In this document: one piece after another, positions 1 through 64,000 of the stretch
Layout of the letters: each line of letters opens with the position of its first letter
Numbering within the stretch: the first letter of the stretch is position 1
DNA from: an uncultured Gemmatimonadaceae bacterium
Lineage (GTDB): Bacteria; Gemmatimonadota; Gemmatimonadetes; Gemmatimonadales; Gemmatimonadaceae
NCBI GenBank assembly: GCA_963829055.1
Contig: CAWHHI010000006.1
Location: 352,001 to 416,000 of the forward strand
Reading direction: 5' to 3'
DNA: 64,000 nt
The notes under the pieces: generated by a model
Databases searched by the model: none
The model's input: only the letters and a program-made list of their open reading frames with translations
Told to the model about the DNA's origin: nothing
Translations under genes and position numbers: made by a program

Positions 1-1218
1 CGGCACGAACCCGGCGAGCAATCCGACGACGAACGCGAGCGCGAGGACCAGCAGGACCGTTTGCCAGTCGAGGCCGATCTCATCGCCACGCGGCAGCAGC
101 TCGAGGTGCAACGCAGTCAGCGACCGCAGCATCCACCATCCGGCCATCGTGCCCAGCAGTCCGCCGGTGAGCGTGAGCAGCGTCGTCTCGGTGAGCAGTT
201 GGCGCGCCAGCCGTGGGAGCTCCGCGCCTAACGCATGACGCGTCGCCAGCTCGCGTGCCCGACCCGCGGACCGAACCAGCGTGAGATTTGCGAGGTTCAC
301 GCCACCGACGAGCAGCACGAGCATGACGCCGCCCCACAGCAGGTACAGCGTCGGGCGCACGTCGCGAATGACGGCGTCCTGCAGGCGGACGACCGTCGTG
401 TGGAACCCCGCATCGCGAAGCAGCTTGGCCATCGCCGGCAGCCGTTGATCCGTGCGCGCGTTGAGATCGTTGATCTGCCGCTGCGCCTGCTCGATCGTCG
501 CGCCGGGCTTGAGACGCGCGATCATCGACCAGTTGTTATTGTGTCGGTTCGCGTCGAGCGATGCGTCGGGCGTGAACGCGAGCGGGAGCCAGAGGTCGGT
601 GTCGTTCCAGAGGTAGCGGAAGTCGGGTTGCATAACGCCGACGACGCGGTACGGCTTGCCGTTCACGCGAATGTCGCGACCGACTACGGACCGGTCACCC
701 CCGTACTCCCGCTGCCAGAACCCGTACGACAGCACGACCTTCGCATCCTGATCCGGCTTCTCATCCTCCGAGAGGAAGAGCCGTCCCACGTCGGCACGTG
801 CGCCGAGGAGCCGGAAGAAGGAAGGCGTCACGCTGAGCGCCGCGACACGTTGCGCGCCGTCGTTCGAGCCGAGTGTCGGATTGCGGCGGACGTAAAGCGC
901 CTGCTCCGAGAAGACGGTCGTCTCGCGCAGCCGGTCGACGTAGTCGGGAACCGAGGTCGCGGTCTCGCCCGGCCCGGCCTTCGTGAAGCCGGCCTTCGGA
1001 TACAGGTTCGCGAACAGGACTATGCGATCCGGGTTCTCGAACGGCAGCGGCTTGAGCACGACTGACCGCACGATGCTGAAGATCGCGGTGTTCGCCCCCA
1101 GGCACACAATGAGCGTGAGCAGGGCGGTGGCCGTGAACGTGCGATCGCGCGAGAGACTGCGAATCGCGACGCGCGCGTCTCGCGCGACGTCGGCAAGCTT
1201 GCTCGTAGCCGAGCCCAT
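1..1218 (-). CDS. ADOP/MacB-like duplicated ABC permease, 3' end runs off the window
   Basis: Manual translation gives MGSATSKLADVARDARVAIRSLSRDRTFTATALLTLIVCLGANTAIFSIVRSVVLKPLPFENPDRIV...ALGAELPRLARQLLTE. GGGAG lies before the ATG at 1218. Confidence 0.85.
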   Translation of the reverse strand, partial: MGSATSKLADVARDARVAIRSLSRDRTFTATALLTLIVCLGANTAIFSIVRSVVLKPLPFENPDRIVLFANLYPKAGFTKAGPGETATSVPDYVDRLRETTVFSEQALYVRRNPTLGSNDGAQRVAALSVTPSFFRLLGARADVGRLFLSEDEKPDQDAKVVLSYGFWQREYGGDRSVVGRDIRVNGKPYRVVGVMQPDFRYLWNDTDLWLPLAFTPDASLDANRHNNNWSMIARLKPGATIEQAQRQINDLNARTDQRLPAMAKLLRDAGFHTTVVRLQDAVIRDVRPTLYLLWGGVMLVLLVGGVNLANLTLVRSAGRARELATRHALGAELPRLARQLLTETTLLTLTGGLLGTMAGWWMLRSLTALHLELLPRGDEIGLDWQTVLLVLALAFVVGLLAGFVP

Positions 1219-1720
1219 TGGATCTCCCGTCATACGCCCAATGTCACACGCCCGAAAGGGCCGTGCCGGACGGTGCAGGTCAGTCACCGCCCGGTCAAGT
1301 CGATACGTCCCGACTACGGCGCCGGTTTCCGCCTCCGGTTACCTCGAGCATGTCGTCCCCATGCTGGCACGTACGAACAGTAGTGCGAGCGCGACGCCGT
1401 CGCATCACCCGAGACGAGCTCGGCGATCGCCGATCGCACCGTCAGTCGAGGCTCTCGTGTCATGGCCAGTCACTCAGCGCTCAGCCGTCAGCAAGAGGTC
1501 GTGGTTTCAGGTATCAGGGTGACGTCGCCCTTCGAGACACGCCTGACGCCTGAAACCTCATCCGTAAGAGGTAGGCGGTGACCGCACTTCCTGACACCTG
1601 GCCAGTAGCTGAGCCACGGCCGCCGTGCGGCATGACCCATCGCCCACATTCACCCGTCTACCCAACACTGGTCGCGCTACCGCCATCCTTAATACAGGAG
1701 TGGTGGCGGTGTGCATTGAC

Positions 1721-1756
1721 GACCAGCTACCAGCACGAGCGACCAGCCACCAGCTC
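1721..1756 (+). repeat. CCAGCnA heptamer-based repeat (related copies at ~16531, ~29178 reverse, ~62352)
   Basis: GACCAGCTACCAGCACGAGCGACCAGCCACCAGCTC is nearly identical to the reverse complement of 29178-29215. Confidence 0.7.
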
Positions 1757-1795
1757 AGTCCTCAACTCAAACGGTTAAATCACTTGCCAGCCCCC

Positions 1796-2542
1796 ATGCG
1801 AACAGCCAATCCCGCGCTCAAGGAAGGCACGTTCACCGGTATTCGTGCGGCAGCCGGCGAGGCCGCCATGACATTGCAGGGCACGGCGACCAAGTCGATG
1901 CTGCTGCTCCTCCTGACCGTGTTCGCGGCGAGCTTCACGTGGCGCGCGGTCGCGTCAGGCAACGTGACGATCCTCATGCCGGCCGCGCTCATCGGCGGGC
2001 TCGGCGGATTCATCGTCGCGATGATCACGATCTTCAAGCCGAACGTCTCGCCCTACACGGCGCCGATTTACGCGGTGCTCGAGGGGCTGCTTCTCGGCGC
2101 GATCTCGTCGCTCTACAACGCGCGATGGGCGGGTCTGCCGTTGCAGGCCGTTGGACTCACGTTCGGCGTCTTCATGGCCATGCTGATCGTGTACCGCCTC
2201 GGCCTCGTTCGCGCGACGGAGAAGTTCCGACTCGGCGTCGTCGCGGCGACGGGCGGCATCGCGATCATGTACCTCCTGAGCTTCGTCCTCGGATTCTTCG
2301 GCGTGCAGATGAACTTCCTGCGCGACTCGAGCCCGCTGTCGATCGGCATCAGCGTCGTCATCGTCGTCGTCGCGGCGCTCAACCTCGTGCTCGACTTCGA
2401 TTTCATCGAGCGTGGCGTTTCCTATCGCGCACCGAAATACATGGAGTGGTACGGCGCGTTCGGTCTGCTCGTGACGCTCGTGTGGCTCTATCTCGAGATC
2501 CTGCGCCTGCTCTCGAAGCTGCAGGGCCGCGGTCGTAGCTGA
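1796..2542 (+). CDS. Bax inhibitor-1/YccA family membrane protein
   Basis: MRTANPAL start, about 7 TM segments, LVLDFDFIE...APKYMEWYGAFGLLVTLVWLYLEILRLL motif. Confidence 0.9.
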   Translation: MRTANPALKEGTFTGIRAAAGEAAMTLQGTATKSMLLLLLTVFAASFTWRAVASGNVTILMPAALIGGLGGFIVAMITIFKPNVSPYTAPIYAVLEGLLLGAISSLYNARWAGLPLQAVGLTFGVFMAMLIVYRLGLVRATEKFRLGVVAATGGIAIMYLLSFVLGFFGVQMNFLRDSSPLSIGISVVIVVVAALNLVLDFDFIERGVSYRAPKYMEWYGAFGLLVTLVWLYLEILRLLSKLQGRGRS

Positions 2543-2558
2543 GGACTGCTTCGGCACG

Positions 2559-2610
2559 GTCATCCCGAGCGCCAGCTCCGTGTCATCCCGAGCGCCAGCG
2601 AGGGATCTTC
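2559..2610. repeat. REP-like repeat (GTCATCCCGAGCG family), partial tandem
   Basis: Two GTCATCCCGAGCG units followed by CGAGGGATC. Confidence 0.8.
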
Positions 2611-2662
2611 TGTAAGGCTCCCGTAGCCGGTCAGAGGCGAGTCAGAGAGTCGATCGCGCAAT

Positions 2663-2920
2663 TCCAACAGCGACGCAGAATTCGCAGACGCGCTACGCGC
2701 GCAACGCAGAAGGACGCAGAAACGGCCGCTCGGGACAGGCGCGCTGCGCCAAGCTTTTGAAAGGGGGACGACCTCGGCACGCATTGGCTGCCAGAGGTCG
2801 TCCCCCTTTCTTCACGGCCCAGCGAGAGGGAGCCTGGCCCCACAGTGTGTTGCGGTTTTCTGCGTCCTTCTGCGTTGCGGCCGCGAAGCGGCCGCCTGCG
2901 AATTCTGCGTCGCTGTTGGA
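2663..2920. repeat. ~260-bp multi-stem palindromic element, copy 1
   Basis: Perfect 25-bp terminal inverted repeat, a 22-bp inner stem and a central hairpin. Homologous to the reverse complement of 14689-14952. Confidence 0.85.
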
Positions 2921-2966
2921 TCTAGAGACCCAACCGTATTCGCGCGAACGACATGCACGAGGCAGT

Positions 2967-4621
2967 CTACATTCGCGGGAAGCTGTCGATCGGCGAAGGG
3001 CGCACCCATGGCCGGCAGCCGGGCCGCGGATTGGTCGGCATTGGCTGGACTGGGAACGCATCAGCGCTCGCGGACTCGAGGCGAACCGGATCGCTGAGAT
3101 CGAAGAGGTCCAGCGTCACGCCTCCAGCGATGGATGGTAAGGACAACGAGTCGCGCTTCACCCCGATGGTCGACAGGTATCCCCGCAGCGCCAGGCGCGC
3201 GGTTCGGAACGCGGGAGTGGCGGAGGTCAGGACCCAGAGCCGAGCTGTGCCTCGATAGCGGTCCACGTCACGGACGAACGCGCGCGTGTCGTTCCGGTCG
3301 CACGCCGCCGTGGTCCAGTCACTCGGCTGCAGCCCGTAACGCGGTCCGTAGAACAACATGCCGATGCGCGAGAGGGGGAACACGTACACGACGTCACCCG
3401 GCCGGCGGTTCTTCTGCAGGTAGGCGAGGACGGCTCGATGATGCTCCAGCTCGTACGGGGGAAGGGGATCCACGATCGCGATGGCAGGAGCCACGAGCAG
3501 CGCCGCCATTGCCGCACCACCTAACGCTGGGTGAAGGCGCGACGACGCTACGGCGTACCAGCTCCGTGCCGGCCGCGATGGCGAGCAGCACGATCGGGAC
3601 CAGATACAGCATGAGGCGCCCGCGGAACGGATACTGGTGCGCGAGTGCCGCCGCGATCGCCGCCACCAGTGGCCCGAAAAGCAGCAGGGCGACATCACGA
3701 CGCGACCGCCACACGGCCACGAAACCGATCACCATTGCGACGGTGAACACGACCGGCCAACCGGTAGTGCAGCAGAGTCAGGTCGGTGAACAGAGAGAGG
3801 GTCTGGTTCCAGAACCACCGCACCGTCGAGAGTCCAAGCGGGAACGGCACGAAGCCTCCCCGCCAGAAATCATCCATGAACTCGCGTGTCGTGGGCGTCA
3901 TGCTGCGAAGCCCCGCAATGATCGCGACTGCCGATGCCGCAGCCCAGAGCGGGATCGTGATGAGGAGTGCTCGGCCCGTTGGCCGATCGCGTGACAGCAG
4001 CCACTGCAGGGCGAGCGCGACGCCGATGCCGCCCATGACGAGCACGGAGGCCTGCGAGAACCAGATGATCACGAACCCGATGGCGCCGATGAGCACGAGC
4101 CGACGAGTGGAGACGTTAGGCCGACGCAGGTCGAGCGCGAGGACCAGGAGCAGAACAGTCGCGGTCACGTCCACCGAGTACTGCTTCACCTCCGCGCCGT
4201 ACTTGATGAACGGTACTCCGATCGCGAACAGCGCCAGTGCGAAAGGCGCCGCCAGGCCGTCGAGCGTTCGCTCGGCGAGTCGTCGGAAGAGGAACACGCC
4301 GGCGACGCCGCAGAGGAAGGGGAACAGTCGCAGCGCGAGCTCGTTGCCGCCCAGCACGTCGACCGCCGCTTTCTCGATGAGCAGGAATCCGCGCGGCGCG
4401 ACCTGGTCGAGCTTGAGCGGCTGCGTCACCAGCTCCGTACTCGTTAGGCCGAGTATGTTGCGGGAGAGCAGGATCTCGTCGAGGGAGAGGGTGGGGTTGC
4501 CGGCCCACGCCCACACGCGTAACGCGACACCGAGAATCACCAGGGCCGTAGCGAACCGCGCGCTCCGTAGCGCGTCCTCGATACGGGGTTGGTCTCGCGA
4601 TGCGGCCGCCGATTCCGTCAT
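2967..4621 (-). CDS. Polytopic GT-C/PMT-like (GT39-like) membrane glycosyltransferase, about 2 apparent frameshifts
   Basis: SLDE, ELALRLFPFLCG and AEVKQYS motifs. Pieced together from ORFs 3695-4816, 3394-3750 and 2967-3698. ATGA overlap with the sulfatase stop. Confidence 0.7.
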
Positions 4622-6183
4622 TTGCCGCGCAGCATTGCGACCGTGCCGTCCACACCGTCGGGAAGCTGGTCGTTCGCGAGTTGGTCGTCGTCTCGGACGG
4701 CGCGTTTCAGTCGCATGAGCTCCGCCTTGAGGGTGGCCGTGAGCTGCTCCTGGCCAGGCTGCCCATAGATGTTGTTCATCTCGAGCGGATCGTTCACGAG
4801 GTCGTACAGCTCCCACTGATCCTTCTTCCAGAAGTAGATCAGCTTGTGCGTCTTCGTCCGGACGCCGTAGTGCGCGCGCGTGTTGTGATCGCCCGGGTCG
4901 TGGTAGTAGCGGTAGTACATGGACGTTCGCCAGTCCGTCGGCGTTCGGCCACGCAGGATTGGCAGCATGCTGCGTCCCTGCATCTCGTTAGGTACCGGTA
5001 GCCCGGCAGCCTCGAGAAACGTCGGCGCGAAATCAACGTTGAGTCCCATCGCAGCGCTGCGCGAGCCAGCCTTGATCGCCGCGGGCCAGCGGATGACGAA
5101 CGGCATACGCAGCGACTCCTCGTACATGAAGCGCTTGTCGAACAGCCCATGGTCGCCGAGAAAAAAGCCCTGGTCGCTGGTGTAGATGACGATGGTGTTC
5201 CGGGCGAGACCGTTCCGGTCGAGATAGTCGAGCACGCGGCCGACGTTGTCGTCCACCGATTGTACCGTCGCGAGGTAGTCCTGCATGTATCGCTGGTACT
5301 TCCAGCGGGCGAGCGCTTCGCCCGTGAGCGTGACGGTCGTTCCGCCCCGCGTGGTCGTCACCGTATCGGGCTTCGTCATCAGCCATTTCGTGAGGCTATC
5401 GCCCGCCAGGCCAGTCGGCGGAACGAGCTTGAGATCGCGTCGCGTCATGTCTTTCGCGACGCGCTGCTCGTTTTCGTGCAGTGCGTCCGTTCGCGTCACG
5501 TACGAATCCCAGAGCGTCGACGGCTCCGGAATCCACCGGTCCACGAACGGCGCGCGATGCGCCTGGTCCGGTTCCCACGGCCAATGCGGCGCCTTGTTGT
5601 GCATCATCAGGAAGAACGGCTTGTTGCGCGGCCGCGCCTTCAGGAAGTCGAGCGCGAGGTCGGCGATGAGATCGGTGGCGTAGCGCCCCGTATACGTCGA
5701 CTCGCCTGTGGCTGTGTACATGATCGGATCCATGTACGCGCCCTGCCCGGGGAAGATCTCCCAGTGGTCGAAGCCGACCGGATCGCTGCCGAGGTGCCAC
5801 TTGCCGATCATGCCCGTGTAGTAGCCGCCCCGCTGCAGCAACTGCGCGACCGTCAGGCGCGAGCTGTCGAAGCGGTTGAACATCGTGACGCCATTCACGT
5901 GCGAGTACTGCCCCGTGAGGATCGTCGCGCGACTCGGCGTGCAGATGGAGTTCGTGGCGAACACGTTCTCCATGAGCATGCCTTCTCGCGCGATCCGATC
6001 GATGTTCGGCGTCCGGTTCACCCGTGACCCGTATGCGCTGATCGCGTGCGCAGCGTGGTCATCAGACATGATGAACACGATGTTCGGCCGCTCGGCCAGC
6101 TCGCGACTGTCGGTGCGGTGGTCGCTCGGCGCCGGCGCCGATCCCGTCGTCGAAAGGAGCAGGACTGCGATGAATGGGCGCAT
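4618..6183 (-). CDS. Secreted sulfatase (GlcNAc-6-sulfatase-like)
   Basis: Signal peptide, SDDH, CTPSR formylglycine motif, GKWH and YTSDQG. Confidence 0.92.
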   Translation of the reverse strand: MRPFIAVLLLSTTGSAPAPSDHRTDSRELAERPNIVFIMSDDHAAHAISAYGSRVNRTPNIDRIAREGMLMENVFATNSICTPSRATILTGQYSHVNGVTMFNRFDSSRLTVAQLLQRGGYYTGMIGKWHLGSDPVGFDHWEIFPGQGAYMDPIMYTATGESTYTGRYATDLIADLALDFLKARPRNKPFFLMMHNKAPHWPWEPDQAHRAPFVDRWIPEPSTLWDSYVTRTDALHENEQRVAKDMTRRDLKLVPPTGLAGDSLTKWLMTKPDTVTTTRGGTTVTLTGEALARWKYQRYMQDYLATVQSVDDNVGRVLDYLDRNGLARNTIVIYTSDQGFFLGDHGLFDKRFMYEESLRMPFVIRWPAAIKAGSRSAAMGLNVDFAPTFLEAAGLPVPNEMQGRSMLPILRGRTPTDWRTSMYYRYYHDPGDHNTRAHYGVRTKTHKLIYFWKKDQWELYDLVNDPLEMNNIYGQPGQEQLTATLKAELMRLKRAVRDDDQLANDQLPDGVDGTVAMLRGK

Positions 6184-6450
6184 AGCGGATTATGGCGCAT
6201 CGAGGCGCAACCGCCAGCCCGGCGTGTATCGGGCGGATGAAGACAAGACAGGGGATTGGCGGGATCGGGCAGGAATCGTGGCCCGACGCGCCTAACGACT
6301 GACAGCCCCGATCCGCGTGGTGAATGTGTGGGACCCCCATTGTGGCGGCCGCTTGACGCTCGTCGCCCGGTGGTGCATGGTAGCGCGCCGGCGGAGCCCT
6401 CACGGCTACCGCACACCCCAAACGCGCTCCTTCCAGTGGAGGTCGCGAGC

Positions 6451-7050
6451 ATGCCAGCGACGGCCAGACCGCGGGTCAGTCTCACTGTAAACGGTGTCAC
6501 GCAGCAGCACGAGATCGAGCCGCGGCTCCTCCTCGTGCACTACCTGCGCGACGTGCTCGGGCTCACAGGTACACACGTCGGCTGCGACACCAGCCAGTGC
6601 GGGGCGTGCACCGTCCATCTCGATGGGCACGCCGTGAAATCGTGCACCGTGCTCGCGGCGTCAGCCGACGGGAGCACCGTCACGACCATCGAAGGGCTCC
6701 GCCCACACGGACAGTTCCACCCATTGCAGGAGGCATTCTGGCAGGAGCACGGGCTGCAATGCGGCTTCTGCACGCCCGGAATGATCATGACGGGAGTGGA
6801 TCTGCTTCGCGACAATCCGACCGCATCGGCGGAGGAGATCCGCGAGGGGCTCACCGGCAACCTGTGCCGTTGCACCGGCTACCACAACATCGTGCGCGCC
6901 GTGCAAGCCGTGGTCTGGCAGATGGCTCACACGACGGAAATGCCCGCGACGGCGCCCGGCGACGTCATCCCGCCGGAGTCGCTCCCCGGCGGCATTCTCT
7001 CGTCACCCACCGGCGCCGAGATCAAGGTGCCTGGCAGCACCACACGCTGA
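6451..7050 (+). CDS. coxS: 2Fe-2S subunit, CO dehydrogenase/xanthine dehydrogenase family
   Basis: [18 protein letters not shown] and GNLCRCTGY motifs. Confidence 0.9.
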
Positions 7051-7062
7051 GGAGCCGCGACC

Positions 7063-9547
7063 ATGGCCACGACGACGACCCCCGCCTCCGGCGATCAACC
7101 CTCGGCCAGTGCCGGCGCAAATGGCGGTGCAGCAGACAGCATCGAACGGCCGTTCGGAGCCCGCATCCGCCGCAAGGAGGATCCGCGGTTCCTCACCGGG
7201 CGCGGCCAGTACACCGATGACGTGCGAATACCGGGGACGCTGCACGCGGCGTTCGTCCGGAGCCCGCACGCGCACGCGCGCATTCGCGCGATCGACCTGG
7301 ACGCCGCGCGAACGTACCCCGGCGTAGTAGCCGTCTACACCGGAAAGGACCTCGCCGAGGGCGGTGTGAACGGCATTCCCACGGGATGGCTCCTGCCGCA
7401 ACTCAAGCCGAGCAACCACCACGCGATTGCCGTCGAGAAGGTGCACTACACCGGCGAGGCGGTCGCCGTGATTGTCGCGGAGTCGCCGTACGCCGCCCGC
7501 GATGCCGCCGAGCTGGTAGTGGTGGACTACGAGCCGCTTCCGGCGGTGGCCGACGCCGAACAGGCGCTGGCAGCGGACGCATCGATCGTGCGCAGTGATG
7601 GAACCGACAACGTCTGCTTTCGCTGGCAGATCGGGGACGCGGCCGCGACCGACGCGGCGTTCTCGCAGGCGTCGACCGTCGTTAGGCAGCGGCTGGTGAA
7701 CCAGCGGCTCATCCCGGTCGCCATCGAGCCCCGCGCTTCGCTCGCCACGTACACGCGGGCGACCGACGAGCTGACGCTGTGGGTGACATCGCAGAACCCG
7801 CACGTCCACCGCCTGATCATGGGCGCGTTCGTGCTCGGACTTCCCGAGCACAAGTTCCGCGTCATCTCGCCGGACGTCGGCGGCGGCTTCGGGTCGAAGA
7901 TCTTCATCTACGCCGAGGAAGTCGCGGTCGCCTGGATCGCGCGAACGCTCGAGCGCCCCGTGAGGTGGACGGCCGAGCGACGCGAGAGCTTCATGACCGA
8001 CTCGCACGGCCGCGACCACATCACCGACGCGGAGATGGCGTTCGACGCGAACGGCCGCATCGTCGGCCTGCGCGTGCGTACGATCGCGAACCTCGGTGCC
8101 CACCTCACGCTCTTCGCCCCGGCGATCCCCACGTACCTGTACGGCACGCTCCTCTCCGGCCAGTACCGCATTCCGGCGATCCACGCCGAGGTGACCGGCG
8201 TGTTCACGCACACCACACCGGTGGATGCCTACCGCGGTGCCGGCCGCCCGGAGGCATGCTACCTCCTGGAGCGCATGGTGGACCTGGGCGCCCGACAGCT
8301 CGGCGTTGACCCGGCCGAGCTTCGCCGCCGGAACTTCATCCCGGCCCGACCAGTTCCCCTACCTGACGCCAGTCGCGCTCCAGTACGACAGCGGCAACTA
8401 CGAGCCGGCGCTCGACCGCGCGCTGGCGATGGCGGACTACACGAACTTTCGCGTGGAGCAGCAGCGGCTGCGCCAGCAGGGACGTTTCGTCGGCGTCGGA
8501 CTCTCGAGCTACATCGAGGCCTGCGGCCTCGCGCCGTCGCAGGTGGTCGGCCAGCTCGGCGCGCAGGCGGGACTCTACGAGAGTGCCAGCGTGCGTGTCT
8601 ACCCGACGGGGAAAGTCAGCGTCTACACCGGTTCGCAGCAGCAGGGGCAGGGGCACGAGACCACGTTCGCGCAGATCGTCGCCGATCGCCTTGGCATCTC
8701 CACCGACGACGTCGACGTCGTACATGGTGACACCGGACGCGTGCAGTTTGGGATGGGCACCTACGGCAGCCGCAGCGCGTCGGTAGGCGGGTCCGCGATC
8801 GTCGTGAGCCTCGACAAGATCGTGGAGAAGAGCAAGCGCATCGCGGCACACATGCTCGAGGCGGCGCCCGAAGACATCGAGCTCACGGCGGGCCGCTTCC
8901 ACGTCCGTGGCTTTCCGGACCGGTCGAAGGGACTGGCCGACATCAGCCTGGCTGCCTATCTCGCTCACAGCATGCCCGCGGGAATGGAGCCGGGTCTCGA
9001 GGCGATGAGCTTCTTCGACCCGCCGAACTTCACGTACCCATTCGGGACGCACATCGCGATGGTGGAGGTGGATGCCGACACCGGGCACGTCACGCTGCTG
9101 CGCTACATCGCGGTGGACGACGTCGGCAACGTCATCAATCCGATGATCGTGGACGGCCAACTGCACGGCGGGATCGCACAGGGCGTCGCGCAGGCGCTCT
9201 GGGAAAGCGCCGAGTACGATGACAGCGCGCAGTTGCTCACTGGCTCGCTCATGAACTACGGCCTCCCGAAAGCGAATCAGTTGCCGTTCTTCGAGCTCGA
9301 TCGCACGGTCACGCCGTCACCCGTGAACCCGCTTGGCGTCAAGGGCGTGGGTGAGGCGGGCGCGATTGCGTCACCACCAGCCGTTGTGAACGCGGTGATG
9401 GACGCGCTGAGCCCGTTCGGCATCGCGCACCTCGACATGCCGCTGACGGCGCCGAAGGTGTGGCAGGCCATGCAGGCGGCGCGCGCGAATGGAAGCGCGA
9501 GTGGAAATGCAGGCGGCGGTACCACGACGGCGACTACGGGGAGGTGA
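7063..9547 (+). CDS. coxL: Molybdopterin-binding large subunit, form II CoxL-like (frameshift near 8345)
   Basis: DVGGGFGSK, AYRGAGRPEA and GVKGVGE motifs. ORFs 7063-8730 and 8225-9547 join at NFIP/DQFPY. Confidence 0.88.
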
Positions 9548-9554
9548 GCTCAGC

Positions 9555-10427
9555 ATGTATCCGGCACCCTTCGAGTATCATCGCGCGACCAGTGTGGACG
9601 ACGCGCTCGCGCTCCTCGCGGCGTATGGGGATGACGGCAAGCTGATCGCCGGGGGGCACAGCCTGCTCCCGGTGATGAAGCTGCGCTTCTCCCAGCCCGC
9701 GCACCTCATCGACATCCGTCGTGTACCCGAGCTCGCGGGGATTCGGGAGCAGGACGGCACGCTCCGCATTGGCGCGACGACGACGCACGCCGCCGTCGCC
9801 GCATCAGACGTGATCCGGCGCCGAGTGCCAGTGCTCGCGGAGGCGGCGTCGCGCATCGGGGACACACAGGTCCGGAACATGGGCACGATCGGCGGGAGCC
9901 TCGCTCATGCCGACCCCGCCGCTGACCTGCCGGCCGTGACGCTCGCGTTAGGCGCGGAGCTGCACACCGTCGGGCGCAATGGCCCGCGCGCGATTCCGAT
10001 CGACGACTTCTTCACCGGCATGTTCTCATCCGCGCTCGCGCCGGATGAGGTGCTCGTCGACGTGCGCGTCCCGTTCCCGGTGGCAGACACCGGTGGCGCG
10101 TACGAGAAGTATCCGGACCCGGCCTCAGGATACGCGCTCGTCGGCGTGGCGGCTGTGGTGACGCTCGGCGCCGGTGGCGTCGTACAGCGCGCGCGCGTGG
10201 CCATGACCGGATTCGCATCGTCCGCGGTCCGGCTCACCGGAGTGGAGGCGACGCTGACGGGAAAGGCAGCATCGCCCGACCAGATCGAGGGCGCGGCGCG
10301 GCGAGCCGTCGAGGGGCTGGAACTGCGCGATGCGACCGGAGGCGGCGCGGCATTCAAGGCCAACCTCGCGGCTGTCTACACGCGGCGCGCGCTGACCCGC
10401 GCCGTCGCCCGCGCGCGCCGCCCGTGA
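9555..10427 (+). CDS. coxM: FAD-binding medium subunit
   Basis: MYPAPFEY start, AGGHSLLP and QVRNMGTIGGSLAHADPAAD motifs. Confidence 0.9.
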   Translation: MYPAPFEYHRATSVDDALALLAAYGDDGKLIAGGHSLLPVMKLRFSQPAHLIDIRRVPELAGIREQDGTLRIGATTTHAAVAASDVIRRRVPVLAEAASRIGDTQVRNMGTIGGSLAHADPAADLPAVTLALGAELHTVGRNGPRAIPIDDFFTGMFSSALAPDEVLVDVRVPFPVADTGGAYEKYPDPASGYALVGVAAVVTLGAGGVVQRARVAMTGFASSAVRLTGVEATLTGKAASPDQIEGAARRAVEGLELRDATGGGAAFKANLAAVYTRRALTRAVARARRP

Positions 10428-10598
10428 CACGCACCTGATACGCGCCTAACGCTGGCTGCTCGGCCGCCGAACTACGGAACGCAGAAGGCTCAGAGTTCGG
10501 TTGACGTGCTTGACGAAGCACCCAGACGCATCAGCGCTGGTGGGCAGCAGCGTCGCCACCTCACCAGCGTGATCGGTCCCGAGGGACCGCGGAACGAT

Positions 10599-10626
10599 CG
10601 CGGCGTCCGGCCGGCCGGACGCCGCG
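10599..10626. terminator. GC-rich hairpin between convergent coxM and fasciclin genes
   Basis: CGCGGCGTCCGGCCGGCCGGACGCCGCG is palindromic. Confidence 0.45.
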
Positions 10627-10638
10627 AAGGAGCGTGAC

Positions 10639-11178
10639 TTAGCGACCAGCCGGGGCCGGAGCGGCCTGCGGGAGGATCACCGCGTCGATGATGTGAATGA
10701 CGCCGTTGGACGCCTGCACATCGGCCGTGACGACGTTGATGCCGTTCACGTACACCTTGCCGCCGCGAACGACGATGTCGAGCGGAAGGCCGTTCACGGT
10801 GTTGGGCGTCGCGCCGTTCGTCTTCACGATGTCGGCGGCCATGACCTTCCCGCTCACGACGTGGTACGTCAGGATCGACGTGAGCTTCTCCTTGTCGGCG
10901 AGCAGCGCTTCGACCGTCCCGGCCGGAAGCTTCGCGAACGCGGCGTCAGTCGGGGCGAAGACCGTGAACGGGCCCGGGCCCGAAAGCGTCTCGACGAGAC
11001 CAGCCGCCTTCACCGCGGCGACGAGCGTGTTGAAGCTGCCTGCTTCGACGGCGACCTGCACGATGTTCTTCATTGGCTTCTTGTCCTTGGTGGAGGCGTT
11101 CTGCGCCGACGCGAGTGCCGGCACGGTGAAGACGGTGGCCAGGGCGGCGACCATCCAGATCCTGGTGTTGCGCTGCAT
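10639..11178 (-). CDS. Secreted fasciclin (FAS1) domain protein
   Basis: Signal peptide, [16 protein letters not shown] and [11 protein letters not shown] motifs. Confidence 0.95.
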
Positions 11179-11241
11179 TGCTGCTCCCTTGTTTCGAGTG
11201 TTTTGTTCGAAGTCCGCGTGATCTCCGGCGTGAGCCGCGAC

Positions 11242-11469
11242 CTACGCCCGCGCCGCTCGCGCCGGTGCCAGCCACCGTCGCTGAATGCCCTGCCACTGCA
11301 TGGCCTGATAGAGCGCAGACAGGCCGACGAGCACGTAGACCACGCGCCCCACCGACGACATCGGGCCGAACAGCGTGGCTACGACGTCGATACCGGCGGA
11401 GCCAACCAGGCCCCAGTTCAGCCCGCCGATGACCAGCAGGATGGCGGCGACTACATCGAGCTTCTTCAT
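11242..11469 (-). CDS. DUF378 small membrane protein
   Basis: MKKLDVVAAILLVIGGLNWGLVG...RVVYVLVGLSALY; GAGG SD upstream. Confidence 0.88.
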   Translation of the reverse strand: MKKLDVVAAILLVIGGLNWGLVGSAGIDVVATLFGPMSSVGRVVYVLVGLSALYQAMQWQGIQRRWLAPARAARA

Positions 11470-11526
11470 TGCTGCTACCTCGTCGTTTTTGGAGTACTGC
11501 GTCCTGCGGTCGTCAAAGCGATCATC

Positions 11527-11623
11527 TGTCCAAGCGTTGTTCAGGTACAATCGCTACATGTCCGCCGCATGTCAAGGCGTTGTTCATAGTTTTTAATTGA
11601 CAAGTATTGGACAAACGACGACA
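11527..11623. promoter_or_regulatory. Putative CarH operators (11-bp-spaced TnnACA repeats) over divergent promoters
   Basis: TGTCCA 11527, TGTTCA 11538; TGTCCG 11559, TGTCAA 11570, TGTTCA 11581; TTGACA 11597, TGGACA 11608. Confidence 0.7.
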
Positions 11624-11632
11624 TTCACAACT

Positions 11633-12616
11633 ATGGAAGACACAGCGCCCAAGCACCCGATTGCCGTCGTAGCCGAACGAACCGGACTCTCCCAGGACAT
11701 CCTGCGGGTGTGGGAGCGTCGATACCGGGCGGTTGAACCGAGTCGTGGCGTTGGCGGCCATCGGGCTTACTCGGACGCCGACGTCACACGCCTCCGGCTT
11801 CTGCACGCTGTCACGAACGCCGGTCGCAGCATTGGGCAGGTCGCGCACTTGCCGATCGACGAGCTGTCGCGCATGGCGCAGGAAGACGAGGCCGCACGCT
11901 CCGAACGCGCGAACGCCCGAGCGGGTGGACCGAGGCGCGGCGCTCTCCCTGAAGTCGATGACATCGTCGTGCGAGCGCTCGATCTGACATCGAGACTCGA
12001 TGGTGTAGAGCTCGAACACCTGCTCCGGCGCGCGATCGCGCAGGTCGGGATCTCCGCCTTCATTGAAGACGTGGCATCGCCCATCCTCCGCCGCATCGGC
12101 GACGACTGGCACGCCGGACGCTCGACGATCGCCCACGAGCACCTGGCGTCGTCGACGATCTACGACCTCGTGACCGAAGCGATGCGCTCCATGGCTCGCG
12201 GAAGCGGCGACGCAACGGTTCTCGTCGCCACGCCGGAAGGCGAGCGGCACGTCATTGGCGCGGCTCTGGTAGGCGCGGCCGCGGCGAGCGACGGATGGCG
12301 CGTGGTTTACCTCGGCGCCGACCTGCCCGCGAGTGAGATCGCTTCGGCGACCATCGCGACGCACGCGCGCGCCGTCGCGATGAGCATGATCTACGTCCAT
12401 GATCGCAACCGCGCGCTCGCCGAGCTTCGGTCGCTTCGCGTGCTGATCCCACCGACCGTCGCGATCATCGTGGGTGGCGGAGGTGCGCGCGACTTGAAGG
12501 ACGACCTCACCGCACTTGGGATCCGCGTCGGCGACAGCCTCCTCGATCTGCGCAACGCGTTGAACGAGGTGGCGGAGCGGGCGTCGAGCGACGCGGCAAA
12601 GCGGGGAGCGGCGTGA
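11633..12616 (+). CDS. carH: MerR-family cobalamin-binding regulator (CarH/LitR photoreceptor)
   Basis: LRVWERRY MerR head, W-x9-EH (DDWHAGRSTIAHEH), ExHxxG (EGERHVIG) and YLGADLP B12 domain. Confidence 0.85.
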   Translation: MEDTAPKHPIAVVAERTGLSQDILRVWERRYRAVEPSRGVGGHRAYSDADVTRLRLLHAVTNAGRSIGQVAHLPIDELSRMAQEDEAARSERANARAGGPRRGALPEVDDIVVRALDLTSRLDGVELEHLLRRAIAQVGISAFIEDVASPILRRIGDDWHAGRSTIAHEHLASSTIYDLVTEAMRSMARGSGDATVLVATPEGERHVIGAALVGAAAASDGWRVVYLGADLPASEIASATIATHARAVAMSMIYVHDRNRALAELRSLRVLIPPTVAIIVGGGGARDLKDDLTALGIRVGDSLLDLRNALNEVAERASSDAAKRGAA

Positions 12617-14058
12617 GGCCTGTGGGCGAACGCCTCATTCTCGTCACGGGCGCGAGCGGCTATGTCGGCGGACGGCTCGTGCGCGCGCTCGAGGAACGAG
12701 GGGAGCGAGTCCGATGTCTCGCGCGCCGACCGCAGGATCTCGCCGCGCGGATGCCGCACAGCATCGATGTCGTCGGCGGCGACGTGCTGGACGCGCCGTC
12801 GCTCGAACCCGCGCTGCACGGGGTAGACACCGCCTTCTATCTCGTCCACGGCATGGGATCACGGAGCGATTTCCAGGAGGAGGATCGCCGCGGCGCCGCG
12901 AACTTCGCGCAGGCAGCCCGCGCCGCCGGCGTACGTCGCATCGTCTACCTCGGCGGGCTCGGCACAGCGACCGACCTGTCGCCGCATCTCGCGAGTCGGC
13001 ACGAGGTCGGTCGAATCCTCCGCGAGTCGGGCGTCGATACGATCGAGCTCCGTGCATCGATCATCCTCGGCTCCGGGAGTCTGTCGTTCGAGCTGATCCG
13101 CGCTCTGGTCGAACGGCTGCCGGTGCTCGTGACGCCGAGATGGGTACAGCAGCTCACGCAGCCGATCGCGATCGAGGACGTGATCGCCTACCTCGCGGCG
13201 TCGCCGGATGCGCCGGTGGTCGGGAGCGAGATCGTGGAGATCGGCGGGCCGGATCGGGTGTCGTACCTGGATCTGATGCGGGAACATGCGCGGCAGCGCG
13301 GCCTGAAGCGCCTCATCATCCGGGTCCCTGTTCTCACCCCGTGGCTGTCGAGCCTCTGGCTCGGCCTCGTGACGCCGGTGTACGCGCGGGTCGGGCGCAA
13401 GTTGATCGACAGTCTGCGGAACGAGACCGTCGTCACGTCGCCGCGCGTTCACCAGGTCTTCCCGTCTATCCGGCCGAGGGGCTTCCGCGAGGCGCTCGAG
13501 CGGGCGCGCGCGAACGAAGACCGCGAGCTCGCCGAGACGCGGTGGTCGGACGCGCGGTCGTCGTTAGGTGCGGCGGCGCCATGGGGCGGGGCGGTGTCAG
13601 GGTCGCGGCTGGTCGATTCACGTGCACTGGCGGTCGCGGCGACGTCGCGGGTGTCGTTCGCCGCGATCACGCGCATCGGCGGTGACGTGGGCTGGTACTA
13701 CGCGAACTGGCTGTGGCGACTTCGCGGCGCGCTCGATCTGGTGGTCGGGGGAGCAGGGATGCGCCGCTCTCGGCGCGACCCGGAGGTGTTGTTTCCGGGC
13801 GACCCGCTCGACTTTTGGCGCGTGGAAGCAGTCGAGCGCGACCGGCTCGTTCGCCTGCGTGCGGAGATGAAGGTCCCCGGGCGCGCCTGGCTCCAGTTCG
13901 AGGTCCTGGCCGAGGGCGATCGCAGCGTGATCCGGCAGACGGCGCTATTCGAGCCGCGCGGCCTCGCCGGGCTGGCCTACTGGTACGCGCTCTACCCGCT
14001 CCATAGCCTCATCTTCGCCGGCATGCTCCGCGGAATCGCTACAGCCGCCGAGCGTTAG
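12613..14058 (+). CDS. Atypical SDR oxidoreductase with DUF2867 (YbjT-like)
   Basis: VTGASGYVG, FYLVH and RLRAEMKVPGRAWLQF motifs. GTGA overlap with carH. Confidence 0.88.
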   Translation: MRPVGERLILVTGASGYVGGRLVRALEERGERVRCLARRPQDLAARMPHSIDVVGGDVLDAPSLEPALHGVDTAFYLVHGMGSRSDFQEEDRRGAANFAQAARAAGVRRIVYLGGLGTATDLSPHLASRHEVGRILRESGVDTIELRASIILGSGSLSFELIRALVERLPVLVTPRWVQQLTQPIAIEDVIAYLAASPDAPVVGSEIVEIGGPDRVSYLDLMREHARQRGLKRLIIRVPVLTPWLSSLWLGLVTPVYARVGRKLIDSLRNETVVTSPRVHQVFPSIRPRGFREALERARANEDRELAETRWSDARSSLGAAAPWGGAVSGSRLVDSRALAVAATSRVSFAAITRIGGDVGWYYANWLWRLRGALDLVVGGAGMRRSRRDPEVLFPGDPLDFWRVEAVERDRLVRLRAEMKVPGRAWLQFEVLAEGDRSVIRQTALFEPRGLAGLAYWYALYPLHSLIFAGMLRGIATAAER

Positions 14059-14128
14059 GCGAGCGGCTCGGGCGACGCGGCGCGGCGCCGGTGCGGTACG
14101 AGGGTAGGCGGCAACGTTAGGGCTGCCA

Positions 14129-14157
14129 TTGCTATTCGGGCAGGGCTATGCTACGTT
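14129..14157 (+). promoter_or_regulatory. Sigma70-like promoter upstream of the cold-shock gene
   Basis: TTGCTA-17 bp-TACGTT with an extended -10 TG. Confidence 0.45.
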
Positions 14158-14209
14158 GCCTCAGCAGCCGATGCGCGGGTCGCGCGTCGAGAGTTCCAAG
14201 AGACAGCTC

Positions 14210-14240
14210 AAAGGCCCGAGCGATTGCTCGGGCCTTTTTC
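14210..14240 (+). terminator. Intrinsic terminator
   Basis: AAAGGCCCGAGC-GATT-GCTCGGGCC-TTTTT. Confidence 0.75.
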
Positions 14241-14388
14241 ATTGATCTCGATCTGCACGCAGCTGGCGATCTTCGATCGTGAGACGCGGGAACATAGGCA
14301 TCGTGCGATCGATTACCGATTGCACGGCGGTTGGTAAGTACGGCATGTCCGGACTCCGACCGCGAATACACCAATTAGGAGTTCGACC

Positions 14389-14601
14389 ATGCGTTCGACA
14401 GGCACAGTGAAGTGGTTCAACGACGACAAGGGCTTCGGTTTCATCACGCCAGAGAATGGCTCGAAGGATCTGTTCGTCCATCATTCGGCGATTCAGGGCA
14501 GCGGTTTCAAGTCCCTCGCCGAAGGCGATAAGGTCGAGTTCGACGCCGTCCAGGGCCAGAAGGGACCGGCCGCTGAGAACGTGACGAAGATCGCGCGCTA
14601 A
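14389..14601 (+). CDS. cspA: Cold-shock protein
   Basis: GTVKWFN, KGFGFI and DLFVHHSAI motifs; AGGAG SD. Confidence 0.97.
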
Positions 14602-14622
14602 GCTCGCGAACCACGCGCTGTT

Positions 14623-14659
14623 GACACGCCCCGCTCGGCTTAGCCGAGCGGGGCGTGTC
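14623..14659. terminator. Hairpin after csp
   Basis: GACACGCCCCGCTCGGC-TTA-GCCGAGCGGGGCGTGTC. Confidence 0.7.
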
Positions 14660-14688
14660 GCGTTCGGGCCATGGCATCAGTCGCTACT

Positions 14689-14952
14689 CCGACTGCGGAA
14701 CGCAGAACACGCAGGCGCGCTTCGCGCGCAACGCAGAAGGACGCAGAAAACTGCACCACACCTCGGGCGACATCTTCCTCTCGCCGAGGCCGTGAAAAAG
14801 GGGAACTACCTCGGGCAGGCCAATGGCTCGCCCGAGGTCGTTCCCCTTTGTCAAAGGCCTGGTGCACCGCCGGCGTCCCGAGCGGCCGTTTTCTGCGTCG
14901 TTCTGCGACGGCCGCGTCAGCGGCCCTGCGCGTTCTGCGTTCCGCAGTTCGG
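14689..14952. repeat. ~260-bp multi-stem palindromic element, copy 2 (inverted relative to copy 1)
   Basis: Terminal IR CTGCGGAACGCAGAAC...GTTCTGCGTTCCGCAG and the same internal layout as 2663-2920. Confidence 0.85.
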
Positions 14953-15029
14953 ACCCGCGATGATGCCGGCGTGTCGTTAGGCATCGACGCCAGCATTGAG
15001 TGGTCATCCTGTCCACCTTGTCGAGCAGT

Positions 15030-15698
15030 TCACGCAGCCTCGACCTCCGACTCCTCGATGCGGTCGGTCGCCGCGTCCGGGTGTTCGCCGAGGAACTCGA
15101 CCCAGACTTTCTTGATCTGCGGGTAGTGCTTCGTCGCTTCGACGAGGTCGAGAAAGCAGCCTAACGTGCGGGCCAGGCGGTCCTGCAAGGCCGAGTCCTT
15201 GAGCTGCCCCCCTTCTCCCCACGCCTGATGGGCCTGCGCGAGCGAAAACATGTCAGGGTAGACGCGCGTCCCGAGATGCTCGAATGGAATGCGGAGCGCC
15301 CAGAGCCCTCGATTGCCACCGACCATCGACGGCGACGCTGACATGAGCAACGCCTGCTTGCCGTTGAACGGCTGGGGGCGAAAGCGCGATACCCAGTCGA
15401 TCAGATTCTTGATCGTCGCCGGCATCGACGAGTTGTACTCCGGCGACGCGACGATCAGTGCGTCGGACGCCCTGAGCCGCTCGCAGAATCGATGCGCCCC
15501 GATCGGTGGGCCGGTGTCGACCTCGATGTCGTGATCGTAGAACGGACAGTCGAAGTCGCTGATCTCCGCTGCATCGGCCGTGGCGCCGCTATCGCTGACG
15601 AGCTTGGCGGCGAGTGTCGCGAGTCGGTTGTTCTGCGACGTGCTCGAGAGCGATGCGCCGAGTACCAACACGCGCACGTCGCGGTCGTGGTGCCCCAT
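15030..15698 (-). CDS. NADPH-dependent FMN reductase (ChrR/YieF-like)
   Basis: ASPEYNSSMPATIKNLIDWVSR and SASPSMVGGNRG motifs. Confidence 0.9.
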   Translation of the reverse strand: MGHHDRDVRVLVLGASLSSTSQNNRLATLAAKLVSDSGATADAAEISDFDCPFYDHDIEVDTGPPIGAHRFCERLRASDALIVASPEYNSSMPATIKNLIDWVSRFRPQPFNGKQALLMSASPSMVGGNRGLWALRIPFEHLGTRVYPDMFSLAQAHQAWGEGGQLKDSALQDRLARTLGCFLDLVEATKHYPQIKKVWVEFLGEHPDAATDRIEESEVEAA

Positions 15699-15831
15699 GA
15701 ATGCCTCCGTCGGGTTGTCTCTCCATCGTGCAGGGAGTAGGCCGAAGGGCCTGAGGAACGAGGGCCCGGGGTTGCCATTCGCGCAGGAGTCGATCGAGCT
15801 TCATCCATTGTCCATCCGCTCGGAGCTGCCG

Positions 15832-16407
15832 ATGCCGTTGACGTACGCACACACCGCGATTCGCGACGACCAGGTTCCTGTGGCCGCTGAGCCGCTCGTT
15901 CAGCATGCGCTCGATACGTACGCGAGCGAAACGAACAAGGTCGCGTCCGTGTGGGGTGAGTTTCGCGATGATGATCTCGCGTATCGCCCTCACGCTCGGG
16001 CGAGCACGGTTGGCGACATTCTCACGCATCAGCTCCTGTCCGAGCGCCGCTTCTTCGGCGAATTCCTCGGCGCACCCGAACCGCCGCCGGCGGATGTGCT
16101 TCCGGCCGTGCTCACGGTGCATTCGGCGCGCGATCGTCTCGTCGCACTCGCGCTGCCGCGTCTGGCATTTCTCGCGGTGCGGAAGGCTGAGTGGTGGACG
16201 CAGCGCGCCCCGTTCTTCGACGTCGAACGCACACGCGCGTGGATCTTCTGGCGTCGCGTGCTTCACACGGCGCACCATCGCACGCAACTGACGGTGTACC
16301 TGCGGATGATGGATCGGGCGGTTCCGGCAACGTATGGTCCCACTGCGGATGTCAAATGGGACGGGGCAGACGCGACACATTCCGTGGAGGCGGCTGGACG
16401 CAAGTAA
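15832..16407 (+). CDS. DinB family protein
   Basis: HQLLSERRFF and HTAHHRTQLTVYLR motifs; GGAG SD. Confidence 0.88.
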   Translation: MPLTYAHTAIRDDQVPVAAEPLVQHALDTYASETNKVASVWGEFRDDDLAYRPHARASTVGDILTHQLLSERRFFGEFLGAPEPPPADVLPAVLTVHSARDRLVALALPRLAFLAVRKAEWWTQRAPFFDVERTRAWIFWRRVLHTAHHRTQLTVYLRMMDRAVPATYGPTADVKWDGADATHSVEAAGRK

Positions 16408-16653
16408 ACGGCAGCCTGGCGCTGCACGCAGCTGCACGCTGGGCACGTCTGCCGACGGCTGCATGCTGCGGCCGCACGCTGCCCGCTGCTGCTATTAGCG
16501 CCCAGCATCCTACGCGCTGCTCGCAGCTAGCACCCAGCGTCACCCAGCAACAAGCACGATCACCCAGCAACCAGCCGCAGTCCGGTCGGCCTCCCAGCCT
16601 TGCGCAACTCCCGTCTCACTCATATCCTCGACATTGTCTAACAAATAGAGATC

Positions 16654-16971
16654 ATGCTCGGCGAACTCGAACAGATCGTCCTTCTCGCCGTCCTCCGCGT
16701 TGGCGACGCCGCCTACGGCGTTCCCGTCCACGACGAGATCGTGCGCCTGACCGGGCGCGACCTCACAGTCGGCACCGTCTACAAGACCCTGTCGCGGCTC
16801 GAGGACAAAGGACTCGTGCGCTCCTACGAAGGAGAGCCCACCGCGCAACGCGGCGGGCGCCGCACCCGCTGCTTTACCGTGACGATCACCGGGCGACGCG
16901 CGCTCGAAGCCACGCTCTCCGTGCTTCGCCGCATGGCCGTGGGTCTCGACGTCGGACTCGAGCCAACGTGA
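16654..16971 (+). CDS. PadR family regulator
   Basis: MLGELEQIVLLA, AYGV and GTVYKTLSRLEDKG motifs. Confidence 0.93.
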   Translation: MLGELEQIVLLAVLRVGDAAYGVPVHDEIVRLTGRDLTVGTVYKTLSRLEDKGLVRSYEGEPTAQRGGRRTRCFTVTITGRRALEATLSVLRRMAVGLDVGLEPT

Positions 16972-19565
16972 CGCCACCATCAACCCCGCTGGCGTACCGG
17001 CTTCTCGACCGGTTCCTGCCGCCGCGAACCGCCGATGCCGTCATCGGCGATCTCATCGAGCGTGACGTGACCGGGCTGCGCCTCTGGCGCGAGACGCTCG
17101 TCGCGCTCTGGCACCTCCGCGAACGCACGCCAAAACAGGTGGAACTCATGTCGTCGTTCCTGTCCGATCTCCGACTCGCGCTTCGACTGCTCGCGCGCGC
17201 GCCGACCTTCGCCTTCACCGCGATCCTCACTCTCGCCGTCGCGATCGGCGCGACGACCGCGATCTTCAGCGTCGCGAATCCCGTCCTCCTCCAGCCGCTG
17301 CCGTACCCGAATCCGGAGCGCATCGTAGACGTCTGGGAGCGCAACCGCGAGGGCGGACGAGACAACGTCGGGTTCGCGACGTTCCGCGACTTCGCCGACA
17401 GGTCGACCACGATCGAATCGGCAGCCGCCATTGGCTCGTGGCAACCAACGCTCTCCGACGGCGACAACCCGGAGCTCGTCAGCGGCTTGCGCGTGTCGTC
17501 GACCTACTTTCGTACGCTCGGCGTCCAGCCCGCGTTAGGCCGAGGCTTCCGCGCCGACGAAGACGTGCCCGGCGTGCCTCGCGTCGTCGTCCTCAGCTAC
17601 TCGCTCTGGCAACGACGCTTCGGCGGCGATCCCGCGATCATCGGGAAGCCGATCTCGATCGGCGGTACGCCGATGGAGGTCGTCGGCGTCATGCCTAACG
17701 GCTTCAGCGACGTCGCCGCGCCGCAAGCGCAGATCTGGCGCGTGCTCGGCTACGCGGTCACGGACCCGTATGCCTGTCGCACCTGCCATCACCTGCGGAT
17801 GGTCGCCCGGATCCGCCCCGGCGTGACACTCGAGCGCGCACAGAGTGAGCTGGACAAGATCCACGGTGTCATGCTCGCCGAGCATCCGAAGGAGTACGCG
17901 TCCGTGGGAGCGGCGGTCGTCGCACTCAAGGACGACGTGACGACCGCGTACAAGCCCGCCTTGCTCGCGCTCACCGCCGCGGTTGCACTCATGCTGATCA
18001 TCGCTATCGCGAACGTCGCCAGCCTGCAGCTCGCGCGACTCGTCAGGCGCGATGAGGAGTTCGCGATCAGAACCGCGCTCGGGGCGAGCAGCCCGAGGCT
18101 CGCGCGGCAATTGCTGACTGAGGCGTTGCTGATCGCCGTGTTCGGCGGCGTGGCCGGCGTCGTCTTCGCGGCGCTCGCCATTCCGGCGCTCGTGGCGAAG
18201 CTTCCGCCCGCTCTCCCGAGGCTCGATGCCATTCACCTCGATTTCGCCGCGCTCGGCGTCGTCGCGGGGATCGTGCTCGTCCTGACGCTCGTGGTCGGGC
18301 TCGCGCCGCGTCGAGGGCGACGCGTGGCCAACGTCGCTGACGGCCTGCGGAGCGGGCGCCGCCTAACGGGAACGCGTCACTCGGCCCTGCGCGCGGGGCT
18401 CGTCGTGACGGAGCTTGCGCTCGCGCTGATGCTGCTCGTGAGCGCCGGCCTGCTCGCGCGGAGCGTCGTGCGGCTGCTCGATGTCGACAAGGGATTCGAC
18501 GCCAACAATCTGCTGACGCTCGGAATCAACTCCGTCGGTGCGGGCTACCCGGACGACGCGTCCGTCTTCCGATACCACGATCGTGTACGCGACGCAGTGC
18601 GCGCGATCCCGGGCGTCACGAGCGTCGGCGTCGTGAATCAGCTCCCGCTCGGGGGCAACATGGATCGGTACGGCGTCACGGCCATGGACAAGCCGACCGC
18701 GAATCCGGAAGACGTCCCATCCGGGGACCGGTATGTCGTGTCCGCCGACTATCTGAAGACGATGCGCATTGGCGTGATCGCCGGACGTGGCTTCACGATC
18801 GAGGACGAGCGCGACACGACGAATCTCGTTGCGCTCGTGAGCCAGGCACTGGCGGCGAAGATCTGGGGTGGTGAGAGCCCACTCGGCAAGCGCATTCGAC
18901 TCGGCGGACCGACGCGTCCGTGGCGGACGGTCATTGGAGTGACGAAGAACGTCCGCCACAGCGGTCTCGACGCAACGGAGACGCTGCAATTCTACGTGCC
19001 CGAACGCCAGTGGTTCTCGTCGGACAACCAGGAAGTGCTGGTGATTCGCACGCAGGGTGATCCTAACGCGGTCGCGGGAGCGGTACGCCAGACGATTCAC
19101 GACATGGACCCGACGCAACCGATCGTCGGCATGGCGGCAATGGACGATGTCATCGCGGCGTCCACGGCGCAGCGTCGTCTCGCACTGGTCTTGTTCGCTG
19201 GGTTCGCGACCGCGGCCGTGCTGCTCGCGGTGGCGGGAATCTACGGCGTGCTCGCGGGCAACGTGGCCGAGCGGACGCGCGAGATCGGGTTGCGAGCGGC
19301 GTTGGGCGCGACGCCTAACAGGATCCTGCAACTCGTGGTGGGGCAGGGCGCCCGCCTCGCGGTGATCGGTCTTTGCCTCGGCCTCCTCGGCGCGTTAGGC
19401 ATCACGCGATCGCTGCAGGCGCTCCTGTTTGGTGTCGGTCCACACGATCCGATCACGATCGTGGCCGCAACCGCGCTCCTGCTGGTGACGACACTGGTTG
19501 CGTGTCTCGTGCCCGCAGTACGCGCGGTTCGGGTCGATCCCAGTCAGGCGTTCAGGAGCGAATGA
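16968..19565 (+). CDS. ADOP/MacB-like ABC permease
   Basis: GTG overlaps the padR stop. LTLAVAIGATTAIFSV, EFAIRTALGA and REIGLRAALGA show duplicated FtsX halves. Confidence 0.92.
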   Translation: MTPPSTPLAYRLLDRFLPPRTADAVIGDLIERDVTGLRLWRETLVALWHLRERTPKQVELMSSFLSDLRLALRLLARAPTFAFTAILTLAVAIGATTAIFSVANPVLLQPLPYPNPERIVDVWERNREGGRDNVGFATFRDFADRSTTIESAAAIGSWQPTLSDGDNPELVSGLRVSSTYFRTLGVQPALGRGFRADEDVPGVPRVVVLSYSLWQRRFGGDPAIIGKPISIGGTPMEVVGVMPNGFSDVAAPQAQIWRVLGYAVTDPYACRTCHHLRMVARIRPGVTLERAQSELDKIHGVMLAEHPKEYASVGAAVVALKDDVTTAYKPALLALTAAVALMLIIAIANVASLQLARLVRRDEEFAIRTALGASSPRLARQLLTEALLIAVFGGVAGVVFAALAIPALVAKLPPALPRLDAIHLDFAALGVVAGIVLVLTLVVGLAPRRGRRVANVADGLRSGRRLTGTRHSALRAGLVVTELALALMLLVSAGLLARSVVRLLDVDKGFDANNLLTLGINSVGAGYPDDASVFRYHDRVRDAVRAIPGVTSVGVVNQLPLGGNMDRYGVTAMDKPTANPEDVPSGDRYVVSADYLKTMRIGVIAGRGFTIEDERDTTNLVALVSQALAAKIWGGESPLGKRIRLGGPTRPWRTVIGVTKNVRHSGLDATETLQFYVPERQWFSSDNQEVLVIRTQGDPNAVAGAVRQTIHDMDPTQPIVGMAAMDDVIAASTAQRRLALVLFAGFATAAVLLAVAGIYGVLAGNVAERTREIGLRAALGATPNRILQLVVGQGARLAVIGLCLGLLGALGITRSLQALLFGVGPHDPITIVAATALLLVTTLVACLVPAVRAVRVDPSQAFRSE

Positions 19566-19599
19566 GACCGGCTGCGTGCTTCCGTTTGCTCCCGGGCGG

Positions 19600-20052
19600 T
19601 CAGTCGGCGCGGCCGCGGCCTGGCTCGCGGAGCGAGTGAGTGATCGCGGCGATCTGCTGGCGCGCAGCCTCCATCTCCGCTGCGACCGCACGTTGTTCAA
19701 TGGCGGCCTCGAGCACACGACTGTGCAGCTTTCGCGCAGCCTCGGCTGCCTCTCGCGCGGCCTCGGCGTTCACTCTCGCTTCTTCGGCGTACTGGCGAGC
19801 GCTTTCGCCCGCTCGGCGAGCCGCCTCGGCTTCGATTCTCAGCGCTTCGCGCGCTTCTCGAAGGAGCTCGGCGTCGGTGCGTCCAGTCTCCGCGGTGTCC
19901 CGGTCGGTCTCGGCGTCGGATGCCATGTCGGCACGCGATGCGCGCTCCGCTTCAGCAATCTCCCGACTCTCTTCAGCGGTTTCGCGATGGCGCTCGCCTA
20001 CTTCGCGGTCCCGTTCGTTGTCGCCGTGCGTCGATCGATGGGCGTGTGTCAT
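19600..20052 (-). CDS. Hypothetical charged coiled-coil protein
   Basis: E/R/A-rich repetitive helix; GAGG SD before the ATG. Confidence 0.6.
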   Translation of the reverse strand: MTHAHRSTHGDNERDREVGERHRETAEESREIAEAERASRADMASDAETDRDTAETGRTDAELLREAREALRIEAEAARRAGESARQYAEEARVNAEAAREAAEAARKLHSRVLEAAIEQRAVAAEMEAARQQIAAITHSLREPGRGRAD

Positions 20053-20259
20053 GGCTACCTCGTCAGGTCCCGCGAGTTCTTCGTGCGCCTATGCGCGCCC
20101 GGTCCAGCGTCGACGCCAATACGGGTTCGGCGGACGCAGGCTCGCACTACGACGGTACGCCACTTGATCGCGAATGGACAGTGCGGACCTCGTGATCCTC
20201 GCGACTTCAGCCGTAGGACGCCGCAGACTGTCGCTCACTCGAGGGCGCGCGACCCAACG

Positions 20260-20547
20260 TCACCTCAGGCCGGTCGGCCCTCGTGGTTTGTCGGGCGGCT
20301 CGCGTTCTCCAAGCTGCTCGAGCACCACCGATTCGGGTGGGTCCCACAGACCCGAGAGGCCTGGGAGGCTCGCTTCGCGGTGCGCGAACCGGATCCTGGT
20401 CCGGGCGATCTCGGCCACCAGTGCCGCGAACTCGTCGGGCGGGAGGTGCGCGCAGACTGGCCGGAGCCGGGCGGCAATGTCACCGACCAGCGCGGGTAGC
20501 GCGTCGCCCAGCGCTTCGTAGCCTTCGGGGTCCGGAATGTTTTGCAC
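20260..20547 (-). CDS. Small hypothetical protein (DIAxRLR...FxALV family)
   Basis: LVGDIAARLRPVCAHLPPDEFAALVAEIA, similar to the product of 20774-21037. Confidence 0.65.
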   Translation of the reverse strand: MQNIPDPEGYEALGDALPALVGDIAARLRPVCAHLPPDEFAALVAEIARTRIRFAHREASLPGLSGLWDPPESVVLEQLGEREPPDKPRGPTGLR

Positions 20548-20773
20548 TGGTGCGGCGCTCGGGCGAGGGTAGTGCTACCGATCCCGCCTCGAGCGGCAAA
20601 TCCCGCACCCAAGGATGCGGGCGTCGCGCCAGAAGTCCGATCCGGGTGCGCCGCGCGTGTCCGCGCCGTCCGGTGAGGCCCTCGCGGACCATGGCCGATC
20701 CACCGTGTAACGCATTCGGGTGGCCCGCTCGCGGGCATGGCGAATGCGATTACTTGGGGCCCAAAGGAGCCCC

Positions 20774-21037
20774 ATGCCCCCGAGGCCGGACCGCCCGAAC
20801 GCGATGGACGAAGCCGCGCAACGCCTTGCCGCCGAAATGCCGGCGGCGGCGGGCCTGGGCTCGGCCGACGACGGGCGCATTGAGTTGGCGCAGTCGGTGG
20901 TTGCCGACATCGCCATCCGTCTCCGCCGCCTCGGGCTCCGCCTCTCTCACGACGATTTCGTCGCCCTGGTGCTCGAGTTGGCGCACGAACAACTGGTGGA
21001 CGGGGCAGCCGACGTCGACGCACGGCCCGGGAGCTAA
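20774..21037 (+). CDS. Small hypothetical protein, likely paralog of 20260-20547
   Basis: AAGGAG SD; VVADIAIRLRRLGLRLSHDDFVALVLELA. Confidence 0.65.
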   Translation: MPPRPDRPNAMDEAAQRLAAEMPAAAGLGSADDGRIELAQSVVADIAIRLRRLGLRLSHDDFVALVLELAHEQLVDGAADVDARPGS

Positions 21038-21041
21038 CGGT

Positions 21042-21275
21042 ATGGCGCTGCGCGAGCTCGAGGACGCATCGGGGTGCCGGTGGCAGGTGTGGGAGACCGC
21101 GCCCGCCAAGACTACTGGCCTCTCGGAACGCTATCGGGGTGGGTGGCTCACCTTCGACTGTGGCGCCGAGCGGCGCCGGTTAGCCCCGGTGCCCGCGGGA
21201 TGGGAGGCACTCCCGACCGAGCGGCTCCTCCTCCTGGTTCTTGCCGCGGAGCTGGTGCCCCGACGATTCGGCTAG
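21042..21275 (+). CDS. Small Trp-rich hypothetical protein
   Basis: MALRELEDASGCRWQVWE...GWLTFD...RRLAPVPAGW; starts 4 bp after the previous stop. Confidence 0.7.
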   Translation: MALRELEDASGCRWQVWETAPAKTTGLSERYRGGWLTFDCGAERRRLAPVPAGWEALPTERLLLLVLAAELVPRRFG

Positions 21276-22252
21276 TCCGCCTTTCTCTTCGCGCGCCACG
21301 CGAGCACCGAGCGGCGTGCCGACGTCACCAGGCGAACCGGCGGAAAGGACACCACTCGAACCTGCGCGCGCAACAGAGCGACGGGGACTCCGTGCGCTTC
21401 CATGACGGACACGGTCTGGAGGGCAGCCTGCACGTTCCCTCGCGCGGCCGCGCTCAGCGCGAGATGGGCGACGTAGTTCCTGATGTACGCGGCAATCTCG
21501 CTCCGATATTCCGAGAGCTCGCCGGCCGCGACGCTCGGATTCGACAACACCCGGAAGTGCGACGCCGCGAAGTCCGCCGCGCTCGACGTCAGGCTGGAGT
21601 CGTGAACCCGGTAGTGCGCCACGACGTCTGTGACCGCGGCGACGTCGCCACGTGACGCGAACGTCAGCCTCTGTAGCAGGTCACAGACACTGCCGATCGC
21701 CTCGTCGTAGTACTCGCGCCGGTCCGGCGCGCCGATCGGAAACATGGTGCCCGCCAGTGTAACCGATCGCTCGCCGCGCAGGTGCGCACGGATGAAATCG
21801 GGCCCTCGTTCGACGTCCGGGCCCTGTCTCCTGGAGACCGCTCGAACGTCTCCGGCGCTGTTGATCACCGCGAACGCTCCGTACGCGAACTGCACGCCGG
21901 GCCGACGACAGGCACCGACGAGCAGCTCGACGGCCCGGGGCGTCAGAATATCGTCGTCGGAGACGAGCACGAAATAGTCGCCTCGGGCCGCGCGTAGCAG
22001 CGCGTTGAAGTTGCCGACCATGCCGAGGTTTCGCTCGTGCCGGATGGCGCGCAGTCGCGGTTCCGCCGCGCCGAGCTCACGCAGCAGGTCGGCGGTTCCG
22101 TCGGTGGACGCGTTGTCCCCCACGAGGATCTCGAGATGGGGATACGTTTGCGCGCGTATCGACTCCAGCGACTCGCGCACATAGGCGGCGCGGTTGAACG
22201 TCGGTACCGCGATGGTGACCATCGCGTTCGAGGAGTGATCGGCGGTCGCCAT
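21272..22252 (-). CDS. Glycosyltransferase family 2
   Basis: VTIAVPTFNR, DNASTD, NLGMVGNFN and SDDD motifs. Confidence 0.92.
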   Translation of the reverse strand: MATADHSSNAMVTIAVPTFNRAAYVRESLESIRAQTYPHLEILVGDNASTDGTADLLRELGAAEPRLRAIRHERNLGMVGNFNALLRAARGDYFVLVSDDDILTPRAVELLVGACRRPGVQFAYGAFAVINSAGDVRAVSRRQGPDVERGPDFIRAHLRGERSVTLAGTMFPIGAPDRREYYDEAIGSVCDLLQRLTFASRGDVAAVTDVVAHYRVHDSSLTSSAADFAASHFRVLSNPSVAAGELSEYRSEIAAYIRNYVAHLALSAAARGNVQAALQTVSVMEAHGVPVALLRAQVRVVSFPPVRLVTSARRSVLAWRAKRKAD

Positions 22253-22257
22253 CGTCG

Positions 22258-23790
22258 TTAGGCTCGGCCCATGGCTCGTCGCAACGTGTTGGCCGCGTCG
22301 ACGCGCTCGGCCGCCGTGAGTCCCGCCACCCAGACGAGCGGAATCGCGAGGACAGCCACGACCGCCAGCGTCGCGATGAGCGCGATCGGCGAGGACGACC
22401 CGCTTCGCAACAGCGCCCAGCGCAGACTGAGCGCGAATGCCGCGGTGACGAGAGCGACGCCGATGGACGGGGCCACCCACCGCACGTAGTCGCGGAGCGC
22501 TATGCCGAACAGCCGCATGCTGTACCGGGGCACGTACCAGTTGTTGGTGGCCAGCTGAGCGATCACCATGCCAGCCACGACGCCGGGGACGCCCCAGATG
22601 CGCGCCAGTGCGACGCCGAGCGCGATGGTCACCACGCCGGACAGAATCGCGACGCGCAGAAATACGATTCGTCCCGTCGCCATGACGGCGATGGCGTGCA
22701 CCACGTGGTGGGCTTCGAGCACGTACAGGAAGAGCAGCAGCCACAGACTCGTGTAGCCGACGAAGTTCTGGCTGCCGACCCAGGCGGCGATGATCTCCCG
22801 GCCGAGCACGCCTACCACCGCCGCGCCGACACAGAGGAGCGTCGTCACCTTTCGCAGCGTCAGCCGAAGCATCTCGGTCACGCCACGCGTGTCACTGGCC
22901 GCAACCGTCGACGAAATGAACGGCTCGATGACCTGCGCCGGCATGAGCGCGATGATGTACAGCGTCTCCGCGAGCTGCCTCGCCACGACGAACTGCGGAA
23001 CCGATTCGACGGAGACCTGCGATGCCACGATCAATGGCGCGCTGGCCAGGATGAGCGCGCCTCCCAGGTTAGTGCCCGCCCACTGCAGGCTCGGTCCTAT
23101 CATTCTCCGCGCAAGCGCGTGGTCGTACGCTGTGGGCGCTCGCAGCTCGGGCCTCAGGTGCCTAACGAGCGGAATGGCGGCCAGGAGCAGCACGTTCTGA
23201 GTAGCCCACGCTGCCGCGAAGCCGACCAGCCCGAACCCGCTAAAACCGGCCAGCGCCGCGAGCCCGGTACCCATCATGTACGCCATCGCGCGCGCGAGCC
23301 GCTGCAGGCTCACCATTCCCCACCCGGATGCGACGGCGAACGCGTGACCGGCGAAGATGCTCGCCGCCGAGCCACCGACGAAGAGCCACCAGGCGGTCCG
23401 CCGGGATGCATTCCACTCGAGGCCCCCGAACCGGGGCAGTACGAGCCAACCTAACGATCCTCCGACGACGAGCACGATCGCGACGAGGACCAGGTACAGC
23501 CGCAGCGACGTCCAGTACACATCGCGGGCGCTCGTGCCCGCGTCGGCCTGACCCCCGCGCGCGAACGCCGTGAGCCGCGTGACGGTCGGCCCGAGACCGA
23601 CATCGAAGAGGTTCACGTAGGCGATCAGGCCGATCAGCACCATCCAGAACCCGGCCTCGTCGCGCGGCAGGAATGACAGGACGAGCAGCGTGTACATCGG
23701 GCCAAGCACGATGGACACGCCGATCTGAAACCATCCGGCGAAGATCCCGCGTGCGATCGCTCGCGCGGCCCCGTGCTTTCGATCAGCCAC
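22258..23790 (-). CDS. Wzx-like polysaccharide flippase
   Basis: About 12-14 TM segments and an LFDVGLG motif; lies within a sugar operon. Confidence 0.8.
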   Translation of the reverse strand: MADRKHGAARAIARGIFAGWFQIGVSIVLGPMYTLLVLSFLPRDEAGFWMVLIGLIAYVNLFDVGLGPTVTRLTAFARGGQADAGTSARDVYWTSLRLYLVLVAIVLVVGGSLGWLVLPRFGGLEWNASRRTAWWLFVGGSAASIFAGHAFAVASGWGMVSLQRLARAMAYMMGTGLAALAGFSGFGLVGFAAAWATQNVLLLAAIPLVRHLRPELRAPTAYDHALARRMIGPSLQWAGTNLGGALILASAPLIVASQVSVESVPQFVVARQLAETLYIIALMPAQVIEPFISSTVAASDTRGVTEMLRLTLRKVTTLLCVGAAVVGVLGREIIAAWVGSQNFVGYTSLWLLLFLYVLEAHHVVHAIAVMATGRIVFLRVAILSGVVTIALGVALARIWGVPGVVAGMVIAQLATNNWYVPRYSMRLFGIALRDYVRWVAPSIGVALVTAAFALSLRWALLRSGSSSPIALIATLAVVAVLAIPLVWVAGLTAAERVDAANTLRRAMGRA

Positions 23791-23803
23791 GATCAGCCCC
23801 GAA

Positions 23804-24703
23804 TCAACTATTGGCGAGGCTGCGAAGCCCGTCCGCGAGCGGCACAGCGGGCCGCCAGCCGGGAAGTGGATCACCCGTCCAGGGGACCATCACCTCCCGA
23901 TCACGATATGGACGTCCTCCCCAGACGACGTCCACGCGGCGCCCGGTGACGGAGGAGTAGAGCTCGACGACCTCTCGCAGCGTGTACCTCCGCGCCGCGG
24001 GTACCGCGAACGACTCGCTCGAGTCGACGTCGCTGCTTCCTGCCCGTCGTGCGGCCACGAGGAGCGCGTCGACGACGTCGTCGACGTGCACGAGGTCGAG
24101 CAGCTGCTCGCCCGGTGACATCTGGAGCGGCACACCGGTCTCGCTCGCGCGGTGCAGCACGGTGAAGAGTTTCTGTCTCCGGTCGCCAGGGCCGTAGGTG
24201 TCGAAGAGCTTCAGTGTCACGGCTCGTAACGTGGACGCAGCGGTGAAGTACGCCAGAAGATCCTGGACCGCCTGCTTCGTCGCGGCGTAGAGGTTCACCG
24301 GTCGCGCGGGTGCGCCTGTCTGGTGCTGCCAGCCGGTGCCCACGTTCACGAGTCGGCGGTTGCCCGCGCCCGCGAGCGCGTCGAAGAGCTGCGCCGAGAA
24401 CAGTACGTTGTCGTCGATCAGGCCAGCGATGTCGTCGGGGCCGTGCTGGGCCACGAACCGCGCCGCGAGATGGAAGGTCACGTCCGGCTTGGCGCGACGC
24501 ACGACGTCGGCGAGTGCCGCCGTGGTTCCGTCATGGAGTACCGGTCGGACGCCTTCCGGCAGCAGACGCGTATCCGTCGTCGGTCGGACGACCGCGACGA
24601 CCGTGGCTCCTCGCGCTACCAGTCGCGCCGCCAGGTGCGTCCCGATGAATCCGGTAGCGCCGGTAATGAGGGCGGTGCTCCCCGTCAGATCACCGTTATC
24701 CAT
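23804..24703 (-). CDS. NAD-dependent sugar epimerase/reductase (CDP-abequose/paratose synthase-like)
   Basis: ITGATGFIG, NLYAATK, LFDTYGPGDRR, MSPGEQ and PYRDREVM motifs. Confidence 0.85.
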   Translation of the reverse strand: MDNGDLTGSTALITGATGFIGTHLAARLVARGATVVAVVRPTTDTRLLPEGVRPVLHDGTTAALADVVRRAKPDVTFHLAARFVAQHGPDDIAGLIDDNVLFSAQLFDALAGAGNRRLVNVGTGWQHQTGAPARPVNLYAATKQAVQDLLAYFTAASTLRAVTLKLFDTYGPGDRRQKLFTVLHRASETGVPLQMSPGEQLLDLVHVDDVVDALLVAARRAGSSDVDSSESFAVPAARRYTLREVVELYSSVTGRRVDVVWGGRPYRDREVMVPWTGDPLPGWRPAVPLADGLRSLANS

Positions 24704-25310
24704 CCGCTGGGTCGGCGAACTCGAACGGGGTCACGAACTCCTCCAGGGCGGGGAGCATTGCGTCTCGTGCGGACACGATCGGACTGCGGCCCGGCCATTC
24801 CATACCGAAGCTGTCCCAGCGTACGCCGCTGTCGTGCTGTGGCGAGTGAACGCTCGTGACCAGGTATCCGAGAATGCTCCGGTCGCTCGTGGCGCAAAAG
24901 CCGTGGGCGACGCCGGGCGGGATGTAGAGCCCCCGTGGCACCGACTCGTCGAGCTCCAGGGAGACGTGCTTGCCATAGGTCGGCGAGCCCCGTCGCAGGT
25001 CGAGCAGCACGTCGACCATCGTGCCGGCGACGCACCAGACGACCTTCGCCTGCTCACTGGGCGGAAGCTGGAGGTGCATCCCGCGGATCGCACCACGCCG
25101 AGAGGTGGTGTAGAACGCCTCGGCGAAATCGTGCTCGAGGCCGCACGCTGCGTAACTCGGCGCGTGGAAGAACTTCACGAATCGACCGCGCTCGTCGTCG
25201 GCTACGCGCGGCACGACCTCGAGGCAGCCCGGAAGGCCCGTCGGGGCGAAGGCGATCGGAAACGTGGTGGCCGGATGGCGGCTCGCGCCCGGCGCAGCGA
25301 GGCCAGCCAT
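24696..25310 (-). CDS. dTDP-4-dehydrorhamnose 3,5-epimerase family (RmlC/AscE-like); start uncertain
   Basis: DERGRF, IRGMHLQ, DLRRGSPTYG and IPPGVAHGF motifs. Confidence 0.88.
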   Translation of the reverse strand: MAGLAAPGASRHPATTFPIAFAPTGLPGCLEVVPRVADDERGRFVKFFHAPSYAACGLEHDFAEAFYTTSRRGAIRGMHLQLPPSEQAKVVWCVAGTMVDVLLDLRRGSPTYGKHVSLELDESVPRGLYIPPGVAHGFCATSDRSILGYLVTSVHSPQHDSGVRWDSFGMEWPGRSPIVSARDAMLPALEEFVTPFEFADPADG

Positions 25311-25550
25311 CAGACGGTCGATCTCCTGGAGCTCAATTCCGCCCTCGTGCAGCAAGAGTGCATGGCGCTCGGATACCTAATAGCTGTGCTCGTCATAGTT
25401 GTGCAGAGATATGGCAAAGCCGACTCACAAGGTAACCTGGACACACGCGTCAGCGCGTACGCGCCAGGCTGACCCGCCGTGCTGCCGTGTCCGCTCGCGC
25501 GATTCGCCTGTCGGCGTTAGGTTGGCGCCGCCCAATAACCCGAGCGTCTC

Positions 25551-25748
25551 ATGTCGCTTACCCCCGAGCAATGCCGGGCACTCGTCGACGCGATCACGGT
25601 CGCCGGCTCGGCCGACGCCCTGGAGGAATTGCGCCGGATGTTCGAGCGCGAGCAGGGGCCGGCCGTGCCGGGCGGCTTTCTCGAACTGCTGATCGACGTC
25701 CGGCACTCGAAGCTGGGACAGCCGCGGGACCGGGGGCGCGTGTCGTAG
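25551..25748 (+). CDS. Small helical hypothetical protein
   Basis: 65-aa ORF with GC-biased codons; pattern shared with 25874-26092. Confidence 0.55.
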   Translation: MSLTPEQCRALVDAITVAGSADALEELRRMFEREQGPAVPGGFLELLIDVRHSKLGQPRDRGRVS

Positions 25749-25873
25749 CCGCCCCCCAAGGAGCTCGGCCGCGAGGCGGCACTCGACGGCGCCTGTCGCG
25801 CGCCGTAGGATCAGAGATCGCAGAGCTGACCGCGCGGCCTATCTCATCACCACCGGCGGACGACCGCCGAATC

Positions 25874-26092
25874 ATGCCTGGCTCGCAGAGCGAGTTCGAA
25901 CGGCTCGTCTTCGAGATCGCGTCGTCGACGTCGACCGCAGACCTTCGCGCGCTACGCGACTACGTCCGCGAGGCGTTCGCTGGCGATGCGCATCTACGAG
26001 ACCTCGACGAGCGCATCACCCATCGCGAGCAGCTCGTGGCGAGCGCCGAGGGGTTGATCGACGACGTCCGCCACCCGCGGCGCGACGATTGA
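25874..26092 (+). CDS. Small helical hypothetical protein
   Basis: MPGSQSEFERLVFEIASS...; amphipathic helices. Confidence 0.55.
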   Translation: MPGSQSEFERLVFEIASSTSTADLRALRDYVREAFAGDAHLRDLDERITHREQLVASAEGLIDDVRHPRRDD

Positions 26093-26126
26093 GACGCTTC
26101 GGTGTGGCGAGTGGAATGCGAGTGAG

Positions 26127-26181
26127 CTGTTGATAGCAGGCGATTCCGGCCAATACGGCCTGCATCGCCTGCTATGAACAG
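26127..26181. terminator. Long hairpin between convergent genes
   Basis: CTGTTGATAGCAGGCGAT...ATCGCCTGCTATGAACAG. Confidence 0.55.
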
Positions 26182-26196
26182 TTCACGCTCGCTCCA

Positions 26197-26664
26197 CTAG
26201 GTGGCGCGATTCCGTAAGGCACGGGTCACGGCGCGGTCGAAGGCCGACGCGAACGCCTGCTTGTCCTTGGCCGAATATGCCCGTGGTCCTCCCGTCTCCA
26301 CACCGGCGGTGCGAAGCGCGTCAGCGAAGTCTCTCACACTGAGTCGTTCGCCTACGGTCTCGGTCGTGTGCTCATAGCCTCGCGGGTCGATCACGGTCAC
26401 GCGCGCTGCCACGAGGATCGCCGCCAGCGGAATGTCCGCCGTGATCGCGATATCGCCTGATCTCGCGTTCTCCGCGATGTAGCGGTCTGCGGCGTCGGGA
26501 CTCCCCTCGACCCGGACAGCGGTGATCATCGGATGGCCCAGCGGGATCTGCGCCCGCTGATTCGCGACGATGATCGTCTCCAGCGTCAGTCTGTGTGCCG
26601 CGCGATAGACGATGTCCTTCACGTCGCGCGGCGTTGCGTCGCCGTCGAGCCAGATCCGCGTCAC
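26197..26664 (-). CDS. YaiI/YqxD (UPF0178) family protein
   Basis: IWLDGDATP, DAADRYI and ITADIPLA motifs. Confidence 0.9.
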   Translation of the reverse strand: MTRIWLDGDATPRDVKDIVYRAAHRLTLETIIVANQRAQIPLGHPMITAVRVEGSPDAADRYIAENARSGDIAITADIPLAAILVAARVTVIDPRGYEHTTETVGERLSVRDFADALRTAGVETGGPRAYSAKDKQAFASAFDRAVTRALRNRAT

Positions 26665-26684
26665 ACTCCCTGTCACGGGGCCTG

Positions 26685-29141
26685 TCACGTGCCCTTCGAG
26701 GGCTTCGCCATCACGGTCGGGTCGAGCTTCATCGTTCTCGCCGCATCGGCGAAGCGCGGATCCGTGCGGATCCCGTCGAATAGCGGTGCATTGATGGACA
26801 TCGCGTAGAGCCAGGGATCCTTCTCTCGCGCGCCGCGCTCGAGCCAGTCCAGCGCCTTCTCGCGCTCGTCGAGTCCGGCGTAGCCCATCGCCATCGCGAT
26901 CGGTGACCCGCCACGGCCGTTTGCGCGCGCTTCCGCCGGCGCGAGCACGGCCCGGGCACTGTCGGCCTTGCCGCTCTTCGCGAGCGCGAACGCGAGCGAT
27001 CCCACGAGCGGGTCGATTCCCTGGCCGAGCCTGACGGCGCGCTGGAAACCCGCCGCGGCCGCGGGATACTCGCCGGCGAACAGGCGCGTGAATGCGAGAA
27101 ACGCGTGGCCGATCCACAGCGTCGAGTCCAACTCTACCGCGCGTTGTCCCGCGAGCATCCCTTCCTGATACCTGCCCGCGAGGCCGAGCGTGTAGCCCAA
27201 CTCGGCGTTGATCACCGGTGACAGCGGCTCGAGATCGCGTGCACGCTCGAGCTCCTTGACGGCTTCGCGCACACGCCCGGTGATGATCAGCACTTCGGAG
27301 TACCACTGGTGGCCCGTCGCGTAGTTGCTGTCGAGCGCGAGGCCGCGGCGGAACTCGGTGGCCGCCGGTTCCCAGTCACCGGTGCTCTTGAGGATCAGGC
27401 CTAACGTCGTGTGCGCCTCGGCCACCGTGCTATCGAGCGCCAGTGCACGCTCGGCTGCCTTGCGCGCGAGCGGGTACGCGCTGTCGGCGGGCGTGGTGCC
27501 GTAGATCGGCATGAGGCCGAGCGCGTCGGCGAGACCGGCGTAGGCGCGGGCGAACGTGGGATCGCGTTCGATGGCCTGACCGAAGTAGTCCGCGGCGCGA
27601 TGCAGCGCGTCGTTTCCACGCTGATGGAAGAAGTAGCGTCCGCGTAGATAGAGGTCGTAAGCGACGAGATCCTCGGTGCCGGCGAGTGCAGTGCCTGGGG
27701 TTCCGGCTTTCTGGCCGGCAGGCGCAGGGGCGAGCGCGACGCGCAGTGCGCCCGCGATGCTACCCGCGATGTCGTCCTGCACCTGGAAGACATCCTTCAT
27801 CTGGCGCTCGTACGTGTCCGACCAGAGCGCGAGATTGTCGTTCGCGTTCGTGAGTTGCGCGGTGACGCGGAGGCGATCGCCGGAGCGGCGGATCGTGCCC
27901 TCGAGCAGGCTCGATACCTTGAGTGTCTTCGCGATCTGCGTTGCGTCCATTCCCTTGCTCTTGAGCGCGAACACGGATGTCCGCGACGCAACACGCAGTC
28001 CCGGGATCTTGCCGAGCGCGCTCGTGAGCTCGTCGGTGATGCCTTCGCTGAAGTACCGGTCGCTGTCGCTGCCGCCGACGTTCTCGAGTGGCAGTACGGC
28101 GACCGAGCGCGGTGAGGCAGCGTCCGTCGATGCGGTACCACGATCGCCGCGTCGGGACAGGAACAGCGCGGCTGTCGTCGCGATGATGAACAGCGCCGCG
28201 AACGTGACGGCGAGGATCGTCCTGTTCGTCTTCGGTGCGACGGCTGGAACGGGCGCAGTACGGCCTAACGTGGAAGAGCCGCTCGATACCAGCGCCTGGT
28301 CGAGCCCGTGCACGAGCTCGGTAGCTGTCTGCGGACGCTTCGATGGGTCCTTCTCGAGGCATCGTCGCACGAGATCGACGAGCGGCACCGGCGCGTCTGG
28401 CCGCGCCACGGACAGCAGCGGCGGCACCTCCGTCATCTGCGCCGCGAGCAAGGCGGCCGGAGCACGGCCCGCGAATGGCGGGACGCCGGCGAACAGCTCG
28501 TAGGCCATGATGCCGAACGAATAAATGTCGGCACGATGGTCGGTGCTGGGGTCGGCCGCGGCCTGCTCGGGCGCCATGTAGAGCGGCGTGCCTAACGAGA
28601 AACCGATCTGCGTGAGCGACCCACCGGGCGCCGAGGTTCCCTCGCGCGCCGACGAGATGGCTTTCGCGACGCCGAAGTCGGTGACGACGGCGGCACCGCC
28701 CGACAGCAGTACGTTGTCGGGCTTGATATCGCGATGGACGATGCCGCGCTCGTGCGCATAGGCGAGCGCCACGGCAACGTCGCGCAGAATGTTCGCGCCG
28801 TCGGCGATCGACACTTTCGTCCCGGCCTTCAGCAGGTCGCGGAGCGAACGTCCTTCGACGAACGGCATCGTGAAGAACGGGACGCCGTCCGCTTCGCCCG
28901 CGGTGATGACGGGGACGATGTGTGGATTCTGCAGCCGAGCGACGAGCTGGATCTCGCGATGGAAGCGATCGAGGCTGACGCCGCCGGCGACATCGGGCGG
29001 GAGCAGCTTGATCACGACCTGGCGGTCGAGCCGGCGCTCGGTGGCGAGAAAGACGTGACTCATCCCTCCGCCGCCGAGCTCGCGCTCGATGGCGTATGCG
29101 TCACCGAGTGCGACCTGGAGTCGCTCGCGGAGCTCGGTCAT
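26685..29141 (-). CDS. Hanks-type Ser/Thr kinase with TM, TolB-like and TPR domains
   Basis: LGGGGMS, HRDIKPDN, DFG, APE and SVAVLPLEN motifs, plus TPRs. Confidence 0.95.
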   Translation of the reverse strand: MTELRERLQVALGDAYAIERELGGGGMSHVFLATERRLDRQVVIKLLPPDVAGGVSLDRFHREIQLVARLQNPHIVPVITAGEADGVPFFTMPFVEGRSLRDLLKAGTKVSIADGANILRDVAVALAYAHERGIVHRDIKPDNVLLSGGAAVVTDFGVAKAISSAREGTSAPGGSLTQIGFSLGTPLYMAPEQAAADPSTDHRADIYSFGIMAYELFAGVPPFAGRAPAALLAAQMTEVPPLLSVARPDAPVPLVDLVRRCLEKDPSKRPQTATELVHGLDQALVSSGSSTLGRTAPVPAVAPKTNRTILAVTFAALFIIATTAALFLSRRGDRGTASTDAASPRSVAVLPLENVGGSDSDRYFSEGITDELTSALGKIPGLRVASRTSVFALKSKGMDATQIAKTLKVSSLLEGTIRRSGDRLRVTAQLTNANDNLALWSDTYERQMKDVFQVQDDIAGSIAGALRVALAPAPAGQKAGTPGTALAGTEDLVAYDLYLRGRYFFHQRGNDALHRAADYFGQAIERDPTFARAYAGLADALGLMPIYGTTPADSAYPLARKAAERALALDSTVAEAHTTLGLILKSTGDWEPAATEFRRGLALDSNYATGHQWYSEVLIITGRVREAVKELERARDLEPLSPVINAELGYTLGLAGRYQEGMLAGQRAVELDSTLWIGHAFLAFTRLFAGEYPAAAAGFQRAVRLGQGIDPLVGSLAFALAKSGKADSARAVLAPAEARANGRGGSPIAMAMGYAGLDEREKALDWLERGAREKDPWLYAMSINAPLFDGIRTDPRFADAARTMKLDPTVMAKPSKGT

Positions 29142-29239
29142 GGGGGGACAGGAGGGAACAGGGAACCGGGAACTGCAGGAGCTGGTAGCTGGTCGCTCGT
29201 GCTGGTCGCTGGTCGCGGTCGCATTGAGAGCGAACGGCA

Positions 29240-29421
29240 GCGAGGGGTCTTCTCGAACGCCAACGTGGCCGGTCTGGCCACGAGTACTTCACGGAAGATC
29301 CCTCGCTGCGCTCGGGATGACAACCGCGCTCGGGATGACACCGCGCTCGGTATGCGTCCGCCGTCCGCCATCCGCCGTCCGCCCTCCGACGGCCTCCTTC
29401 CTTCGGCCTCCTTCCTAAGGC
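29240..29421. repeat. REP doublet (type B) plus heptamer tandem repeats
   Basis: GATCCCTCGC..CGCTCGGGATGACA twice, inner CGTGGCC..GGCCACG, and CCGTCCG/CCTCCTT units. Confidence 0.8.
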
Positions 29422-29422
29422 C

Positions 29423-31114
29423 TCAAATCGACTTCGACTTCACGAGCGCCGTGATGCGATCCGCGGCGCGGAAGGCGAGGGCCTGGATCGTCATCGTCGG
29501 CTGGCCGCGACCGGACGTGACGAAGCTGCTCCCGTCGCAGATGAACAGGTTCGGCACGTCATGCGCGCGGTGATCCGCGTTCACCACCGAAGTCCGCGCG
29601 TCGTTGCCCATGCGGCATGTGCCGAGGAGGTGTGGGCCGCCGCCGTCAGGCCCACCGCCGTCGCCCGCGACGCTCACGGCGCCGGCCGCCTGGAGCAGGT
29701 CGCGGCCTTTGTCACCGAACCAGGCGCCGAGCTTCTCGTCGTTAGGGTGGCCGGTGAACGTTAGGCGTGGCGCGGGGAGACCCCAGGCGTCCTTCAGCTT
29801 CGGGTCGAGATCCATCCGGTTGTTCGGCGTCGGCAGGCTGCTGAGATGGCCGTAGACGGCGAGACGCTTCGTGAAGTAATCGCGCGCGCGCTTCTTCCAC
29901 GCGCTGCCCCAGGTCGGCTCGTCGGGCCACGTCGCCTCACCGCTCAGCGGTGTGAACCCGCAGCGGAAATCGAATCCGCCACCGCCGTAGATCCCGAGTG
30001 ATCGCGGGAGCTCGTACGTGTCCCACACGACGCGCGACACGACCGCTCCCTTCCACCCGTTGATCTCGTGCTCGAACAGGCCGTCGCGAAGCGCGCTGCC
30101 GTTGAACATGATGTTCCGGCCGACCTGCCCGCTCGAGTTCGCGAGCCCGTCGGGGAACGCGCTCGTCGCCGACATGAGCAGCAGCTTCGGCGTCTCGCAT
30201 CCGTTGGCCGAGAGGATGACGGCCTTCGCGCGCTGCATGACCTCCGCTTTGCTCTTGTCGAAGTACGTCACGCCGGTGACTCGGCCGCTCGTGTTCGTCT
30301 CGACCTTGCGGACGTAGCTGAACGGCCGGATCTCGCAGCGGTTCGTCGCGACGGCTTCGGGGATCATCGAGACGAGCGAGCTCGATTTCGCGCGCACCTC
30401 GCACGCGGCGCCGATGCAGATGCCGCACGCCACGCAGCCCGAGCGTCCACGATAGGGCCGCGAGAGGATCGCCATCGGCGCCGGCCACGGATGCATGCCG
30501 AGCTTTTTCGCGCCGCGCTCGAGCAGAACGCCTTCGGACTTGATCGGCAGTGGAGGGAGCGGGAACGGCTTGCTGCGTGGCGGCTCGAACGGATTTCCCG
30601 CGAGCCCCGAGACGCCGATCTCCCACTCGACCTTCGTGTAGTACGGCTCGAGGTCCGCATAACGAATCGGCCAGTCCGCGATGGTCGAATCGTCAGGCAC
30701 GCCGAACCGCGTCGCCTGCTCGAACTCGAGCTCCGGGAAGCGCCAGAAGTTCGCCGTGAAGTGCACCGTGCCGCCACCCACGACACGACCGTAGTTGTTC
30801 CACCCGCTCGGCTTCGCTTCGTCCTTGTCCGTCTTTCGGCGCGTGCCCGGCTGATCCTTGTTGTTGTTCGTGAGGGCTTTGTCGGGATGAACGAGGCCCC
30901 AGAAATCGTCGTGCCCGAAATCGCGTTCCGTGAGCCACGGGCCCTGCTCCAGTACGACGACGGAGAAGCCGTTGCGCGAGAGCTCTCGCGCCAGCACGGC
31001 ACCGGCGGCGCCCGAGCCGACGATGACGAAGTCGACTTCATCGGACGGCCGATACGTTCGCATCGGCGACTGCAGGCGCTTCGGTTCGTCGGGGTGATGT
31101 GGGTGATGGCTCAT
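29423..31114 (-). CDS. GMC family oxidoreductase (gluconate dehydrogenase flavoprotein-like)
   Basis: IVGSGAAG, VGGGTVHF, Cys cluster, HLLGTCRMG and PTMTIQALA motifs. Confidence 0.92.
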   Translation of the reverse strand: MSHHPHHPDEPKRLQSPMRTYRPSDEVDFVIVGSGAAGAVLARELSRNGFSVVVLEQGPWLTERDFGHDDFWGLVHPDKALTNNNKDQPGTRRKTDKDEAKPSGWNNYGRVVGGGTVHFTANFWRFPELEFEQATRFGVPDDSTIADWPIRYADLEPYYTKVEWEIGVSGLAGNPFEPPRSKPFPLPPLPIKSEGVLLERGAKKLGMHPWPAPMAILSRPYRGRSGCVACGICIGAACEVRAKSSSLVSMIPEAVATNRCEIRPFSYVRKVETNTSGRVTGVTYFDKSKAEVMQRAKAVILSANGCETPKLLLMSATSAFPDGLANSSGQVGRNIMFNGSALRDGLFEHEINGWKGAVVSRVVWDTYELPRSLGIYGGGGFDFRCGFTPLSGEATWPDEPTWGSAWKKRARDYFTKRLAVYGHLSSLPTPNNRMDLDPKLKDAWGLPAPRLTFTGHPNDEKLGAWFGDKGRDLLQAAGAVSVAGDGGGPDGGGPHLLGTCRMGNDARTSVVNADHRAHDVPNLFICDGSSFVTSGRGQPTMTIQALAFRAADRITALVKSKSI

Positions 31115-31115
31115 G

Positions 31116-31674
31116 TCAGGCGCGATCGTAGTAGCCGAACGGCGGAGCCCAGGAGTACTGGTCGCGATAGCCGATCAGCTGCCAGCCGATCTTCTGATAG
31201 TTGCCGCCATGTTCGGGGTGCGAGAACATGCCGAGCATCGTCAGCGATCGCAGTGGCCCGAATATCTCAGGTCTGGTGCGCTCGAGCTCGCGTAAGGCAA
31301 CGATCTGCTCGTTATGCGACAGGTCGAGGAACGGCACGCCGTCGGGGCGATAGTGGGCCGAGAACTCGGCGAACGCGTCGAGTGTCGCCGTGAAGTCCTT
31401 CTTTGAATCCTTGAAGATCGTGGCGAAGGCGTGGTCGATGAACCGAACGACGCGCGCCTCACGTGCGCCGGGCGTCTCGTCGGTCGGGACGATGTGCGCG
31501 GTGATGACGTCCAGGAGTCGCGCCTGATCGGACGTGAGGGACTCCAAAGCGGCGTTCTCCGGGCACGGTCGCCACGAATACGCCGGCGGCGGCGGTGGCT
31601 TCCGCCCATCGAAGGGTGCCGAGGGTCGAGGCCAGTGCCGCGGCCATGCGTTCGACGAAATCGCGTCGTTCCAT
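31116..31674 (-). CDS. Gluconate 2-dehydrogenase subunit 3 family, Tat substrate (frameshift near 31570)
   Basis: MERRDF Tat motif, IVPTDETPGAREA and GMFSHPEHGGN motifs. Confidence 0.85.
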
Positions 31675-31710
31675 CGCGCCAATGTAGCACGCGGGCTGGC
31701 GGCTGTCGAA

Positions 31711-31922
31711 AGGCGGAGGCGGCGAGCGGAGGGCGGAAGGCGGAAGGCGGCGAGCGGAGGGCGGAGGGCGGTGACTGTCATTCCGAGCGGAGCGCCGTCA
31801 GGCCGCAGTCGAGGAATCGAGACCTTGCTCGATAGAGGGCCCTCTACCCTCGTGATCGCGATTCCTCGACTCCGCCGCTTCGCGGCTCCGCTCGGAATGA
31901 CGACCCCGCTCGGAATGACAGC
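31711..31922. repeat. Heptamer GGCGGAG array plus REP doublet (type A)
   Basis: TGTCATTCCGAGCG..GTCGAGGAATC..TAGAGGGCCCTCTA..GATTCCTCGAC..CGCTCGGAATGAC. Confidence 0.85.
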
Positions 31923-31924
31923 CG

Positions 31925-33319
31925 CTAGTGTCGGCCCGCGACCTCGACGAGCGTGCGGTAGATCATCTCCGTGCCCTGCCGCAGCGACTCGATGCGCACG
32001 CGCTCGTCGTTGCCGTGCATACGCGTGAGGTCGTCGGCACTGATGGGGTACGGGTAGATGCCGTACACCGGAATGCCCCGCGTGCGCCACGTCGAGGCGT
32101 CCGTGCCCGCCTGGAACAGGTACGGGGTCACGTCGGCCGAGAACTGCTGGCGCGCGGATTTCTCCAGCGCGCGATAGAGATCCGTGTTCTCCGACGACGG
32201 CGGCGTCACGCTCGCTGCCGCGTTAGGATTCGCCAACTTGATCTCGATAGCCGGATCGCCGACTACGCGCGTCATCTCGCCAACGAGATCAGCGGCGCTG
32301 GCGCCGGGAATGAGCCTCGCGTTGATCGTCGCTTCTGCCGAGCCCGGGATGACGTTGCCGCGGAATCCGGCGTTCATGAGCACGGGGGCGAGCGTCGTCC
32401 GGATGAGTGCGTGGAACAGCGGGTCCTTGCTGATCTCCTTGTCGGCTCGACGGATGCGTGCAGGGTCACCACTCACGAGATCAGCGAAGAACCCCGACAG
32501 CGGCGGCGGGCTCGTCTTCGCCAGCGTCTCGAAGAATCGCCGAGTGGCCGGCGTTAGGTTGACCGGCGTCTCGTAGGTCGAGAGCTTCGCCATCGCCCGT
32601 GACAGGGCGAAGATGGCGTTGTCGGGGCGCGGCATCGACGAATGGGTCGACGTCCCCTTCGCCGTGAGCACGATCGGCACAGACACCTTGTCGGCGGTCG
32701 AGATGCTGACGTATCGAACGCGACCGTCGGCACCGGTGATGATCCAGCCGCCTTCGTTGAGCGCGAACTCCGCATCGATCTTGTTCCAGTGCTCGGCGGC
32801 GAGCCACGACGTGCTGTAGCGCCCGTTCTCTTCGTCGGCCTCGGCGAGGAAGATCACGTCCCGATCGAGCGGCACCTTCCGCTCGGCCAGCATCATCGCG
32901 GCGCGGGCGAATACCGCCATACCGCCTTTGAAGTCGATCGCGCCACGTCCGAAGACGTAGCCGTCTTTTACGAGGCCGGCGAACGGGTCGACTGTCCATT
33001 TCTCGCGCTCCACGCCGACGACGTCAGCGTGCGCGGCGATGAGCACGGGCCGCTTCGAGCCGTTGCCGCGCAGGCGGGCAATGAAGTGTGCCTTGCCCGT
33101 GTCTGGTGTCTGGACGATGTCGACGTCGAACCCGAGCGCCTTGAAGCGCGGCGCGAGCAGGTTCGCGATGCCACCTTCGTTGCCGGGCGGGTTCGACGTG
33201 TTGACGCGGATCAGCTCGACGAGCAGTGCTGCCGTGGGATCGCTCGGCGCCTGGGCGGCTGCGGGGCAGACAACAACGAGACTCAGGATCGTGGCAATCG
33301 AGCGAAGCGATCGCGTCAT
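31925..33319 (-). CDS. Secreted M20/M25/M40 metallopeptidase
   Basis: HADVV, GRGAIDFKG, DEE, LNEGG and HGNDER motifs. Confidence 0.92.
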   Translation of the reverse strand: MTRSLRSIATILSLVVVCPAAAQAPSDPTAALLVELIRVNTSNPPGNEGGIANLLAPRFKALGFDVDIVQTPDTGKAHFIARLRGNGSKRPVLIAAHADVVGVEREKWTVDPFAGLVKDGYVFGRGAIDFKGGMAVFARAAMMLAERKVPLDRDVIFLAEADEENGRYSTSWLAAEHWNKIDAEFALNEGGWIITGADGRVRYVSISTADKVSVPIVLTAKGTSTHSSMPRPDNAIFALSRAMAKLSTYETPVNLTPATRRFFETLAKTSPPPLSGFFADLVSGDPARIRRADKEISKDPLFHALIRTTLAPVLMNAGFRGNVIPGSAEATINARLIPGASAADLVGEMTRVVGDPAIEIKLANPNAAASVTPPSSENTDLYRALEKSARQQFSADVTPYLFQAGTDASTWRTRGIPVYGIYPYPISADDLTRMHGNDERVRIESLRQGTEMIYRTLVEVAGRH

Positions 33320-33320
33320 G

Positions 33321-33428
33321 TTGTCATCCCGAGGAACGTAGTGACGAGGGAGCTTCTCGAACGTCTTCGTGGCCAGGTCGGCTACGATGACATTACACAA
33401 GATCCCTCGCTACGCTCGGGATGACAAT
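33321..33428. repeat. REP doublet (type B)
   Basis: TTGTCATCCCGAG...GATCCCTCGCTACGCTCGGGATGACAA. Confidence 0.85.
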
Positions 33429-33437
33429 ACGCTACGC

Positions 33438-33983
33438 TCAGCCTAACGCGGTGACGAACTTCGCGTCAGTCTCGATCTCCTCTGGCGTGTCGCGCGGCGA
33501 GTAGCGCGTCAGGACCCTGCCGTCGCGATTCACCAGGAACTTCGTGAAGTTCCACTTGATGGCTGTGGTGCCGAGCACGCCCGGTGCCTGCGACTTGAGC
33601 ACGGCGTACAGCGGATGCTCGTTCGGCCCGTTGACGTCGATCTTCGAGAACATCGGGAAGGTGACGTCGTACGTGAGCGAGCAGAAATTCCTGATCTCTT
33701 CCTCGTTCCCGGGCTCCTGATTCCCGAATTGATCGGACGGGAAGCCGAGCACGGTCAATCCGCGCGCGTGGTAGCGACGGTAGAGCGTCTCGAGACCCGT
33801 GTACTGCGGTGTGAAGCCACATTTGCTGGCGACGTTCACGATCAGGAGAACCTGTCCGCGGTAGGGCTCGAGTGTCGTCGTTTGACCGTCGATCGTGGTG
33901 ACGGGAATCGTGAATAGCGCACGAGCGCCAGCGTCGCGCTGGCCAACCGACGTGTCGTTCGTGTGTTCCGTATTCGGTTCCAT
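33438..33983 (-). CDS. Glutathione peroxidase
   Basis: VNVASKCGFTPQY, GFPSDQFG and IKWNFTKFL motifs. Confidence 0.95.
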   Translation of the reverse strand: MEPNTEHTNDTSVGQRDAGARALFTIPVTTIDGQTTTLEPYRGQVLLIVNVASKCGFTPQYTGLETLYRRYHARGLTVLGFPSDQFGNQEPGNEEEIRNFCSLTYDVTFPMFSKIDVNGPNEHPLYAVLKSQAPGVLGTTAIKWNFTKFLVNRDGRVLTRYSPRDTPEEIETDAKFVTALG

Positions 33984-34056
33984 GCCTAACGTCCCCGCGC
34001 GATGCGAGTGATGGCCACGATCTGCGGCGTGATGGCGAGACCACTGAGGAGATGCA

Positions 34057-34545
34057 CTATCGCTTCTCGTCGGGATGACAGGCCATGTCGACGACGACGG
34101 CACTCGCGAGGATGAGCACCGGGTCTTCGCCGTCAGCGATATCGACACCGTATGTGTCGGTGATGCTGAACCATCGCTTCGACACGGACGCGACGGTGTG
34201 CCCGTCGCGCATGAACTCGTACTCGTGGTCGAGGAAGTCACCCTGTGCCTCGAGGTCGTCGGGACCGGGGACGTCGACGGTGAAGCGGCACTTGAAGAGC
34301 GTGAACAGCTCCTTCTTCACGACGGCCGCGAGCTTGCCGCTCCGGAAGACCTCGTACGTCTTTCCCCACGCGAACACCTTCTGCTTGATGTACGCGAGCT
34401 CGTTGCCTTCCATGTCCTGGAACGAGAGCTGGTCACCGAAGGAGAACGCCTTGCCATCGACGAAGAACGCATCTCGTCCCTGTGCGTCCTGAATCGCGAA
34501 GTCGTCGCCCCAGGCGAAGAACTTCTCTTTCATCACATAGCGCAT
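34057..34545 (-). CDS. LURP-one-related/scramblase-like protein
   Basis: MKEKFFAWGDDF, VDGK and SKRWFSITDTYGVDI motifs. Confidence 0.88.
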   Translation of the reverse strand: MRYVMKEKFFAWGDDFAIQDAQGRDAFFVDGKAFSFGDQLSFQDMEGNELAYIKQKVFAWGKTYEVFRSGKLAAVVKKELFTLFKCRFTVDVPGPDDLEAQGDFLDHEYEFMRDGHTVASVSKRWFSITDTYGVDIADGEDPVLILASAVVVDMACHPDEKR

Positions 34546-34770
34546 GTCGGGTCGATTCAGGTGGCGGGTTCCGGGTCCCGAGAATGATACTCGCTGCGCG
34601 GTAGCCGGTAGCGCACAGCGAAGAGCCCGGTCATCCGCAGAGGCGCGTTCGACAACCATCTGATCGGAATGACGCCGGAGTCAATCCGGTTGATCCGTCA
34701 GATCCGTTCGCCGCTTGGTCTGAGAGGGTTGCCGAAGCAGTGCCCGGCGTCCTCCGCGGTGAATGTCTAG

Positions 34771-36236
34771 CTAGGGCTGTACGCGAACGACCAGCGACTT
34801 GCCCCGCCACCGCTTTGGATCGACGCCAGGCACGCGCGTCACCGGCCGCTTGCCGCCACGCGGGAAGATCACTTCGACATCCACCGCGGCCTCCGACGGG
34901 AGACCGACGTGAACCGGCATCACGTTCTGCGCGTCGTAGCCTGACCCCGTATCGACGAGCCGAGTGGCGATGAGCCGGTGCGAGCCGGCGGTGAACACGC
35001 GCACCTCGGCGCCCGCGAGCGACGCATGGCCCCGCGAATCGACCACGGATATCGAGAGCGAGCGACGGGCAATGTTCGCGGCAAGATCGTTTCGCAGCAG
35101 CGAGTGCATGCCGTCCGGGCGCGAGCCCGTCAGCGCGAGGTCCATGTCGCCGTCGCGATCGAAGTCCGCCCACTGCACGCCGTGATCCGCCTGCAGCGCC
35201 TTCACGTTCTCGGGTGTCACGTCCTCGAATTTCGTGCCGGTGTTGCGGTACAGGTAGTCGCGATAGCTCACGCCGCCCGTGACCGTGCCGTTCACGTACA
35301 TGTCGAGCCGGCCGTCGTTGTCGAAGTCAGCCAACGCGCACGCGTCATCGTGCGACTCGATGTCGAGGCCCCACGCGGCGGACGCGTCCTCGAACTTTCC
35401 GCCGCCTCGGTTGAGGAACAGCCCCCTCCGTCCGTAGTTCGCCGTGACGATGTCGATGTGGCCGTCGCCGTTCACGTCCGCGGCGCAGGGTCGCACCGTG
35501 CCGTTCGTCGAGTCGTTAGGCATTCGCCCTCCCCACGCGACGCCACGCTCGGCCGCCACGTCGCTGAACTTTCCGGCGTCGTTGCGGTAGAGCGCGTTCG
35601 CGTCGCCGTCCATGTTCGCGAGGTAGAGGTCGAGGTCACCGTCCTCGTCGAAGTCGAACCACACGGCGCCGACGCTCTTCCGGCGGTCCGCGAGACCGAC
35701 GTCGGCCGCGACATCGGCGAACTTGCCGGCATCGTTCCGGAACATCACGTTAGGCCGATCGCGAAACGCGACGAACAGGTCGACGTCTCCGTCCCCGTCC
35801 GTGTCGACGAACGAGAGCTGGCGAACAGCGCCCGAGTCGCGTGCCACGCCAGCGGCCGCGGTCACGTCCGTGAACTTGCCGGCGTCGTTCCGATAAAGCT
35901 TCAGTACCGACTGAGGCCCAGGGGCGAATCCGACGAGGAGGTCGGGATCACCATCGCCGTCGTAGTCGCCCCACGCGCCGGCGCGTGTCGCGCGCGCGTC
36001 CGCGACGCCGGCAGCCGCTGCCGCATCGACGAGCGTTCCGGCATCGTTCCGGTAGAGTCGATTCGCCACGCCATTGAACCCGACGAACAGATCGACGTCA
36101 CCATCCCCGTCGTAGTCCGCCCACGCGTTCACGAGATTGCCGCCCGTGCGCCAGCAGGTCGGGCTGCACCGCGGTGAACCGCGGCGGCTCGAGCAGGAGC
36201 AGCGAGGCGATTGCGACCGCGAGCGAGAGGTTTCAT
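34771..36236 (-). CDS. CRTAC1-family FG-GAP repeat/ASPIC-UnbV protein (frameshift near 36150)
   Basis: Repeated WADYDGDGDVDL units, C-terminal GSGYDAQN..VHVGL, and an MKPLSLAVAIA signal. Confidence 0.85.
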
Positions 36237-37839
36237 CGAGCCCACGGCACCTGAGTTGATCGATAGAAGTTCACGCCTAACGCCGACAGCCGCGGTCCCT
36301 GCTCGCCGAGCCGACGCGAAAGGCGTCCCAGTCGCGCGCGGCCTGCGGCGACCATCCCACTTCCGCCAGCGCCGCGAGGCGCGGGAACGCCATGTACTCG
36401 TAGTCCTCGAGCTTGACGAGCGTCTCCGCCCAGAGCGGTGCCTCGACGCCTAACAAGCCGGCCTCGGGGACATCGGGTAACAACGTGGCAGGGTCCCAGT
36501 CGTACGCGTCCCGCACCTCGATCAGCCCGGCCCACTTGAGGCCGAGTACCGTTGCGCTGTCGTACTTCATGTCGAGGTACGTCTTCGGGCCTGGCGACAG
36601 GATGACCTTGCCACCGCGCGCCACGTGAACGGCGGCCGAGTCTCGCTTCCAGTGCTGCACGATCGTGTTCGCCGCGAGACTTCGCCGGCGCGATCTCGCC
36701 CCACCCGATCATCTGCTTGCCATTGGCGGCAACGATGCCCTGCACGCGCTCGACGAATCTCAGATACTGATCGTGCGTGAGCTTCTGCACCTCGTCGCCG
36801 CCCATGTGGAAGTACGGCGTGGGCACCAGCGCGGAGATCTCGCGGACGACGTCGTTGATGAACGTGTACACCGAGTCCTTCGTCACGCATAACGCGCTGA
36901 AGCCGACTTTCGTGCCGGTGTAGAGCGGGGGAGCCACGCCGTTGCAGTTCAGCTCCGGATAGGATGCGAGCGCCGCATTGGTGTGCCCGGGCATGTCGAT
37001 TTCGGGCACGACGGTGACGAAGCGGCTCGTCGCGTAGGCGACGATGTCCGAGAACTGCGCCTGCGTGTAGATAACCACCCGGCCCGCCACCCACCTGCGA
37101 GCTCCCTCCGATGGCGGCGAGGTTTGGCCGCGAAACGATCTCGATCCGCCACCCCTGATCGTCCGCGAGGTGCAGGTGCAGACGGTTCAGCTTGTACAGC
37201 GCGAGCAGATCGATGTAGCGCTTCACCGCTTCGGCATCGATGAAATGGCGCGAGACATCGAGCATCGCGCCGCGCCACGCGAACCGCGGCACGTCGCTGA
37301 TGCGAGCGCCTGTCATTCTGAGACGACGTTCGATGGCGCCACGATGCTCGATGGACCACGGCAGCAGCTGCCGGATCGTCTGCACACCGTAGAACAACCC
37401 GTTAGGCTGCGCGGCGGTCAGCGATGACGCCGTCTCGCGCCACGGCGAGCTCGTAGCCCTCGAGCCCGAGCGCGGTCTTGGACGGATCGAGCGCCAGCAG
37501 AATGCTACGCGGCGGCGCGGCCTCGCCCTCGGCGAGCGTTCGTGGCGGGAGGCGCCAGTGGGTCCGCCGAGCATGGTCGCGAGGTAGCTCGCGATCCGCT
37601 CGGCCCCAGCAGCCCCCGCCTGACGCGACGACCACTGCGGTGGTCGAGTCGATCGGTGAACGTGTCGGCGGGCGTACATCTGCATCGACGACGGCACCGG
37701 GACGATCGCGTGGATTGGACGCGCCGCGGCCACCGCGACGGGTGCCGTTACTGGTGGCGTCCGTCGCCCGCACGCCGTTGCCGTGAACGACGACGGCGAG
37801 CATGATCGCTCGGTCATCGCGGAGCTACGCTCCGACCAT
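36233..37839 (-). CDS. Beta-N-acetylhexosaminidase (GH20), several apparent frameshifts
   Basis: RGAMLDVSRHF, HLADDQGWR, PEIDMPGH, HMGGDE and YLDMKY motifs spread across frames. Confidence 0.85.
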
Positions 37840-37863
37840 GTCCACCTCGGTTAGTCTGATTCG

Positions 37864-39868
37864 CTATTTCGGGGTCAGTCCTGCTGCTTCGTACAACGCC
37901 TTCGACTCGTAGACGCGCCCCGCACGCACCACACGCTCGGTACGCCGGAGGTCCGTGATCCGCTCCGCCGGCTTCCCGTTCACGATGGCCAGATCGGCGA
38001 TCTTGCCGGGAGCGATACTACCATAATCCTTGTCATCCTTCATCACTCGCGCGGGGACGATCGTCGCGATCTGAAGCACGGCCGAGGCGGGGATGCCAGC
38101 GCGCTCGTAGACCTCGAGCTCTCCGTGGAGCGACAGGCCGGGGACGTTGTCCGTTCCGGGAATGAGCGTCACGCCGGCGTCGTACAGCCGCTTGAGCATG
38201 CGACGATAGTTCGCGCTCCCGGCTTCCGCACGCGCGGCTGCCTCAGGCGAGTCGGCTGGCCCTTCGCGCCATTCCGCGCTTCATGAGCGGCGGCATCCAG
38301 TCGAGCGTCGGTCCGAAGATCGGATCGTTCCCGTCGGGCAGCGGGTGCGAGCGATCCTGCCAGACGTTGAACGTTCCGTCCACCACCGTGTGCCGGTCGC
38401 GCAGAAACGAGATGAGCTCCGTGACCTGTGGCGCGTTCACGTCGAACGTCGGCGCGACGGCGGTCGCGACCTCCGGAGTACGCGCGCATTCGTCGGGACG
38501 TAGAGCGAGTCCTGGTAGAACGTGGAGAACAGGAAAGCGGCGTGCTGGAACTCGTCGTACCCGAGCTTGATGGCGGACTCGCACGGTGAGCCCGCGCGGG
38601 ATGTGCCCGCTCAGCCGCATGCCGCGCTTGTGCGCCTCCTCGGCGATCGTCGGCACGAGGTCAGGGTGTACGAGGTTGTAGAGCTTGATCTGCTTGTAGC
38701 CTAACGAGTCGTAGCGCGCCACCCAGGCGCGGGCCTCGTCCTCGGTGCGCACGAGCACCTCGCTCGGGCCGGCCCAGCGTGCCGGGGCCTTCGATGAAGC
38801 CGGCGAGGATGATGCGTGGCGAGAGCATCGTCCCGAGCCGAGCACGCTCGCGTTGCGAGACGGCGGCGTCGATGTCGGATGCCATGTCGCGCACCGACGT
38901 GATGCCCGCCGCCAGCTGCATCAGCCCGCTCTCTTCGCCGGTGAGGAACAGATGCGTGTGCATGTCCCACAGGCCGGGAATGACGGTCTTGCCCGTGGCA
39001 TCGATGACCGTCGCGCCGGCCGGTGTCTTCGACGGAGTCGCTCGGGCCGACGGCGGTGATGCGGTCGCCGGTGATGACGACGGACGTTCGCGGTCGGACG
39101 ACGCCCGCTCGCTGTCGAAGACGTTGCCGTTCCGGATGACGAGCGACTTCGGCGCCGGCGGCGTTAGGCGTCGCGCGATGGCCTCGGACTTCGTGATTCG
39201 AAGTGCGCTTCTCGATCTCGCGGAGCGCAGGCAGCACGCTCAGCCGCGTCGCGCGGCACGGTGATGAACCACTCGGCCCCGGTCGCGAAGAGCTCCTCCG
39301 GATTCGTCGAGCCAGACGGCGCTCGGTGGAGGTCGAGAGCCCGTCGATGAAGACGAGACGAATGCGCTTCTGCGCGCCGCCGACCGAGACGGTCGTGTCG
39401 GCGACGACTTCGGCGCGTCCGACTCCGTCCGGGATAGCAGCTCGAGCCGAGCGCTGCGGACGGCCGAGCAGGTAGTTGGCGCAGCCGCGCGTCGTCGTAC
39501 GGGGAGGTGGCGTCGAGAACGAAGAATGGAGCGTCGCTCGCTCGCGAACGAGGTGGTGTCCTCGCCGACGACCGACCGAACCGAGTCGCCGGTGAAGTCC
39601 ACGCGTTGCGTGACGTCGCCGAGTGCGCCTTCGGGGGTGACGCTACGAGTCTCGAGCGAGACGAGCTCGCCGTTCGCGGTACGAGTATCGGGTCTCGAAT
39701 GCGCGGCCCGCGCTGCCGATCCTGGTAGCGGAAGCGGACGATGATCGAGTCGCCGGCGGAGACGACGTGCATCTCGCCGGCGGGTCGCCCGTGGTTGAGG
39801 ACGATGTAGTGGGTCGAGTCGGCGGGCGGATGCGCGACCGCGAGGGCCAGAGCGAGGAGGGGGATCAT
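37864..39868 (-). CDS. Secreted amidohydrolase family protein, many apparent frameshifts
   Basis: PGLWDMHTH, QIKLY, GHIP, GTD and GSIAPGKIADL motifs spread across frames. Confidence 0.78.
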
Positions 39869-39970
39869 TGACGCCAGGGAGGGTGGAGCGTTGAGCGAAC
39901 TTCCGGGGACAACGATCGTGCGTCAATGGCTGGGGACGATTGACGCGGAGCGATTCCTCAACGTCACGGT

Positions 39971-40499
39971 GCCGGGGCCTGGTGGGAACTACGATGGCGC
40001 GGATCTGTACCGTGAAACTACCGGATACGGCTTTGTATTCAGCGCATCATCGCGCCGCGGTCGGTGGGAACGACGATTTCGCGGATGACACGGAAAACGG
40101 CCGGATACGGCTTTGCATCGACGCTGGCTCTCGCCGGACCCTGAACTAAGGGGACGGCCGCTCGGGAGATTCCTGCGTCCCGAGCGGCCGTTCCCAAACA
40201 GTCCGGGCTCGTTGCGTGAGGAGCCGGACCTACTGAGCGCTATCCTGATTCTTCCGTTTCATCCGCGTCATCGCAGTTCCCACCGGCCCCGCGCAACGAT
40301 GCCGGGAATGCAAAGCCGGGCTGTCATTCCGAGCGGAGCGCGCGAAGCGCGCGCGAGTCGAGGAATCCTCGGCCGTGCGGGTAGAGGGCCCCTCGACCGG
40401 GACGTCAAGGATTCCTCGACTCGCTGCCGCTCGCTCGGAATGACAGTCCGGCTGTTTTGCAGTTCATCCGCCAAATCGTAGTTCTCACCGGCCCCGGCG
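39971..40499. repeat. Nested ~530-bp palindromic intergenic structure containing a type A REP doublet (40321-40446)
   Basis: Outer arms GCCGGGGCCTGGTGGGAACTACGAT / ATCGTAGTTCTCACCGGCCCCGGC, with further inner paired arms. Confidence 0.75.
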
Positions 40500-40568
40500 C
40501 GATGATGCCAAGGCCCGGAGCGTGACGAAGCCAGCATCGTCGTTCTTGACTTCAGCGCGCCATCACCT

Positions 40569-40595
40569 CACTCTATACAGAACCTGTAAGGAGTG
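40569..40595. promoter_or_regulatory. Putative PadR operator
   Basis: CACTCTATACAG-AAC-CTGTAAGGAGTG, overlapping the SD. Confidence 0.6.
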
Positions 40596-40601
40596 TAGCG
40601 G

Positions 40602-40940
40602 GTGGCCGAACCGCTGGCGGTACTGCGAGGGACACTCGACGTCCTCGTGCTCAAGGCGCTGACCTGGGGGCCCATGCACGGCTTCGAGATCACCGCCTGG
40701 ATCGAAGCCCGGGCGACCGGCAACCTCGACATCGTCGACAGCGCGCTCTATCAGTCGCTCTACCGGCTCGAGGAGCGGCGCGCCATCACCGCCGACTGGG
40801 GTGTCACCGAGAACAACCGGCGCGCGCGCTACTATAGTATCAGCCCCGTCGGCCGCGCCGAGCTTCGCGCCGAGACCGCGCGCTGGAACCGGTACGCCGA
40901 GACGGTGACCGGCATCCTGAACACCCCGCAGCCGGCCTAA
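40602..40940 (+). CDS. PadR family regulator
   Basis: GTLDVLVLKAL, MHGFEI and WGVTENNRRARYY motifs. Confidence 0.93.
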   Translation: MAEPLAVLRGTLDVLVLKALTWGPMHGFEITAWIEARATGNLDIVDSALYQSLYRLEERRAITADWGVTENNRRARYYSISPVGRAELRAETARWNRYAETVTGILNTPQPA

Positions 40941-40945
40941 CGCCG

Positions 40946-43683
40946 ATGCTGCCGCCGCGCATTCGCCGAGCGCTCCGCATTCCAGTCGGTCGCCGTCGCA
41001 CCGTCGAGATCGAGACGGACGACGAGATTCGCTTCCACCTCGCCATGCGCGCGGACACGCTGGTCGCGAGCGGGCTGTCGCGCGAGGCCGCTGAAGCCGA
41101 AGCGCTGCGGCGGTTCGGCGCGCTCGAGGAAGTTCGCCCTCAATTGCTCGCCGCGGCACGACACCGTGAGGAGAGTCTGACCATGTTCGAGCGCTTCGAC
41201 GCGCTGCGGGACGACGTCCGCTACGCGCTGCGCCAGCTTCGGCGCGCACCCGGCCTTCAGTGCAGCGCTCGCGCTGACGTTCGCGCTCGGCATCGGCGCG
41301 AATGCGACGATGTTCGAGATCCTCGATCGGTCTGCTGTTCCGTCCGCCCGCATACATGCCTGACGCGGATCGCGTCGGCCGCGTGTACCTGCGTCGTCCG
41401 CGCGGTGATGGGACCGAGCGCATCGACAACAACATCAGCTATCTCCGCTACACGGAGTTGCGCGATCACACCCGCGCGTTCGCTGCTGACGGCAGCCATC
41501 TATCAGGACGACCAGCGCATCGTCGGCTCGGGCGACAACGCGGAAGCACTCGCGGTGGGGCTGGTGAGCGCGAGCTTCTGGTCGCTGTTCGACGCCCGCC
41601 CGGAGCTCGGGCGGTTCTTCACCGCCGATGAAGATCGCGTGCCTAACGGCGCGACCGGTCGTCGTGCTCGGCTACGGTTACTGGCAGTCGCACCTCGGCG
41701 GCGAGCCGATCCGTGCTCGGACGCCAACTGCGCGTCGGTGGGCGGCAGTACACGATCATCGGTGTCGCGCCGAAGGGATTTCACGGTGTCTGGGCGACGA
41801 CGACGGCTGCGTACGTGCCGATCACGTCCGCGGCAGTGGACATGGGCGGTACGGACCGCTACTACCTGCAGCACAATATGTCGTGGCTCGAGATGATCGC
41901 GCGTCTCAAACCCGGCGTGTCGCCGGAGGTCGCGAGTGCGGAGCTCACGCGCGCCTACCGACAGAGCCGAGTGGACGCCGCCGCGACACAGCCGAAGGCG
42001 CAGCCTGTTCGGCCGCAGGATCTCGCGCTTGACGCGTGGCCAGTTCGCTCCGCTGCCGATGGATCGCGGGCCGAAGGCGTCGGACAGCGCGACGGTGGCC
42101 ACGTGGCTGGCCGGCGTGTCGGTCATCGTGCTGCTCATCGCGTGCGCGAACGTGGCCAACCTGCTGATCGCTCGTGGCATCCGCCGTCGTCGAGAGATCG
42201 CCGTTCGCATCGCGTTAGGCGTGAGCCGGAGCCGCCTGGTAGCGCAGCTTCTCACCGAGAGCGTCGTCGTCGCGGTGCTCGGCGGCGATGCTCGGGCTTG
42301 CGCTGGCGCACTGGGGCGGGGGCGCGATCCGCCGACTGCTCCTGCCGGAACGTGGATTGGTCGCTCGTGCCGGTGTTCGATGCGCGCGTGCTCCTGTTCA
42401 CCGGAACGGCAGCGATCGTCACCGGCCTGCTGACGGGGCTCGCGCCGGCCATGCACGCGCTTCGCTCCGACGTCAACGGCGCACTCAAGGCAGGCGAGCG
42501 GGAAGGCGGTGGACAACGAGCCCGAATTCGTACCGTCCTCCTGCTCTCGCAAGCGTCCCTGTCCGTCGTGCTGCTCGTCGGTGCCGCACTGTTCGTGCGC
42601 AGCCTGCATAACGTGGAAACGTTGCACCTCGGCTGGGATCCCGATCGCCTCGTGCATGTCGGATTGGACCTTCGCGGCCTCGAGATCAAACCGGAGGAGC
42701 GACGGGCGCTTCTGCAGCGCGCCGTGGAACGCGCGCGCGCGATGCCGGGCGTCGTCGAGCGTTTCCACGTTGATGAGCGTGCCGTTCTGGAGCACGTGGT
42801 CGGACAACGTGTTCGTCCCCGGAATGGACTCCGCGGATCACCAGCGGACGTTCGTGGTGAATCCCGTGGGCGATGACTTCTTTCCGACGATGGGCACACG
42901 CCTGCTGCGCGGCCGCGCCGTGAGCTCATCCGATCAGGAGAACGGACCAAAGGTCGCTGTGGTCAGCCAGTCCATGGGGAAGCTGCTGTGGAAGGGGAAG
43001 GATCCGATCGGCCAGTGCTTCCGACTCGGCGCGGACACGGCGCCGTGTCGCGAGGTGGTCGGCGTCGCCGAGGACATGACGTTCGGCGACATCAAGGACG
43101 ACGACGGCCTGCAGCTCTATATCCCGGCATCACAGGAACAGAACACAGGTACGATGGTGGTGCGCACGACCGGTGATCCACGTGCCATGGTCGTGCCGCT
43201 TCACCGGGAGATCCAGCGGCTGCTGCCGGGTATGGGCTACGCGCAGGTGCGGCCGCTCGCGTTCGTGCTCGATTCCGTTCTCCGCCAGTGGCGACTGGGC
43301 GCGACGATGTTCACGATCTTCGGCGTTCTGGCACTCGTGCTCGCGGCCGTCGGGCTGTACGGCGTGATCGCCTATGACGTCGCGCAACGCATGCGCGAGA
43401 TGGGCGTGCGGGTCGCGCTCGGCGCCCAGGCCTCGGACATTCGTCGGCTCGTGCTCTGGCAGGGCATGCGGGTCACGTCGGTCGGGAGTCGCGTTAGGCG
43501 TGGTGATCGCGTTCGTGACGGTGCAAGTACGTCGAGAAGCTGCTGTTCGCGACGCCGGCTCGAGATCCGCTCGCGTTCGGCGCCGCGGCGCTCGCAATTG
43601 TGCTGGTCTCGGTGTTCGCGACACTCATCCCCGCACGGCGCGCGACACGGGTGGATCCGATGGTGGCGCTGAGAGCGGAGTAG
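40946..43683 (+). CDS. ADOP/MacB-like ABC permease, multiple apparent frameshifts
   Basis: [27 protein letters not shown] and [11 protein letters not shown] motifs spread across frames. Confidence 0.85.
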
Positions 43684-43699
43684 GCCGATCGAGGCCATA

Positions 43700-43910
43700 G
43701 GAAGGAGGCCGGAGGAAGGAGGACGGCGGAGGGCGGAGGCGGACGGCGGAGAAACAGCGTGTCATCCCGAGCGTAGCGACGAGGGACCTTCTGCGAACGT
43801 ACTCGTGGCCAGTCGGCCACGATGACTTCACAGAAGGTCCTCGTCGCTGGCGCTCGGGATGACACCGCTTTCCCAGCCTCCTTCCTCAGGCCTCCTTCCT
43901 CCTTCCTCCG
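43700..43910. repeat. REP doublet (type B) flanked by inverted heptamer arrays
   Basis: GGAAGGAGG/GGCGGAG units on the left, CCTCCTTCC units on the right, GTCATCCCGAGCG...CGCTCGGGATGAC core. Confidence 0.85.
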
Positions 43911-43912
43911 GT

Positions 43913-45674
43913 CTAGTTGATTACCACCCTGAGCGTCGCCTTCGGCGGATCCCCAGACCCCGCCCACAGCGCGCGCGGAAAGGAGACCGTCACCAGCGAC
44001 TCGCCTCGCTCCCGGCCGACGAACGTGCGCGGGCTCGCGGCCACCGGGATCGCCGCGCCCGGCGTCAACACGTAGTCATACGTGGAGAGTGAGCCGAGAC
44101 TGGATCCGGCGCTGTCGATTGCGAAGACCTTCACGCGGTTCATCATCGTGACCGTGTCGCCAATCGCAAGGCGAAGCTCGCTCGGCTCCGTCCGCAGCCT
44201 AACGACACGCGTCGCGATGTCCGCGTAGCGCGCGATCGGGATGTCGGCCGAGTCGCGTCGGACGACCGTCGTGATCGATACCGGGCCATTGAGCGCGCGC
44301 GCCATCACCGCGCGAATCGAATCGAGGGTGCTGGCAGGGAGGCCTGTCGCCGCGCTGCTGCTCATGATGGTGACGCCGCCGATGCGGCTGTCCAAGAGCC
44401 GAGTGCGATCGCGGCCGTAGACGTACACGCGGCCAGCACGCATGACGAACTGCACGCGCTGGAGCGCCGTGATGTCCTGCAGCGGGTCACCCTCGACCGC
44501 GATGAGGTCAGCGTCCATGCCCTCGGCGCACCGATCCGATCCGGTCACCCAGGCCTAACGCCGACGCGTTCAGCGACGTCGCCGCGACGATCGCGTCCAT
44601 TGCCGGCTGGCCACCCACCTGCACGCGATAGATGATCTCGCGAGCGTTCTGGCCGTGCGCGCCCGCCGTCGCATCAGTGCCCATCAGGATCTTGAGGTCC
44701 TTGTGACGGATCGCGCGCTTGAACATGTCGAGCTTGAGCGGAATCCCCTCCTCGGTCTTCGTGAATCCGTCCTCGGTGTAGTTGCCCGTGCCCAGGTACC
44801 GCTGCTTGTTCTCGAGATAGTTCTGCGAGACGAGCCCGATGTTCGGCTCGAAGTACGTACCGTGCTGCGCCATCAGCGTGAACTCGCGGTCCGTGAGCTG
44901 ACTCCCGTGGGCGACGGTCGTGCAACCGGCGAGTACCGCCGCGCGCGCCGCCGAGGCCGAGTGTGCGTGCACCCACGTCCGCTTGCCGGCCAGCTTCGCC
45001 TCGCCGCAGGCGGCGCGGATCTGCGCGTCGCTCAGCGTCTGCCCGCCGCCGTCTCGAATGCTCTTCGACGCGAAGATCTTGATCACGTCGGCGCCGCGGG
45101 AGACCATCGTGCGCACCCATCGACGGATCTCGTCGGGCGTCATCTTCGTGTCCGTGAGCTGCGAGACGGACGTGAGCACGCGCGGCCCGAGGAAATCGCC
45201 GTGCGCGATGCCGTAGCGGAGCTCGATGTCCGGCGGCGCGCCGATGCTCTGCACCGTCGTGAAGCCCGCGCGCAGCGTCGCCTCGGCGTTCTGCCCCGCG
45301 GCGACGACGCGGTTGAGCTGCGACTCCAGCTCGTCGGGCATCCGTCCGTCGGCACCGAAGTGCGAATCGATGTGGACGTGGGTGTCGATCATCCCCGGCA
45401 TCAGCGTGAAGCGCGCGAGGTCGTACGTGATCGGGCCGGTGCTCGTGTCGTTGCCGTTCGTGATCCGTGTGATGCGCGAACTGTCGACGACGACGATGAC
45501 CGTGTCGCGCACGCCCCCCTTACCGTCGAGCAGGCGGCCGGCACGGATGACGATGTGACTCTGTGCCGCGAGGGTGGCGGGCGCGATAGCCGCCCCAGTC
45601 AAGGCGAGCGCCGCGACTGCGGAGCGCAGGCGGCCCGGGCGGAGGGGGCGAGCGTCGAAATTCGAACGGGTCAT
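43913..45674 (-). CDS. Amidohydrolase (Xaa-Pro dipeptidase-like) with beta-rich C-terminal extension (frameshift near 44530)
   Basis: PGMIDTHVH, GADVIK, HAH, GTD and ADLIAVEGDPL motifs, then about 165 extra residues. Confidence 0.82.
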
Positions 45675-45817
45675 TGGTTCGGTCCGGCAGCTTGAAGAGG
45701 AGCCAAGTGCATCCACTCCTAAGCTGCGCTGCCGTACCGACCCGCGAAAGACGACGACGATGTCAAGCGCGTAGAACGTGCACTGGCGGCGGCAGCATCG
45801 CGGCGTATCGTCAGTGC

Positions 45818-47065
45818 ATGCCGCTCGAGCTGGACATCGCCCTGCGCTACCTCCGAGGTAGCCGCCGAGGATCGCGCCTGCTGTCGTTCATCAGCGTGAT
45901 CGCGATCGGAGGCGTCGTCGTAGGCGTTGCCGCGCTGATCGTCGTCATGGGAGTGATGAACGGTCTGCAGCGCGATATGCGCGACAAGATTCTCATCGGG
46001 ACGCCCGACATTCGCGTCACGAGCGTGGGCACGAACGCGCGACTGGACGACTGGCCGGCGATGTTGGCCAAGGTTCAGCGAACCCCCGGGGTCGTTGCGG
46101 CGGGACCGTACGTCATGACCCAGGCGCTCGCGAGCACGGGGCCGAACCAGGTGGACGGCGGAATAGTCGTCGGGCTTCCGCCGGCCGGTTCCGGGTCACC
46201 GCGTGTGACCGACATCGAGCGCTACGTCGTGTCCGGCCATTTTCGATTCGCCGGCTCGGACAGCGGTGGCCTCGGCATCGTGCTCGGCAAACTCCTCGCA
46301 GCGCGACTCGGCGTCGACACTGGTGGAACGATCACGATTACGGGGTTCGGTACGCGTGAGCCGAACGCCGCGACAGGACAGCTGTCGCCGACGATCATGC
46401 AGTTCGAGGTGATGGGCATCTTCGATACCGGCCTGTACGACTACGACAACTCGTTCATGTACATGTCGCTCGCGAGCGCGCAGGAGCTCGCGGGGCTCGG
46501 CTCCGGCGTGACGGGCATCGAGGTGAAAACGCGCGATCGCACCGACGCTACGGCAATCAGTGCTCGGCTGGCGCCCGTGATCGCGCCGTACACGACCATC
46601 GACTGGCAGCAGCAGAATCGGTCGTTGTTTCAGGCGCTGCAGCTGGAGAAGCTCGGCATGGGCTTCATTCTGCTGCTGATCGTGCTCGTGGCGGCGTTCA
46701 ACATCGTGAGCAACCTGACGATGGTGGTCGCCGACAAGACGCGTGAGATCGGGATCCTCAAGGCGATGGGTATGACGTCGCGCTCGGTGCACCGCGTGTT
46801 CTTCACGCAAGGCATCATCATCGGCGCGACGGGGACGGCGTTCGGGGTCATTCTCGGAATCGCGGTGTCGCTCGCGCTCGGGAAGTACAATCTCATCAAG
46901 CTGGATCCGGAGGCGTACTTCATCGATCATCTGCCGGTCGCCACGGATGCGCTCGACGTCGTGATTACGGTCGTGGCGAGTCTGGCGATCGCCGCGCTGG
47001 CGACGGCGTATCCCTCGCGTCAGGCGGCGCGGCTCTATCCGATCGAGGCGATCCGCCACGATTAG
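45818..47065 (+). CDS. LolC/E lipoprotein-releasing ABC permease
   Basis: SFISVIAIGG, VMNG and VAAFNIVSNLTMVVADKTREIGILKAMG motifs. Confidence 0.9.
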   Translation: MPLELDIALRYLRGSRRGSRLLSFISVIAIGGVVVGVAALIVVMGVMNGLQRDMRDKILIGTPDIRVTSVGTNARLDDWPAMLAKVQRTPGVVAAGPYVMTQALASTGPNQVDGGIVVGLPPAGSGSPRVTDIERYVVSGHFRFAGSDSGGLGIVLGKLLAARLGVDTGGTITITGFGTREPNAATGQLSPTIMQFEVMGIFDTGLYDYDNSFMYMSLASAQELAGLGSGVTGIEVKTRDRTDATAISARLAPVIAPYTTIDWQQQNRSLFQALQLEKLGMGFILLLIVLVAAFNIVSNLTMVVADKTREIGILKAMGMTSRSVHRVFFTQGIIIGATGTAFGVILGIAVSLALGKYNLIKLDPEAYFIDHLPVATDALDVVITVVASLAIAALATAYPSRQAARLYPIEAIRHD

Positions 47066-47067
47066 GC

Positions 47068-47226
47068 TGTCATTCCGAGCGGAGCTGGGTGTCATTCCGA
47101 GCGAGCGACAGCGAGTCGAGGAATCGAGCCTCTCCTCGGTAGAGGGCCCTCTATCGGTACAGTCGCGATTCCTCGACTGCGGCCTTCGGCCTCCGCTCGG
47201 AATGACAAGGCTCGCTCGGAATGACA
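47068..47226. repeat. REP doublet (type A) with extra tandem units
   Basis: TGTCATTCCGAGCG twice ... TAGAGGGCCCTCTA ... CGCTCGGAATGACA twice. Confidence 0.88.
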
Positions 47227-47232
47227 TGTCGG

Positions 47233-48411
47233 CTACTTACCGGCCATGCGCCGTGCTCGGTCCAGCGCCGTACGCGAGGTCGGCTTCGACGGATCGAGGT
47301 ACGTCGCGAGCGTGAGCACTTCGATCGCACGGTCGAGAATCGTTGGACGGATCGCGGGGCGCGCACGCGTGGCCAGCTCGATGAGCGTGCGTCCGTAGTA
47401 ATCCAGGACATCCTCGTCCTGTGAGATCTCCATCATCACGGCACGCAGATCGTGGAACGCGAACTCGTACGCACCGAGGCGATAGTACGCCTTGCCGCGA
47501 TCCGCGATGTAATCCCGTTCCGGCCCGTAGGCGACCGCCTTGTTCAGTTCGCGAACCGCACCGGCGTAGTTGTTCGCGAGACTCGAGTCGTTCGCCCGGT
47601 TCTCGTAGATGGCGCCACGTAGTGTGACGAGCCGAGGATTCAGCGCACTGTCCTTCGCCGCCTGTTCGGCGACCTGCATCATCAACTCTTCCGTCCCGCC
47701 CCAGCGCGGCCAGAGCATCACGATGAACGAGCGCGGAAGGCCATAGCTGCCGCGATGCATCGACAGTCCGCGGACCATGAGTCGATACGCGTCCTCATGA
47801 CTGCCGGCCAACTGCATCACGGCAATCCCGATCTCGTACGCGACGAGGTGTGTCGAGTCGATCCGGAGCCCGGCCGCCACGTCTTCGATCGCCTTCTTCG
47901 CGGACTCCTGCATGCCGCGAATGTTCTCGGGTGGTGTATCGCGGATGTATGCGCCACCTCGCCGGCGCCAGGATGCGGCGAGGTGATAGGTCGCCCGGGC
48001 CACCCGCGCGTGCGCGGAGGCAGGCCGGGCCGCGATCCACGCATCGATGTCGGCGAGCAGGGCCGGATCGTTGCGCCTCGCCGCGTCGAACGCCGTGCCG
48101 AAGCGAAGCTCGTTCCGCACGTCTCGGCGGACATCGGCCGCGAGCCCGTCGAACATCGTGTCGAGGCTATCGAACTGCCGCTGCCTGACGAGCTCGATGA
48201 TCCGCGGCAGGAAGATTTCGTTAGGCGGATAGCCGAACGCCATCGTCTCCGGGAGCCGAATGGGCAGGAACAGCGAGTCGTCGATGGTCAGCGCACCGTC
48301 GCGACCATTCGACTGCGCTGCGCCTGACTGCGCCATGCCAGACGACGCGACCACAGCTGTGGCTGCCGCGAGGAAAATGCCTCGCATGGCGGGTGCGCGA
48401 GTCGACGACAT
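47233..48411 (-). CDS. Secreted DUF4034-like/TPR protein
   Basis: Signal peptide, WIAARPAS, AASWRRRGG and LWPRWGG motifs, C-terminal TPR. Confidence 0.7.
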   Translation of the reverse strand: MSSTRAPAMRGIFLAAATAVVASSGMAQSGAAQSNGRDGALTIDDSLFLPIRLPETMAFGYPPNEIFLPRIIELVRQRQFDSLDTMFDGLAADVRRDVRNELRFGTAFDAARRNDPALLADIDAWIAARPASAHARVARATYHLAASWRRRGGAYIRDTPPENIRGMQESAKKAIEDVAAGLRIDSTHLVAYEIGIAVMQLAGSHEDAYRLMVRGLSMHRGSYGLPRSFIVMLWPRWGGTEELMMQVAEQAAKDSALNPRLVTLRGAIYENRANDSSLANNYAGAVRELNKAVAYGPERDYIADRGKAYYRLGAYEFAFHDLRAVMMEISQDEDVLDYYGRTLIELATRARPAIRPTILDRAIEVLTLATYLDPSKPTSRTALDRARRMAGK

Positions 48412-48493
48412 GCGGGTCACGGTTTCCCGGGGTCACTTACAGTGGCTCGATTACATCTCGAACGCACTCCGCTATAACCGCGCCAACCCTGCG

Positions 48494-49781
48494 CTACCTC
48501 GCTCGCCTGTCGACCACGACCTGTCCGCCCTTCATCACCCATCGCACCCGTTCGGTGACCGCGCGAATGTCCGCGAGCGGATCGCCCTCGACCGCCACGA
48601 TATCGGCGAAGTAGCCAGGCGCAACCGCGCCGAGCTTCTTCTCCATGCCGAGCAGGGCGGCGCCGTTCGTCGTCGCGGTCGCGAGCGCCTGGGCGGGCGT
48701 CATCCCGATCTCCGTGTACCAGTGGAGCTCGCGCGTGTTCTCGCCGAACATGTTGAACACCGCGTCCGAGCCCATCGCGAACTTCACGCCCGCCTTGAAC
48801 GCGCGGCGCGCCGTCTCGATGTTGCGCAGACGGAACGAGTCGAGCGCCGCCACCTGCGCCGGCGTGTAGTTGAACTGCTGGTGGTACTCGGCGTAGTAGC
48901 GGTTGTGGTCGATGGTGGGGACGTAGAACGTGCCCTGCGCGACCATCCGCACGAGCGTGGAGTCGTCGAGATCGATGGCGTGCTCGAGCGACTCGGCGCC
49001 CGCGCGCACGGCGTCACGTCCACCCTCGGGGCCGTAGGAGTGAATCGCGACGCGCTTGCCTGACGCGTGCGCCGCGTCGACGATCGCCTTCATCTCCTCG
49101 TAGGTGAGCGTCTCGCGGCCGGTGACATCGGCGCCGCTGCCCGTCGAGCCGTACACCTTGATGACGTCCGCCCCGGCGTCCACCTGCGCCTTGACCGCGG
49201 CGGCGACGTCGTCGACGCCGGTGAGGCGACCGCGCGGCGGGCCCGGAGGGGCGTTAGGCTGCGTCGTGGCGGGTGCGCGCCGAAGCCCGTAGCCAGCGCC
49301 GAACACGCGTGGACCCAGCATCGCGCCACGCGCGATGAGATCGCGGATCGCCAGGTCCGAGTACTCCGACGCCCCCAGGTCGCGGATCGTGGTAACGCCG
49401 GTCTCGAGCGCCCTACGCGCGTTCTCCTGCGCGAGGAACACGGTTACCTGGCTGCGGCGTCGACCGCTCTGCTGCCACGGGTCGGTTCCCGGCGTGTGAT
49501 CCCAGTAGTAGGTGATGTGCGTGTGCGCGTCGATCATACCGGGGATGCCGGTGTAGCGACGCAGGTCGAGCACGCGAGCGCCTCGTGGAACGGCGGACGC
49601 TCCGGTGCCCACGCTCACGATGGTGTCCGCGTTCGTCACGACGACGGCATCGCGCAGCACTCGGCCCGTGCCATCGACGAGGCTGCCGAAGCGAACAGCA
49701 ATGAGTGTGGGCGTGGACTGCGCGATCAGCGGCGCGGTCCACGTTGCGAGCAAGCGTTAGGCAGAGCGAGCGAGGAGCATC
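48494..49781 (-). CDS. Amidohydrolase family protein (start region frameshifted)
   Basis: PGMIDAHTH, GADVIK, AIHSYG, GSD and ADIVAVEGDPL motifs. Confidence 0.88.
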
Positions 49782-49782
49782 G

Positions 49783-49934
49783 CTGTCATTCCGAGCGAGC
49801 GAAGCGAGTCGAGGATCATCGTGGCTAGTCGGGCTACGATGACTGGACAGAAGATCCCTCGCTTCGCTCGGGATGACAACCGGGGGCTCGGGATGACAAC
49901 CGGGCTCGGGATGACAGCCGGGCTCGCGATGACG
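49783..49934. repeat. Hybrid REP doublet with 4 tandem GCTCGGGATGACA-like units
   Basis: Type A left arm, type B inner hairpin and type B right arm. Confidence 0.85.
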
Positions 49935-49944
49935 TGACGACGGC

Positions 49945-50602
49945 CTACGCGCGGAACTCCGGCTTCCGCTCGCTCTTCGCCTCGGAGAGCGCACGCTTCG
50001 CACGGTCGGCGTCGAGGTCCGCGCCGTACACCGGCGTGCCTGGCTGCTGCCGCCACGAATCGGCGAGACCGCCCGCATCCACGCCATCGAAGCCGAGTTC
50101 ATCGATCAGCTTCATCACTACCTGCTTCGCCCTCGCGTCGTCGCCCGCCACCGGCAATGCGATGCGGTCGCGCTCGCCCGTCGGCTTGCCGCGCTCCAGC
50201 AGGTGCTGCGCATAGATCGTGTTGAACGCCTTCACGACCGGACGGCCGAGTTGGTCGGCAACCCACTGACTCTCGGGAATTCCCGATTCGATGTCCGCGA
50301 TCTTGCCATCACGCTTCGGATAGTAGTTGCCCGTGTCGACGACGACCGTGTTCGGGGCAATCGCGCCGGCCAGCTCTTTCCGAAGATCCGGAACGCTCTT
50401 CTCCGGAATCGTGACGATCACGACGTCCTTGTCGCGAGCTGCGTCCGCCACCGTCGTTGCGCGTGCGCCCGGTTTCCTTCACGAGGGCGCCGAGCGTTTC
50501 GGGTCCGCGCGAGTTCGCGACCGAGACATCGTGGCCGAGCGCCTTGAGGCGACGTGTGAGCGTTCCGCCGATGTGCCCGGCGCCGATGATGCCGATCTTC
50601 AT
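49945..50602 (-). CDS. NADP oxidoreductase, F420-dependent family (frameshift near 50465)
   Basis: IGIIGAGHIG, NSRGPETL, DTGNYY and VVKAFN motifs. Confidence 0.88.
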
Positions 50603-50614
50603 GTCTCTCTCCGC

Positions 50615-51594
<980 letters not shown>

Positions 51595-51707
51595 CCTGCG
51601 TTTCTCCTGGTTGTCGCGCTCGACCACCGAATACGCCGACATCGAATGGCGTTCCCGCGTGGGCGGGCAAGACGCAAACACCAGCCCGCGCCAGCGAGAA
51701 CTACGCA

Positions 51708-51939
51708 AAACGGCGCACGGCCCAGACGGCGCCAAATCCCGAACAGCGCGAAATCCCAGACGGCGCGGAATCCCGAAGAGCTGCGCAAATCCCGAACGGC
51801 GACAGAATGCGGAACGGCGAGAAGCGGCGATCGTGGGACGGCGTTCCGCCGTTTGTCGCCGTTCGGGATTTCGCGCCGTCTCGGCTGTCGGGATTTCGCG
51901 CCGTCTGGGATTTCGCGCTCTTCGGGCCCTGCGCCGTTT
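51708..51939. repeat. Palindromic array of ~17-bp AAATCCC-containing units
   Basis: Four (A/G)AATCCC units on the left, three GGGATTTCGCG units on the right. Confidence 0.8.
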
Positions 51940-51974
51940 CGCTGTTGACGCAGCGTGCAGCCAGTGCCATTCTA

Positions 51975-51993
51975 CCTTCCAGACTCTGGAGGG
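51975..51993. promoter_or_regulatory. Putative PadR operator
   Basis: CCTTCCAGA-C-TCTGGAGGG, overlapping the SD. Confidence 0.6.
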
Positions 51994-51997
51994 AGAC

Positions 51998-52336
51998 ATG
52001 CCGCCGTCACTGCCATTGGTGAAGGGCACGCTCGACCTGCTGATCCTGCGCGCGCTCGCGTGGCAGCCCATGCACGGGTTCGAGATCGCCAACTGGCTCG
52101 AGGAGCGCTCGAGCGGCGCGCTCGACGTGGATGACAGCGCGCTCTACCAAGGGCTCTATCGCCTCGAGGGGCGCGAGCTCATTGCGGCCGAGTGGGGGAT
52201 TACGGAGAACGGTCGCCGCGCGCGCTACTACAAGGTGACTGCCCGGGGGAAGGCGCACCTCAAGCAGGAGACGGCGACGTGGGTGCGCTACACGGAGACC
52301 GTGACCGGCATCCTCACCGGCCCGCTGGAGGCCTAA
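51998..52336 (+). CDS. PadR family regulator
   Basis: GTLDLLILRAL, MHGFEI and WGITENGRRARYY motifs. Confidence 0.93.
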   Translation: MPPSLPLVKGTLDLLILRALAWQPMHGFEIANWLEERSSGALDVDDSALYQGLYRLEGRELIAAEWGITENGRRARYYKVTARGKAHLKQETATWVRYTETVTGILTGPLEA

Positions 52337-52340
52337 CGAC

Positions 52341-55089
52341 ATGTCGTTCTCCATTCGGCCACACATCCGCCGCGCGTTTCGCCTCGCCCTCCGCCGCCGC
52401 GACCTGACCCAGGCAGAGACCGATGAAGAGCTGCGCAGCCATCTCGCATTTCGTATCGCGCAGCTCGAAGCCCGCGGACTTACACGCGAGCAGGCGGATC
52501 GCGAAGCTCGACGCCGATTTGGTGATTCCTGGGAGGATGCGATGAATCGGGTGCACGACGCAGCGCGCTCGCGCGACGACCGGATGGCCATGCGTGAGCG
52601 ACTCGACGCGTGGTGGAGCGATGTCGCGTATGCCGGTCGATCTCTCCGCCGCCAGCCCTTCTTCACACTCATCGTCGTCGCGACGTTCGCGCTTGGCATC
52701 GGCGCCAACGCGACCATGTTCGCCGTGATCGATCGACTGCTGCTCCGGCCGCCGCCGGAAGTCGGTAATCCACGAACGCTGCTGGAAGTCAGCCGCCTGA
52801 TGGCGCGCGGTGGCGTCACGAACCACTTCACGGTGATGCCGTACCCGCTCTACACGGCATTGCGCGCGGATTCGACGGCGTTCCGCGATGTCGCGGCCTC
52901 GTCGTTCATTACCGCGCAGTCGATCGGAACCGGCGCGAACGCCCAACCGGTGCAGGTGGTCCTCGCCTCGAGCAACTACTTCCGTGTGCTCGAAACGCGT
53001 CCGGCGTTAGGCAGGCTCTTCGGTCCGAGCGAAGATGGTGAGGCGCCCTCGAGCGACGTGGCGGTCCTGAGCCATGGCTTCTGGCAGCGTCGCTTCGCGG
53101 GGGACCCGAGTGTCATCGGCAAGATGATCAGGATCGGGCCGCGCGACTTCACCGTGATCGGCGTGACTCGCCCAGGCTTCACGGGCGTGGACCCGCTGAA
53201 CGTGGACGTGTGGCTGCCGCTCTCGCATGCGCCGGTGTTCGGGATGGTGCGAGACGGTTGGACGAACTGGGGGCAAGTATGGCTCGGGGTCCTCACGAGG
53301 CTGCAGCCAGGCGTCACCCCTGACGTGGCTGCGCGGAGGACGTTGAAATGGAGCACGGATGGCGAGGCGGCATGGGAGGGCAACCCGGGAAAAGCGCGGC
53401 GGCATGCGACGGCCCCCCGAGGCTCCATTCGAGATGCGCTCGACCCTGCCCTCGGCGCAGCTCGCGGACGATCCCCAGGCGAAGCTGGCGCGCCTGCTCG
53501 TGGGCGTGACGGCCGTCGTGCTGTTGATCGCGTGCGCGAACGTCGGGAGCCTGCTCTTCGCGCGAGGGACCGAGCGACGACGCGAGATCGCCGTCCGTCT
53601 CGCGTTAGGCGTGTCGCGGGGGCGTCTGCTGCGGTTGCTGTTCGCCGAGACGGCGATCCTCGCAGCGTGTGGCGGGTTGATCGCGCTCGTGCTGGCGCGC
53701 TGGGGCATCGCGCTCCTGCACGCAACGTTGCTCAGCGACTTCGCCTGGACGGAGTCGGCGTTCGACGGCCGCGTGGTGGCGGCGACGGCCACGCTCGTCG
53801 TGCTGACCGTGGTGATCGCCGGCGTTGCGCCCGCGTTCCGGGCGAGCCGGCCCGACCTGGTCGAGTCGCTCAAGTCGGGTGGTCGTGAAGGCGGGATCGG
53901 TGTCTCTCGACTCCGAACGCTCCTCATGACGGCGCAGGTAGCCCTGTGCGTCGTCCTGATCGTCGGTGCGGGGCTGTTCGTCCAGAGCCTGCGGCGGGCG
54001 GCGACTGTTCCGCTCGGCTACGAGCCGACTGGTGTGCTCACGGCGTCGGTGATGAACCTCGTCCCGTTAGGCTACAAGATACCGCAGCGTCTCGCGCTCT
54101 ATGCGAGTCTGCGCGATCGCATCGCCACCCTCCCGGGCGTGGCCGGAGCCGCGGTCGCGGCCACGTACCCGGTCCAGGGGATGTTTCGGTTCGCCGTAGA
54201 CATTGCCGTGCCGGGGCGCGACTCGCTGCCGCCGAGTCCCGACGGGTTTGTCCCCACCTACAACGCCGTCAGCGGCGGCTTCTTCTCGGCGTTAGGCATC
54301 CGGATCACCGACGGCAGACCCATCATCGACTCCGACGTGAGCACAGCCACGCGCGTCGCCGTCGTGAGCGACGCGATCGCTCGTGCCTACTGGCCGGGCG
54401 AGCGGGCCATCGGTCGGTGTCTCATGATCAATGCGGACTCGGTGTGCACCACGGTCGTCGGCGTCGCGGCGGACGTGAAGCAGGCGATCGATCGGACCAG
54501 TGCAGGGTTCGTGGTCTACGTCCCCTTGCGCAGCGAATGGGACCTGGGTCCGAACGCGGTGATAGTCCGAGCGCGGAACGGCCGTGCCGAAGAGCTCATT
54601 CCAGCCGTACGCGACGCCATTCAAGGGACTGCGCCGAATCTCCCGTACGCCAACGTCCAGCCGTTCGATGCCTTGCTGGCCCCGCAGCTCCGCACCTGGA
54701 AGACAGGATCGTCGCTGTTCACGCTGTTCGGTGGGCTCGCGCTCGTGATCGCGGCCATCGGGCTCTACAGCGCGATCTCGTACACCGTCGCCCAGCGTCG
54801 TCACGAGTTCGGCGTGCGCATGGCGTTAGGCGCCCGGATGCCTGACGTCGTGCGGCTGGTGATGGACCAGGGCATTCAGGCGGCGGTGATCGGCACAGTC
54901 GTCGGGGCGGTCGCGGCGGCGAGCCTCGGCGGCGTCGTCGCGCCGCTCCTGTTTCAGACGTCGCCGCGCGAGCCGGCGGCGTTCGCGCTGGCCGCGGTGA
55001 TGATCGTCGTCGTCGCGGCGCTTGCGTCGTTCGTGCCTGCGTGGCGGGCGTCGCGTGTGGATCCTGTGACTGCGTTGCGAGCGGACTAG
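52341..55089 (+). CDS. ADOP/MacB-like ABC permease (frameshift near 53400)
   Basis: [29 protein letters not shown] and HEFGVRMALGA motifs. Confidence 0.9.
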
Positions 55090-55092
55090 TCC

Positions 55093-55231
55093 TGTCATTC
55101 CGAGCGAAGCGCCGGAGGCGCGCAGTCGAGGAATCGCGATCGTCCCGATAGAGGGGCCACTCTGCCAGTACCCTCACGATTCCTCGACTCGCTGTCGCTC
55201 GCTCGGAATGACACGGCTCCGCTCGGAATGA
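55093..55231. repeat. REP doublet (type A)
   Basis: TGTCATTCCGAGCG..GTCGAGGAATC..GATTCCTCGAC..CGCTCGGAATGAC twice. Confidence 0.88.
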
Positions 55232-55234
55232 CGG

Positions 55235-58024
55235 CTACGTCTCCTCCCGCAGCGCCTCCGTCGGCTCGATGCGGAACGCGCGACGCGTCGGCACGACGCA
55301 CGCGACGAGACACACCACCATCATCAGCATCGCGTACGCCACCACCAGCGCGACTTCCCTCGGCGACAGCGCGCCCGTCGCCGCCCTCGTCAGCACGCCG
55401 ACGAACCCGCCTCCCACCAACACGCCAAGCGCCACCTGCCTGAGCGGTCGCCGGAAGATCGCGGTGATCACGCGCCGGTGATCCGCGCCGAGCGCGATGC
55501 GCACGCCGATCTCGCGCGTCCGACGCGAGACCGTGAATGACATCACCGCGTAGATCCCCGCGAGTGACAGCACGAGCGCGACACAGCTTACCAGTAGCAC
55601 CAGCCGGAACCAGAAGCTCAGGAACTCGAGCTCGGAGTCGAGCACGCGATCGAGCGGCGCTATGTCGTACAACCGGAGCGTCGGGTCGACCGCCGTCGCG
55701 AGCGCGCGGAGGCGCGGCGCAAACGCCGACGGATCGCCCTTCACATGCACCGCCATGTGCGCCGGGTAGATCCCGCCTGCCGCCACCGGATGGTAGATCC
55801 CCGAGCTCTTCGGGTCGCCGCCCTCCGCCTGGCCGACGTCCGCACCAACCGCCATCCCCACGTCGCGCACGACGCCGACGATCTCGTACCACGGCCCTGG
55901 CTTCCGGTCCACCGACCACCGGTCGTCCTCGCCATCCACGTACCGCAAGCGACGGCCGATCGGATTGCGATCACCGAACACGCGCCGCACGAACGACTGG
56001 TTCACGACGACGACGCCACCGCGAGCGCCCGGCTTCCCCGGCGTTCCGAGATCCGCCTCGCCGTCACTCGCGTTGAAGCCTCGACCAATGATGACGGGTG
56101 CCGAGACTGCCTCGAGAAAGTCGTGATCGACCGACGCGGAGCTCACGCGATACCCGTTAGGCCAGCGCGGGTCGCGCGGCGCCGCCGCACCCTCATCGAC
56201 TTCGATGATGTGGTACGGGTGGTACATCAGCGGAAGAAGGTCGGCGAACGTGATGCCCGCGACCGCGGGCTCGGCGGCGACGCGCCGAGCAAGCTCCTGA
56301 TACGTCGCGCGGAAGTGGGCACGGTGTGCCGCCCGTGATGTGTCCGCACGCGCGCCCGGCACGGGTTCGCGATCCATCTCGAGCCGAACCGACAGGAATT
56401 CCCTGAACGGGAATCCGACGTCGACCTGCTCGAGCTGCACCGCGTCGCGTCGCACGAAGAACGCGACCGCCGGAAACGCCACGGTCACCGCGACCTGCGC
56501 GACGATGACGACCGTCCACACACCGCCGAATCGCAATCCGCCGCTGCCGGCCGTCGTCTGCTTGAGCCGGGCGCCGACGCCACGCGTCACCTTGAGCGCG
56601 GGGACGACGCCAGCGATCGCCGCGGCGACGAAGGTCAGCAGCACTGCATACACGTACGTGGTCGGCGACAGCGTATCCTGAAACCAGAACGGTAACCGGG
56701 CTCCGTGAAGGAACTCCGCCTCGATGACGCCCATCACCCAGCGCAGGCCAGCGCCGGACGCCGCGAGCCCGATCACCGCCGCCACTCCACCGAGCACGAG
56801 CGCCTCGGCGAACAGCTGCATGATGATCCGGCCACGCCCGGCGCCTAACGCCGAGCGGACGACGATCTCGCTCTCGCGCGTTGCCGCACGCGCGAACATG
56901 AGCAGCGCGACGTTGCCGCAGATGAGCACGAGCAGCATGAGCAGCGGCAAGTTGACCGACATGACGCCGACCGATCGCCATCCTCTGACGTCCACAATGG
57001 ACTGAGCGTACGGCATGATCTGCGGACGCAGGTACTCGTGCGTGTCGCGGAAGTCCGCGGACGCGCGCTTGCCGAGCGCACTGAGCTCGGCCTGCGCTTC
57101 GTCGAGCGACACACCGGGCGCGAGACGCGCGAACACACTGATCGCTGGGCCCTCTCGGCGGCCGTATCCAGCGTCATCGAGGCGGAGCGGCACCCAGAAG
57201 CTCTGCGCGACCGGGAAGCCGAACTTCTCGGGCATGACGCCGACGATCGTCACCACCGAGCTCGCGAGCCGCACCGTCCGACCGATGATTGCGGTGTCGG
57301 CGCCGAAGCGACGCTGCCACGCGTCGTACCCGATCACGACTACTGGCGTTGCGTCCGCACGCTCATCCGATTCGATCAGCGTCCGCCCCAGGAATGGAGG
57401 CACGCGCGTCATCCGGAACGCGGACGCGGTGATCTCCGCCACCTCGACGGGCTCGCCGCGACCTTCGCTCGTGATCAGGTTGCGCTCGAGCGCGCGGTAT
57501 GCGCCGAGGTCCGTCACCGACTTCAGCGTCTGTCGCCATGTGGCGAAGTCGTCGGCGATGTGCGCCTCGGGCCGGCTCGCTGCCAGATCCCAGTTGCGGA
57601 TGGCGACGATGCGATTGCCGTCAGGCAGCGGGATCGTCGGCCGAATGATCTGCGTCGCCATCTCGAACGTCGCCGAGCCGACCCAGATCGCGAACGCCAT
57701 CGCGAGCCCGCCCACAATCGTTAGGCCCGGGTACCTGACGAGCATCCGGAAGCCGAGCTTGAAGTCCAGCCACGACACGCGGAGGTCATCGATGCGCCGT
57801 AGTCCTCGCGACCGGCGCCCTTGCTCCTTGAAGTGTTCGGTGCTACCGAACTCGAGCCGCGCCTGACGCTCGGCCTGTGCCGGCGTTAGGCCGGAGCGGA
57901 CGAGGTCCGCGGCCCTGAGCTCCAGGTGCAGTCGGAACTCGTCGTTCATGTCCGACTCGACGTCCACGCGCTGACGCACACCTCGCCAGAGCGAGCGGGT
58001 GCGCGCGATAAGTCCTGAGAGCAT
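55235..58024 (-). CDS. ADOP/MacB-like ABC permease
   Basis: DEFRLHLE, LDFKLGFRML, ESEIVVRSALGA and REIGVRIALGA motifs. Confidence 0.92.
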   Translation of the reverse strand: MLSGLIARTRSLWRGVRQRVDVESDMNDEFRLHLELRAADLVRSGLTPAQAERQARLEFGSTEHFKEQGRRSRGLRRIDDLRVSWLDFKLGFRMLVRYPGLTIVGGLAMAFAIWVGSATFEMATQIIRPTIPLPDGNRIVAIRNWDLAASRPEAHIADDFATWRQTLKSVTDLGAYRALERNLITSEGRGEPVEVAEITASAFRMTRVPPFLGRTLIESDERADATPVVVIGYDAWQRRFGADTAIIGRTVRLASSVVTIVGVMPEKFGFPVAQSFWVPLRLDDAGYGRREGPAISVFARLAPGVSLDEAQAELSALGKRASADFRDTHEYLRPQIMPYAQSIVDVRGWRSVGVMSVNLPLLMLLVLICGNVALLMFARAATRESEIVVRSALGAGRGRIIMQLFAEALVLGGVAAVIGLAASGAGLRWVMGVIEAEFLHGARLPFWFQDTLSPTTYVYAVLLTFVAAAIAGVVPALKVTRGVGARLKQTTAGSGGLRFGGVWTVVIVAQVAVTVAFPAVAFFVRRDAVQLEQVDVGFPFREFLSVRLEMDREPVPGARADTSRAAHRAHFRATYQELARRVAAEPAVAGITFADLLPLMYHPYHIIEVDEGAAAPRDPRWPNGYRVSSASVDHDFLEAVSAPVIIGRGFNASDGEADLGTPGKPGARGGVVVVNQSFVRRVFGDRNPIGRRLRYVDGEDDRWSVDRKPGPWYEIVGVVRDVGMAVGADVGQAEGGDPKSSGIYHPVAAGGIYPAHMAVHVKGDPSAFAPRLRALATAVDPTLRLYDIAPLDRVLDSELEFLSFWFRLVLLVSCVALVLSLAGIYAVMSFTVSRRTREIGVRIALGADHRRVITAIFRRPLRQVALGVLVGGGFVGVLTRAATGALSPREVALVVAYAMLMMVVCLVACVVPTRRAFRIEPTEALREET

Positions 58025-58371
58025 CAGATTTCCTGCGGTGTTGCGGACAGCGCGAGCGCGATGGCCTGCGCATGTCTGTTCCAGCTCGCGGTTTCTTCGC
58101 CGAGCCGTTTTCGTCCGGTGGCCGTGAGGCGGTAGTACTTCGCGCGACGGTTGTTGTCCGACGTGCCCCATTCACTGGAGATCAGTCCCTGGAACTCGAG
58201 ACGGTAGAGTGCCGGGTAGAGGGCGCCCTGCTGGATCTGCAGCGCGCCGCCCGAGATCTGCTCGATGCGGAGCAGCACGCCGTAGCCGTGCAGCTTCCCG
58301 AGCGAGACGGCTTTCAGAATGAGCAGGTCGAGCGTGCCAGGCAGGACGCCGGCAGCGGGCTGGTCGGCCAC
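58024..58371 (-). CDS. PadR family regulator
   Basis: GTLDLLILKAV, LHGYGV and WGTSDNNRRAKYY motifs. Confidence 0.95.
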   Translation of the reverse strand: MADQPAAGVLPGTLDLLILKAVSLGKLHGYGVLLRIEQISGGALQIQQGALYPALYRLEFQGLISSEWGTSDNNRRAKYYRLTATGRKRLGEETASWNRHAQAIALALSATPQEI

Positions 58372-58375
58372 GATG

Positions 58376-58432
58376 TTCTCCTATGATGCTTAGGAGAAGG
58401 TACGAAGGGCTCTCCTAAGCTGTCAAGGAGAG
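58376..58432. promoter_or_regulatory. Twin 8-7-8 palindromic putative PadR operators
   Basis: TTCTCCTA-N7-TAGGAGAA and CTCTCCTA-N7-AAGGAGAG. Confidence 0.75.
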
Positions 58433-58434
58433 TG

Positions 58435-58604
58435 GGGTCATGCGCACAGTCCTCGCCTACCGGAAGCGGCGCGACTCCGCGCTCACCCTCGGCTATCGCG
58501 TCCGCTCGCCGGCCCGCGTACGCGAGCGCCAGACCATGGAACTCACGGTCGAGCGTATGGGCGGCTCCCAGCGCCAGCTGCAGTCGGTCGCGGAGGTCCG
58601 TCAT
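58435..58604 (-). pseudogene. Internally deleted Ser/Thr kinase-TPR gene remnant
   Basis: MTDLRDRLQLALGAAHTLDRE (compare MTELRERLQVALGDAYAIERE at 29141) is fused directly to TPR-like GLALAYAGRRADAIAEGERGV. Confidence 0.65.
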
Positions 58605-58823
58605 CAACGGGGTTCTGGCAGGTTGCGGCCTGAGGCTGGGGCCAATCTAGAACCCGGGAAACCCCGTGACCAGCCATTGTGCGCCGCTCCGAGTCGTTAG
58701 CCGTGCCTAACGAATCGTGTCTTCGAGGGCCGGAGCGCCAGGCGCCCCATGTCGAGGTTGACCTTATCACGCACGCGGACGGATATTGGCTCCACCATTG
58801 GGTCCCCGCGGAGAGGCGACGAC

Positions 58824-60945
58824 ATGATCGGCACAACGATTTCCCACTATCGCATCCTCGCGAAACTGGGCGAGGGCGGCATGGGGATCGTGTACAAGGC
58901 ACAGGATACGAGGCTCGAACGCTTCGTCGCGCTGAAATTCCTCCCAGAGGATCTCGGCGACGACTCGGAGGCAAAACAGCGCTTCATTACCGAAGCCCGC
59001 GCGGCGTCGTCGCTCAATCACCCCAACGTCGCGACCGTCTACGACATCGGCGAGGCCGACCGCCGCTCGTTCATTGCCATGGAGCTGGTGGAAGGCGACA
59101 CGCTCAAGGCCCGCCTCAAAGCCGGCAGGCTGTCCATCGAGCAGGTCAGGGCGTTCGGGCTCCAGATCGCCGAAGGCCTTCAGGCCGCCCACAGCAAAGG
59201 CATCGTCCATCGCGACATCAAGCCCGACAACCTCCTGCTCACGCGCGACGGCCAGATCAAGATCATGGACTTCGGCGTCGCGAAGCTGTCCAATGGTCTC
59301 GGGATGACGCGGACCGGTACTACGGTCGGCACGCTGGCCTACATGTCGCCCGAGCAGCTGGTGGCGGACGACGTCGACAACCGGAGCGACCTCTGGTCGT
59401 TCGGCGTGGTGCTCTACCGAGATGCTGACCGGCGAGATCCCGTTCCGCCGCGGCAGCGAGGCCGCCGTGATCTACGAGATCCTGAACCGCGAGCCGATTC
59501 CGCTGGAGACGTATCGGCCGGACGTCCCGCCGACATTGCGTGCCGTCATCACCCAACTCCTGCAGAAAGACCCGGCGGCGCGGCCTTCCTCGGCTACCGA
59601 CGTCATAGCGCGGCTTCGCGGAACGGGCGGCGTAACGGCAGCGTCCGCGCCGGCGAAGACGATTGCGGTGATGTACTTCGAGAACCTCAGCCCGGACAAG
59701 GAGAGCGATTATTTCTGCGCCGGCATCACCGAGGACATCATCACCGACCTCTCGAAGGTGCGCGACTTGAGAGTGGTGCCGCGAACGGACGTGCTCCCGT
59801 TTCGAAACAAGGAAGTCAACACGCGCCAGGTCGGTGAAGCGCTGCGCGTGAACTACATCCTCGAGGGCAGCGTACGCAAAGCCGGCAACCGCATCCGCAT
59901 CACCGGCCAGCTCGTGAGCGCGCGCGACGGCTTCCAGGTCTGGGCCGACCGCTTCGACGGGCTCGTCGACGACATCTTCGATCTACAGAACGAAGCGTCG
60001 CGCAAGATCGTCGAGGCGTTGAAGGTCTCGCTCACGGAAGCCGAGAAGGAATCCTTGGCGAAGAAACCAACCGACGACCTGCGGGCCTATGACTTCTTCA
60101 TGCGCGGGCGCGAGTACCTGAATCGTCGCGGACGGAAGAACACCGAGACGGCAATCCGGATGTTCGAGAACGCCCTGGCGATCGACGCGGACTTCGCCGC
60201 GGCATTCTCGGCGCTCGGCGACGCGTGCGCGGCCATGTACGAGTGGTACGACGGGCGGCCCCACTGGCTGGCTCGCGCCATCGAGAACAGTCAGGAGGCG
60301 CTGTCGCGCGACCCGGGCTCCGTCGACGTGCAGTTCGGCATTGCGACGGTCTACTCCCATCAGGGCCGGCTGGCCGACGCGAAGCGTGCGCTACTCGCTG
60401 TGCTCGAGCACGATCCTCAGTACTACCCGGCGTGCATGCGCCTCGGGATGCTTGCGGAACGCCACGGTGAGGGTGAGCTGCATTCCGCGGTGACGTGGTA
60501 TCGCCGCGCCGCCGAGCTGCGTCCGCAGGACGACGATCCGTGGCGATACCTGGCTGGTCTCTATCGAAAGCTCGGCCAAATCGAAGCGGCGCACGAGGCG
60601 GCGCTCAAGGTCATCGAGATCACCAGTCGAAAGCTCGAGGTGAACATGGATGACGTCGTGCTCCTCAGTCGACTGGCCGAGGGCTATGCGCGCTACGGCG
60701 GCAAGGAAGAGACGCACGCCATCCTGAAGCGCGTGATCGAGCTCGATCCGACCGACGGCCAGGCCCTGTACCACTGCGCGTGCGCCCACGCCCTTCTCGG
60801 GGAACGAACGGCGACCCTCGTCTCTCTGCGACGCGCGTACGACAACGGATTCCGCGCGGTGGCCCATTCGGTGCACGCGGATAATGCGTTCGATGCCATA
60901 CGCAGCCACCCCGAATTCCGGGCGTTCATTGCCGAATTGCAGTAA
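58824..60945 (+). CDS. Ser/Thr kinase with TolB-like and TPR domains (frameshift near 59420)
   Basis: LGEGGMG, VALK, HRDIKPDN, DFG and IAVMYFEN motifs, plus TPRs. Confidence 0.92.
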
Positions 60946-61016
60946 CCAGTAACCAGTGTTACTGTCGGAACGCTGACCCGAGCACCCCCACGCGACCCGC
61001 GCCGAGTTGAGAGACC

Positions 61017-61310
61017 ATGCCCAAGTACGTGATAGAGCGCTTCATTCCTGGAGCCGGAAACCTGACCGCCGATGAATTGAAGGCGATCTCGACGCGCTCG
61101 TGCGATGTTCTGAACCAACTCGGTCCGAAGATCACGTGGATCCAGAGCTACGTGACGGACAACAAGATCTACTGCGTCTACATCGCCCCGAACGAGGAGG
61201 TCGTGCGCGAGCACGCGCGACTGGGCGGCTTCCCGGCGAACCACATCAGCTCCGTGAAGACGCTGATCGATCCAACTACGGCCGAGGAGACGCCGGCTGG
61301 TCGAAGCTGA
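61017..61310 (+). CDS. DUF4242 domain protein
   Basis: MPKYVIER, WIQSYVTDNKIYCVY and HARLGGFPAN motifs. Confidence 0.88.
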   Translation: MPKYVIERFIPGAGNLTADELKAISTRSCDVLNQLGPKITWIQSYVTDNKIYCVYIAPNEEVVREHARLGGFPANHISSVKTLIDPTTAEETPAGRS

Positions 61311-61325
61311 CGTCCAGAGGGGATG

Positions 61326-61397
61326 AAGGGGCAGGGTCGTTGAGCTTCAACGACCCTGCCCCTTGTGAATTGGGGTCAGACTCGAGTCTGACCCCAA
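61326..61397. repeat. Two adjacent hairpins (AAGGGGC..GTCGTTGA type; GGGGTCAGA/TCTGACCCC type)
   Basis: An 18-bp-arm hairpin followed by the palindrome TTGGGGTCAGACTCGAGTCTGACCCCAA. Confidence 0.8.
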
Positions 61398-61446
61398 ACG
61401 GCATCAAATCTCTGCGTGCGCGGCGCGTTCGATTGCTTTACGCGAG

Positions 61447-61863
61447 CTATCGGTGGCCGTGCAGCTGGAATCCCGCGATCTCGAAGTGATGGTCGAGACT
61501 GAGCGCGTCGCGGATCCGCCGGTGGGTCATCACCGCGAAGCTCACGGCGTCGGTGAGGGAGAAGTCCTGATCGCTGTAGCGCGCGAGCCAATTGCGCTCG
61601 GCTTCGGTCTCGAGGTCCCGCGTGCTCCGAACGACGACGTTCGGCGCTTCGTCGACAGTTCTCACGAATGCGAGCGCGGTCGTAGCGCCTACTCGACGTA
61701 GCAGCAACGCGTGCGTTTCCGCCACGACCAGGTTGGTCGTCACGAGGCGTCGACGATTGCGGATCAGTGCTCGAAGCGCCGTAGCGAGGCTCGCATGGTC
61801 AGGATGCTTCGCGACCAGGAGCGGATACCACGCGCTCGTGTCGACGAAGAACTCACTCGCCAC
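61447..61863 (-). CDS. vapC: PIN-domain toxin
   Basis: FVDTSAW, VVAET, SLTDAVSF and LDHHF acidic residues. Confidence 0.92.
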   Translation of the reverse strand: MASEFFVDTSAWYPLLVAKHPDHASLATALRALIRNRRRLVTTNLVVAETHALLLRRVGATTALAFVRTVDEAPNVVVRSTRDLETEAERNWLARYSDQDFSLTDAVSFAVMTHRRIRDALSLDHHFEIAGFQLHGHR

Positions 61864-62212
61864 CAGTCTTTCTCCTGGCCTTCTTCGCGACCTTCTTCTT
61901 CGCCACCCCAGTGCGCGCCGGCGTCACTCGGCTCCAACTGGCCTCTTCGGCCTCGGCGATGACCTGATCGTGATCGCGAGCGGCGTCGGCCTCCGTGGTC
62001 CCGGCAATCTCGGCGTCAGCGATTCCAATGAGCCGCAGCGCCGGGTGGGATGCTGGCGAGAGGAGCTCACGCTCGAGCGCGAGCAGCCCGCGCCGCACGA
62101 CATCGGACTTGCTGGCGTCCAGCTGATCGGCAAGCCGCTCGAGTCGATCGCGTTCGTCGGCGATGAGGTACACCTGCAGCGGCGCTGCTTCTCGCACTCG
62201 CCGTCGTGTCAT
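61853..62212 (-). CDS. vapB: Ribbon-helix-helix (CopG-like) antitoxin
   Basis: LQVYL...SKSDVVRRGL; overlaps vapC. Confidence 0.8.
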   Translation of the reverse strand: MTRRRVREAAPLQVYLIADERDRLERLADQLDASKSDVVRRGLLALERELLSPASHPALRLIGIADAEIAGTTEADAARDHDQVIAEAEEASWSRVTPARTGVAKKKVAKKARRKTGGE

Positions 62213-62250
62213 GACACACCTTCATGAAGTAATGAGTTGTATCATGATAC
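62206..62250. promoter_or_regulatory. Putative vapBC autoregulatory operators
   Basis: GTGTCATGACAC, CTTCATGAAG and GTATCATGATAC palindromes. Confidence 0.65.
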
Positions 62251-62297
62251 CTAGGGCACCCGGTGGTGGCAACAGCCCCGGGAGCGGTATCGACGTA

Positions 62298-62341
62298 CAA
62301 GGGGCCAGAGTCGTTGAACGTTCAACGACTCTGGCCCCTTG
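62298..62341. repeat. Perfect 44-bp palindrome related to 61326-61364
   Basis: CAAGGGGCCAGAGTCGTTGAAC|GTTCAACGACTCTGGCCCCTTG. Confidence 0.85.
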
Positions 62342-62405
62342 AATCCTCCTGCACTCAGCGTCACCCAGCCACCAGCACGACCACCCAGCAACCAGCTTCT
62401 CGCAG

Positions 62406-64000
62406 TTACTGGATCGGTCCGCCCTTCTGCATCTGCGGCACGCCGTCGGTCATCCACTTCGGCGCCGGCTTGTCCTTGAGGTAGTGATCGAAGAACTGCT
62501 TCATGCGCACCTGGAAGTCCTTCTGGTTCTCCTTCTTCGCCAGGTGATGCGGCTCGTCCGGGTACGACAGGAAGATCACCTGCTTCCCGCTGCGCCGCGC
62601 GGCGTTGAAGAACTCGAGCCCCTGCTCCCAGTCCACCGCGTCGTCCGCCGTGCCCTGCAGGATCATGAACGGCGTCTTGATGTTGCGCACGTGATGCACC
62701 GGCGACTGGCTCTCGTACAGCTCGTGTGAGTTCCACGGCGTCACGTTCGCGCCCATGCGCACCTGACCGACCTCGATGATGCCCTGCTGCAGCGTGCCCG
62801 TCTGCTTGTACAGCTCGTCGTAGAAGCTCACGAGATTCGTCGGCGGCGCGCCCGTCACGACCGCCGCGAACATGTCCGTCTGCGTGAGGATGAACGACGA
62901 CTGGTATCCGCCCCAGCTGTGTCCCTGCAGTCCGATGTGCTTCGGATCGGCGTAGCCCAGCTCGATCACCTTCTTCACCGCGCTCGTCACGCAGTCGAGC
63001 GCCGAGCTGCCCGGCTTGCCGATCTCGTAGACGATGTCCGGCTGGAGCACGAGGTAGCCGTTGCTCGCGTACGTCGACATGTGCGGCCGGTCGTCGTACA
63101 CCGGCATCGAGAACGTGTGATGCGTGTTCGACATGATCTCGTAGAAGTACACGAGCATCGGATACTTCTTGCCGGGCTGATAGTCCGCCGGCAGCGTCAG
63201 CGTGCCCTGCAGCTTCTGGCCTTTGCTGTTCTTGTAGTCGACGAGCACCTTGCTGCCCCACGCGTATTCGGCAGATCAGCGGATTCGCGTCGGTGATCTT
63301 GCGTCGGCGACGCGAACGCGGCGTTGCTCGTCCAGTAGTCCGGGAATTCCGAGAACGTCTGCTCGGTGAAGATCACGCGATCGGCCTTCTCGGCCTTCGC
63401 CACCTGGCCGATCTGCTTGTCCGCGTAGATGAGCGGCGTCGGCGCCTTGCCGGCGACGACCTTGTAGTAGCCGGACTTCTTCGTCCAGTCGCCGTAGGCC
63501 GAGAGCGTGAGCGGCTTCGTGAGGTCGATGCCTTCGTCGTCCTGCGCGGCGCCACCACCGAAGATGCCGCCGCCACCGCCGCCACCCGGCCTCGCGCCGG
63601 ACGATCGAGCCTAACGAGACGGAACCGGATCTTGCCGGATCTCCCATGCCCCGCGTCAGATTGACGGCCTTGCCGCCGTCGAGCGGCATCTGCCAGATGT
63701 CGAAATGATGGTTCAGCAGCACCGACTTGCCGTCCTTCGACCACCCCGCCACGCCGTACGTCGGAATCTCGTACGGATGATCATCCTCGGCGTCCAGGAA
63801 GCTGATCTTGTCGCCGTCGTCGAGATCCTTCTTCTGCCGGTCTCGAGGTTGTACGCGACGACGTTCTTGTCCTTGAGATACAGGAACCACTTGCCGTCGG
63901 GCGAGATGCCCATCGTGCGCGTCACCGACTTCTCGATGAGCGTGCGCTCGCCGGTCTCGGTGTTGATGCGATAGTGATCGGCCTTGCTGCCGCCCCATGA
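62406..64000 (-). CDS. S9 family prolyl oligopeptidase, 5' end off the window, apparent frameshifts
   Basis: GHSWGG nucleophile, QGTADDAV and EPHH motifs; beta-propeller fragments upstream. Confidence 0.9.

What the first reader, a model, noticed from the sequence alone, without database searches (positions are those of the whole stretch)
226..63616. Highly iterated non-palindromic motif (G)CCTAACG, about 1 per kb and in all six codon phases: candidate undescribed DNA-signal system
Seen: a manual scan finds about 60 exact CCTAACG/CGTTAGG copies (about 26 forward, 34 reverse, interspersed), and about 50 extend to GCCTAACG. Examples: 226, 4114, 4442, 6290, 7680, 9946, 17533, 17693, 18361, 28263, 28590, 29740, 29759, 42213, 53005, 53603, 54065, 54290, 54824, 57719, 57884, 63609. 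A zero-order estimate at an assumed ~68% GC gives only about 7 per 64 kb. Roughly three quarters of the CTAA/TTAG tetramers I found lie inside this motif. It sits in unrelated genes in every phase: GCG-TTA-GGC (Ala-Leu-Gly, 17533), GTT-AGG (Val-Arg, 7680), CCT-AAC (Pro-Asn, 17693), CTA-ACG (Leu-Thr, 18361), and stop codons CGT-TAG (14053, 50613) and GCC-TAA (40935, 52331). It therefore imposes codons otherwise avoided here, so selection or mutation acts on the DNA, not the protein. Known analogues are Neisseria DUS and Pasteurellaceae USS uptake signals (similar density, no strand bias), cyanobacterial HIP1, and Chi/KOPS (strand-biased, unlike this). GTTAGGC also fits the integron core GTTRRRY. 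Inference: a lineage-specific uptake, recombination/repair, nucleoid-protein or methylation site. I know of no description of it.
Basis: partly seen in the sequence, partly recalled or inferred. Interest (0 to 1): 0.92.

Follow-up and report, generated by a model that had tools for sequence, protein, structure and literature searches.

The report
Hyper-abundant GCCTAACG word in Gemmatimonadaceae
One eight-letter DNA word is written about 5,000 times through this soil bacterium's genome, against its own codon habits and evenly spaced, much like the self-recognition tags that Neisseria and Haemophilus use when they take up DNA, but what reads the word is still unknown.

Summary
The window holds 60 CCTAACG (26 +, 34 -), against 3.4 expected, and 50 extend to GCCTAACG. 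The whole 7.78-Mb genome holds 5,004 copies, and this is its strongest 8-mer outlier. Shuffling synonymous codons within genes gives 125 copies against 2,947 seen in predicted genes.

The word sits in all four non-stop frames and supplies 32% of TAA stops. It has no conserved flanks and no strand skew. It is spaced more evenly than chance. It is kept at orthologous places within a genus but not between genera. It is missing from foreign-looking DNA.

The genome belongs to Gemmatimonadaceae. In that family, 24 of 151 genomes have over 1,000 copies and 89 have fewer than 60. None of 92 genomes from other families of the phylum is enriched.

Tests argue against Chi, Vsr-type repair, m6A/m4C methylation and integron integrase as the cause. 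The closest analogue is a DUS/USS-type uptake signal. The reader protein was not found. The word equals the attC core of this family's integrons.

The parts
226..233 (+). GCCTAACG; inside predicted gene ..1233(-), read there as GCG-TTA-GGC
3520..3526 (+). CCTAACG (7-mer only); no predicted gene
4114..4121 (-). GCCTAACG; gene 3695-4621(-), CCT-AAC frame
4442..4449 (-). GCCTAACG; gene 3695-4621(-), CTA-ACG frame
4986..4992 (-). CCTAACG (7-mer); sulfatase gene 4618-6183(-), CCT-AAC
6290..6297 (+). GCCTAACG; no predicted gene
7680..7687 (-). GCCTAACG; no gene in my calls
9946..9953 (-). GCCTAACG; gene 9555-10427(+), GCG-TTA-GGC
10444..10451 (+). GCCTAACG; no predicted gene
13562..13568 (-). CCTAACG (7-mer); gene 12613-14058(+), TCG-TTA-GGT
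14053..14060 (-). GCCTAACG; supplies the TAG stop (CGT-TAG) of gene 12613-14058(+)
14115..14121 (-). CCTAACG (7-mer); no predicted gene
14975..14982 (-). GCCTAACG; no predicted gene
15159..15166 (+). GCCTAACG; gene 15030-15698(-), ACG-TTA-GGC
17533..17540 (-). GCCTAACG; MacB/FtsX permease gene 16968-19565(+), GCG-TTA-GGC
17693..17700 (+). GCCTAACG; same gene, CCT-AAC
18361..18368 (+). GCCTAACG; same gene, CTA-ACG
19062..19068 (+). CCTAACG (7-mer); same gene, CCT-AAC
19393..19400 (-). GCCTAACG; same gene, GCG-TTA-GGC
22256..22263 (-). GCCTAACG; supplies the TAA stop (GCC-TAA) of ORF 22258-23874(-)
23160..23167 (+). GCCTAACG; gene 22258-23874(-), GTT-AGG
23450..23456 (+). CCTAACG (7-mer); gene 22258-23874(-), TCG-TTA-GGT
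25515..25521 (-). CCTAACG (7-mer); no predicted gene
27399..27406 (+). GCCTAACG; Ser/Thr kinase gene 26685-29141(-), ACG-TTA-GGC; kept in 4 of 4 same-genus orthologous stretches aligned
28263..28270 (+). GCCTAACG; same kinase gene, ACG-TTA-GGC
28590..28597 (+). GCCTAACG; same kinase gene, TCG-TTA-GGC
29740..29746 (-). CCTAACG (7-mer); GMC oxidoreductase gene 29423-31114(-), CCT-AAC
29759..29766 (-). GCCTAACG; same gene, CTA-ACG
32221..32227 (-). CCTAACG (7-mer); M20 peptidase gene 31925-33400(-), CCT-AAC
32552..32558 (-). CCTAACG (7-mer); same gene, CTA-ACG
33441..33448 (+). GCCTAACG; last codons of gene 33438-33983(-): GCG-TTA-GGC-TGA
33984..33991 (+). GCCTAACG; just upstream of the start of gene 33438-33983(-)
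35514..35521 (-). GCCTAACG; FG-GAP gene 34771-36132(-), CCT-AAC
35748..35755 (-). GCCTAACG; same gene, CCT-AAC
36275..36282 (+). GCCTAACG; supplies the TAG stop of predicted gene 36277-36660(-)
37400..37407 (-). GCCTAACG; no predicted gene
38699..38706 (+). GCCTAACG; gene 38243-38758(-), TCG-TTA-GGC
39162..39169 (-). GCCTAACG; no predicted gene
40935..40942 (+). GCCTAACG; supplies the TAA stop (GCC-TAA) of gene 40602-40940(+)
41641..41648 (+). GCCTAACG; no predicted gene
42213..42220 (-). GCCTAACG; no predicted gene
43492..43499 (-). GCCTAACG; gene 42770-43672(+), GTT-AGG
44197..44204 (+). GCCTAACG; gene 43913-44548(-), GTT-AGG
44553..44560 (+). GCCTAACG; amidohydrolase gene 44508-45674(-), GCG-TTA-GGC
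48219..48226 (-). GCCTAACG; gene 47233-48420(-), CCT-AAC
49252..49259 (-). GCCTAACG; amidohydrolase gene 48494-49753(-), CCT-AAC
49755..49762 (-). GCCTAACG; just upstream of the start of gene 48494-49753(-)
50613..50620 (+). GCCTAACG; supplies the TAG stop of aldo/keto reductase gene 50615-51538(-)
52331..52338 (+). GCCTAACG; supplies the TAA stop of gene 51998-52336(+)
53005..53012 (-). GCCTAACG; no predicted gene
53603..53610 (-). GCCTAACG; MacB/FtsX gene 53404-55089(+), GCG-TTA-GGC
54065..54072 (-). GCCTAACG; same gene, CCG-TTA-GGC
54290..54297 (-). GCCTAACG; same gene, GCG-TTA-GGC
54824..54831 (-). GCCTAACG; same gene, GCG-TTA-GGC
56155..56162 (-). GCCTAACG; MacB/FtsX gene 55235-58024(-), CCT-AAC
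56843..56850 (+). GCCTAACG; same gene, GCG-TTA-GGC
57719..57726 (-). GCCTAACG; same gene, CTA-ACG
57884..57891 (-). GCCTAACG; same gene, CTA-ACG
58705..58712 (+). GCCTAACG; no predicted gene
63609..63616 (+). GCCTAACG; no predicted gene

Best explanation
GCCTAACG is a lineage-specific 'self' word read as double- or single-stranded DNA by a sequence-specific protein that has not been identified. The most likely role is a DNA-uptake signal of the DUS/USS kind.

The proposed mechanism runs as follows. A surface or periplasmic receptor of the type IV pilus / ComEA / ComEC import route prefers fragments that carry the word. Imported fragments replace their homologues by recombination. Alleles carrying the word are therefore over-transmitted (molecular drive, possibly helped by selection for keeping recombination within the species). 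The word accumulates wherever it costs the proteins least, up to about one copy per kilobase, beyond which a second nearby copy adds nothing.

Shown here:
- The word is imposed on the DNA and not on the proteins.
- It is unskewed and evenly spaced.
- It is conserved within genera and turned over between genera.
- It is absent from foreign-looking DNA.
- It is confined to part of one family.
- The import genes exist.

Inferred, not shown: uptake itself, the uptake bias, and the receptor.
For: Abundance and frames
- There are 5,004 copies, about 0.64 per kb, which is 24-fold above a synonymous-codon shuffle and 38-49-fold above low-order Markov models.
- No flanking conservation beyond position -1 to +8, so it is not a REP or MITE.
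- All four open frames are used: 1,208 NCG-TTA-GGC, 809 CCT-AAC, 543 CTA-ACG and 387 GTT-AGG (n = 2,947 copies in predicted genes).
- 225 of 698 TAA stops and 167 of 1,393 TAG stops lie in the word. It therefore sits where it costs least.

Orientation
- The two orientations are equal (2,457/2,547).
- 1,326 against 1,276 copies relative to the G-rich strand.

Spacing
- 408 neighbour gaps under 200 bp against 975 expected.
- An excess of gaps at 300-1,200 bp.
- 1,021 gaps over 2 kb against 1,220 expected.
- The pattern is the same for all orientation pairs.

Conservation and turnover
- G000 against G004 (74.9% identity, 55 kb aligned): 15 places shared, 19 only in G000, 6 only in G004. Random 8-mers are identical at 14.7% of places.
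- G166 against G066 (82.5% identity): 13 shared, 5 and 3 unique, against 29.6% for random 8-mers.
- Between genera (G000 against G014): 1 shared, 4 and 13 unique, against 9.7%.

Foreign DNA and resident replicons
- Three contig-end stretches of 31-50 kb have 0-1 copy. They carry second, divergent copies of single-copy housekeeping genes.
- All resident replicons of a rich genome are rich. A megaplasmid of Gemmatirosa kalamazoonensis has 36 copies in 50 kb. The 21-kb smallest contig of G057 has 18 copies.

Import genes in G000
- ComEC is present, and was found in 139 of 151 family genomes, including every one of the 24 genomes with over 1,000 copies.
- A pilM-N-O-secretin cluster with three pilin genes is present.
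- There is a weak ComEA-type hit.

Recalled comparison: the only functionally understood words with this statistical profile are the USS of Pasteurellaceae and the DUS of Neisseriaceae.
Against: - No member of this phylum is known to be naturally transformable. I found no such report in the searches.
- The import genes do not discriminate. ComEC, the secretin, ComEA-like genes, the pilins and three T4P-locus proteins occur in word-poor genomes as well. No receptor candidate emerged.
- There is no excess of close inverted pairs of the kind DUS and USS form in terminators. Within 60 bp there are 13 '+-' and 15 '-+' pairs.
- The distribution within the family is patchy even inside genera: g56 has 66 against 3,896 and 4,141 copies, and g47 has 895 against 4,469. 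Word-poor genomes show no alternative word. DUS and USS, by contrast, are shared, with dialects, by whole families.
- A small resident element being as rich as the chromosome fits an intracellular process at least as well as uptake.
Confidence: 0.4

Rival explanations
1. The word is the binding or action site of an intracellular chromosome-maintenance protein, and selection demands a site within about 1 kb of every position. Candidates are a nucleoid-associated or condensing protein, a nicking or strand-discrimination site for repair, or a preferred priming site. It would act on every replicon in the cell.
For: - The even spacing, with a roughly 200-bp exclusion zone and few long gaps, is what a coverage requirement predicts.
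- Orientation does not matter.
- Chromosome, megaplasmid and a 21-kb element are equally rich, as expected of a process inside the cell.
- The word is conserved within genera.
Against: - No known bacterial nucleoid or repair protein uses thousands of exact 8-bp asymmetric sites (recalled).
- Loss of the word in close relatives, with no replacement word, is odd for an essential maintenance function.
- No candidate gene was found.
Confidence: 0.2
2. The word is integron-related. It is the R-box (core site) of the family's integron attC/attI sites, and the genome-wide copies serve or result from a tyrosine recombinase. They could be secondary recombination sites or raw material for new cassettes.
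For: - The word contains GCCTAAC/GTTAGGC. This fits the consensus RYYYAAC/GTTRRRY, which I recall and did not compute.
- Arrays of a roughly 45-nt repeat that begins with the word, spaced 500-650 bp on one strand, lie next to integron-integrase genes in G000:C20, G021:C80 and G019:C26.
- Integron integrases are very common in the family, with 88 of 151 genomes over the curated cut-off.
Against: - Integrase presence does not track abundance. It is present in many word-poor genomes (G007, G008, G009, G011, G012, G016, G068, G124). It was not found in word-rich G004 and G065 (92% and 97% complete).
- Genome-wide copies are not paired as attC sites would be. Inverted neighbours at 30-150 bp number 51 and 49. 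About 148 per orientation class would be expected if a quarter of all uniformly placed pairs fell in each class.
- The copies lie inside ordinary housekeeping genes.
Confidence: 0.08
3. The word is a Chi-like signal that tames a helicase-nuclease, protecting self DNA from degradation and stimulating RecA loading. It would spread because fragments carrying it recombine better.
For: - It is an over-represented 8-mer in core DNA and missing from foreign DNA.
- G000 has two PD-(D/E)XK hits 4 kb apart on contig C15 that could be an AddAB-type pair.
Against: - There is no replication-related skew: 51% on the G-rich strand, n = 2,602.
- RecC was found in only 17 of 151 family genomes. It was not found in G000, G001, G004, G014, G057 or G166.
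- Alpha-type AddB was found in 0 of 5 genomes.
- PD-(D/E)XK nuclease domains were not found in the rich genomes G166, G014 and G123, and only faintly in the 100%-complete G057.
- The density and fold-enrichment exceed those of known Chi sites (recalled).
Confidence: 0.06
4. The word is a by-product of DNA modification or biased repair: the site of a methyltransferase (R-M, BREX, orphan) and/or of a Vsr-type very-short-patch repair that converts near-misses into the word.
For: - HIP1 of cyanobacteria is a highly iterated word tied to orphan methyltransferases (abstract of PMC4390886 seen in the listing).
- CCTAAC has the asymmetric 6-mer shape of BREX and type III sites (recalled).
Against: - The SMRT methylome of Gemmatirosa kalamazoonensis lists only RGATCY, ATGCAC and CCAGN7TCA (whole text read). 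That species carries the word at 0.72 per kb on a megaplasmid.
- Vsr was not found in G000, G057, G166 or G124.
- Orthologous non-word alleles differ at all positions. The commonest is a T/G transversion (GCCGAACG, 8 of 21 one-step alleles), not one transition type.
- One-step variants that differ by C-to-T are no more depleted than other variants at the same positions.
- None of 15 scanned candidates with an amino-methyltransferase motif is a DNA methyltransferase. 26 candidates were found, so 11 were not scanned.
Confidence: 0.05
5. There is no signal at all: the excess comes from base composition, codon or dicodon usage, a repeated protein motif, or an assembly artefact.
For: None found.
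Against: - Dinucleotide shuffles, Markov models of order 0 to 3 and a synonymous-codon shuffle all fall 20-fold or more short.
- Four frames and both coding orientations are used.
- The word is present in dozens of independent assemblies and in a finished isolate genome.
Confidence: 0.01

Closest known systems
DNA uptake sequences: USS of Pasteurellaceae and DUS of Neisseriaceae (together DUES)
   Same: - A short non-palindromic word at about one copy per kb.
- Thousands of copies, tens of times above expectation.
- Both orientations equal, and spaced more evenly than chance.
- Placed in coding DNA where it costs least.
- Shared by relatives and missing from foreign DNA.
- Type IV pilus and ComEC genes present.
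   Different: - Only 8 bp, with no flanking A/T-rich part.
- No inverted pairs at terminators.
- Patchy inside one family and even inside genera, with no dialects in the poor genomes.
- Competence is unknown in the phylum.
- No ComP-like receptor was found.
- The word coincides with the integron attC core.
HIP1 (GCGATCGC) of cyanobacteria
   Same: An 8-bp word at about 1 per kb, in all frames, lineage-specific, with some members of the lineage lacking it. Its function is still debated (abstracts of PMC4390886 and bioRxiv 10.1101/2024.09.10.611283, seen in the listing).
   Different: HIP1 is a palindrome and contains the sites of two orphan methyltransferases. This word is asymmetric and is not among the m6A/m4C motifs of a species that carries it.
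Integron attC/attI core site (R box, GTTRRRY / RYYYAAC)
   Same: The letters are identical. The family's own cassette arrays begin each repeat with GCCTAACG.
   Different: The genome-wide copies are single, unpaired, inside housekeeping genes, far from any integrase gene, and independent of integrase presence.
Chi and KOPS/AIMS (polar octamers)
   Same: An over-represented octamer of the core genome.
   Different: There is no polarity with replication. RecBCD/AddAB was mostly not found in word-rich genomes.

Membership tests
DNA uptake sequence (DUS/USS) | Short asymmetric word, hundreds to thousands of copies, about 1 per kb, far above compositional and codon expectation | tested here: met
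   5,004 copies in 7.78 Mb. Expected 102-297 by Markov models. 125 by codon shuffle against 2,947 observed in genes.
DNA uptake sequence (DUS/USS) | Both orientations about equal, no replichore polarity, spacing more even than random | tested here: met
   2,457/2,547 copies. 51% on the G-rich strand. 408 gaps under 200 bp against 975 expected.
DNA uptake sequence (DUS/USS) | Shared by related species, kept at orthologous places, and lacking in recently acquired DNA | tested here: met
   All 7 genomes of the genus have 2,501-5,112 copies. 15 of 34 G000 places are kept in G004, against 14.7% for random 8-mers. Foreign-looking contig ends have 0-1 copy per 31-50 kb.
DNA uptake sequence (DUS/USS) | The organism is naturally competent and takes up DNA carrying the word preferentially | not testable with these tools
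   This needs uptake or transformation assays. No report of competence in the phylum was found.
DNA uptake sequence (DUS/USS) | A cognate receptor (a minor type IV pilin in Neisseria) that co-occurs with the word | tested here: inconclusive
   Six pilin-like genes and a T4P cluster exist. The two pilin queries (L165, L168) hit all 5 panel genomes, rich and poor alike. The three T4P-locus proteins hit 3 or more of the 7 word-poor genomes on the 16-genome panel.
DNA uptake sequence (DUS/USS) | Frequent close inverted pairs acting as terminators (typical, not strictly defining) | tested here: not met
   13 and 15 inverted neighbour pairs within 60 bp, with no excess.
Chi (RecBCD/AddAB hotspot) | A RecBCD- or AddAB-type helicase-nuclease in the genome that reads it | tested here: not met
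   RecC was found in 17 of 151 genomes and not in G000, G014, G057 or G166. Alpha-type AddB: 0 of 5. PD-(D/E)XK domain: 3 of 6 genomes, and not in G166, G014 or G123. G000 is only 86% complete and has a possible fragmented pair on contig C15.
Chi / KOPS / AIMS | Orientation skewed with the direction of replication | tested here: not met
   1,326 against 1,276 copies relative to the G-rich strand. Across the skew switch on C16 the counts are 111/158 and 209/187.
Integron attC site | Sequence fits RYYYAAC ... GTTRRRY | tested here: met
   GCCTAAC / GTTAGGC by inspection. The consensus is recalled. The family's cassette arrays use the word.
Integron attC site | Inverted R''/R' pair 50-150 bp apart, in same-strand arrays next to intI | tested here: not met
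   This is true only for the one array at G000:C20:200.7-208 kb. Genome-wide inverted pairs at 30-150 bp are fewer than chance.
Integron attC site | Abundance depends on an integron integrase | tested here: not met
   The integrase is over the cut-off in 88 of 151 genomes, in word-poor and word-rich ones alike.
HIP1-like methylation-linked word | Palindromic and overlapping the site of a cognate methyltransferase | tested here: not met
   Not a palindrome. Not among the three SMRT motifs of Gemmatirosa kalamazoonensis, which carries the word. 5mC was not tested.
Very-short-patch repair by-product | Vsr endonuclease present and near-miss variants of one transition type depleted | tested here: not met
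   Vsr was found in 1 of 5 genomes, only in word-poor G068. No transition-specific pattern.
REP / MITE / other dispersed repeat | Conserved sequence or hairpin extending beyond the core | tested here: not met
   The flank profile is flat beyond positions -2 to +8 apart from codon periodicity.

The most novel reading that the evidence does not exclude
The word is an uptake or self-recognition signal whose letters were taken over from, or are shared with, the recombination core of the family's integrons. Every gene cassette circulating in Gemmatimonadales would then carry the 'address label' for import into the word-rich lineages. This would couple natural transformation to integron cassette exchange. 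It would also give a cultured model (Gemmatirosa kalamazoonensis) for a third, phylogenetically remote uptake-signal system.
Probability: 0.08. Interest if true: 0.9.

Novelty: new variant of a known kind. Interest (0 to 1): 0.72.

Why it matters
Only two bacterial families are known to mark their own DNA with an uptake word. How such words arise, spread and are read is still argued.

This is a third candidate. It lies in a phylum with no known competence. Its density runs from nil to 1.25 per kb among close relatives, and there are sharp contrasts inside genera.

A cultured, finished-genome strain carries the word, so uptake, pull-down and deletion tests are feasible.

The identity with the integron core site raises a testable link between transformation and cassette traffic.

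There is also a practical use. Absence of the word flags foreign or mis-joined stretches in metagenome-assembled genomes of this family.

Tried and rejected
- **Replichore polarity in other genera.** The tables listed only '+' hits for G123, G065 and G090. Fetching the DNA showed equal orientations. The listing puts forward hits first, so this was a display artefact.
- **Dialects.** 100-kb samples of four word-poor genomes (G068, G008, G075, G100) have no other iterated 7- or 8-mer. Their top z is 7-14, against 38-79 for the word in rich genomes.
- **Integron integrase as driver.** Rejected.
- **Receptor hunt.**
  - Pilins L165 and L168 hit all 5 panel genomes, rich and poor. The C-terminal part of L168 has no homologue in any of the 5.
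  - The T4P-locus protein of 383 aa hit 13 of 16 panel genomes, including poor G124, G075 and G049.
  - The protein of 306 aa hit 16 of 16.
  - The protein of 119 aa hit 10 of 16, that is 7 of 9 rich and 3 of 7 poor.
  - None discriminates.
- **Import genes.** ComEC, the secretin and ComEA-like genes occur in rich and poor genomes alike.
- **Methyltransferase screen.** A motif screen found 26 candidates. 15 were scanned and none is a DNA methyltransferase. The screen covered only my predicted genes, about 66% of the genome.
- **Binding centre.** I looked for local clusters of the word that might mark one. The maximum is 5 copies in 600 bp.
- **Literature by sequence string.** Only primers and unrelated hits.
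- **Accessions.** Searches did not find the accession form asked for.

Full report
**The observation**

The window holds 60 exact CCTAACG/CGTTAGG, 26 on the + strand and 34 on the - strand. 100 dinucleotide-preserving shuffles give 3.40 +/- 1.89, at most 8. 50 of the 60 extend to GCCTAACG, against 1.18 +/- 1.26 expected. 60 of the window's 81 CTAA/TTAG tetramers lie inside the word.

The window is G000:C6:352001-416000 of a 7,784,024-bp, 20-contig genome of 66-67% G+C. Genome-wide there are 6,391 copies of the 7-mer and 5,004 of the 8-mer (2,457 forward, 2,547 reverse). 72% of all CTAA/TTAG lie in the word.

GCCTAACG is the strongest outlier at every word length from 6 to 9. Under an order-3 Markov model the expectation is 257 against 5,004 observed, z = 296. 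Simpler models expect 102 to 297.

**Is it a coding or compositional effect?**

No. I called genes with a crude codon-likelihood caller of my own. It found 5,341 genes covering 66% of the genome, so it is incomplete. I then shuffled synonymous codons within each gene. The 8-mer count falls to 124.6 +/- 7.7 (10 replicates, largest 136), against 2,947 observed.

Within genes the word stands in all four frames that do not create a stop (n = 2,947):

| Frame as read on the coding strand | Copies |
|---|---|
| NCG-TTA-GGC | 1,208 |
| CCT-AAC | 809 |
| CTA-ACG | 543 |
| GTT-AGG | 387 |

The two remaining frames are used as real stop codons. 225 of 698 TAA stops and 167 of 1,393 TAG stops of the predicted genes lie in the word. 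In the window this happens at 14053, 22256, 36275, 40935, 50613 and 52331.

Flanks carry no conservation beyond a preference for G at -1 (78%), C/T at -2 and non-A two bases after the word. The rest is codon periodicity. The word is therefore not the core of a longer repeat.

**Anatomy of the distribution**

Orientation is balanced locally and globally. Run lengths of same-strand copies are close to a coin-toss series. On contig C16, which has a G-C skew switch near 550 kb, the counts are 111/158 and 209/187. Over all 100-kb bins with measurable skew, 1,326 copies have CGTTAGGC on the G-rich strand and 1,276 on the other.

Spacing is not random:
- Neighbour gaps under 200 bp number 408 against 975 expected.
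- Gaps of 300-1,200 bp are in excess.
- Gaps over 2 kb are fewer than expected (1,021 against 1,220).
- The pattern is the same for same-strand, convergent and divergent pairs.

The copies therefore repel each other at short range and cover the genome evenly.

One-step variants at the outer positions are themselves enriched: ACCTAACG 827, GCCTAACA 435, CCCTAACG 428. So is GCATAACG, at 583. Variants of the inner CCTAAC are depleted.

**Who has it**

A conserved window protein finds its best relatives in records titled Gemmatimonadaceae, Gemmatimonas or Gemmatimonadales. All 7 genomes of the genus have 2,501-5,112 copies.

In a sample of 151 genomes of the family, my hand count from the table gives:

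| Copies per genome | Genomes (of 151) |
|---|---|
| More than 1,000 (up to 6,360 in a 5.1-Mb genome, G014) | 24 |
| 60 to 1,000 | 38 |
| Fewer than 60 (usually several-fold below the reversed-word control) | 89 |

Contrasts occur inside genera. Genus g56 has 3,896 and 4,141 copies against 66. Genus g47 has 4,469 against 895.

Outside the family, none of 92 genomes from 11 other families of the phylum exceeds its control. One genome of a sister family (G030, 345 against 147) is mildly enriched.

The unpublished genomes G013, G051, G052, G150, G207 and G236 are among those counted in these tallies. No individual claim rests on them.

Per-genus profiles are all (Y)G-CCTAAC-G, with small shifts in which end G is stricter. 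Four word-poor genomes, sampled at 100 kb each, have no other iterated word. The trait is therefore present or absent, not replaced by dialects.

A named, cultured species carries the word. The stretch 100,001-150,000 of Gemmatirosa kalamazoonensis plasmid 1 (NZ_CP007129.1) has 36 copies and 0 of the control.

**Dynamics**

| Comparison | Identity | Aligned columns | Shared places | Only in first | Only in second | Random 8-mers identical |
|---|---|---|---|---|---|---|
| G000 vs G004 (same genus) | 74.9% | 55,365 | 15 | 19 | 6 | 14.7% |
| G000 vs G001 (same genus) | 80.3% | 15,100 | 4 | 4 | 7 | 23.1% |
| G166 vs G066 (both rich, same genus) | 82.5% | 13,431 | 13 | 5 | 3 | 29.6% |
| G000 vs G014 (different genera) | 71.9% | 15,525 | 1 | 4 | 13 | 9.7% |
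| G166 vs G124 (rich vs poor, same genus) | 71.2% | 7,504 | 0 | 8 | 0 | 11.1% |

The flanks of shared copies differ freely. Places are not shared between genera.

At the 8 places where rich G166 has the word, its poor congener G124 differs at 2-5 of the 8 positions. There are no decayed remnants.

Where one genome has the word and its orthologue does not, 21 of 52 ungapped alleles differ at one position:

| One-step allele | Count (of 21) |
|---|---|
| GCCGAACG | 8 |
| ACCTAACG | 6 |
| GCCCAACG | 3 |
| GCCTGACG | 2 |
| GCCTAACC | 1 |
| CCCTAACG | 1 |

These rows are not independent, because several relatives are compared with the same G000 places. The word is therefore reached from whatever common G+C-rich neighbour is at hand, including by transversions. 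It is not made by one kind of repair event.

**Foreign DNA**

The only long word-free stretches are three contig ends: C6:5,440-55,038, C6:591,808-623,330 and C11:1-44,055. They have higher G+C (66-73%) and 0-1 copy.

They encode ordinary housekeeping genes. These genes are second, divergent copies. FtsK, DAHP synthase, FolD and leucyl aminopeptidase are 47-59% identical to the copies on C16.

They are either mis-joined DNA of another organism or large acquisitions. The genome is rated 3.95% contaminated and 85.9% complete. Either way, non-native DNA lacks the word.

By contrast, the smallest contig of the rich genome G057 (20,952 bp) has 18 copies.

**The integron connection**

In word-poor genomes of a sister family, the few copies cluster in same-strand arrays spaced 500-650 bp. 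Each copy begins a conserved repeat of about 45 nt. Such arrays abut integron-integrase genes in G021:C80 and G019:C26.

G000 has its own array. An integrase scoring 265.7 bits (cut-off 265) lies at C20:208,041-208,958 (-). Six to eight such repeats lie downstream of it, at 200.7-207.2 kb.

The word is thus the inverse-core/core box of the order's attC sites. The consensus RYYYAAC/GTTRRRY is recalled, not computed.

Integron integrases are over the curated cut-off in 88 of 151 family genomes. They occur in word-poor and word-rich genomes alike, and were not found in rich G004 and G065. The genome-wide copies are unpaired. The integrase is therefore not what multiplies the word. Whether the identity of letters is chance or meaningful stays open.

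**Tests of other mechanisms**

*Chi-type*
- No skew.
- RecC was found in 17 of 151 genomes, mostly poor ones. It was not found in G000, G001, G004, G014, G057 (100% complete) or G166.
- Alpha-type AddB was found in 0 of 5 genomes.
- The PD-(D/E)XK nuclease domain was found in 3 of 6 genomes. It was not found in rich G166, G014 and G123. G000 has two hits on C15.

*Vsr-type repair*
- Vsr was found in 1 of 5 genomes, only in poor G068.

*Methylation*
- The genome announcement of G. kalamazoonensis (PMC3974934, whole text read) reports three m6A motifs, RGATCY, ATGCAC and CCAGN7TCA, each over 99% modified, and nothing resembling the word.
- 5mC is not excluded by that method.
- A motif screen of my predicted G000 proteins gave 26 candidates. 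The 15 that I scanned are not DNA methyltransferases.

**Tests of the uptake reading**

The parts for DNA import exist:
- ComEC is at C16:789,233-790,018. It was found in 139 of 151 family genomes, including all 24 with over 1,000 copies. The 12 genomes without a hit have at most 308 copies, and four of them are under 80% complete.
- A pilM-pilN-pilO-secretin cluster is present with two PilA-type pilins and a minor-pilin-like gene.
- Three further pilin-like genes are present.
- There is a weak ComEA-type hit.

None of these discriminates rich from poor genomes.

**Verdict**

A real, strong, lineage-specific DNA-level signal is present. In density, balance of orientation, even spacing, placement at least cost, conservation among close relatives and absence from foreign DNA, it behaves like the uptake words of Pasteurellaceae and Neisseriaceae. 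I hold that reading at about 0.4.

An intracellular maintenance site comes next, at 0.2. It is favoured by the even spacing and by the richness of every resident replicon. Integron-related, Chi-like and methylation or repair readings are each below 0.1 after the tests above.

I found no description in print:
- searched the sequence strings;
- searched Gemmatimonadetes + integron + attC;
- searched the phylum name with uptake-sequence and iterated-word terms;
- searched the methylome paper and its citers.

Only search listings and abstracts were seen for all papers except PMC3974934.

Earlier notes of this scan on six other Gemmatimonadaceae genomes describe the same word and the same reading. 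They are not independent evidence.

- the spacing statistics;
- the family- and phylum-wide map with within-genus contrasts;
- the absence of dialects;
- the negative tests for integrase, RecBCD/AddAB, Vsr, m6A/m4C methylation and pilus-locus proteins;
- the foreign contig ends.

Noticed in passing
G000:C20:200,700-208,958 (outside the window; locus L200): A chromosomal integron. An integron-integrase gene (265.7 bits, cut-off 265) lies on the - strand. Six to eight attC-like repeats lie downstream of its 3' end, so the integrase is transcribed towards the cassettes. The same layout is seen in G021:C80.
   Followed up: partly
Family-wide: Integron integrases are unusually common in Gemmatimonadaceae. 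88 of 151 genomes sampled are over the curated cut-off, and several have 2-5 copies.
   Followed up: partly
G000:C6:5,440-55,038; C6:591,808-623,330; C11:1-44,055: Word-free contig ends of higher G+C. They carry second, 47-59% identical copies of single-copy housekeeping genes (FtsK, DAHP synthase, FolD, PepA). They are probably chimeric joins or large acquisitions. Absence of the word could serve as a quality check for bins of this family.
   Followed up: partly
G000 genome-wide: Among the rare neighbour pairs closer than 30 bp, same-strand pairs dominate (31 against 7 inverted). Some overlap as CGTTAGGCGTTAGGC. This suggests short tandem duplication or slippage of the word.
   Followed up: no
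window 16968-19565, 45818-47065, 53404-55089, 55235-58024: Four MacB/FtsX-type permease genes lie within 64 kb, three of them of the long duplicated kind. More occur elsewhere in the genome.
   Followed up: no
Family-wide: RecC was found in only 17 of 151 genomes. PD-(D/E)XK AddAB/RecB-type nucleases were not found in several nearly complete genomes. Double-strand-break processing in much of this family may rely on another route.
   Followed up: partly
Predicted genes of G000: Several housekeeping genes appear truncated in my calls (for example chorismate synthase and aminopeptidase M17). The cause is either my crude caller or frameshifts in the assembly.
   Followed up: no
Genome search output: For genomes with many pattern matches, the listed places are forward-strand hits first. 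This mimics a strong strand polarity that the DNA does not have.
   Followed up: yes
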